Shown here: positions 1 through 28,627 of the stretch, piece by piece
Layout: the number at the start of each line of letters is the position of its first letter
How positions within the stretch are numbered: position 1 is the stretch's first letter
Assembly (NCBI GenBank): GCA_964611015.1
Contig: CAZSXH010000001.1
Coordinates: 1 to 28,627, forward strand
DNA: 28,627 bases
Direction: 5' to 3'
Source of the DNA: an uncultured Muribaculaceae bacterium
GTDB lineage: Bacteria; Bacillota_I; Bacilli_A; RF39; UBA660
Position numbers and translations under genes: made by a program
Notes under the pieces: generated by a model
What the model saw: the letters and a program-made list of their open reading frames with translations, nothing else
Told to the model about the DNA's origin: nothing
The model's database searches: none

Positions 1-228
1 GAAACAACAAAATATTTTGATAGTAAAGATAATGAGTATAAGACATATAATAAAAAGACTTTTGCTAAAGCAATAGGAATTTCGTATTATTCATTATACA
101 AGAAACTAAAAAATATTGTTCCATTTAATCAAACTGAAATTATGAAGATGGTTAAAGTTTTAAATATTAACCCTGATGAAATTTCAAAATATTTTTTTAC
201 AGAAAAAGTTAAGAAAACTCAATTTTAG
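1..228 (+). CDS. 5'-truncated Cro-like HTH protein (DUF739-like)
   Basis: Not in the ORF track. Frame 1 is open from base 1 to TAG 226-228 and reads ...KTFAKAIGISYYSLYKKLKNIVPFNQTEIMKMVKVLNINPDEISKYFF..., resembling the DUF739/Cro HTH pattern; it is the first gene of the rightward early operon. Confidence 0.75.
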   Translation, partial: ETTKYFDSKDNEYKTYNKKTFAKAIGISYYSLYKKLKNIVPFNQTEIMKMVKVLNINPDEISKYFFTEKVKKTQF

Positions 229-276
229 TCGCTCAAAACTAAAAAACAAAAAACAAATTATAAGAAAGGATTTTTT

Positions 277-465
277 ATGAAAAAGATAACTATTAAAGAA
301 GCATCAAAATTGATGCATAAATCACCACAATTTATAAGAGTGGGATTACAAACTGGCAGATTGCCATTTGGTACTGCAGTTAAGGTTAAAGAAAGATGGA
401 ACTACCTTATTTACCCTGAATTGTTTTATCAATATTTAGGAATTAAGGAGGTTCAGCATGATTAA
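277..465 (+). CDS. Small HTH DNA-binding protein, excisionase-like
   Basis: 62 aa, ITIKEASKLMHKSPQFIRVGLQTGRLPFG is a MerR/Xis-like winged HTH pattern; RBS aaagga upstream. Confidence 0.6.
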   Translation: MKKITIKEASKLMHKSPQFIRVGLQTGRLPFGTAVKVKERWNYLIYPELFYQYLGIKEVQHD

Positions 466-682
466 TAAAGTTAAAAGATATATTAGTGAACATCCACTAG
501 CAATTTTTATTTGCATTGTTCTTGTGATTCTTATTATTTTATCAAATATTCTTGAAAATGATATGGAAGAACATATTGAAAAAGTATCTAAAGAATGTGC
601 CTCTCAAGGTTATGGTATTAAAGCAACATATACCAAAGAGGGAGATAAATTTTATATTTGTGATAAGGATGGTGATAAATAA
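458..682 (+). CDS. Small single-pass membrane protein
   Basis: Hydrophobic run LAIFICIVLVILIILSNIL followed by a short soluble domain with two Cys; RBS aggagg. Confidence 0.6.
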   Translation: MINKVKRYISEHPLAIFICIVLVILIILSNILENDMEEHIEKVSKECASQGYGIKATYTKEGDKFYICDKDGDK

Positions 683-927
683 TGGCTAAAAAGAAAAGTC
701 AAACATCAGAGATTATTCACCATTTAAGAAAATATAAATCAATTACTTCAATGGAAGCAATCAAAAGATATGGGGCAACTAGATTATCAGGAATTATTTA
801 TGTTTTAAAGGAACGAGGTTTTGAAATAGAAACCGAATTAGTAGAAGTTAAAAATAGGTATGGTCATATAACTAGAATTGCAGTTTACCATCTTATTAAA
901 GATATTCAAGAACAGGAGGGTGAGTAA
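682..927 (+). CDS. Winged-helix HTH protein (HTH_39-like)
   Basis: SQTSEIIHHLRKYKSITSMEAIKRYGATRLSGIIYVLKERGFEI is a typical phage HTH_39 pattern. Confidence 0.7.
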   Translation: MAKKKSQTSEIIHHLRKYKSITSMEAIKRYGATRLSGIIYVLKERGFEIETELVEVKNRYGHITRIAVYHLIKDIQEQEGE

Positions 928-1094
928 TGTTAGGTTTTATAAATTTTATGGAAATTGAACTACCAGTTATTGTGTGGTTGATGTTATTTATATTTTTATT
1001 GATTTTAGTAATTTTAGGGGGATTTATTTTAATTACTTTAATTGTGGCTTGTATTAAATCACTAATTAAACAAATAAAGCAGATTAGGAAGTGA
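927..1094 (+). CDS. 55-aa hydrophobic membrane protein (below ORF-track cutoff)
   Basis: ATG 927 overlaps the upstream TAA, with RBS ggaggg; reads MLGFINFMEIELPVIVWLMLFIFLLILVILGGFILITLIVACIKSLIKQIKQIRK*; TGA 1092-1094 overlaps the next GTG. Confidence 0.7.
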   Translation: MLGFINFMEIELPVIVWLMLFIFLLILVILGGFILITLIVACIKSLIKQIKQIRK

Positions 1095-1978
1095 TTTATA
1101 TGGAAAGCAACAAAAGGTTTTACTGGATAAAACTTAAAACAAACTTTTTTAGCAGAGAAGATATTGATTTTCTATTATCACAAAAAAATGGATGTGAATA
1201 TGTTGTTTTATATCAAATGTTATGCCTTAATACTGCGAATAATGATGGAAGATTAGAAAGTAAAATAGGCGAATTATTAGTCCCTTATAATGCAGATAAA
1301 ATTGTTCGTGATTGTAAATACTTTGATATTGATACAGTCAATGTTGCAATGAATTTATATAGAAAACTTGGATTGATATATGAAGAAGAAAATGAGGGTG
1401 TTCTTAAAATTTCTAATTATGATGATATGGTCGGTAGTGAAACAAAGTTTGCACAACAAAAAAGACTATATCGTGAAAAGAAGAAGTTGTTACAATGTAA
1501 CATTGATGTAACAAAAGGTAACAAAGATAATGTAGAGGACAATGTAGAGGACAATGTCCGACAAGAGTATAGAGATAAGAGTATAGAGTATAGAGATATA
1601 GATAATAGAGATAAAGAAAGTGTTAGTGCTAGTGTTAGCGATGCAGACTTCAATTTATCTGATACTTCCATTGGGGAATTATTTAATCGCCATGAAATAA
1701 CTAATATTCAAATTCAAAACCAAATATTGAATTATCTAAATAATGGCATGGATTTAGAAGTTATCAATAATGCTTTAATGATTCCTTATGATAGGAATGT
1801 TATGAATTTTGATTTTGAAAATGAAGAAGCACCAATTGATAGTCCTTTAGATTATGGTTTACAAATACTTGAAAATTGGTTTAACTTTGGAGTTCGTACT
1901 ATGTACGATGTTAAAAAGTATAACAAATTAAATAAAAATAGAAATGAAATGTTAGGTGGTGGCAATAATGACAATTAA
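1091..1978 (+). CDS. Phage replication initiator (replisome organizer N-terminal domain plus DnaD-like C-terminus)
   Basis: N-terminal FYWIKLKTNFFSREDIDFLLSQKNGCEYVVLYQML (Phage_rep_org_N pattern); C-terminal DYGLQILENWFNFG (DnaD-like YxxxILxNW); internal iteron-like repeats. Confidence 0.85.
   Translation: MIYMESNKRFYWIKLKTNFFSREDIDFLLSQKNGCEYVVLYQMLCLNTANNDGRLESKIGELLVPYNADKIVRDCKYFDIDTVNVAMNLYRKLGLIYEEENEGVLKISNYDDMVGSETKFAQQKRLYREKKKLLQCNIDVTKGNKDNVEDNVEDNVRQEYRDKSIEYRDIDNRDKESVSASVSDADFNLSDTSIGELFNRHEITNIQIQNQILNYLNNGMDLEVINNALMIPYDRNVMNFDFENEEAPIDSPLDYGLQILENWFNFGVRTMYDVKKYNKLNKNRNEMLGGGNNDN
1529..1613 (+). repeat. Iteron-like direct repeats, candidate replication origin
   Basis: AATGTAGAGGAC x2 (1529-1552) plus a partial third copy; TAGAGATA at 1570, 1591 and 1606; located mid-initiator gene as in lambda O-type origins. 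Confidence 0.6.
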
Positions 1979-2378
1979 AGAATTATCTAAATATCATAAT
2001 ATCAAGATTGAGATAAAACAACTGGAAGATACTGTTGAAGAATTGGAAACAACCATAATCGGTTCTTCTAAAGTAACAGGTATGCCAACCACCATAAGTG
2101 GTAATAGTAGTCCAACTGAAAGAATTGGTATTAAGTTAGCCCAGTTAAAAACAAAAATAGATAATAAAAAAGAATCATTAATAGATGAGGCACACAAAAT
2201 AGAAGATTTTCTTACTACTGTTGATGAAGAAGAAATAAGGATTATTATTCGTGAAAGGTTTTTAAATGGTAAAACATGGGATGATATCGCAAAAAAAATG
2301 ATAACTGATAGGTCAACACCTTACTATCGTTTAAAAAATTATTTAAAAAATCATTCAAAAGAGGGTGTGAATAAATGA
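1968..2378 (+). CDS. RinA/ArpU-like (DUF1492-like) late transcription regulator
   Basis: N-terminal coiled coil, GSSKVTGMP linker, C-terminal sigma-70 region 4-like HTH (EEEIRIIIRERFLNGKTWDDIAKKMITDRSTPYYRLKNYL); ATG 1968 preferred over GTG 1956. Confidence 0.7.
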   Translation: MTIKELSKYHNIKIEIKQLEDTVEELETTIIGSSKVTGMPTTISGNSSPTERIGIKLAQLKTKIDNKKESLIDEAHKIEDFLTTVDEEEIRIIIRERFLNGKTWDDIAKKMITDRSTPYYRLKNYLKNHSKEGVNK

Positions 2379-2587
2379 CAATATTTGATTTTATATTTGC
2401 AACTCTTGTATTGATAGTGGTAGCCATTTTAATAATTAGTTGGATTGGTACTAAATATGACATTGTAGGTAGAGATGCAGAAATAGATAAGTTAAAACTT
2501 GAAATAAAAAAAATGGAAGAAAGAGATGCACGAAGAAAAAAAAGAAATAGACAAAAGAAAAAGGCATCTCAAAGAGGTGGGCTATGA
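2375..2587 (+). CDS. Small membrane-anchored coiled-coil protein with basic tail
   Basis: TM segment FIFATLVLIVVAILIISWIG, then coiled coil and RRKKRNRQKKK; ATGA overlap with upstream gene. Confidence 0.6.
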   Translation: MTIFDFIFATLVLIVVAILIISWIGTKYDIVGRDAEIDKLKLEIKKMEERDARRKKRNRQKKKASQRGGL

Positions 2588-2841
2588 ATGGTGAAATATT
2601 AAGCATTGAAACTGCTCAAAAGATAGCAAGACTTGAAAAGGAGAACCAAGAACTATCAAATATTGTTATTAAATTTGATAAGGAAGTAAACAAGTTATTT
2701 AATATTATCAAAGATGCTTATGAATATGTAGATAAAAGATTATTATGTGCAGAAGCAGGTCAAGAAGAAAGACTAAAAAATATTTTAGGCAAAGGACTTA
2801 ATAAGGATGGTGATGTTGATGCCAAAACCATACAACAATAA
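2584..2841 (+). CDS. Hypothetical coiled-coil protein
   Basis: 85-aa ORF, ATGA overlap, RBS gaggtg. Confidence 0.55.
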   Translation: MNGEILSIETAQKIARLEKENQELSNIVIKFDKEVNKLFNIIKDAYEYVDKRLLCAEAGQEERLKNILGKGLNKDGDVDAKTIQQ

Positions 2842-3208
2842 TTTTAATCCATCATTTTGTGATACCACCAATCAATTTAATAAAAAAATGAGAGCATTAA
2901 AAAAGTACTGCCCTCAAGCATATAAGTATCTATTATTTGAACATCAAAATCAAATGAAAGATGGTATTTATGAAGAAGAATTACCAACTTCTAAAGAATT
3001 TAAATTTGTATATGGTCAAATAAAGATTAAATATGAAATAAAAAATGGTGTTCCAAATTATCAAGATATAGAACCTAGTCAGTTTTTTCTTGATGGTTAT
3101 AGATTTGATTTGAATGTATATAAAGGTATTTATTACAGAAACAATAGAGATAAATTTATGATTAATTTATTTATTACACTAAAAAATGAAAGGAATTATG
3201 CAATATGA
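2819..3208 (+). CDS. Hypothetical protein
   Basis: ORF tightly packed in the operon (track start 2807; ATG 2819 plausible); no motif recognised. Confidence 0.5.
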   Translation: MPKPYNNNFNPSFCDTTNQFNKKMRALKKYCPQAYKYLLFEHQNQMKDGIYEEELPTSKEFKFVYGQIKIKYEIKNGVPNYQDIEPSQFFLDGYRFDLNVYKGIYYRNNRDKFMINLFITLKNERNYAI

Positions 3209-3558
3209 ACGAAAAATTAAGAAAAATAATTAACTATTATGGAATAAAAAAGCAACTCAAATATTTTCAAAGTGAAATATTTGAATTAAATGAAGCAGTT
3301 GTAATTTATGAAGAAAGAAAAAGGAATCCAATAGATTTAATCGTTAATTTATGTAGCAAAATAGTAGCACCACTTCAAGGAACAAGTCCAATTGATGAAA
3401 CTGCAAATATTAAAGAAGAAATTGCAGATGTAATGGTGATGCTAAAACAAATACAACTATATTACAATATTTCATCCAAAGAAATTAATGAAATTATGAA
3501 AAATAAGGTAATCAGACAACTAGAAAGAATTGCAAAGGAGGGTAAATCAAATGATTAA
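3205..3558 (+). CDS. MazG-like nucleotide pyrophosphohydrolase-fold protein
   Basis: QLKYFQSEIFEL and NIKEEIADVMVMLKQI match the MazG ExxE...EExxD metal-binding pattern. Confidence 0.7.
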   Translation: MNEKLRKIINYYGIKKQLKYFQSEIFELNEAVVIYEERKRNPIDLIVNLCSKIVAPLQGTSPIDETANIKEEIADVMVMLKQIQLYYNISSKEINEIMKNKVIRQLERIAKEGKSND

Positions 3559-3766
3559 TGATGCAATTAAAAGACAAAAGAAAATAGATAAGTTATTAAA
3601 GGTAACAAACATTAGCGATAAGGAATTATCAAAGTTAGATTATAAAGGAAAACAACAATATTTCAAAGCAAAAAGTAAATTATGCACTGTTGCATTTACT
3701 TCAAGAGATAAAAATGGTAAAGGAATCACTTATATAAAACCAAAAGAGGTGAAGAACAATGGATAA
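3551..3766 (+). CDS. Hypothetical basic protein
   Basis: ATG 3551 after RBS aaggagg. Confidence 0.55.
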   Translation: MINDAIKRQKKIDKLLKVTNISDKELSKLDYKGKQQYFKAKSKLCTVAFTSRDKNGKGITYIKPKEVKNNG

Positions 3767-4007
3767 TGAAAAATTAACCAAAGAAGAATTAAAAAATTTC
3801 TTTCTCAATATGAAAAAAGAGGGGTTGGATGTTGCAATTAAATTAAAAATGCCCAATCAAACAGAACCTGAAATTATTATGAATTATAATTCTAGCATTG
3901 ATACTAAATTAGAATACTACCTAAACACTTATGATGACAATTTAGTTCATAAAAACAATCCTGATATTCAAATTATAGATGTAATTGGTACAAAGATACC
4001 ATTTTAG
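3759..4007 (+). CDS. Hypothetical protein
   Basis: 82 aa, RBS gaggtg. Confidence 0.55.
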   Translation: MDNEKLTKEELKNFFLNMKKEGLDVAIKLKMPNQTEPEIIMNYNSSIDTKLEYYLNTYDDNLVHKNNPDIQIIDVIGTKIPF

Positions 4008-4015
4008 GAGACATT

Positions 4016-4198
4016 ATGAATAAATTAGAAAAAATATTAAGTGTTTTAGGAATTATAACAATAATTTTAATAGCAATAGGTGCTATATGGTTCATATTTG
4101 AAGTTAAGGAAATGTTAAATGATTATAGATGTTCACAATTACCCATTAATGAATTTTTTCAAGATGAAAAGTGTGAAAGATACTGGAGGTATAAGTAA
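4016..4198 (+). CDS. Small single-pass membrane protein
   Basis: TM segment ILSVLGIITIILIAIGAIWFIF plus a short domain with two Cys; RBS aggag. Confidence 0.6.
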   Translation: MNKLEKILSVLGIITIILIAIGAIWFIFEVKEMLNDYRCSQLPINEFFQDEKCERYWRYK

Positions 4199-4467
4199 TG
4201 TTTGAAAAAATTATTAATAACTACTTAACAAATGCACTTATAAAATGTTTTAGAACAATTGCATTGTTAAGAAATATAGAGTTACTTGTTATACCAAGAA
4301 AAAATGAAGTAACAATATATGTAAAAGATAGAAAATATACAGAAAAAAATTATAAAAAAGTAATGGTATTTGATAAAAGTGCCTCTATATATTATTTGTG
4401 TAATTTGATTGAAACAAAAAAAGAATTTGAAGAAGTTCTAAAAACATATCAAGAAAGGGAGTGTTAA
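4198..4467 (+). CDS. Hypothetical protein
   Basis: 89 aa, TAATG coupling, RBS ggagg. Confidence 0.55.
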   Translation: MFEKIINNYLTNALIKCFRTIALLRNIELLVIPRKNEVTIYVKDRKYTEKNYKKVMVFDKSASIYYLCNLIETKKEFEEVLKTYQEREC

Positions 4468-4469
4468 TC

Positions 4470-4685
4470 ATGGATAATAAAGAAAAAGAATACTATAATG
4501 TTCCAATTTACATCGAAAAAGCAATAAAGAAGTTATTTAAGTTAAGAAAAAATCAACAAGAATTATACTTACAGGTTAAAGATTATATGGAAACTCATGA
4601 TATTCCAACAGATACACCATTAGATTTGCTTAAATATTTTCCACAAGAAGAAGTTGACCCAAACCAAATGAAATTAGATATTTAG
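4470..4685 (+). CDS. Hypothetical protein
   Basis: ATG 4470 after RBS aaggga. Confidence 0.55.
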   Translation: MDNKEKEYYNVPIYIEKAIKKLFKLRKNQQELYLQVKDYMETHDIPTDTPLDLLKYFPQEEVDPNQMKLDI

Positions 4686-4693
4686 GTGAGATA

Positions 4694-5572
4694 ATGTTTG
4701 ATGTTGAGTTATATTTAATTGATTTAAAAAGCAAGTTTGATAAGATAAAACCCAATACATACTATTTATCTTATTCAGGAGGTAAAGATAGCCATTTCTT
4801 GTATTGGTTTATAAAAGATTATCTTAAAAGAGATGATATTAAAATTGTAGGTATCAATACATATATGGAACATCATGAAATCTTAAAAAGAATAATAAAA
4901 AATAGCGATATTGTTTTAATTCCTAAAATGAAACCGTTTGAAATAAAAGAAAAATATGGTTCTCCATGTTTTTCTAAAATTCAAGATGACTTTATAGATA
5001 GATACCAAAAAGGGAGTCGTTCAAAAAGTTTAATGGAGAGAATCGAGAGTAGAAAGTTTATCGGTAATGATGGTAAAATTCATAGTTCCAGTTTTTCTCT
5101 TAATAAAAAAGCAAGGGAATTGTTATTATCAGGCAAATTACATAGAGTTAGTCCAAAATGTTGTTATTATTTAAAAAAGAAAACCATCCATGATTTTGAA
5201 AAAGAAAGTGGATTAAAACCTATTCTAGGTATTCGTAGTGATGAGGGTGCATTAAGAAAAGCACAATATAAAAGTTGCTTCACCAAAGATGGTAAATTTA
5301 CTCCTATACATGATTTATCTGATGAATTATTAGATGAAATCTATATTAAATATAATATTGAATTACCAAAAGTCTATAAATATATCAAAAGAACAGGATG
5401 TATGGGATGCCCTTATGGTAGTTATAAAGGAGATACTGAAAAAGAGTTATCTTTAATATCAGAAAGTCAACGAAAATTTGTTATAAATTATTTTAGAGAA
5501 AGTTATGAAGTGTTAGGTATAAGTTTAAGTTATCAAGAAAGTTTATTTAAGGAGGACGATAACAATGATTAA
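4694..5572 (+). CDS. Phosphoadenosine phosphosulfate (PAPS/APS) reductase family protein
   Basis: PP-loop YLSYSGGKDS; SPKCCYYLKK; LGIR; RTGCMGCPY (CC...CxxC Fe-S ligand set). Confidence 0.85.
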   Translation: MFDVELYLIDLKSKFDKIKPNTYYLSYSGGKDSHFLYWFIKDYLKRDDIKIVGINTYMEHHEILKRIIKNSDIVLIPKMKPFEIKEKYGSPCFSKIQDDFIDRYQKGSRSKSLMERIESRKFIGNDGKIHSSSFSLNKKARELLLSGKLHRVSPKCCYYLKKKTIHDFEKESGLKPILGIRSDEGALRKAQYKSCFTKDGKFTPIHDLSDELLDEIYIKYNIELPKVYKYIKRTGCMGCPYGSYKGDTEKELSLISESQRKFVINYFRESYEVLGISLSYQESLFKEDDNND

Positions 5573-5780
5573 TGATAAAGAATATATAAATTGGTTAAAA
5601 GCCACAAAAGAATTAATAAATAAGTATAATTTAAAAAAATTATCAATTGAAGTTAAAGAGAAGCATCCTTTCAATAAAGCAGAAAATAAAATTATAAAAA
5701 AGGATATGGTACATATCAAAATTAAAGATGTTCATGAAATTATTGTTGATAATTCTACCTATGATATTTTGGAGGGATAA
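5565..5780 (+). CDS. Hypothetical protein
   Basis: 71 aa, RBS aaggagg. Confidence 0.55.
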   Translation: MINDKEYINWLKATKELINKYNLKKLSIEVKEKHPFNKAENKIIKKDMVHIKIKDVHEIIVDNSTYDILEG

Positions 5781-6131
5781 ATGAAGTATAAAAAAGTGAG
5801 TGAATTAGAAGTTTTATATGCTTTCGGTAATATAGAAATAATTGGAAGTTATTGGATACCTAAACAACTTATAGCACAACATTTGAATACATCGATTTAT
5901 CAAGTGAATAAACATTGCAAAAATTTAATAAAGCAAGGTTTATTGAAAAAATGGTTGGCAGAACCATTTCATGATATAGAATATGAAACAGGTATAGATT
6001 ATGGAAACTCATTAAAAGTATGGATAACAGAAATAACAGAAGCAGGTATAGAAAAATTGAAAAATTTAAATCTATATCATGAAAGATGGTATGAAAGTTT
6101 ATTTAAGGAGGATGCAAATAATGAAATGTAA
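5781..6131 (+). CDS. Hypothetical winged-helix-like protein
   Basis: IPKQLIAQHLNTSIYQVNKHCKNLIKQGLL and ITEAGIEKL resemble a wHTH. Confidence 0.5.
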   Translation: MKYKKVSELEVLYAFGNIEIIGSYWIPKQLIAQHLNTSIYQVNKHCKNLIKQGLLKKWLAEPFHDIEYETGIDYGNSLKVWITEITEAGIEKLKNLNLYHERWYESLFKEDANNEM

Positions 6132-6450
6132 TTGTAACGAAATATTTAAATTAAAAGTTATGTTAGATGATAAGCAAATACCTTATGAATTTTATAATCA
6201 TTGTTTTAAAAATGATTATGATGGCAAGTTTGTTGAAAGTTGGCAAATTGCAGTTCCTAGTATTGTTAATACAGTAATATCAATTGTTGAGGGTGTTGGA
6301 ACTTTTGGTTACAAAGAAGATAAACTTGAAATACAAGGTTTATTAACTGATTATGAAAAAGAATTTGATTGTGTAGTTGGTAATTTATCTGCAGATGAAG
6401 TATTTAAAAGAATTGATGATTATAATATCAAAATAAATGGTAAATGGTGA
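6121..6450 (+). CDS. Hypothetical protein
   Basis: ATG 6121 after RBS aaggagg (track start 6079). Confidence 0.55.
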   Translation: MKCNCNEIFKLKVMLDDKQIPYEFYNHCFKNDYDGKFVESWQIAVPSIVNTVISIVEGVGTFGYKEDKLEIQGLLTDYEKEFDCVVGNLSADEVFKRIDDYNIKINGKW

Positions 6451-6455
6451 TTTTA

Positions 6456-7085
6456 ATGGCTAGAAGATACAGAATTAACTTTGGTCGAAAGACTGTTAAA
6501 CCATTTAAAGAAAATGATATTAATAATATGCTTGTTATATGTAAAAAAAGAAGAAATAAAGCAGAAGAAGAAAGCAATAAAGAACAACAATATCTGTGGG
6601 ATAGAAACTATATGATTTTAGTTATTGGTATGAATCTAGCATTTAGAATTGAAGATATAATTCAATTAAAAGTAGATTATTTTAAAAATGGTGGTATTTA
6701 TATTAGAGAATTTAAAACTAATAAGGAGCAATCATTTGAATTGCATCCATCACTATACAAGGATATCATGAATTATATTAATAGAAATAACTTAATTGAT
6801 GGTGAATATTTATTTAAGAGTAGAAAAGGCATGAATAAACCTTTAACTAGACAAAGGGCATGGCAAATTATTAAAGAATTAGCAGAAGAAGTAAAAGTTT
6901 CTTATCCTGTTGGTTGTCATTCATTAAGAAAATATTTTGCTAGAAGATATTATGAAGAAACTGGAGATATTATTGGTTTAAAAGAGATGTTAAATCATTC
7001 AAGCGAAAGAGTTACATTAATATATATTTGTTGGGATGATAATGATAAAAACGATAAAAGAAAGAGTTTTTATTTGGGTAGTTAA
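6456..7085 (+). CDS. Short tyrosine recombinase (XerC/integrase catalytic family)
   Basis: Catalytic set present: AFRIED (R), FKTNK (K), HSLR (H-x-x-R), LNHS (H), TLIY (Y); about 210 aa with no N-terminal arm-binding domain. Confidence 0.85.
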   Translation: MARRYRINFGRKTVKPFKENDINNMLVICKKRRNKAEEESNKEQQYLWDRNYMILVIGMNLAFRIEDIIQLKVDYFKNGGIYIREFKTNKEQSFELHPSLYKDIMNYINRNNLIDGEYLFKSRKGMNKPLTRQRAWQIIKELAEEVKVSYPVGCHSLRKYFARRYYEETGDIIGLKEMLNHSSERVTLIYICWDDNDKNDKRKSFYLGS

Positions 7086-7087
7086 AT

Positions 7088-7429
7088 ATGAATTATGTAA
7101 GTGATAATAGTTTAGGTGGGCAATTAAAACCAATACATAATAATATTGAATTAACTAAAGCCATGAAAGGCAGAAGAAATTGTTATTTATATACATTTGG
7201 TATTTTTCCAATAAATGAAGAAAATTTATATACATTAAAGATAAGTAATATAAAACTTGTTGGATTAGCATTCGCACAAGCACAATTCAAACCAAGAAAA
7301 AAGAAAAAACAAATTAAAAAGCCATTAAATATTGTATTAGATGAAATTCATGAATTGCCATTGAATGTAACAATTGGTATTGATATTTCAGAACAGAAAG
7401 ACAGATATATAAGTGGTGGTATGCACTAG
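7088..7429 (+). CDS. Hypothetical protein
   Basis: 113-aa ORF 2 bp after the recombinase; no clear RBS. Confidence 0.4.
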   Translation: MNYVSDNSLGGQLKPIHNNIELTKAMKGRRNCYLYTFGIFPINEENLYTLKISNIKLVGLAFAQAQFKPRKKKKQIKKPLNIVLDEIHELPLNVTIGIDISEQKDRYISGGMH

Positions 7430-7623
7430 CATATCACTTAACTTAAAATCTATTAATTTTACAAAATGAAGAATTGTAAATTGAATAGAAAAATAATGGT
7501 TTCCTGATTATAGGAAATTGATTATAAAATCTAGGGAAAATTAAAATTTTAGCATTAAAAAGTGAATTTAACAGAATTAAGTCATTTAGTAAAATTCGTA
7601 TAGGTAAGAAAGAGGTGGTAGAG

Positions 7624-7908
7624 ATGGATTTTAATAAAGGACATTTATTAAGTTTTTATGAAGAAATAGAAAATAAAAGAAGTGTACAAGATGAACATAT
7701 TAAACAAGTTCAAAAAATAGATAATGAAATAAGAATTAAACTTTTAGAATATCGTATCAATAGTGTTAGTAGAGTTTTAAGTTTTTTACATAGTGAAAGT
7801 TTTAATGGCGATAAATTATTAAAAGACTATGGAAACATTATTACTCATTGTTGTAACAAATTAAGTGGAAACCTTGATGGTATTGAATTAGATTTGGGGG
7901 AAGAGTAA
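7624..7908 (+). CDS. Hypothetical protein
   Basis: ATG 7624 after RBS gaggtg. Confidence 0.55.
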   Translation: MDFNKGHLLSFYEEIENKRSVQDEHIKQVQKIDNEIRIKLLEYRINSVSRVLSFLHSESFNGDKLLKDYGNIITHCCNKLSGNLDGIELDLGEE

Positions 7909-7909
7909 A

Positions 7910-8125
7910 GTGAAAAATTATGAAGATTTTAGAATATTTTATAAAGACCAAGAAATAACTGATATTTTAAGTATAGTTGAAGAATGCAGTTATGCTTATG
8001 GTAATGAAGAACAAGTAGATGCTTTAGTTATTAAACATATTGATAAAAATGGTAAGTTAGTAATTAACAAATATAACATAAATGATTTGAAATTTAAAAG
8101 CAAAGGAAGTGAATTAAATGAATGA
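7910..8125 (+). CDS. Hypothetical protein
   Basis: 71 aa, GTG start, tightly packed. Confidence 0.5.
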   Translation: MKNYEDFRIFYKDQEITDILSIVEECSYAYGNEEQVDALVIKHIDKNGKLVINKYNINDLKFKSKGSELNE

Positions 8126-8378
8126 TATTACTATTAAAACTTCTGAATATAGACCATGCTATGTTAATGGTAAAAAAGCATTATTTCATAAATGGGTAGA
8201 ATATGCAAAACCATTAGCACCATCAATGAGTATTATAGGTGATAAAGGTGGGCAACTATGGTATACTGTCGGATTAGTTGAATTTGTAGATGGAACAATA
8301 GAAGAAGTACAGCCATGTAATATAAGATTTGCTGATAATTTAATTAGTCAATATGCTTTTAAGGAGGAAATATTATAA
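8118..8378 (+). CDS. Phage hypothetical protein (small beta-rich)
   Basis: RPCYVNGKKALFHKW...GLVEFVDGTIEEVQP...IRFAD resembles a recurrent phage hypothetical family. Confidence 0.55.
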   Translation: MNDITIKTSEYRPCYVNGKKALFHKWVEYAKPLAPSMSIIGDKGGQLWYTVGLVEFVDGTIEEVQPCNIRFADNLISQYAFKEEIL

Positions 8379-8653
8379 TGAAGTATCAAAAATATATATC
8401 ATGTGAAGATATTAAAGATTTTTGTGTAGGTATCGAGGATGGTTACTTAATGTGGCAGTGTAAATTGTTTAATAATGATACTATTTATCAAATAAAATAT
8501 AGAATTGAACCATATACAACACCAAAAGGGAATAAAAGTAAAAGAAAGATTTATTTTATTTCAATAGATGATAATGAAGAATTAGTGTTTGATGAAGAAT
8601 TAAAAAAGAGATTTAGAGCATTTAGGCAACCATATTATGTTAGTGGTATTTAG
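8378..8653 (+). CDS. Hypothetical protein
   Basis: 91 aa, RBS aaggagg, TAATG coupling. Confidence 0.55.
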   Translation: MKYQKYISCEDIKDFCVGIEDGYLMWQCKLFNNDTIYQIKYRIEPYTTPKGNKSKRKIYFISIDDNEELVFDEELKKRFRAFRQPYYVSGI

Positions 8654-8664
8654 AAAGAAGTGAT

Positions 8665-9024
8665 ATGATGAAAACAATGAATAAAGAAGTAAAATCTTTG
8701 ATAAAACATATGAGAGAAAGGTCTGAAAGAATCACATTAAATAATTATCATTTAACCAATCAACAATTGAATTTATTATTAGATTATATATCAGAATTAG
8801 AACAAAAAGATAAAAGAATAAAAAAAGCATTAGATATTGCATATCAATATTCACAAATTGATGGTTCGCATCATAAGGCATGGGTAATAGACCAAATGGT
8901 AAGAAAATTGTTAGGCAAAAAATATAAAAAATGGGTAAAAAATTATATGTTTGGTAATAAAACTCCAGAAAAAGCAATTGCAAGTGGTGATTATTATGAA
9001 TGGGACAATGGAATAGCACCATAA
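8665..9024 (+). CDS. Phage hypothetical protein with IDGSHHKAWVIDQM motif
   Basis: N-terminal coiled coil plus C-terminal YSQIDGSHHKAWVIDQMVRKLLG...WDNGIAP. Confidence 0.6.
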   Translation: MMKTMNKEVKSLIKHMRERSERITLNNYHLTNQQLNLLLDYISELEQKDKRIKKALDIAYQYSQIDGSHHKAWVIDQMVRKLLGKKYKKWVKNYMFGNKTPEKAIASGDYYEWDNGIAP

Positions 9025-9027
9025 GAA

Positions 9028-9240
9028 ATGAAAAAGTTTAAGGATAAATGTGATGAATGTGGCAATTTTGATTATTTAAAAGGTATAAATGGTAAGTGTT
9101 TATGTTCTAATTGTCAAAATAAATTAAATAAAAATCAAAATATTAAAAAAACACAAAAAAAGAATAAAAATGAATTAAATATATTAGATTTTGCTATAAA
9201 ACTTTCACATTTTTCACAATCAATTGATGATATAATGTAG
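9028..9240 (+). CDS. Small putative zinc-ribbon protein
   Basis: CDEC...CLCSNC; the 3' end overlaps promoter module copy 1. Confidence 0.5.
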   Translation: MKKFKDKCDECGNFDYLKGINGKCLCSNCQNKLNKNQNIKKTQKKNKNELNILDFAIKLSHFSQSIDDIM

Positions 9241-9288
9241 TTATAGAAGTATATAAGCAAGGCAACAATCAAGTTGTCTTTTTTCATG
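9204..9288 (+). promoter_or_regulatory. Late promoter/attenuator module, copy 1 (upstream of HNH-terminase)
   Basis: TTCACA 9204 and 9213, TG-A-TATAAT with -10 at 9231-9236, hairpin AGGCAAC/GTTGTCT 9260-9279, T6-CATG. Confidence 0.7.
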
Positions 9289-9410
9289 TTTATATGAGAG
9301 TATAATAAAACTTTATAGCACCTTTATTTTCTTTTCAGTTCTATAATCTCCTTTATACTCTCATATAAGCATAGAAAAAGGTGCTATGCTTTGTTTTAAA
9401 ATAAGGAGAT
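9286..9410 (+). promoter_or_regulatory. Predicted structured RNA leader (pseudoknot plus anti-Shine-Dalgarno)
   Basis: Perfect 16-bp IR 9290-9305/9353-9368; crossing 11-bp IR 9315-9325/9377-9387; ATCTCCTT 9346-9353 complementary to AAGGAGAT 9403-9410. Confidence 0.5.
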
Positions 9411-9417
9411 GTTTTTC

Positions 9418-9843
9418 ATGTTAAAAAGTTGTGGTAGATGTGGAAAGATACACGATTTTAACAAGACTTGTTATAAGAATAGGCAAGTAAGAGGTTTAAC
9501 AGATGCAGATAAGTTTAGAAAAACTTATAAATGGCATAAGAAAAGTGAAGATATAAGAGAAAGAGATAAACATTTGTGTAGATGTTGCCTAGCAAACATT
9601 TATGAAACAACTCATGTTTTTAACTTTAATAAGTTAGAAGTTCATCATATAACACCACTAGAAGAAGATTTTAGTAAGCGATTAGATGATGATAATTTAA
9701 TAACTTTGTGTTGTTATCATCATAAGTTAGCAGACAATGATGTTATTCCTAGAAATATTTTATATAAACTTATAGATTTCAACTGTGATTTTGAAAAAAT
9801 AAGGCAAGAGGTCGGCTCATTAACCATCCCCCCTGCCTTTTAA
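9418..9843 (+). CDS. HNH endonuclease (terminase-associated)
   Basis: CGRC; IRERDKHLCRCC; LEVHHITPL; DDDNLITLCCYHHKLA; directly precedes terS. Confidence 0.9.
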   Translation: MLKSCGRCGKIHDFNKTCYKNRQVRGLTDADKFRKTYKWHKKSEDIRERDKHLCRCCLANIYETTHVFNFNKLEVHHITPLEEDFSKRLDDDNLITLCCYHHKLADNDVIPRNILYKLIDFNCDFEKIRQEVGSLTIPPAF

Positions 9844-9920
9844 TTTGGATTTTTTTAGATGTTTCAAAACCTACCTGCCACCTAAAAGTGTGAAAAATGC
9901 CCAAAATGAAAAATTTCCAT
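9824..9920. other. Candidate cos/packaging initiation region
   Basis: C-rich islands CCATCCCCCCTGCC (9824-9837) and CCTACCTGCCACC (9870-9882) in AT-rich DNA between HNH and terS, the usual cos position in HNH-terS-terL phages; cut site not determinable. Confidence 0.4.
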
Positions 9921-9951
9921 CAATTGTTGATAAGTTTGGAGGTGATAAGAG

Positions 9952-10464
9952 ATGGCAAGACCAGCAAAAGCAATTGATACTAACTCACAAAAAATGAGTA
10001 AGCAAGAAAGAAAAACAAGAGAAAAAAAAGAAAAAAAGTTAAGAGATAATAATGATAAGATAAAACCTTTTTCTTATCTTACTAAAAGACAAAAAGCAAT
10101 TTTCAAAGATATTCTTAATAACTTGAACCCTGATATATTGAGTAATTTAGATACATACTTATTAAATCAAACTGCTATCACTATTGAAAGACTTGAAAGC
10201 ATAGAAAAGGAAATAAATAGTGCAGGGGAATATGATTATGTTGATAAAAATAATAAGAATAAAAAAGGGTATAGTTTAGATGCTAAAACTATAATAAATC
10301 TAAAGTCTGTTAGAGATATGTATTCTAAAGACTTTTTTAGATGTTGTAATGAGTTGTCATTATCACCACAGGCAAGAGCCAAAATATCTATTAATACACA
10401 ACCAACCAAGAAAAAAACATTAATGGATATTTTGAATGATGAAGATGATGACAATGAAGAATAA
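9952..10464 (+). CDS. terS: Terminase small subunit (P27 family-like)
   Basis: MARPAK N-terminus; ELSLSPQARAKI motif; position. Confidence 0.85.
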   Translation: MARPAKAIDTNSQKMSKQERKTREKKEKKLRDNNDKIKPFSYLTKRQKAIFKDILNNLNPDILSNLDTYLLNQTAITIERLESIEKEINSAGEYDYVDKNNKNKKGYSLDAKTIINLKSVRDMYSKDFFRCCNELSLSPQARAKISINTQPTKKKTLMDILNDEDDDNEE

Positions 10465-12190
10465 TGTAATAGAGAATCATCCAAGTTATATTTATGCAAA
10501 ACAAATAGTTGATGGAACAATCAAACCACCACCATTATTTTATGAACTAAATGGTGAAAAGAAGTTTATACCTCCTAAATATGTAAAAAAGCAATGTAAG
10601 ATATTTTTAGATATTGCAGATGATAAATCTAGTAAGTATGTTATAAATGTTAGTAGAATAAAAAAAATTGATAAGATACTTAAAATATTAGTAATGGCAA
10701 AAGGTATCAAGGTTGGTAAAAAGATTTATGATGCACTTGCAGGATATCAATGGTTAATAATTGTTGCTAGTTTATGTACAGTTTATCGTGATGATAAAAC
10801 TAGGAGAAGATATGAAACAATAATATTGGAAATATGTAGAAAGAATGGTAAAACATTTATAGTTGCACTTATGGTTCTACTATTATTTTATTTAGAACCT
10901 AGATATTCACAATTTTATTCAGTTGCTCCAGATGGTGCATTGGCAAAAGAAATTAAGAAAGCATTGGAACCACTTATAAAAGCAAATACAGAAGTTTTTG
11001 AAGATGGTGAATTTAAAATATTAAGAGATTGCATAAGGCATACTTTAACAGAATCAATATATACACCATTAAATTATTCTAAAGATAGAATGGATGGTAA
11101 AGAACCAAATGTTTTTGTTGCTGATGAAGTAGGTGCATTGCCTAGTGACTACCCAATAGAGGCGATGAGGTCGGGGCAATTGTTAGTTATAAACAAATTA
11201 GGTTTCATAATATCAACCAAATACCCAACTGTTGATAATCCTATGGAAACAGAAGTAAGTTATGCTAAAAAGGTATTGGATAATACTTTGCCTGTACCCG
11301 ATGAAACAGTATTTGCATTATTATATGAACCTGATGAAACTAAAAACTGGACTACTGATGATAATATTATTTTACAATCTAACCCTCTAGCAATTGAAGT
11401 AGAAAAGATATATAAAGATTTAATTTCTAAAAGAAATAAAGCAATCGAGATGGAAAGTAAAAGAGAAAACTTTTTAACAAAGCATTGTAATATTATATAT
11501 CAAGGTGCAGGTACTGAAAGTTTTATAGATGTAACAGAAGTACAAAAATGCAAAGTCGATAAAATCGAGTGGGGAGGTAAAGAAGTTTATATTGGTGTCG
11601 ATTTGTCTATGTCAAATGATAACTGTTCAGTTGCAATGGCGAGTAATGATGATGATGTAATATTAGCAGAAGCGATATCATTTATACCAGAGGGTAGAAT
11701 AGAAGAAAAGAATCAATTTGAAAAACTAAATTATAATGAATTTATAAATGCCATGAAATGTATCGCTTGTGGTGATAGAACTGTTGATTATAAAGTTATA
11801 GAAGATTTTGTTTTTGCAATTGAAAGTAAATATGATGTAACTGTTATGGCAATTGGTTATGATAGATATAATGCTTTATCATCTGCTCAAAAATGGGATG
11901 AAAAATATAATACAGTACAAATTAGGCAACACTCTGATACACTTCATCCACCTACAAAATTATTGTACGAGAAAATCATGGATGGTAAATTTAAGTATGA
12001 AGAAAACAAATTATTGGAAATTAATTTTCAAAATGCAAGATGTGTTTATGATACAAATATGAATAGATATGTTAATAAGAAAAAATCAAATGGTAAAATA
12101 GATATGGTAGTAGCCCTTATTAATAGTATTTACTTATTACAACAAGAAGTATTTCTTGAAAATGGAAACTTTTTTGTTCAGGTTGCATAA
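10454..12190 (+). CDS. terL: Terminase large subunit
   Basis: Walker A ICRKNGKT, Walker B FVADE, nuclease IGVDLS and KIDMVVA; start uncertain among several ATGs 10436-10454. Confidence 0.95.
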   Translation: MKNNVIENHPSYIYAKQIVDGTIKPPPLFYELNGEKKFIPPKYVKKQCKIFLDIADDKSSKYVINVSRIKKIDKILKILVMAKGIKVGKKIYDALAGYQWLIIVASLCTVYRDDKTRRRYETIILEICRKNGKTFIVALMVLLLFYLEPRYSQFYSVAPDGALAKEIKKALEPLIKANTEVFEDGEFKILRDCIRHTLTESIYTPLNYSKDRMDGKEPNVFVADEVGALPSDYPIEAMRSGQLLVINKLGFIISTKYPTVDNPMETEVSYAKKVLDNTLPVPDETVFALLYEPDETKNWTTDDNIILQSNPLAIEVEKIYKDLISKRNKAIEMESKRENFLTKHCNIIYQGAGTESFIDVTEVQKCKVDKIEWGGKEVYIGVDLSMSNDNCSVAMASNDDDVILAEAISFIPEGRIEEKNQFEKLNYNEFINAMKCIACGDRTVDYKVIEDFVFAIESKYDVTVMAIGYDRYNALSSAQKWDEKYNTVQIRQHSDTLHPPTKLLYEKIMDGKFKYEENKLLEINFQNARCVYDTNMNRYVNKKKSNGKIDMVVALINSIYLLQQEVFLENGNFFVQVA

Positions 12191-12192
12191 CT

Positions 12193-12278
12193 TTCACACT
12201 TTTCACACTCTATTAATGATATAATGTATAGTAGATAAGTATAAAAGAAAGCAAACAGAAATGTTTGTTTTTTTCGTG
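12193..12278 (+). promoter_or_regulatory. Late promoter/attenuator module, copy 2 (upstream of portal)
   Basis: TTCACA 12193 and 12202, TG-A-TATAAT with -10 at 12220-12225, hairpin GCAAACA-GAAA-TGTTTGT 12251-12268, T7-CGTG. Confidence 0.7.
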
Positions 12279-12299
12279 TTATAGAAAGGAGGTATAACA

Positions 12300-13556
12300 A
12301 TGTCTATTTTTGATAAGATTTTAAAACGAGAAGAAGAAAAAGAAGTTGAAGTAACAGATGAAAATACAACAGAATCAAGTAATGATTCACCACAAGACTT
12401 ACTTTTAAAAAGTTTGTTAAGAGGCGAAAAAATAACAAAAGAAAAAGCATTGTCAATACCTGCTATTTCTAGTGCAGTTGATAGGATTTCAAATTCGGTC
12501 GCCATTTTACCAATTAAAATGTATAAGTATGTAACAGATGAAAATGGAATAGAAACAGTTGTTGAAGTAAAAGATGATGTTAGATTAAAAATCTTGAATA
12601 TTCAAACTGGAGATTTGCTTAATCCATTTAATTTAAAAAAATCAATAGCATATGATTATCTTACTGAAAAAGGTGCTTATGTTTATATTGAAAAAGATAG
12701 AAACGAATTTAAATCTTTAAGATATGTTGAACCTGATTATATTTCTTTTCAATCTAATTATGACCCAATATTTAAAGATGTTAAATATAATGTTTATGGT
12801 AAAGATTATGAAATGTATGATTTTTTAACAATTGTAAGAAATACCACATGTGGTTATAAAGGAACAAGTGCTATTGAAGAAATATCAAATTCAATTGAAA
12901 CTGCTTTTACAACTATAATGTATGAATTAGGGCTTGTTAAAAAAGGTGGTGCAAAAAAAGGATTTCTTACTGCTACTAGAAAATTAGGAAAAGATGAAAT
13001 TAAGTTATTAAAAGATGCTTGGAATAAATATTATGGTGGCAATAATGAAGAAAATGTAATTGTATTAAATGATGGCATTGATTTCAAAGAGGGTGCAAGT
13101 TCATCAGTTGAATTACAAATGAATGAAAGAAAGAAAACCTTAAAAGAAGATATCAATGATGTATTTCACATATCTTCTAATTATAATGACACCATCAAAG
13201 ATGCAGTAATGCCAATTATAAGTGCAATTGAAACTGAATTAAATAATCATTTCTTGTTAGAAAGTGAAAAAGATTCTTATTATTTTGCTTTCGATACGAA
13301 GAAGATTACAAGAGGTTCATTAAAAGAAAGATATGAAGCATATAAAATAGCATCTGATACAGGATGGATGACAAAAAATGAAATTAGATATGCAGAAGAT
13401 TATGATTCAATTGATGGATTAGATGTTGTAAGTATGAATTTAGCAAATGTCTTATATGATGTTAAAACTAAAAAATATTATACACCTAACACAGGTTCAG
13501 TAATGAACATAGAAAAAGGAGGAGGTGAGAACAATGAAAATCGAAGTAAGAAATGA
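12300..13556 (+). CDS. Portal protein, HK97 family
   Basis: ALSIPAISSAVDRISNSVAILPI; IVLNDGIDF; GWMTKNEIRYAED; position after terL. Confidence 0.92.
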   Translation: MSIFDKILKREEEKEVEVTDENTTESSNDSPQDLLLKSLLRGEKITKEKALSIPAISSAVDRISNSVAILPIKMYKYVTDENGIETVVEVKDDVRLKILNIQTGDLLNPFNLKKSIAYDYLTEKGAYVYIEKDRNEFKSLRYVEPDYISFQSNYDPIFKDVKYNVYGKDYEMYDFLTIVRNTTCGYKGTSAIEEISNSIETAFTTIMYELGLVKKGGAKKGFLTATRKLGKDEIKLLKDAWNKYYGGNNEENVIVLNDGIDFKEGASSSVELQMNERKKTLKEDINDVFHISSNYNDTIKDAVMPIISAIETELNNHFLLESEKDSYYFAFDTKKITRGSLKERYEAYKIASDTGWMTKNEIRYAEDYDSIDGLDVVSMNLANVLYDVKTKKYYTPNTGSVMNIEKGGGENNENRSKK

Positions 13557-14415
13557 TAAGGTTATCATTGATGGATATGTAAATGCAGTAGATAGGTTTT
13601 CTAAAATTCTTTACGATAAACGAGGGCAATTTATTGAAAAAATAATGCCATCTGTATTTCGTAGAGCATTAGAAAAAAATGAAGCAGTTAAAGTTCTCCT
13701 TAACCATGATTATGATAAAGAATTAGCCAATACCAAAAATGGTAGTGCTAAACTTTATGAAGATAATATAGGTTTAAGAGCCATTGTTGAAATAACAGAT
13801 GCTGATGTTATAGATAAAGCCAAAAAGAAAAAGTTAAGAGGTTGGTCATTTGGATTTGCCTGTAATAAGGATGAAGAAGTTGTTAATAACAATGGTTTAA
13901 GAGAAAGAAGTGTAAGAGATATTGATTTATTTGAAGTATCAATTATTGATGATAAAAAGATACCTGCTTATATAGGCACTAGCATAGAATTACGAGATGG
14001 AAACCCAACTGTTGTAGAATATAGAGATGAAGAGTTTGAAAATGACTCTTTTTCTTATGAAAAAGAAGATGAAGAAACAACCCCAAATTTTAGTGATATG
14101 ACTGCATCACAAAAGAGGGAAGTTTTAAATAGTGCTTATAGGCAACTATTTAAAGATGGTTGGTTAGAAGATTACGATGATGAATTTGTTTATGGAACAA
14201 TTCAAGATGGTAGTCAATTGTATAAGATGCCTTATTCAATAACTGATGGAACAGTTAATATTGATAGTAATAATCAAGTTAAAGTTGTTCGTGGGGGTTA
14301 TAAGGAAATAAGGTCAGATGAGGAAGTGCCTGAACAACCACCAAAAGTGGATGGTAAAAAAATAGATTACTCAAGTTATGAGAATGTTCTAAAAGAACTT
14401 AAAGGAGGAAAGTAA
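13534..14415 (+). CDS. Prohead protease (HK97/S78 family) with C-terminal extension
   Basis: IDGYVNAV, LLNHD (His), GWSFGF (Ser), LFEVSII; about 130 extra acidic residues C-terminally. Confidence 0.9.
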   Translation: MKIEVRNDKVIIDGYVNAVDRFSKILYDKRGQFIEKIMPSVFRRALEKNEAVKVLLNHDYDKELANTKNGSAKLYEDNIGLRAIVEITDADVIDKAKKKKLRGWSFGFACNKDEEVVNNNGLRERSVRDIDLFEVSIIDDKKIPAYIGTSIELRDGNPTVVEYRDEEFENDSFSYEKEDEETTPNFSDMTASQKREVLNSAYRQLFKDGWLEDYDDEFVYGTIQDGSQLYKMPYSITDGTVNIDSNNQVKVVRGGYKEIRSDEEVPEQPPKVDGKKIDYSSYENVLKELKGGK

Positions 14416-14416
14416 A

Positions 14417-15616
14417 ATGAATAAGAAAAGTTTAGAAGAACAAAAAAATGAAAAAGTAACAGAAATGGATAAGTTACTAAACGATGTAAAGGCAGAAGAA
14501 AGAGCATTTACAGAAGATGAACAAAAACTATTTGATGAATTAAAGTCAGAAATAGAAGCAATCAATAAAACTATGGAAGCATTTGAATCAAGTAGAGAAT
14601 TAGTTGATGATGAAAAGAAAGAAGAAGATAAAAAAAAGGAGGAAGAAAACATGGATGAAGAAAAAAGAGCATTAGAAATTGAACAAAGGGATATTGAAAA
14701 CTTTGCTAAATTTATCAGAAATGAAGTATTAAATGAAGAAAGGTCTGAAACAGGTAGTCAATTTACAACAGGTAGTAATGGTGTAATTGTTCCAACAACA
14801 ATTGCTAATAAAATCATTATGACTGCTCATAATATGTCACCTATCCTAGATAAAGCAACTAAATATAATACTAAAGGAAATTTGGAAATCCCTGTTTATG
14901 GTGCTAATAATGGAGATGACATCACAGTTGCATATGGTGAAGATTTTACAGAATTAGTTGAAAAAGCAGGTAAATTTTCATCAGTAACTTTAAAAGATTA
15001 CTTAATTGGTGCATTAGCAAAAATCGGTAATTCTTTAGTAAATAATACTGATATCGATTTAGTAAATGTTGTTATTAATATCATTGCTGAATATGTAAAA
15101 TTATTCCTAGAGGGTGAAGTATTAAATGGTACTGATGGTAAGATTACTGGATGTAGTGGTATTCCTGCTTCACAAACAGTTGAATCAGAAGTAGCAGGTG
15201 TTATTTCTTATGATGATTTAGTAAAAGTTAAAAATAAAGTTATTCAATCATTCAGAAAAGGTTCTATTTGGGTTATGAATCAAGACACTCAAACAGTTCT
15301 TGAAACCATGAAAGATGGTAATGATAGACCAATATTTGTACCAGACCCAACAGGTGAATTTGATGGTATGGTTCTAGGATATCCTGTTTATGTTTCTGAT
15401 AATAAAGAGGGAATTGCAGAAGGTAAATCTCCAATCACATTTGGTAACTTTAGTGGTATTGCTTTAAAAACATCTAAATCTCTTGAAATTCAAGTTTTAA
15501 GAGAAAAATATGCTACTCAACATGCAACAGGTGTAGTTGCTTGGTTAGAGTGCGATGCTAAAATTGAACATCTTCAAAAATTATCTAAACTAACTATCAA
15601 AGCAAAAACAAACTAG
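14417..15616 (+). CDS. Major capsid protein, HK97 fold with N-terminal delta domain
   Basis: Coiled-coil N-terminus; GVIVPTTIA; WVMN; KDGNDRPIF; LGYPVYVSD; FGNFS. Confidence 0.95.
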   Translation: MNKKSLEEQKNEKVTEMDKLLNDVKAEERAFTEDEQKLFDELKSEIEAINKTMEAFESSRELVDDEKKEEDKKKEEENMDEEKRALEIEQRDIENFAKFIRNEVLNEERSETGSQFTTGSNGVIVPTTIANKIIMTAHNMSPILDKATKYNTKGNLEIPVYGANNGDDITVAYGEDFTELVEKAGKFSSVTLKDYLIGALAKIGNSLVNNTDIDLVNVVINIIAEYVKLFLEGEVLNGTDGKITGCSGIPASQTVESEVAGVISYDDLVKVKNKVIQSFRKGSIWVMNQDTQTVLETMKDGNDRPIFVPDPTGEFDGMVLGYPVYVSDNKEGIAEGKSPITFGNFSGIALKTSKSLEIQVLREKYATQHATGVVAWLECDAKIEHLQKLSKLTIKAKTN

Positions 15617-15626
15617 GAGGTAACTT

Positions 15627-16022
15627 ATGTATCTAGTAAATAAAGGATTTGCTAATAGTGAGATATCTGCATCAAAGGGCAAAGTCATTGATATAAAAGA
15701 TAAATCATTGGCTTCTGCTCTTGAAAGTGCAGGATTTATTTCACCTTATTCTGAAAAAGCAATGACAAATAAAGAAATGGAGAAAACTATTAAAGATTTA
15801 ACTAAACAGTTAAGTGATAAAGATAGTGAAATTCAAACTTTAAATGATAAAATTGCTGAATTAGAAGAAGAGTTAAAAGTTAAATTAGAAGAAAATTCTG
15901 ATGATAATAAAGATAATTTAGATAATGGTGAACAACCACCAAAAAATGAAGATGAAGATGGTACAACACCAAATGAAAATGATGGTGAAGAACCAAAAGA
16001 TGAAAACGAAAACAACGAGTAA
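15627..16022 (+). CDS. Head-associated hypothetical protein (coiled coil plus acidic tail)
   Basis: RBS ggagg; follows capsid gene; D/E/N-rich C-terminus. Confidence 0.55.
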   Translation: MYLVNKGFANSEISASKGKVIDIKDKSLASALESAGFISPYSEKAMTNKEMEKTIKDLTKQLSDKDSEIQTLNDKIAELEEELKVKLEENSDDNKDNLDNGEQPPKNEDEDGTTPNENDGEEPKDENENNE

Positions 16023-16066
16023 GTAATTTAGATTGTTCAGGCGACTCCATGAAAGGAGGAATAGTT

Positions 16067-16366
16067 ATGATTACTAAAGTTAGTGAAATAACAGTAGATA
16101 GTATAAAAGACTATTTACGATTATCTGATATTTCAGATGAAGATAAAAAATATCTTGAAACAATAAAAAAGGTTGCTATTGATTATATTAAGAATAATAC
16201 AGGATTAGATGACAAAACTATTGAGAAATATAATGATTTAGTTATTGTGGTATATGTCTTATGCCAAGATATGTATGATACAAGGGCTTATTATGTTGAT
16301 AACAATAATGTTAATAGGGTTGTTCAATCTATACTTGATATGCACTCAAGGAATCTAATATCATGA
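16067..16366 (+). CDS. Head-tail connector (gp6/gp15-like)
   Basis: IKDYLRL...LCQDMYDTR...VVQSILDMH; position. Confidence 0.85.
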   Translation: MITKVSEITVDSIKDYLRLSDISDEDKKYLETIKKVAIDYIKNNTGLDDKTIEKYNDLVIVVYVLCQDMYDTRAYYVDNNNVNRVVQSILDMHSRNLIS

Positions 16367-16704
16367 GTAATATTATAAAAAATGCAGGTAAATATAATAA
16401 GTTAATTGAGATAATTAGTATTAAAAATATTAAAGATGAAGATGGTTTTGATAAACCATCTGAAACTTCAATATTAAAGACATATGCAAGTGTTAAAACA
16501 ACAAAAGGTTATACACTTATTCAAAGTAATTCAGACTTTGAAAAGGCATATACTAATTTTACAATTAGATATCCTGCAAAAGCAATTATTACAAGAGATA
16601 TGAAAATAAAATTTAATGGCAAAATTTATTCTATTGAATATTTGAATAATATTAATGAAGAATCTATTGAGTTAGAGATACAAGCGAAAGTTGTTGATAA
16701 GTAG
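16363..16704 (+). CDS. Head closure/head-tail adaptor (SPP1 gp16-like)
   Basis: AGKYNKLIEI...FTIRY...ITRDMKIKFNGKIYSI. Confidence 0.85.
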   Translation: MSNIIKNAGKYNKLIEIISIKNIKDEDGFDKPSETSILKTYASVKTTKGYTLIQSNSDFEKAYTNFTIRYPAKAIITRDMKIKFNGKIYSIEYLNNINEESIELEIQAKVVDK

Positions 16705-17117
16705 TGGCACACTTCAATCAAGAATTGCCAAATGATTTAATAAAAGAATTTGAAGAATTGGCGATAGCAACACCCAAAATGATGGGTGAAATGACAAAGG
16801 CAGGTGCTGAAACAGTTGCAAGAATTGTTAAAAATAATATGTCAAAGTCATTTAAAAAAACAGATAGATTAAGTAAGTGCTTATTTGTTTCAAAAACATA
16901 TCGAACACCATCAGATGATGGAATAAATAATAAAGTCATGATTTATGGCTATATGGATGCTGAAAAAAAGCATCCTGCACCATTAGTAGCGATGGCAAGA
17001 GAATATGGTACTAGCATGGGAGAAAAGAAGAAACCTTTCTTTAGAAAATCTTTTAGAAAGGCAGATATTGAAAATGCTATGAAACAGAAAGAAAAAGAAT
17101 ACTTACCAAAAGGATGA
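16704..17117 (+). CDS. HK97 gp10-like neck protein
   Basis: REYGTS...KPFFRKS motif; position. Confidence 0.8.
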   Translation: MAHFNQELPNDLIKEFEELAIATPKMMGEMTKAGAETVARIVKNNMSKSFKKTDRLSKCLFVSKTYRTPSDDGINNKVMIYGYMDAEKKHPAPLVAMAREYGTSMGEKKKPFFRKSFRKADIENAMKQKEKEYLPKG

Positions 17118-17124
17118 TTAGATT

Positions 17125-17466
17125 ATGAATAATGAAATAGAAAAAATATTAGAAGAATTTAAAGTAGGTAATAAAAAAATACCATTTAAGTTTTTAAGAT
17201 ACAAGGGCAAATCAAAAACATATATAACATATATGGAAATAGATAATAATCCTATATTAAATGGTGATGATAAACCTATTTATAGTGCATCATCATTTGA
17301 TTTTGATATATATAGCGATGGCAACTATTTATCAATTGTTTCAGAATTGAAGAAAGTCATGTTAGAACATGATTTTGTATGGGTTGAAGATAGTCCAGAT
17401 ATGTTTGAAGAAGAAACAGGACTTTATCATAAAACTATAACCTTTGCTAAAGAGAGGAGAATATAA
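17125..17466 (+). CDS. Tail completion/terminator protein
   Basis: YITY...FDFDIYS...DMFEEETGLYHKTITF; precedes major tail gene. Confidence 0.75.
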   Translation: MNNEIEKILEEFKVGNKKIPFKFLRYKGKSKTYITYMEIDNNPILNGDDKPIYSASSFDFDIYSDGNYLSIVSELKKVMLEHDFVWVEDSPDMFEEETGLYHKTITFAKERRI

Positions 17467-17467
17467 A

Positions 17468-18067
17468 ATGGCAAGAATTGGTTTAAAGAATTTTAGATAT
17501 TCATTGTTAGATGAAAATGAAAAACCTCAAGAACCTAAAACATTAGGTAAGGCAATAGATTGTAAAGTATCTCTTGAATTAAATAGTGCTGAATTATATG
17601 GTGATGATGGACTTTGTGAAAGTGATTATACATTCAATAAAGGTTCTGTAACAATCACTGTTGATGATGATGATGACACTATTTTAGCACCTTTACTAGG
17701 ACATAATATTAGTGATGATGGTGAAATAGTTCGTAAAGATACAGATGTTGCACCTTACATTGCTTTTGGTAGAATCTTAACAAAAATTGTGGGTGGTGTC
17801 TATAAATATAAGGTTGAATTTTTATCAAAAGTTAAATTTAAAGATACTATGCCTGATGAAGCAACAAAAGGTGAATCTATCGAGTTTACTACTGTGTCTA
17901 TTGAGGGTTCAGTTATGCGAAAAACTGATGGTGAATGGTCTAAATCAAAAACATTTACTTCTTATAATGAGGCAAGTGCTTATTTAGATAGTTTATTAAC
18001 TAACACAGAAGTTGCTCCAGCATCATTTAGTGCAAAAAGCACTTCAAAATCAACATCAACAAATTAA
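17468..18067 (+). CDS. Major tail protein (phi13 family-like)
   Basis: MARIGLKN; AELYGDDGLCE; APYIAFG; TKGESIEF. Confidence 0.88.
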   Translation: MARIGLKNFRYSLLDENEKPQEPKTLGKAIDCKVSLELNSAELYGDDGLCESDYTFNKGSVTITVDDDDDTILAPLLGHNISDDGEIVRKDTDVAPYIAFGRILTKIVGGVYKYKVEFLSKVKFKDTMPDEATKGESIEFTTVSIEGSVMRKTDGEWSKSKTFTSYNEASAYLDSLLTNTEVAPASFSAKSTSKSTSTN

Positions 18068-18114
18068 TTAATATAAAATCTTTTCGAAGAAACAGTGAAA
18101 AAATCTGGTAGAAG

Positions 18115-18166
18115 AAAGGGTAAAGAACTAGAAAAATAACTTAATCTAGTCTTTACTCTTTTTTTT
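18115..18166 (+). terminator. Rho-independent terminator after major tail gene
   Basis: AAAGGGTAAAG-A-ACTAGA / TCTAGT-CTTTACTCTTT stem plus T-run. Confidence 0.8.
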
Positions 18167-18191
18167 GTTATTTAAAGGAGGAAAAAAGGAA

Positions 18192-18653
18192 ATGAAAGAA
18201 AAGGAAACAGTATTTACAGTTAATGGAAAAGAATATAAGGCAGTTTTTAACTTAAATGTTATGCAATCAATTCAAATTGAATATGGCACATTTACAAAAT
18301 GGGGAGAATTAACAGATGGGTATGCCTATGATGAAAATGGTGAAAGAATACTAAAACTAGATGAAAAAGGTCAACCAATTACTGAAAAAGTAGAAGATGA
18401 AAATGGCAATGAAATTGAAGTAGAAGTATTTGAAACTAGAGAAGTAGATATAAAAGCATTGATATTTGGTATTAAAGAAATGTTAAATGAAGCAATTGAT
18501 ATTGATAATGAAACTAATAATACCAACCAACCATTATTAACTGATAAGCAAGTAGGCAGGTTAATAACTGCTATGGGTATAGCAAATGCAACTAATAAAT
18601 TAAATGAAACTGTTATTGAATCAACACAGGATGATTCCCCAAAAAACGAGTAG
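18192..18653 (+). CDS. Tail assembly chaperone (gpG analogue)
   Basis: Between major tail and tape measure genes; ends at slippery A_AAA_AAC. Confidence 0.8.
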   Translation: MKEKETVFTVNGKEYKAVFNLNVMQSIQIEYGTFTKWGELTDGYAYDENGERILKLDEKGQPITEKVEDENGNEIEVEVFETREVDIKALIFGIKEMLNEAIDIDNETNNTNQPLLTDKQVGRLITAMGIANATNKLNETVIESTQDDSPKNE

Positions 18654-18871
18654 TCCACGAGGAAGAAAAGGATGAACCAATAGATTTCTCGTGGTTTTTA
18701 TTTATAGGTCATAACAAATTAGGTTATTCAGAAAAAGAAGTTTTTAGAATGACTTTAAAAAAGTTTAATCGGCAATGGGAATTGTACAAATTTTATCACG
18801 ATTTAGAAAAGAAAACTACTTATGGTGAAGTAGATAAAGAACAATCAAAAGATGATGAATGGTTAGATTAG
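18641..18871 (+). CDS. -1 frameshift extension of tail chaperone (gpGT analogue)
   Basis: Heptamer A AAA AAC 18641-18647; -1 frame open to TAG 18869-18871, reading RVVHEEEKDEPIDFSWLFFIGHNKLGYSEKEVFRMTLKKF...EWLD. Confidence 0.8.
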   Translation, partial: KKRVVHEEEKDEPIDFSWFLFIGHNKLGYSEKEVFRMTLKKFNRQWELYKFYHDLEKKTTYGEVDKEQSKDDEWLD

Positions 18872-18881
18872 GAGGTGTAAT

Positions 18882-21383
18882 ATGGCAAGTTCATTTGGTG
18901 GAACAGTAAAGTTGACAGGTGAAAGCGAATATGTAAAAGCATTAAGAAACATTAATAGCAATTTAAAAGCAGTTAGTAGCGAATTAAAATTGGCATCCAC
19001 AGAATTTGATAATAATGGGTCAAAAATAGGCGATTTAAGGACAAAAAATGATGCTTTAAATAAAAAGTTACAAGAAGAACAAAACATTGTTAAAACATGT
19101 GCAGAAGCCATTAAAAACTTTACTGAACAACAAACAAAAAACAAAAATGAAATTGATAAGTTAAAAAATTCATTAAGTAGTGAACAACAAACACTAGAAA
19201 AAATGAAAAATAGCACTACTGCAACAAGTTCTGAAATATCAAAACAAGAAAAGGTAGTTGCTGATTTAGAAAAAGAATTATCAAAGGCAGAAAGTAGTTA
19301 TGATAGTAATAATAGAAAGATAAATGATTACAAAGCCAAAATGAATACTGCTAAATCAGAATGTAGTGACTTATCGAAAAAAATTCAAGATAATAATTCA
19401 GTTTTAGATAAAGCAGGTAAAAGTTTTGATAATGATGCTAAATCGGTAAAAGACTTTGCCAAAGAAGAAGAAAATGCAGGTAAAAATACTCTTACATTAG
19501 GTGATTTGATAAAAGGTAACTTAATAAGTGAGGGAATTATTGCAGGTATTAAAGGGTTAGCAAGTGCCATGAAATCAGTTGGTTCTGCAATGTTAGATGT
19601 AGGAAAACAAGCAGTTAGTTCTTATGCTGATTACGAACAATTAGTAGGTGGTGTTGAAACATTATTTAAAGATAGTGCAGGTGTAGTAGAAAACTATACC
19701 AACAATGCTTATAAAACAGCAGGTATGTCAGCAAATGAATATATGGATACTGTTACTTCATTTAGTGCATCATTATTACAAAGTTTAAATAATGATACAG
19801 GTAAGAGTGCAGAATATGCAGATAGAGCAATTATCGATATGGCAGATAATGCAAATAAAATGGGTACATCAATGGATATGATACAGAGTGCATATCAGGG
19901 ATTTGCTAAACAAAATTATACAATGCTAGATAACCTTAAATTAGGTTATGGTGGTACTAAAACAGAAATGGAAAGATTAATTTCTGATGCCAACAGAGTT
20001 AAAGTAGCAAATGGAGAAATGGCAAATTTGTCTATTGATAGTTTCGCTGATATAACCGAAGCAATTCATATTATTCAAAATGAAATGGGTATCACAGGAA
20101 CAACTGCTAAAGAAGCAAACGAAACAATTTCAGGGTCAATTGCCTCTACTCAATCAGCATGGAAAAATCTTTTAACAGGTTTAGCAAATGGTAATGCTGA
20201 TTTATCAGGATTAATGAAAAATCTAGTTGATGGTGTTATGACAACTGCAAATAATATTATGCCAGTAGTAGAGCAAGTAGCAGATAGTATTGTAGAAATG
20301 ATACCAGAAGTATTAAATAACATAATTGCATATTTGCCTAAATTTTTAGAAACAGGAAGTTCTATATTAACAAAATTGATTACAGGTTTAACAAATAATA
20401 TGCCATCAATTATGACTGCAGTTATGCAGATAATAAACATGATTATAACAACTATTATTCAAAATTTACCTCAAATATTAAAAATGGGTATTCAAATGGT
20501 AGTATCTTTGGCTCAAGGAATAGCAGAACAATTACCAACTTTAATACCACAAATGATTGATGCAGTTGTATTAATGGTCGAAACATTATTAGATAATATC
20601 GATTTAATCATTGATGCAGGTATTCAATTATTGATGGGATTAGCCGATGGTCTAATTACTGCTTTGCCTGATTTAATAGATAAAATTCCTGAAATAATAG
20701 ATAAATTAATTGATGCTATTGTTAATAATTTACCAAAGTTAATTGAAGCAGGTATAACCTTAATAGTTAAATTAGCAGAGGGATTAATAAAAGCAATTCC
20801 AAAATTAGTTGCTAAAATTCCACAAATAATATCTTCTTTAATAAGTGGTATTGCTAGTTATTATGGCAAACTTGGAGAAATAGGTAAAAATCTATTAGGA
20901 AAAGTTAAAGATGGAATTACAAGTGGTATATCAGGTATGCTTAATATAGGTAAAAATCTTGTTCAAGGATTATGGAATGGTATCAGTAATGCTAAAGATT
21001 GGGTATTAGATAAAATTAAAGGATTTGGTAAGTCAATTGTGAATGGAATTAAAGGTATATTTGGTATTCATTCGCCATCAAGAGTATTTAGGGATGAAAT
21101 TGGTGTTAACTTGGCAAAAGGTATTGGTGTAGGATTTCAACAAGAAATGTCTGATGTAAATGATACTATACAAAGGGCTTTGCCAACTGATTTAGATTTA
21201 TCAACAAAAGTAAATTTGAATAAGCCAAATTCAATATTTTCATCAGATGGAAGTAAGAATAATCAAACTTCTAACAAAGTTGAAAATAATACTTATAATT
21301 TCTATTCTCCAAAAGATACACCAAGCGAGTATGCAAGACAAATTCGTAAAGAAAAACAATATTTAGATTTGGTAGGTGCTTAA
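18882..21383 (+). CDS. Tape measure protein
   Basis: 833 aa; coiled coil N-terminus, YEQLVGGVETLF...NYTMLDNLKLGYGGT block, helical repeats, GIHSPSRVF. Confidence 0.92.
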   Translation: MASSFGGTVKLTGESEYVKALRNINSNLKAVSSELKLASTEFDNNGSKIGDLRTKNDALNKKLQEEQNIVKTCAEAIKNFTEQQTKNKNEIDKLKNSLSSEQQTLEKMKNSTTATSSEISKQEKVVADLEKELSKAESSYDSNNRKINDYKAKMNTAKSECSDLSKKIQDNNSVLDKAGKSFDNDAKSVKDFAKEEENAGKNTLTLGDLIKGNLISEGIIAGIKGLASAMKSVGSAMLDVGKQAVSSYADYEQLVGGVETLFKDSAGVVENYTNNAYKTAGMSANEYMDTVTSFSASLLQSLNNDTGKSAEYADRAIIDMADNANKMGTSMDMIQSAYQGFAKQNYTMLDNLKLGYGGTKTEMERLISDANRVKVANGEMANLSIDSFADITEAIHIIQNEMGITGTTAKEANETISGSIASTQSAWKNLLTGLANGNADLSGLMKNLVDGVMTTANNIMPVVEQVADSIVEMIPEVLNNIIAYLPKFLETGSSILTKLITGLTNNMPSIMTAVMQIINMIITTIIQNLPQILKMGIQMVVSLAQGIAEQLPTLIPQMIDAVVLMVETLLDNIDLIIDAGIQLLMGLADGLITALPDLIDKIPEIIDKLIDAIVNNLPKLIEAGITLIVKLAEGLIKAIPKLVAKIPQIISSLISGIASYYGKLGEIGKNLLGKVKDGITSGISGMLNIGKNLVQGLWNGISNAKDWVLDKIKGFGKSIVNGIKGIFGIHSPSRVFRDEIGVNLAKGIGVGFQQEMSDVNDTIQRALPTDLDLSTKVNLNKPNSIFSSDGSKNNQTSNKVENNTYNFYSPKDTPSEYARQIRKEKQYLDLVGA

Positions 21384-21384
21384 T

Positions 21385-22245
21385 ATGTCAAAGAAAATAG
21401 TATGTGAAAATTATCTAAAAGAAAAAATAACATTTGAATATAAATTTCCATTTTTTCTTAAAAGTGTAGATGGATTGCATGAAGTATTGGGTGTAGTTGC
21501 AGGTATGAAAAGTGCATATGCAATAGGAGAAAATTATATTGGTACCAGTATAGAAAAAAGAAATATAATTATCAAGGGTGCTATTAGAGATGATGTCATC
21601 TCTAATAGACAAAAGTTATATCGTGTATTTCCTTTAAAATCAACTGGTACACTTTATTACTATGAAGATGGTTTAGAAAGAAAAATTGAATATAAGGTAG
21701 AATCAATTCAAATTGATAACAAAGGATTGCATAAACAATTTCAAATATCTTTAATTTGCCCTGACCCATATTTTACTGATTTAGAGAAAACACAACTTCA
21801 AATGGCAACATGGTCGCCTAACTTTAAATTCATATTAAAAATACCACACGATACTGGTATTAAATTTGGTGTAAAAAATACAACTTCTATGGCTACTATA
21901 CAAAATGACACTAATATAGAATTTGGAATGACTTTAACATTTACTGCAAATGATACAGTTGTCAATCCATCCTTATTTAATGTTGATTCAAGAGAAGAAA
22001 TGAAGATTGAAAAGACAATGGAAGCAGGAGATAAGATTATTGTAAATACTTATAGACAGAATAAAAATATTATTTATATACCTGCAAGTACAGGAATTGA
22101 AGAAAATATTAACAATTTAATGGTTTATGGCAGTAAGTTCTTGCAAGTACATCATGGAAGTAATACATATCGATATAATGCTGATACAGGAGTTGATAAT
22201 CTTGAAGCAGTTATCGAATATGTAAATGAATATGAGGCAGTATAA
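21385..22245 (+). CDS. Distal tail protein (Dit)
   Basis: Follows TMP; QFQISLICPDPYF; LQVHHGSNTYRY. Confidence 0.8.
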   Translation: MSKKIVCENYLKEKITFEYKFPFFLKSVDGLHEVLGVVAGMKSAYAIGENYIGTSIEKRNIIIKGAIRDDVISNRQKLYRVFPLKSTGTLYYYEDGLERKIEYKVESIQIDNKGLHKQFQISLICPDPYFTDLEKTQLQMATWSPNFKFILKIPHDTGIKFGVKNTTSMATIQNDTNIEFGMTLTFTANDTVVNPSLFNVDSREEMKIEKTMEAGDKIIVNTYRQNKNIIYIPASTGIEENINNLMVYGSKFLQVHHGSNTYRYNADTGVDNLEAVIEYVNEYEAV

Positions 22246-23291
22246 TGATAAAAGAATTTGATATTTATGTTTATACAAGAGATATAGAACTTATTGGTGT
22301 CATAGACTTTTTTAGTTCGTTAAGATGGCGAAGAAGATATTATGATTCTGGAGAATTTGAACTTCATATTCCACTTAATAATCAAACAGTAAAGTTTTTA
22401 AAGAAAGACAATCTAATTATTAGAGATGATGCCATAGAAGTTGGTATCATCGAAAGTTTTACTATTAATGATGAAAATGAAGATGGTGTTGAAGTTATTA
22501 TATATGGTAGATTTTTATCAAGTATATTAGATAGAAGAATAATCAAAACAAAAATAAATTTTAGTGGCGATATTTTGGCAGGAGAAAGAAAAATATTAAG
22601 TGAAATGTCGCCTTTTTCTAAATTAGAAATAAGTAAAACACCATTAAAGGGAGGTAATGTGGTATTCCAATCAACTTATAAAAATGTTTATGAATATTTA
22701 GTAACTTTAGCAAAAATATCAACAATAGCACACAGAATATCAGTTGATATACCAAATAAAAAATTTATTTATGAGAATTATCAAGGTTTAGATAGAACTG
22801 AAACACAATCAATTAATCCTAGATATGAGTTTAGTGAAGATAAATCAAATATCGAAGTGGCAGAATACACTTATAGTGCCAAAACAGAAAAGAATTATGT
22901 TTTAGTTGGTGGTCAAGGCGAAGATATAAATAGAATTATGGTTGAAGTTAAGAGTGGTAACTATGAAGATTTTGATTTAAGAGAAACTTTTGTAGATGCA
23001 AAATCAGAAAATCAAGGAGATTTATCACTTGCACAATACAAAGAAACTTTAAAAACAAAAGGTTCAGAAAAACTAATAGAAACAACAGAAAGTCTTGAAG
23101 TAACTGTATATGCAGATGACTATAAGAAATTATGGGATTTAGGTGATATTGTTAATGTAAAAAAAGAATCATGGGGAATTGCATTAAAACAAAGAATTAC
23201 TGAAATAGAAGAAACCATTGAAAATAATAATCAAAAGATTTATGCAACATTTGGAACACCATTTGTTGAAAATCTTGAAATTAATAATTAA
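22245..23291 (+). CDS. Baseplate hub/Tal (Sipho Gp37-like)
   Basis: SLRWRRRYYDSGEFELH; RETFVDA; WDLGDIV; RITEIEE. Confidence 0.82.
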   Translation: MIKEFDIYVYTRDIELIGVIDFFSSLRWRRRYYDSGEFELHIPLNNQTVKFLKKDNLIIRDDAIEVGIIESFTINDENEDGVEVIIYGRFLSSILDRRIIKTKINFSGDILAGERKILSEMSPFSKLEISKTPLKGGNVVFQSTYKNVYEYLVTLAKISTIAHRISVDIPNKKFIYENYQGLDRTETQSINPRYEFSEDKSNIEVAEYTYSAKTEKNYVLVGGQGEDINRIMVEVKSGNYEDFDLRETFVDAKSENQGDLSLAQYKETLKTKGSEKLIETTESLEVTVYADDYKKLWDLGDIVNVKKESWGIALKQRITEIEETIENNNQKIYATFGTPFVENLEINN

Positions 23292-23304
23292 GGAGGAATG
23301 AAAA

Positions 23305-24846
23305 ATGGAAAAATATAGTTTTTTTAATGATGTAGATGGAGATAGAGTTTATTATGCAGAAGATTTTGCAAGACATTTAGCAAAATATTTTACAAATGGT
23401 ATATTTAATAATAGTTGCCAAGTATTAGGTAATGCTGATGATATGGCAGTTAATGTTAGTGTTGGTTCTGCTAATATTAATGGTTACAGATATGATAATG
23501 ATGCAATTAAAACACTTTCAATAGAAAATGCTGATGGTGTTTTAAATCGTATTGATAATATTGTCATCAGATTAGATTTAACTAATAGAGTTATTACTGC
23601 TCAAGTTATAAAAGGAACATTTGCTAATAATCCAGTAGCACCCAATCTAGTGAGAACATCAACAACTTATGATTTAAGAATTGCAAAAGTATTTATTCCT
23701 GCAGGTACAACAGAAATAACACAAGATTTAATCGAGGATTGTAGATTTATAACAAGTGATTGTGGTGATGTTATATCTACTGTTGAAACACCTGATACAG
23801 AACAATTATTTATACAAATACAAGCATTATTTGATAAGTTTATCGCTGATAATACAGAGAGTTTTAACACTTGGTTTGAACATATTAAAGATAAATTAAC
23901 AACTGACCAAGCAGGTAACTTACAAAGTGAAATTGATGCAATGACACCTGATATAGAACAATTAAAAGATGATGTAGATGTTCTTCAAGAAAATATTTTA
24001 GATTTTGAACAATCAAGAACAATAAATGGTGATACAAAAGTTAATGTTTATAAACCTAAAAATGAAAAAGCAATTGAAAGCGAATCTATAAGAGTAGGTG
24101 ATTATAAATTAACTGATATAATTGGTAATAATAATGCAGGATTTCATAATTCGATTTTTAGAGGAAAAGATGTTACCAAATATTATAATGATGGTAGTTT
24201 ATATACTAGAATATCAAGTGGTAAATTTGAAGATTTATTTGTAGGTGATTATATAATTAAGAATAACATCACTTGGCGAATTGCAGGATTTGATGTATAC
24301 TTACATAAGGGCGACACCGAACTAACGAAGCATCATGCAATTATAGTGCCTGATAAACATTTAACAACTGCACAAATGAATAGTACAAATACAAGTGCAG
24401 GTGGTTATGTTGGAAGTGAAATGTATAAAACTGTACTTCCTAGTGTTTTATCAACTTATATCACACCTGTTTTTGGCAATCATGTTATAGAATATAGAAA
24501 TTTATTAACTAATTCTATAAATGCAACTGGATATAATAGATTTGGTACTAATAGTGGTTGTTCGAATGGTTGGGACTGGTATAGTCGTAAACTTGATTTA
24601 ATGAATGAAGTTCAATTATTTGGAAGTATTACATGGTCAAGTAGTGGATATGATATCGGAACTGATAATTGCCAATTACCATTATTTAGATTAGCACCTG
24701 AATATATTACTAATAGGTCTTATTGGTGTTGGTTAAAAGCCGTAACAACGGCTTCTGCTTTCGCTTATGTCCTCCGCAATGGTTATAGCAACAACAACAA
24801 TGCTTCTGGTGTGGGTGGTGTTCGCCCCTGCTTTTACATCGATTAA
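23305..24846 (+). CDS. Baseplate/receptor-binding protein, DGR target (C-terminal CLec-like domain)
   Basis: N-terminal YSFFNDVDGDRVYYAEDF...RIDNIVIRLD baseplate module, coiled coil, then a C-terminal domain ending YWCWL...GVRPCFYID that contains the VR. Confidence 0.88.
   Translation: MEKYSFFNDVDGDRVYYAEDFARHLAKYFTNGIFNNSCQVLGNADDMAVNVSVGSANINGYRYDNDAIKTLSIENADGVLNRIDNIVIRLDLTNRVITAQVIKGTFANNPVAPNLVRTSTTYDLRIAKVFIPAGTTEITQDLIEDCRFITSDCGDVISTVETPDTEQLFIQIQALFDKFIADNTESFNTWFEHIKDKLTTDQAGNLQSEIDAMTPDIEQLKDDVDVLQENILDFEQSRTINGDTKVNVYKPKNEKAIESESIRVGDYKLTDIIGNNNAGFHNSIFRGKDVTKYYNDGSLYTRISSGKFEDLFVGDYIIKNNITWRIAGFDVYLHKGDTELTKHHAIIVPDKHLTTAQMNSTNTSAGGYVGSEMYKTVLPSVLSTYITPVFGNHVIEYRNLLTNSINATGYNRFGTNSGCSNGWDWYSRKLDLMNEVQLFGSITWSSSGYDIGTDNCQLPLFRLAPEYITNRSYWCWLKAVTTASAFAYVLRNGYSNNNNASGVGGVRPCFYID
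24750..24830 (+). repeat. DGR variable repeat (VR)
   Basis: 81-bp copy of 25472-25552 with 6 mismatches (24766, 24772, 24773, 24775, 24776, 24784), all opposite TR adenines. Confidence 0.97.
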
Positions 24847-24883
24847 TCCTTAATCACACCCCCTTGTGGGGTGGGTTAAGGAT
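24846..24883 (+). promoter_or_regulatory. Hairpin/cruciform downstream of VR/IMH (DGR target-recognition element)
   Basis: ATCCTTAA 24846-24853 / TTAAGGAT 24876-24883 plus inner CACCCC/GGGGTG around a 5-nt loop. Confidence 0.75.
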
Positions 24884-24901
24884 ATCGAGGGAGGAACAAT
24901 A

Positions 24902-25456
24902 ATGAGTGTATTGAAAAGAAAAAGAAACATATCAAAAATGGAATTTTATCATAATGCGATAAAATTACGATTGATGATAACTGAATTTCTTTTGAAAGAT
25001 TTTGGAATAAAATCAAGAAGAAGAAATTTGGAATTTGCCAAAGAAGTATATGATATGGAAGATGAAGATATCTCTCAAATGGAAGATATTTTGTCTGCAT
25101 ATGATATCAAAAATAGTTTCATCGATAACTTTCCAACTTGGCTAATTGATAAAGAAAGAGATTATTTCATGGATTTATTGCGAGATATGATGAAAAATAT
25201 TTGTTCTGCAAATACAATTCACATCACGAATAAAGAAGAATACTATATGCGAAGAAACTATCAAACACAAGCCATTTGCAATTGCGAAAATCTTCTTCAA
25301 GAAATGCAATATATAATCTTTGTATGTCATCCAAATGTAGAGAAGTACATGAAATATGTTGATATGATTGAAAAAGAAATTGTGTTGTTAAAAGGTTGGC
25401 GAAAATCTGATAATAAAATCTTTAAGGAATTAGAAAATAAAGATAAACAAGGGTAA
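24902..25456 (+). CDS. avd: DGR accessory variability determinant (Avd-like)
   Basis: Between target gene and TR; helical; ...CENLLQEMQYI...EIVLLKGWRKSD resembles the Avd four-helix bundle; RBS gagggagg before ATG 24902; 184 aa. Confidence 0.8.
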   Translation: MSVLKRKRNISKMEFYHNAIKLRLMITEFLLKDFGIKSRRRNLEFAKEVYDMEDEDISQMEDILSAYDIKNSFIDNFPTWLIDKERDYFMDLLRDMMKNICSANTIHITNKEEYYMRRNYQTQAICNCENLLQEMQYIIFVCHPNVEKYMKYVDMIEKEIVLLKGWRKSDNKIFKELENKDKQG

Positions 25457-25471
25457 GGTTTGTAATTACTG

Positions 25472-25552
25472 GGCTTCTGCTTTCGCTAATGTCAACAACA
25501 ATGGTAATAGCAACAACAACAATGCTTCTGGTGTGGGTGGTGTTCGCCCCTG
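25472..25552 (+). repeat. DGR template repeat (TR)
   Basis: Intergenic AAC/AAT-rich copy of VR: GCT TCT GCT TTC GCT AAT GTC AAC AAC AAT GGT AAT AGC AAC AAC AAC AAT GCT TCT GGT GTG GGT GGT GTT CGC CCC TG. Confidence 0.97.
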
Positions 25553-25640
25553 ATTTTAACTCGCACAATGATTAGGTTAAGTACCGTTGCGATAATTAAA
25601 AGGAAACTTTATCCTGTCCGAAAGGCAAATAGATATTTTG
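25553..25640 (+). ncRNA. TR-RT spacer, likely structured 3' part of the DGR RNA
   Basis: TCGCA..AATG/CGTTGCGA stem (25561-25592); TG-T-CC-GAAA-GGCA GNRA hairpin (25615-25627) flanked by TATC/GATA. Confidence 0.45.
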
Positions 25641-25678
25641 ATACTTTTTGATAAGTCAATTAAAGTTAGGAACAAAAT

Positions 25679-26818
25679 ATGATTAATAAGATTAGTAATG
25701 CCAATGTTTTAATAAATAGTTTTTATGAAGCCAAAAAAAATTGTAGTTGGAAAAATAGTGTTCAACAATATGAAGCAAATCTCTTAAGAAATATTAGAAA
25801 AACACAAATAGAATTAAGAAGTAAGACTTATAGGCAAGGTGAGTTTTATAGTTTCTATCTATGTGAAAGAGGAAAAGAAAGATATGTTCGCTCCATTTGT
25901 TTCTATGATAGGGTTATACAAAGGGCTTTGTGTGACCAATTAAATCCCATAGTTGAACCATATCTAATACATGATAATGGTGCAAGTGTGAAGAAAAAAG
26001 GCATTGATTTTGCTAGGAGAAGAATAGAAAATCATTTGCATAAATATTATAGAAAGTATGGGAATCAAGGATATGCACTCGTTATTGATTTCAGTAAGTT
26101 TTATGATAATATACTTCATAAACCTTTAATGGATATGTACAGAGAAATTATTGATGATGAGGATATAATTAATTTAATTAGTCATTTAGTCGATAGTTTT
26201 TCTGTCGATATATCCAATTATGATAAGACAGAAACTGATTTGTTTGATTCGTTATCATATGCAAAAGCGAATACTGATAACACAGGCGAAAAGTTTATGA
26301 ATAAATCTTTGGGAATAGGTAGTCAAATATCGCAGATATCGGGCATTTATTACCCTCATGAAATGGATAATTATTGTAAAATAGTTAAAGGTATTAAGTT
26401 CTATGGAAGATATATGGATGATACTTATATCATAAGTAATAATAAAGAAGAATTAAAACAGTTACTTGAAGATATAGATAAGATATGTAAAAAGTTAGGT
26501 ATATTTATTAATAGAAAGAAAACTCAAATATTTAGATTAGATAAAGGTTTTACCTTTTTAAAAATAAAGTATAGATTAACTGAAACAGGGCATCTTGTAA
26601 GAATACCAATAAAAGGCAATTTTGTCAGAGAAAGAAGAAAGTTAAAAAGTTTTAAAAATATGCTTGATAATGGCAAAATTTCTTTTAGAGATATAGAAGA
26701 ACAATATAAGTCTTGGAAAGGAAACATATCTAAATATGATTGTCATAGAACAATCAGAAATATGGATAAATTATTTGATGATTTATTCATAAATAATAAT
26801 TCACAAAATTCACACTAA
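25679..26818 (+). CDS. DGR reverse transcriptase
   Basis: GKERYV, DRVIQRAL, DFSKFYDNI, LGIGSQISQ (SQ signature), YGRYMDD, GFTFLK; 379 aa, no endonuclease domain. Confidence 0.95.
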   Translation: MINKISNANVLINSFYEAKKNCSWKNSVQQYEANLLRNIRKTQIELRSKTYRQGEFYSFYLCERGKERYVRSICFYDRVIQRALCDQLNPIVEPYLIHDNGASVKKKGIDFARRRIENHLHKYYRKYGNQGYALVIDFSKFYDNILHKPLMDMYREIIDDEDIINLISHLVDSFSVDISNYDKTETDLFDSLSYAKANTDNTGEKFMNKSLGIGSQISQISGIYYPHEMDNYCKIVKGIKFYGRYMDDTYIISNNKEELKQLLEDIDKICKKLGIFINRKKTQIFRLDKGFTFLKIKYRLTETGHLVRIPIKGNFVRERRKLKSFKNMLDNGKISFRDIEEQYKSWKGNISKYDCHRTIRNMDKLFDDLFINNNSQNSH

Positions 26819-26875
26819 ATAAGTGATATAATGTATATAGAAGATAAGGCAATGAAAGAATTGTCTTTTTTCGTG
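26800..26875 (+). promoter_or_regulatory. Late promoter/attenuator module, copy 3 (upstream of lysis genes)
   Basis: TTCACA 26800 and 26809, TG-A-TATAAT with -10 at 26827-26832, hairpin AGGCAAT/ATTGTCT 26847-26866, T6-CGTG. Confidence 0.7.
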
Positions 26876-26903
26876 CTTTAGTAACTGGATAAGGAGGATA
26901 AAA

Positions 26904-27134
26904 ATGGAAAATAGCAAATTTCAAATTGAAGTTTTGGAAAGATTATCAGTGCTAGAAACATTGATAAAAGAACAAGACTATAAAGGTGTTAAAGAAACAA
27001 GTGAAAAAGCACTGAATATTGCCAAAAATAATGAAAGTAGAATTAATGCACTAGAAGATGGTAATAAGTGGTTAGTTCGTTTAGTTATTGGTGCAATAAT
27101 TGGTGGCATTTTAGCATTTGTATTTAAGATATAG
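26904..27134 (+). CDS. XhlA-like hemolysin/holin-associated protein
   Basis: LERLSVLET...RINALEDGNKWLVRLVIGAIIGGILAFVF: coiled coil plus C-terminal TM. Confidence 0.8.
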   Translation: MENSKFQIEVLERLSVLETLIKEQDYKGVKETSEKALNIAKNNESRINALEDGNKWLVRLVIGAIIGGILAFVFKI

Positions 27135-27149
27135 AGGGGAGGATAAAGT

Positions 27150-27347
27150 ATGAGTAATAAAGTATATGATATTTTAAAATACATTGCCCAAGTATTCTTA
27201 CCTGCATTGACAGTATTTGTAGGTGTAGTATTACAATGTTTTGAATTTAGTTATACAGATATAGTTATTACTATAATGACTGCATTTGATGCCTTTTTGG
27301 GTAGTGTATTAATGATATCTAGTAATAATTACAATAAAAAACAATAG
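27150..27347 (+). CDS. Holin (Dp-1 family-like)
   Basis: MSNKVYDILKYIAQVFLPAL...FLGSVLMISSNNYNK, two TM segments. Confidence 0.85.
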   Translation: MSNKVYDILKYIAQVFLPALTVFVGVVLQCFEFSYTDIVITIMTAFDAFLGSVLMISSNNYNKKQ

Positions 27348-27349
27348 AG

Positions 27350-27373
27350 AAAGAACTAAAAGGTTCTTTTTTT
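27350..27373 (+). terminator. Putative terminator between holin and endolysin
   Basis: AAAGAAC-taaaag-GTTCTTT plus T-run. Confidence 0.55.
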
Positions 27374-27411
27374 ATATATTCCATTAAAAGAAAGATAGAG
27401 GTGAAAAGAAA

Positions 27412-27546
27412 ATGGAAGAAAAAGAAGTAGTTGTTGAAGAAACACAAGAAGTTTTGGCAGTTGTCGAAACAGAAGAAGAAGTGCAAGAAGAGGCACTAAA
27501 TGAATTATCTAATAATAAAGGTGAGGAGGTGGAAGAAAATGAGTAA
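27412..27546 (+). CDS. 44-aa highly acidic peptide (not in ORF track)
   Basis: RBS gaggtg; MEEKEVVVEETQEVLAVVETEEEVQEEALNELSNNKGEEVEENE*; 18 Glu; overlaps the endolysin start by 8 bp. Confidence 0.65.
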   Translation: MEEKEVVVEETQEVLAVVETEEEVQEEALNELSNNKGEEVEENE

Positions 27547-28420
27547 TAGTCCTTTAGTAAACTATACTGCTATTTCACCAAATAGTAGCAATCCTAGAAA
27601 TAATAAGATTAAAAAAATCACTATTCATCATATGGCAGGTAACTTATCTGTTGAAACTTGTGGTAGAGTATTTAATGGTACAAGTCGCCAAGCATCATCA
27701 AATTATGGTATAGGTAGCGATGGTAGAGTTGGTATGTATGTTGAAGAAAAGAATAGAGCATGGACTTCAAGTTCTCCAAGTAATGACAATCAAGCAGTTA
27801 CTATTGAAGTTGCAAATGATGGTGGTGCTAATACTAATTGGCATGTATCTGATAAAGCACTTGCTAAATTGATTGATTTATGTGTTGATATTTGTAAAAG
27901 AAATGGTATTGCAAGTTTAAATTATACTGGAGATGCCAATGGTAATTTAACAAGACATAATATGTTTGCAAATACAACTTGCCCTGGACCATATTTACAA
28001 AGTAAGTTCCCTTATATTGCCGAAGAAGTAAATAAAAGATTAAATGGTTCTAGTAGTACAAATACTGCACCAACATCTGATATTTCTTCTAAATCAGTAG
28101 ATGAATTGGCAAGAGAAGTTATTGCAGGTAAATATGGTAATGGTGATGTTAGAAAGAGTGCTTTAGGTTCAAGATATAGTGAAGTTCAAGCAAGAGTAAA
28201 TGAAATACTTAAAGGAAGTACACCTGCTCAAACACCTACTAATAATGAATCAAATAATGATGAATTATTAACTCTAGTTAAAAAGACTATTAGAGGTGAT
28301 TTTGGTAATGGTGATGCTAGAAAGAAAGCACTAGGTTCAAGATATGATGAAGTTCAAAAACAAGTTGATGCCAATATCAAAGCAGGATTAACTAATTGGG
28401 ATAACATCAAATTATTTTAA
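27539..28420 (+). CDS. Endolysin: N-acetylmuramoyl-L-alanine amidase (Amidase_2) plus two Cpl-7 (CW_7) repeats
   Basis: ITIHHMAG, ASSNY, AWTS, TIEVAN, HNMFANTTCPG; VDELAREVIAGKYGNGDVRKSALG and TIRGDFGNGDARKKALG; RBS gaggagg before ATG 27539. Confidence 0.92.
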   Translation: MSNSPLVNYTAISPNSSNPRNNKIKKITIHHMAGNLSVETCGRVFNGTSRQASSNYGIGSDGRVGMYVEEKNRAWTSSSPSNDNQAVTIEVANDGGANTNWHVSDKALAKLIDLCVDICKRNGIASLNYTGDANGNLTRHNMFANTTCPGPYLQSKFPYIAEEVNKRLNGSSSTNTAPTSDISSKSVDELAREVIAGKYGNGDVRKSALGSRYSEVQARVNEILKGSTPAQTPTNNESNNDELLTLVKKTIRGDFGNGDARKKALGSRYDEVQKQVDANIKAGLTNWDNIKLF

Positions 28421-28436
28421 TAGAAATGTATGAATT

Positions 28437-28472
28437 AAAATGGTAGGATTTTAAATATTCTTACCATTTTTT
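28437..28472 (+). terminator. Rho-independent terminator after endolysin
   Basis: AAAATGGTAGGA / TCTTACCATTTT stem plus T-run. Confidence 0.8.
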
Positions 28473-28513
28473 ATTTGTTTAAAGTATAGTTAATATACGA
28501 AAAAACTTGATGT

Positions 28514-28554
28514 GTAGCCAACAGGTAGCCAACAAATACCCCATTTTGCCCCAT
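28514..28554. repeat. Short direct repeats, candidate integrase arm-type sites near att
   Basis: GTAGCCAACA x2 (28514-28523, 28525-28534); CCCCAT x2 (28539, 28549). Confidence 0.45.
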
Positions 28555-28627
28555 AAAATAAGGGACGCTAATTTACAAAACGTTAAGATTTACAAGTTTC
28601 AATGTATTGGAAAGCTCGCATTTGCGG

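Follow-up and report, generated by a model that had tools for sequence, protein, structure and literature searches.

The three late units of the gut-bacterial phage in the window, the 28,627-nt stretch of DNA analysed here as a whole, are each preceded by a module in which a predicted promoter is followed by a predicted terminator. On balance, we consider it probable that these modules are Ltr-type late promoters with a built-in terminator, and that the regulator acting upon them would also confer read-through of that terminator. Judged from the sequences, this layout of promoter and built-in terminator is conserved in approximately 100 related phages. We found no paper describing a promoter-plus-terminator late module of this kind, and literature searches for TTCACA late promoters, or for antitermination in connection with RinA/ArpU, returned nothing.

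Tandem boxes and an extended -10 precede each late unit

The motif TTCACA-N3-TTCACA-N12-TATAAT is present in three exact copies, all on the + strand of the 28,627-nt window (9204-9236, 12193-12225 and 26800-26832), in agreement with an earlier, sequence-only reading that had described a three-copy element with a fixed N12 spacing ahead of TATAAT. No further copy was found in the window, even when 3 mismatches were allowed, or in the remainder of the 0.96-Mb MAG. Shuffled sequence gave a mean of 0.26 matches to the motif, and 3 or more matches were obtained in 0 of 100 shuffles. The extended -10 TGATATAAT is found at every copy, and TGATATAATGTA is read in all three. In family A, the sequence past the -10 is conserved as GTAnnT.

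In module 1, the tandem boxes (9204-9218, + strand) would lie at about -39 to -34 and -30 to -25, with the extended -10 at 9228-9236 and a predicted start near 9243. The boxes of module 2 (12193-12207, + strand) begin 3 nt past the terL stop and are followed by the extended -10 at 12217-12225, while those of module 3 (26800-26814, + strand) overlap the final codons of the RT gene, with the extended -10 at 26824-26832. The boxes abut or overlap the stop codon of the upstream gene in all three copies. The whole module spans about 85 bp.

The modules head the blocks to which they had been assigned, all on the + strand. Late unit 1 (9409-12190) contains genes for an HNH endonuclease, a small ORF, terS and terL; late unit 2 (12300-26818) runs from portal, protease and major capsid through the tail genes and tape measure to a DGR target and RT; and late unit 3 (26904-28420) encodes two holins and an endolysin. 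A small zinc-ribbon protein is encoded by ORF 9028-9240 directly ahead of module 1. Megablast of positions 9000-13000 against cultured phages gave no match.

A predicted leader terminator is conserved among related phages

Downstream of the -10, each module continues on the + strand into a hairpin that runs into a series of T residues. Folding and terminator scans placed the hairpin of module 1 at 9259-9280 and its T6 run at 9279-9284, followed by CATG; the corresponding elements are at 12250-12269 (hairpin) and 12268-12274 (T7) in module 2, and at 26847-26867 and 26866-26871 (T6) in module 3, both followed by CGTG. A simple terminator scan, which caught copy 1 only because it demanded 3 G-C pairs, was replaced by RNAfold-based scans; at the same threshold, only 9 terminator-like sites occur on the whole + strand of the window. 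The T6-7-C(A/G)TG tail of the sequence-only reading is matched in each module, and its hairpin stands with some correction, the measured start being 14-24 nt past the -10 rather than 15-26 bp and the stem having 8 pairs rather than 7 once flanking A-U pairs are included. The T-runs end 33-43 nt past the predicted start site. The predicted short RNAs of 33-43 nt, close to the 30-45 nt proposed before, fold at -8.9, -11.7 and -10.9 kcal/mol for modules 1, 2 and 3 (z-scores -2.9, -4.5 and -2.8), and the modules appear to have the stable RNA hairpin directly abutting a U-tract by which intrinsic terminators are recognized. No Rfam family was found in the window. In copies 2 and 3, an RBS and start codon follow within 25-32 nt of the terminator (portal ATG at 12300, 25 nt past the run; holin ATG at 26904, 32 nt past the run), so that every late mRNA must cross it.

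The core stems of the module hairpins are modest, at -4 to -6 kcal/mol. The strongest terminator of the window is found at the end of the lysis unit (28441-28473, + strand; -11.4 kcal/mol in the RNAfold-based scan), and a d'Aubenton-type score, which uses modern energies, is uncalibrated and provides a relative ranking only, is +10.5 for this terminator compared to near -2 for the module hairpins. The latter may terminate leakily, and a leaky stop could suffice here. This property suits an alternative that we regard as unlikely though deserving of weight, namely plain Ltr activation, in which the regulator would only raise initiation, a fixed fraction of polymerases would leak through without specific antitermination, and the hairpin would mainly stop early transcripts or those of the preceding late unit. 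Family-A stems, which are short and A/U-rich, are consistent with this alternative. So is the position of the boxes at the upstream stop codon, shared by family B, which means that the upstream unit can be terminated only beyond the promoter; likewise, three separate promoters would be needed if each unit ended at the next terminator.

The search over related phages suggested by the sequence-only reading revealed a conserved family, with 98 non-redundant modules gathered from IMG/VR and gut MAG prophages in which 12 or 11 bp separate the boxes from the -10. By spacing, 66 non-redundant relatives fall at 12 and 14 at 11, with only 2 at any other value, and complete relatives carry 1-3 exact motif copies each. 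A terminator was predicted within 130 nt in 84 of the 98 modules, compared to 105 of 1500 random windows (7%); one motif-bearing relative, L018, is without a terminator. In each of the 41 window-like IMG/VR modules, a hairpin with 6 T or more is found, starting 32-48 nt past the -10. These 41 contain approximately 10 different stem sequences, and compensatory changes at 5 of the 8 consensus stem pairs indicate that the stems covary. The median distance between T-run and start codon in window-like phages is 24.5 nt (13-32 nt in 47/54), too short to accommodate a further promoter, so that the terminator has to be traversed by late mRNAs. The promoter-proximal terminator proposed from the window alone is predicted to be real, conserved and necessarily read through. 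In family A, the 8-25 nt ahead of the hairpin are too few for a riboswitch-like leader, which we rejected. In public RNA runs, at most 11% of the sampled sequence words were present, as contigs only.

The comparison with relatives argues against plain activation with a leaky terminator. Relatives have GC-rich terminators of 15-16 bp (-15 to -24 kcal/mol, and -15 to -20 kcal/mol in distant families) located 12-26 nt ahead of the first late ORF, too strong for leakage to be of use. An unregulated attenuator, moreover, gives no better on/off ratio, and the order of promoter then terminator is kept in about 90% of the 98 modules even though 30 extra bases would permit the reverse.

The candidate regulator encoded by ORF 1968-2378

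The candidate late regulator gene (1968-2378, + strand) adjoins the replisome organiser gene, 6.8 kb ahead of module 1, and encodes a protein of 136 amino acids; ATG 1968 is the probable start, in a frame open from GTG 1956. In the modelled protein, a helical hairpin at the N-terminus precedes a sigma-region-4-like HTH at the C-terminus. In fold searches, the C-terminus of the model superposes on sigma region 4 structures with an rmsd of 2.4-3.8 Å over 50-63 residues, and these searches returned sigma region 4 only and no Q. The product matches phrog_36, phrog_248 and the Alt-like phrog_2198, contains a sigma-70 region 4 stretch (E 4.5e-5), and has a weak match to DUF1492 that is under the Pfam cut-off (E 0.0055); among 42 homologues, DUF1492 is found in 22 and Sigma70_r4 in 8-9. 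By sequence and predicted fold, it is an Ltr-type, DUF1492/LtrB-like member of the RinA/ArpU/Ltr superfamily. Tblastn gave remote 'RinA-like' matches in Faecalibacterium phages only. We rejected a complete alternative sigma factor, since two helices forming a hairpin, and not a sigma-2 domain, make up the N-terminal half, and the -10 is of the sigma-A type.

The TTCACA hexamers, which the sequence-only reading took to be tandem sites for a phage regulator, very probably serve as binding sites for this product, as predicted from two observations: a regulator homologue is present in 12/12 near-complete motif-bearing phages, and in the distant relatives of family B the boxes form the final 21 nt of the regulator gene itself.

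PHROG, Pfam, NCBIfam and fold searches found no homology of the regulator to any known antiterminator, which counts against the explanation that we favour. Alternatively, read-through could be real but depend on a host factor, a different phage protein or leader-coupled events, with the Ltr-like protein acting as an activator only; we judge this to be quite improbable. Many early ORFs have no assignable function, and the zinc-ribbon ORF lies just ahead of module 1, both of which leave room for such a factor. The regulator, however, is the sole early-region product found together with the motif in families A, B and C, and no other recognizable transcription factor was found among the early ORFs scanned; in addition, the family-A leaders are too short for an RNA antiterminator element. 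The zinc-ribbon protein was rejected as an essential partner because its ORF is missing in close relatives.

Stem-loops at the 5' end are known to stabilize mRNAs in Firmicutes. The hairpin, always in the 5' UTR 13-32 nt ahead of the start codon, is nevertheless very improbable as an element of mRNA stability, processing or translation, because a hairpin abutting 6-8 U is an intrinsic terminator signature, a stabilizer needs no U-run and is expected at the extreme 5' end, and relatives carry canonical GC-rich terminators in its place, nor are the 33-43-nt RNAs plausible as functional small RNAs with a common target, given that stem sequences vary freely between copies and phages.

Proposed mechanism

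In the mechanism that we favour, an Ltr-type late promoter with regulator-dependent read-through, two copies of the ORF 1968-2378 product, with its coiled-coil hairpin and sigma-region-4-like HTH, would bind in tandem to the -35-like TTCACA hexamers, whose centres lie near -36 and -27, as co-occurrence and fold suggest. At these positions the hexamers should be unusable by host sigma-A region 4 together with the -10. Host sigma-A RNA polymerase would then use the consensus extended -10, and by sequence and comparison the transcript would meet the hairpin and U6-7 terminator at about +33 to +43. We infer that polymerase started at a regulator-occupied promoter becomes terminator-resistant; this might come about if the sigma-4-like protein remained on the beta-flap/RNA-exit region in early elongation. 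Polymerase coming from the early genes, or started without the regulator, would stop and yield the 33-43-nt RNA. Packaging, morphogenesis and lysis genes would thereby be expressed under tight control of the regulator, with a logic like that of pR'/Q and a protein unrelated to Q. Promoters 2 and 3 would be redundant under a processive mechanism like that of Q, which counts against this explanation, as do the modest stability of the window's hairpins and the motif-bearing relative without a terminator. As a separate observation, a terminator-like hairpin and T-run with no TTCACA promoter ahead of it (27350-27376, + strand) lies inside the lysis unit between holin 2 and the endolysin, a possible hint of processive read-through.

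Relationship to Ltr and RinA late promoters

The Ltr superfamily regulators of late genes in Gram-positive siphophages include RinA, ArpU, LtrA (Sigma70_r4), LtrB (DUF1492), LtrC and Alt of TP901-1, and according to the accepted model the RinA/ArpU/Ltr superfamily acts by promoter activation, not antitermination (PMC3152322; PMC3753634). The sequence-only reading had contrasted the modules with simple RinA-type activation; this contrast is not supported, because the regulator itself belongs to the RinA/ArpU/Ltr superfamily (DUF1492, Sigma70_r4), and the rinA-terS sequence of 80alpha has the same layout of repeats, leader and terminator. Both systems have a small regulator whose C-terminus is sigma-region-4-like or of the DUF1492 type, a late promoter bearing direct repeats (at the regulator gene end in distant relatives of the window phage), packaging, morphogenesis and lysis genes as targets, and a terminator between repeats and terS, 80alpha included. 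They differ in that the window phage has three late promoters per genome rather than one upstream of terS, and in that its regulator gene is in the replication region, 6.8 kb upstream; the classic RinA/ArpU arrangement of a regulator gene ending in boxes is seen in family B but not in the window. Furthermore, the boxes form a pair of -35-like hexamers whose distance to a consensus extended -10 is fixed at 11-12 bp, and the terminator is 33-43 nt from the start, directly ahead of the RBS, making read-through unavoidable.

In Ferrer 2011, a terminator was described in the rinA-terS interval, and RinA was reported to bind over 155 bp upstream of the mapped start; the authors considered the mechanism 'more complex' than direct activation (PMC3152322). 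We tentatively raise the possibility, which we would not yet call probable, that Ltr-family regulators generally (RinA, ArpU, LtrA-C, Alt-like) are sigma-region-4 mimics that load onto polymerase at the promoter and cause it to read through the leader terminator, and not simple activators. If true, this would explain why RinA binds so far upstream of the terS 5' end with a terminator between, and would place the Ltr-family regulators of Firmicute phages in the functional role that Q has in lambdoid phages. Late-gene control sets the timing of packaging and lysis in temperate Firmicute phages and thus also affects when phages, and the islands hijacking them, transfer genes. Among the sequences examined, the module appears to be the cleanest case of a read-through step within the RinA/ArpU/Ltr switch, and the system, which comprises only about 85 bp of DNA and one 136-aa protein, could lend itself to in vitro tests and to use as a tight genetic switch.

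Relationship to lambdoid Q and T4 middle promoters

The resemblance to lambdoid pR'/Q noted in the sequence-only reading holds for the logic but not for the protein. As at pR' of lambda, 82 and 21, a strong promoter has an intrinsic terminator close behind it and a short RNA is expected, the regulator site, a putative one in the window, is inside the promoter, and the late genes are past the terminator; in the window, the U-run of the predicted terminator ends at +33 to +43, ahead of the late genes. The Q21 site is reportedly also a direct repeat. No Q-family protein (Q-lambda, Q82, Q21) was found in PHROG, Pfam and NCBIfam scans of the early region and most late-gene ORFs. We read the modules as late promoters of the Ltr type that would work by Q-like logic, and not as a Q system, antitermination itself being the conditional part. 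The window also differs from lambdoid phages in having three loading sites rather than one, and a leader of 33-43 nt compared to 194 nt for the lambda 6S RNA.

In the T4 middle promoters (sigma appropriation by MotA/AsiA), an activator box takes the place of the -35, some 12 bp ahead of a -10 of the sigma-70 type, and the normal region 4/-35 contact is unused, as is predicted for the window modules. The window phage differs in having two tandem boxes and a leader terminator, and MotA/AsiA homologues were not found. As for a sigma-dependent pause element of the lambdoid kind, the bases past the -10 are conserved as GTAnnT in family A, and in many family B and C modules a second TAnnnT hexamer abuts the -10, in an AT-rich region whose position, -6 to -1, is unlike that of the pause element of lambda.

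A three-copy module at the late gene blocks

The contig is a siphophage. Its replisome organiser (1091-1978), small regulator (1968-2378) and Xer-like recombinase (6444-7085) are followed by an HNH endonuclease (9409-9843), terS and terL (ending at 12190), the portal (starting at 12300), the protease, capsid and tail genes and tape measure, a diversity-generating retroelement with reverse transcriptase (DGR; ending at 26818), and two holins and then the endolysin (first holin starting at 26904). The whole window contains exactly three TTCACA-N3-TTCACA-N12-TATAAT sites (9204, 12193 and 26800, all on the + strand), with no further site when up to three mismatches were tolerated, and based on the gene order these head the packaging, morphogenesis and lysis blocks. 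Dinucleotide shuffles gave a mean of 0.26 matches and never reached three, and no copies were found elsewhere in the 0.96-Mb MAG, of which the window is one entire contig. A consensus extended -10, TGATATAATGTA, is identical in all three copies. The sequence-only reading had placed the two TTCACA boxes 21 and 12 bp from the -10, and these distances were borne out; taking the start as 7 nt past the -10 hexamer, the boxes lie at about -39 to -34 and -30 to -25.

Each module continues on the + strand into a hairpin and T-run (copy 1, 9259-9280 and 9279-9284; copy 2, 12250-12269 and 12268-12274; copy 3, 26847-26867 and 26866-26871). The predicted RNAs of 33-43 nt have energies of -8.9, -11.7 and -10.9 kcal/mol and z-scores of -2.9, -4.5 and -2.8 for copies 1, 2 and 3. 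Only nine terminator-like sites were found by the same measures on the whole + strand, three of them being the modules and one the end-of-lysis terminator.

Conservation of the promoter geometry

An exact-pattern scan of IMG/VR yielded 93 loci and a species-genome scan 25 more. The latter belong to MAGs of uncultured gut Bacilli, 'Tenericutes' and Mycoplasmatota, and some are prophages within contigs as long as 425 kb. When the spacer was left free from 6 to 19 bp, it was 12 bp in 66 non-redundant modules, 11 bp in 14 and of another length in only two. The modules fall into three groups. Family A resembles the window, with TATAAT-GTA and a short leader. The phages of families B and C are richer in GC, and their leaders, of 55-110 nt, end in long GC-rich terminators. 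Complete family-A genomes carry 3, 3, 2, 2, 1 and 1 exact copies, and family-B genomes one each. At L153 (10535-10580), L160, L165 and loci of family B, the -10 is directly adjoined by a further hexamer that resembles it (TATAAT, TAAAAT or TATTCT). Where the spacing is 11 bp, this hexamer lies exactly 17 bp from the second TTCACA box, and the pair has canonical sigma-A geometry that overlaps with the extended -10 promoter.

The terminator as a conserved part of the module

In family A, each of the 41 non-redundant IMG/VR modules carries a hairpin that abuts at least six T and starts 32-48 nt past the -10. About ten different stem sequences occur among them, and in RNAalifold five of the eight consensus pairs showed compensatory changes even though the alignment was imperfect. 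Across all families a terminator (-7 kcal/mol or better, within 130 nt) is present in 84 of 98 modules, compared to 105 of 1500 random windows of the same loci, and most of the 14 remaining modules have visibly the same hairpin just below threshold. In family A the distance from the T-run to the next start codon, which may be that of an HNH, portal, holin or other gene, has a median of 24.5 nt and is 13-32 nt in 47 of 54 modules. This stretch contains the ribosome-binding site and has no room for a second promoter, so at the level of sequence the late mRNAs must cross the terminator. Among the terminators of families B and C, several with energies of -15 to -20 kcal/mol lie no more than 12-26 nt upstream of the first late ORF, which in one case is terS-like.

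At other loci the inserts behind the terminator are tRNA genes or morons with their own canonical promoter. In family B, tRNA genes (Ala, Asn, Thr, Ile) lie directly behind the leader terminator at L006 (386-722), L012, L017, L034 and L065, so their expression would also depend on read-through. At L110 (2068-2300), a canonical TTGACA-17-TATAAT promoter behind the terminator drives a HicA-like toxin ORF, and this insert looks like a moron that has come to separate the late genes from the late promoter.

A candidate regulator

A homologue of ORF 1968-2378 was detected in 26 of the 49 viral records that bear the motif and in all 12 records at least 90% complete, which span families A and B and one outlier; none was found in four records with a chance-looking motif, which are 2-53% complete. 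The family-B proteins are 21-26% identical to that of the window, and their boxes fall within the last 21 nt of the regulator gene, the arrangement described for the Ltr proteins, whose activator gene is immediately followed by the direct repeats (PMC3753634). The window's protein scores weakly for DUF1492 and sigma-70 region 4; among 42 homologues, 22 match DUF1492 and 8-9 match Sigma70_r4. The AlphaFold model (mean pLDDT 78) has two long antiparallel helices, a disordered conserved tip and then a three-helix HTH. The Foldseek matches were all local and all to structures of sigma region 4, for example sigma-E region 4 on -35 DNA; no Q protein was among them. TTCACA differs at one position from the -35 consensus TTGACA, so a region-4-like domain reading displaced -35-like hexamers makes a coherent picture, and we infer that such a domain, detached, reads the two boxes. 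Among the early ORFs the only other recognisable transcription factor is a Cro-like fragment where the contig begins (1-228), and beyond this fragment the contig has no obvious lysogeny module.

Proposed read-through and comparison with known systems

The promoter geometry, the terminator and the obligatory passage of late mRNAs through it can be read from the sequence. In the mechanism that we propose, the regulator would bind the TTCACA boxes and would be what permits read-through of the terminator. We lean modestly toward regulator-dependent read-through because the strong terminators of relatives cannot leak enough, the short family-A leaders could not accommodate an RNA switch, a fixed attenuator brings no regulatory gain, and the order of promoter then terminator is kept almost without exception. 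In the main alternative, which we consider less likely, the regulator would only activate, and a leaky terminator would serve mostly to insulate the late units from upstream transcription. In the window this alternative is favoured by the modest hairpins and by the boxes abutting the stop codons of upstream genes.

The element belongs with the Ltr late promoters and not with the Q systems. What sets it apart from Ltr control as published is its three promoters, displaced regulator gene, fixed 11-12-bp geometry and unavoidable leader terminator. The published RinA data pose the same puzzle: rinA and terS are separated by a terminator, and the mapped 5' end lies more than 155 bp downstream of where RinA binds (PMC3152322). 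In the 80alpha sequence, TGGCAGT occurs twice directly past the rinA stop, with TAAAAT 10 nt on, a 9-bp-stem terminator about 100 nt beyond that and the terS ATG 42 nt after the T-run. The RinA-dependent 5' end, however, was mapped downstream of this terminator (PMC3152322), which argues against simply extending the read-through reading to RinA. We found no antitermination proposal for the RinA/ArpU/Ltr superfamily in the literature. The host of the phage is uncultured, and in public RNA runs only fragments from relatives occurred.

Additional features of the window

An extra ~120 nt (9286-9408) separates the module 1 terminator from the HNH start; two TATAAT hexamers and an inverted repeat of 16 bp lie within it. 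Such a long gap is optional: of the 54 modules only 7 have it, each of them preceding HNH (102-133 nt, one 379 nt), the others having 13-32 nt. A 70-aa ORF at 9028-9240 carries two CxxC pairs (zinc ribbon). It is not conserved in close relatives, and the TTCACA boxes specify its C-terminus (..KLSHFSQS..), read in the frame that also gives the family-B regulator C-terminus (..LSHFSQK*). The mid early region holds a PAPS-reductase-like ORF (4694-5572), and the Xer-like tyrosine recombinase there is short (213 aa). In the DGR (23305-26818), the GC-rich hairpin GGGTGGTGTTCGCCC at 24813-24827 and again at 25535-25549 marks the VR and TR ends, and the reverse transcriptase (phrog_1423, RVT_1; 25679-26818) is directly 5' of module 3. 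Within 27350-27420, a terminator-like hairpin with T7 lies between holin 2 and the endolysin, which probably starts at the ATG at 27413, with an RBS (agaggtg), rather than at 27500.

Follow-up and report, generated by a model that had tools for sequence, protein, structure and literature searches.

We describe here a cassette that we read, with a probability of about 0.93, as a complete DGR of a temperate siphovirus-type phage infecting small-genome, AT-rich gut Bacilli. It occupies positions 23305-26818 of the window, by which we mean the whole stretch of 28,627 nt that was analysed (CAZSXH010000001.1, positions 1-28,627). The order of its parts is a target gene with a C-terminal VR, a helper gene, a TR, a structured spacer RNA and an RT (Table 1), as in the BPP-1 DGR (mtd-avd-TR-brt), and the ORF list shows the target, helper and RT frames to be intact. 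The initial annotation had proposed a BPP-1-type architecture, and every component that it named (the TR/VR asymmetry, the RT, the helper fold, the target fold and the hairpin) was found when tested. It had also called the class a known one, with which we agree: DGRs are well known, and this cassette is a clean example and not a new system. According to Pfam and PHROGs the surrounding gene order is tape measure, Dit, Tal, target and DGR, followed by XhlA, holin and endolysin. A terminal overlap of the contig was looked for and is absent, and completeness or circularity of the genome is thus not implied. A sigma-70 promoter scan around the cassette gave 17 sites, no better than shuffled sequences (14.2 +/- 4.3).

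Table 1. Features of the cassette and its upstream neighbours, in window coordinates.
Feature	Position	Strand	Details and basis
Tape measure gene	18882-21383		Upstream neighbour; Pfam, PHROGs
Dit gene	21376-22245		Upstream neighbour; Pfam, PHROGs
Tal/Sipho_Gp37 gene	22245-23291		Directly before target; Pfam, PHROGs
DGR target gene	23305-24846	+	513 aa; putative tail fibre/receptor-binding protein; ORF list, neighbours
C-terminal variable-protein domain	24142-24843	+	Residues 280-513; AlphaFold2, DUF6273-like, predicted C-type-lectin-type fold
VR	24750-24836	+	Residues 483-511 of the 513-residue target ORF; ungapped alignment to TR
VR mutagenised codons	24766-24801	+	Residues 488, 490-492, 494-499; alignment and column entropy
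IMH-like 3' end of VR	24803-24836	+	GC-rich, 64% GC in a 28% GC phage; ends CCCTG-C-TTTTA
Post-VR hairpin (cruciform candidate)	24840-24887	+	Spans target stop codon; folding
Enlarged Avd-like accessory gene	24902-25456	+	184 aa; true ATG at 24902
TR	25472-25558	+	Templating part 25472-25552; TGA at 25551-25553
Structured spacer RNA between TR and RT	25553-25678	+	RNAalifold, 14 distinct relatives
DGR-type reverse transcriptase	25679-26818	+	379 aa; RVT_1 E 1e-21; phrog_1423 E 2e-78

Our reading is based first on the asymmetry between TR and VR. In an ungapped comparison at an offset of 722, VR 24750-24830 and TR 25472-25552 differ at exactly six positions (24766, 24772, 24773, 24775, 24776 and 24784 in the VR), and the TR base is A every time. 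The initial annotation had reported 81-bp copies with six differences, all at TR adenines, and the codon changes AAT>TAT, AAC>CTC, AAC>CGC and AAT>TAT from TR to VR; the alignment reproduces both exactly. Its count of 19 adenines in the TR segment, making up nine AAY codons plus AGC, and the resulting 4^19 DNA and 15^9 x 4 peptide variants are also right. The probability that six mismatches all land by chance on 19 A among 81 bases is 8.4e-5. No direct repeat in the region ranks above this one, and the search for remote extra VRs returned none across the 964-kb assembly, where other matches had E above 0.1.

The homology between the two copies extends to 24836/25558, which adds one further difference and brings the mismatches in the window to 7/7 at TR adenines. 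In this seventh case the TR has A25553 and the VR C24831, giving TGA in the TR and TGC in the VR, and the difference is fixed in 22/22 relatives recovered. We rejected mutagenesis as its origin because it is identical in all of these relatives. It marks where the copied stretch ends.

The same asymmetry is found across relatives. In 21 distinct related TR/VR pairs, 157/162 mismatches fall at TR adenines (A>G 72, A>T 55, A>C 30), the share of A among TR bases being 25%. The A positions common to the family are nearly all mutated, at 12-71%. The TR core (...AAT GTC AAC AAC AAT GGT AAT AG[CT] AAC...) is kept across relatives and the VRs differ. At the protein level, the nine columns of highest entropy are exactly the nine AAY codons, with 2.3-3.45 bits, the mean being 0.25. 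A comparison of near-identical relatives from different samples, the 90%-identity cluster P0036 with 14 proteins from different contigs, shows variable columns at 2/548 backbone positions and at 13 in the last 32. Within samples our data are assembled contigs only: Logan contigs of ~96%-identical relatives break at 24753, 24800-24831, 25488 and 25522-25552, that is, at the edges of VR and TR, which is fitted equally well by VR heterogeneity and by graph breaks induced by the k-mer repeat.

The domain that receives this variation is confidently predicted to be a DUF6273-like C-type-lectin fold. The AlphaFold2 model has a pLDDT of 92.9 and a pTM of 0.90, and its top structural match in a PDB-wide VIA search (Z 12.4) is to 9qa6, a bacterial IgA protease, in its N-terminal domain, which the authors of that structure named DUF6273. 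Further matches include 4eps, 8q4e, many C-type lectin domains and the DGR target TvpA (2y3c, Z 5.0); among the 50 matches listed, most are C-type-lectin-type domains and Mtd is absent. Sequence comparison gives a weak hit of the target to Pfam DUF6273 (E 0.009, below the cut-off), and single-sequence and profile searches of PDB sequences returned nothing for it. The initial annotation had described a CLec-fold receptor-binding protein. The fold class holds in the model, as it does for the BPP-1 target, but the closest relatives are DUF6273-type domains and not Mtd.

Gene position and analogy with BPP-1 suggest that the phage may use this protein to switch host receptor. Alternatively, the DGR would be real but would diversify an accessory adhesin, one that binds mucus, glycans or a secondary receptor, for example, and the host range would then not be switched. 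The target N-terminal domain does match PHROGs labelled 'head protein' or 'virion structural protein', the closest solved fold belongs to the N-terminus of the IgA protease, and DGR targets with Ig-like and Hoc-like roles have been described in gut phages. Against this, the gene sits between Tal, which it directly follows, and the lysis cassette, where a fibre or receptor-binding protein is usually encoded, and the ORF list holds no other fibre-like gene in that interval. Moreover, this C-terminal domain is preceded by Phage_fiber_rpt or Mtd_N domains in relatives, and it also ends ORF23, the annotated 'tail fiber protein' of Lactobacillus phage JCL1032 (38% identity). We therefore consider an accessory adhesin improbable and retain the receptor-binding tail fibre as the preferred reading of the target.

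Downstream of the mutagenised codons come a GC-rich IMH and then a hairpin, as in BPP-1. The hairpin had been pointed out beforehand; its DNA folding energy is -14.9 kcal/mol (z -5.5), and 0/200 shuffles are as stable. It folds at the same place in 13/13 distinct relatives, with a conserved CACCCC/GGGGTG core and outer stems that vary in a compensating manner. In 12/13 of them the energy is -14.6 to -18.0 kcal/mol although the outer-stem sequences differ; the most distant relative (L027) has a shorter hairpin of -7.1 kcal/mol.

The spacer between TR and RT also appears to be a conserved structure. Across 14 distinct relatives RNAalifold predicts 42 pairs, 12 of them with compensatory change; 99.1% of the cells are paired, against ~40-45% when the alignment is slid, and the observed covariation was reached by 0/500 shuffles. 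The covarying helices are 25561-25565/25588-25592, 25614-25619/25624-25632 (with a GAAA loop) and 25643-25651/25656-25666, and an outer helix is formed by 25633-25640/25673-25680. The 3' end of the TR (25549-25551 and 25555-25559) is predicted to pair with the invariant TTAAAAGG (25596-25603).

One feature of the VR raises the question whether the cassette is still at work. All six changes lie among the first ten adenines, counted from the 5' end, and the remaining nine are untouched (P ~0.008 if the positions are equivalent); a single mutagenic event would not usually leave such a pattern. A DGR that was formerly active and is now inert, with a frozen VR whose 3' half was possibly reset by TR-to-VR recombination, would account for the nine IMH-proximal adenine positions that match the TR. 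We give this even less credence than the accessory adhesin, as the three ORFs are intact, the RT keeps its catalytic YMDD and the residues that contact template and dNTP, and the spacer RNA and hairpin are like those of relatives whose VRs clearly turn over. The preferred reading is still that of a complete DGR, and it is further supported by the RT itself.

The initial annotation had noted an adjoining RT with LGIGSQISQ and YMDD, and we find the two motifs at residues 211-219 and 245-248. The best match among PDB sequences is the 328-aa RT of 8ub7-8ube, with E 9.5e-14, whereas group II intron-type RTs match at E 3e-7 or worse. The proposed check of DGR-type against group II-type RTs is thus in favour of the former, as far as sequence similarity can tell. 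The PDB code 8UB7 was looked for in the literature without result, and because of this our assumption that the chain is the BPP-1 bRT rests on its length, its molecule name and its residue numbering, which agrees with that of a bioRxiv paper. HMMER aligns the two proteins at low identity in two stretches totalling 54.5 bits. In this alignment IGSQISQ is placed on IGSLTSQ of bRT, both having IGxxxSQ in place of the group II QGxxxSP, and R68, I213 and Q219 are the equivalents of bRT R74, I181 and Q187, which contact template and dNTP (bioRxiv paper). The RT thus looks to be of the DGR type, with bRT a nearer relative than the RTs of introns or retrons. The NCBIfam search returned no DGR RT model, and its best model, that of a group II intron RT/maturase, scored 80.6 bits and so stayed below the cut-off of 300. 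This sub-threshold hit might favour a chance or recombinational repeat beside a group II intron-type or retron-type RT, but the TR/VR and RT evidence effectively refutes such an explanation: the mismatches in relatives are adenine-restricted, the best solved relative is the presumed bRT, the 379-aa protein has no C-terminus of group II maturase length, and Rfam gives a sub-threshold chance match only in 24700-26000, with no intron or retron RNA.

The helper is the least typical part of the cassette. Its model (pLDDT 77.6) is a four-helix bundle with helices at residues 5-31, 79-105, 111-142 and 146-183, and VIA scores it at Z 13.8 to 2rld, 13.7 to 2gsc and 11.7 to BPP-1 Avd (4dwl), values to be read with the caveat that helical bundles score high easily. 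The superpositions cover whole target chains at an rmsd of 2.0-2.5 A (for 4dwl 2.1 A over 107/107 residues). By its predicted fold, the protein belongs with the Avd-type four-helix bundles of the 23S rRNA IVP family. The sequence matches PHROG 3206, 'Avd protein of DGR', weakly (E 7e-6), and has no match in Pfam, NCBIfam or, by single-sequence and profile search, PDB sequences. BPP-1 Avd is small and basic, whereas the helper has 184 aa, an overall pI of 6.8 and an acidic insert of ~45 residues (about 32-78, pI 4.4) between helices 1 and 2. The earlier description of an Avd-like ORF is therefore appropriate for the fold, but with its size, insert, near-neutral pI and lack of a Pfam match the protein is not a typical Avd.

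By analogy with BPP-1 we can propose how the cassette would work. The RT and the Avd-like helper would bind an RNA reaching from the end of the helper gene through the TR and the structured spacer. The cDNA would be primed inside the spacer, against the 3' end of the TR, which would be copied faithfully except at adenines. The cDNA would then home to the end of the tail-fibre gene, with the GC-rich IMH and the hairpin beyond it as guides, and take the place of the VR there. In this way nine AAY codons and one AGC could be rewritten on the binding face of the C-type-lectin-type domain, leading to a phage population with differing receptor-binding tips. We infer the order of the biochemical steps and the priming site from the same analogy.

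The TR of BPP-1 is 134 nt long and that of the cassette, with 81-87 nt, is shorter. The host differs as well, as it belongs to a Gram-positive-type lineage of gut Bacilli. The nearest deposited RTs come from DGRs of gut Firmicute phages (Shimadzu, Fontainebleau, Pioen, Roos, Lelie, FP_Taranis and FP_Brigit), with 39% identity for Roseburia phage Shimadzu, 37% for Acutalibacter phage Fontainebleau and 29-30% for Faecalibacterium phages, of which Pioen and Roos are published DGR carriers. Fontainebleau also has the target C-terminal domain in common (40% identity), and the published targets of Faecalibacterium phage DGRs contain DUF6273, whose C-terminus holds the VR (PMC11792537). No deposited phage exceeds 39% identity in the RT, and megablast of the cassette against them found no DNA-level match. 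Relatives of the phage are abundant in IMG/VR and MAGs, and the lineage is so far represented by nothing but IMG/VR contigs and those prophages in MAGs that bear the label uncultured Bacilli or Tenericutes.

The cassette leaves existing knowledge of DGRs unchanged. What it offers is a hypermutation cassette, reliably annotated and apparently functional, in a lineage of phages whose hosts are uncultured gut Bacilli with small genomes and of which no isolate is deposited; it also adds one more well-documented DUF6273-type target. With a TR of ~85 nt, a spacer of ~125 nt with covarying helices and an enlarged helper, it may be of use in comparing DGR RNA-protein complexes. One could speculate that phages of small-genome gut Bacilli have a DGR sub-architecture of their own, set apart by the enlarged near-neutral helper, the short TR and the conserved spacer RNA that goes with it, although we think this rather unlikely. 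If it were true, the helper-RT-RNA complex would assemble unlike bRT-Avd of BPP-1, for example through another RNA-binding surface or oligomer.

The element is a DGR, as the initial annotation had proposed, and all of its testable defining features were found. In an ungapped comparison at an offset of 722, the variable repeat (VR, 24750-24830) at the 3' end of the target gene and the non-coding template repeat (TR, 25472-25552) form an 81-nt repeat pair that differs at six sites (VR positions 24766, 24772, 24773, 24775, 24776 and 24784), and the TR base is an adenine at all six, in agreement to the base with the first description. The codons change from TR to VR as AAT to TAT, AAC to CTC, AAC to CGC and AAT to TAT. 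Re-reading the TR segment gave the same 19 adenines counted before, in nine AAY codons plus AGC, and the probability that all six mismatches fall on 19 A among 81 bases is 8.4e-5. The pair is the top-scoring direct repeat in 22000-28627, and a search of the 964-kb, 141-contig assembly found no further copies. Homology extends for six more bases, to 24836/25558, with one added difference, A in the TR and C in the VR (TGA to TGC). All six changes in this copy fall among the ten 5' adenine positions (P about 0.008); selection, an event with few mutations or a partial reset may be the cause. An AGC AAC AAC AAC AAT block in 24766-24801 is unchanged from the TR.

Features of the cassette and its neighbouring genes; the relevant ORFs all run on the + strand.
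Feature	Coordinates	Strand	Remarks
Tape measure	18882-21383	+	Upstream of target; Pfam/PHROGs
Dit	21376-22245	+	Upstream of target; Pfam/PHROGs
Tal, Sipho_Gp37-type	22245-23291	+	Upstream of target; Pfam/PHROGs
Target gene	23305-24846	+	
Post-VR hairpin	24840-24887		
Helper gene	24902-25456	+	ATG at 24902 with GGAGG ribosome-binding site
TR	25472-25558		
Spacer	25553-25678		
RT gene	25679-26818	+	
XhlA	26904	+	Downstream of cassette; Pfam/PHROGs
Dp-1-type holin	27150	+	Downstream of cassette; Pfam/PHROGs
Amidase endolysin with CW_7 repeats	27500	+	Downstream of cassette; Pfam/PHROGs

Variation among relatives is concentrated at the same codons. The target C-terminal domain has 676 homologues, and in the last 234 residues of 58 close ones the top nine entropy columns (residues 488, 490-492, 494 and 496-499) are the nine AAY codons, at 2.3-3.45 bits versus a mean of 0.25 elsewhere. 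From IMG/VR and MAGs labelled uncultured Bacilli, Tenericutes and similar we collected 23 related loci, several of which lie within 80-425 kb contigs and are therefore prophages; 22 of the loci yielded a TR/VR pair. Across 21 distinct pairs, including that of the window, TR adenines account for 157 of 162 mismatches (72 A>G, 55 A>T and 30 A>C) and for 25% of TR bases. Nearly all family-shared A positions are mutated, at 12-71%; the TR core is kept across relatives and every VR is different. Among 14 full-length proteins from different contigs within one 90%-identity cluster, 2 of 548 backbone columns are variable versus 13 of the last 32. Some cluster members (relatives P0247 and P0269) have C-termini that are frameshifted or scrambled from within the VR, probably through assembly errors across a heterogeneous VR; the sole named member, P0269, is a Thomasclavelia cocleata hypothetical protein (WP_301082340.1). 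Within 24700-25560, Logan contigs of ~96%-identical relatives, from four animal-gut runs (X1-X4), break exactly at the VR and TR edges (24753, 24800-24831, 25488 and 25522-25552). Depth drops from 20 in the flanks to 6.9, about a third, at a 108-nt node of run X2 that spans the VR. The breaks and the low-depth node fit VR heterogeneity, and are explained equally by the VR/TR repeat in a k-mer graph.

The reverse transcriptase (RT) matches RVT_1 in Pfam (E 1e-21) and PHROG 1423 (E 2e-78). Its top solved relative in a PDB sequence search is the 328-residue RT of 8ub7-8ube (E 9.5e-14, 54.5 bits); Cas6-RT-Cas1 (2.7e-8) and RTs of the group II intron type (3e-7 or worse) score lower, in line with the earlier reading of a DGR-type RT with LGIGSQISQ and YMDD. 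We take the 8ub7 RT to be bRT of Bordetella phage BPP-1 on the basis of its length, its name and its residue numbering, the last of which matches the bRT-Avd cryo-EM paper. IGSQISQ aligns to bRT IGSLTSQ, YMDD occupies residues 245-248, and R68, I213 and Q219 align with bRT R74, I181 and Q187, which contact the template base and incoming dNTP (bRT-Avd cryo-EM paper). The nearest RTs among deposited phages are those of Roseburia phage Shimadzu (39%), Acutalibacter phage Fontainebleau (37%) and Faecalibacterium phages (29-30%), with none above 39% identity; the Faecalibacterium phages Pioen and Roos are described DGR carriers.

The 184-aa helper has no match in Pfam, NCBIfam or PDB sequences. Its sole sequence match is a weak one over residues 89-180 to the PHROG 'Avd protein of DGR' (E 7e-6), and none of its 213 homologues, each of ~180 aa, carries a protein name. 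A model built from 39 of these homologues (pLDDT 77.6) has four long helices (5-31, 79-105, 111-142 and 146-183). In structure the model comes closest to 2rld (Z 13.8) and 2gsc (Z 13.7), and BPP-1 Avd (4dwl, Z 11.7) is sixth, below two designed helical proteins and a membrane protein, bearing in mind that helical bundles easily score high. The model covers the chains of 2rld, 2gsc and 4dwl, all of the Avd/IVP family, end to end at 2.0-2.5 A. The Avd-like assignment first given to this ORF is thus sound, because the two top matches belong to this family, 4dwl is fully covered and the gene position agrees. Unlike BPP-1 Avd, the helper carries an extra acidic insert of ~45 residues (pI 4.4) between helices 1 and 2, and its overall pI is near-neutral (6.8).

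The last 234 residues of the target, a 513-aa putative tail fibre, were modelled at pLDDT 92.9. In a PDB-wide structural search without reliance on Foldseek, most of the 50 matches listed are C-type-lectin-type domains, in line with the CLec fold claimed at the outset. Below the top match, the N-terminal domain of 9qa6 (Z 12.4), named DUF6273 by its authors, come 4eps, a fimbrial protein of Bacteroides (Z 8.1), and Lcl of Legionella (Z 7.9). Lower still are numerous CLEC-type domains and TvpA (2y3c, Z 5.0), itself a DGR target. The Pfam match of the target to DUF6273 is sub-threshold, at the extreme C-terminus, and slightly stronger in relatives. In relatives this domain is joined to Phage_fiber_rpt or Mtd_N modules, and the annotated tail fibre of Lactobacillus phage JCL1032 ends in the same domain.

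The difference between TGA in the TR (25553) and TGC in the VR (24831) recurs unchanged in every related locus recovered. We therefore reject this difference as a product of mutagenesis and regard it as a fixed marker of the boundary between IMH, the GC-rich VR 3' end, and its TR counterpart IMH*. Copying of A25553 into the VR would shorten the target by five residues. The spacer RNA has a consensus fold of 42 pairs with compensatory changes in 12; pairing holds in 99.1% of cells versus about 40-45% with slid partners, and 0 of 500 shuffles reached the observed covariation. [quoted passage not shown] Priming at this site would leave A25553 on the 3' side of where the cDNA begins, which would account for its never being transferred.

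The post-VR hairpin was confirmed in 13 of 13 distinct relatives, with a conserved CACCCC/GGGGTG core and outer stems that differ in a compensating manner. It is not an intrinsic terminator, because no T-run follows it. The GC-rich VR and TR ends (24813-24836 and 25535-25558) each fold into a hairpin of 6 bp (GGGTGG/TCGCCC) with CTG(C/A)TTTT after it; these two terminator-like sites, versus 0.6 expected, may reflect no more than IMH composition. Another hairpin with a T-run lies between the RT stop and the XhlA gene (26800-26875), and was part of a repeated promoter/terminator module in the sequence-only reading.

Upstream of the tape measure gene are genes for HNH, small and large terminase, portal, protease, major head and major tail proteins. 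The window is a siphovirus-type temperate phage, judged from its head/terminase, tail and lysis genes; it is an entire contig of a 70%-complete MAG, and no terminal overlap was found in it. A short 213-aa tyrosine-integrase-like ORF (6444-7085; phrog_216, E 4e-44) lies amid the early genes and shares its strand with everything else, and no full-length integrase was seen within the window. An ORF at 4694-5572 hits phrog_424 (E 1e-25), a phage 'phosphoadenosine phosphosulfate reductase' family, and an 83-nt direct repeat of 78% identity at 28120-28370 corresponds to the two CW_7 cell-wall-binding repeats of the endolysin.

The element departs from BPP-1 in its shorter TR, its enlarged and non-basic helper and its DUF6273-type target. 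Its relatives are common in metagenomes, and DUF6273 targets with the VR at the C-terminus have already been published for Faecalibacterium phage DGRs (PMC11792537). From gene position and by analogy, we infer that diversification of the VR would allow the phage to switch receptors.
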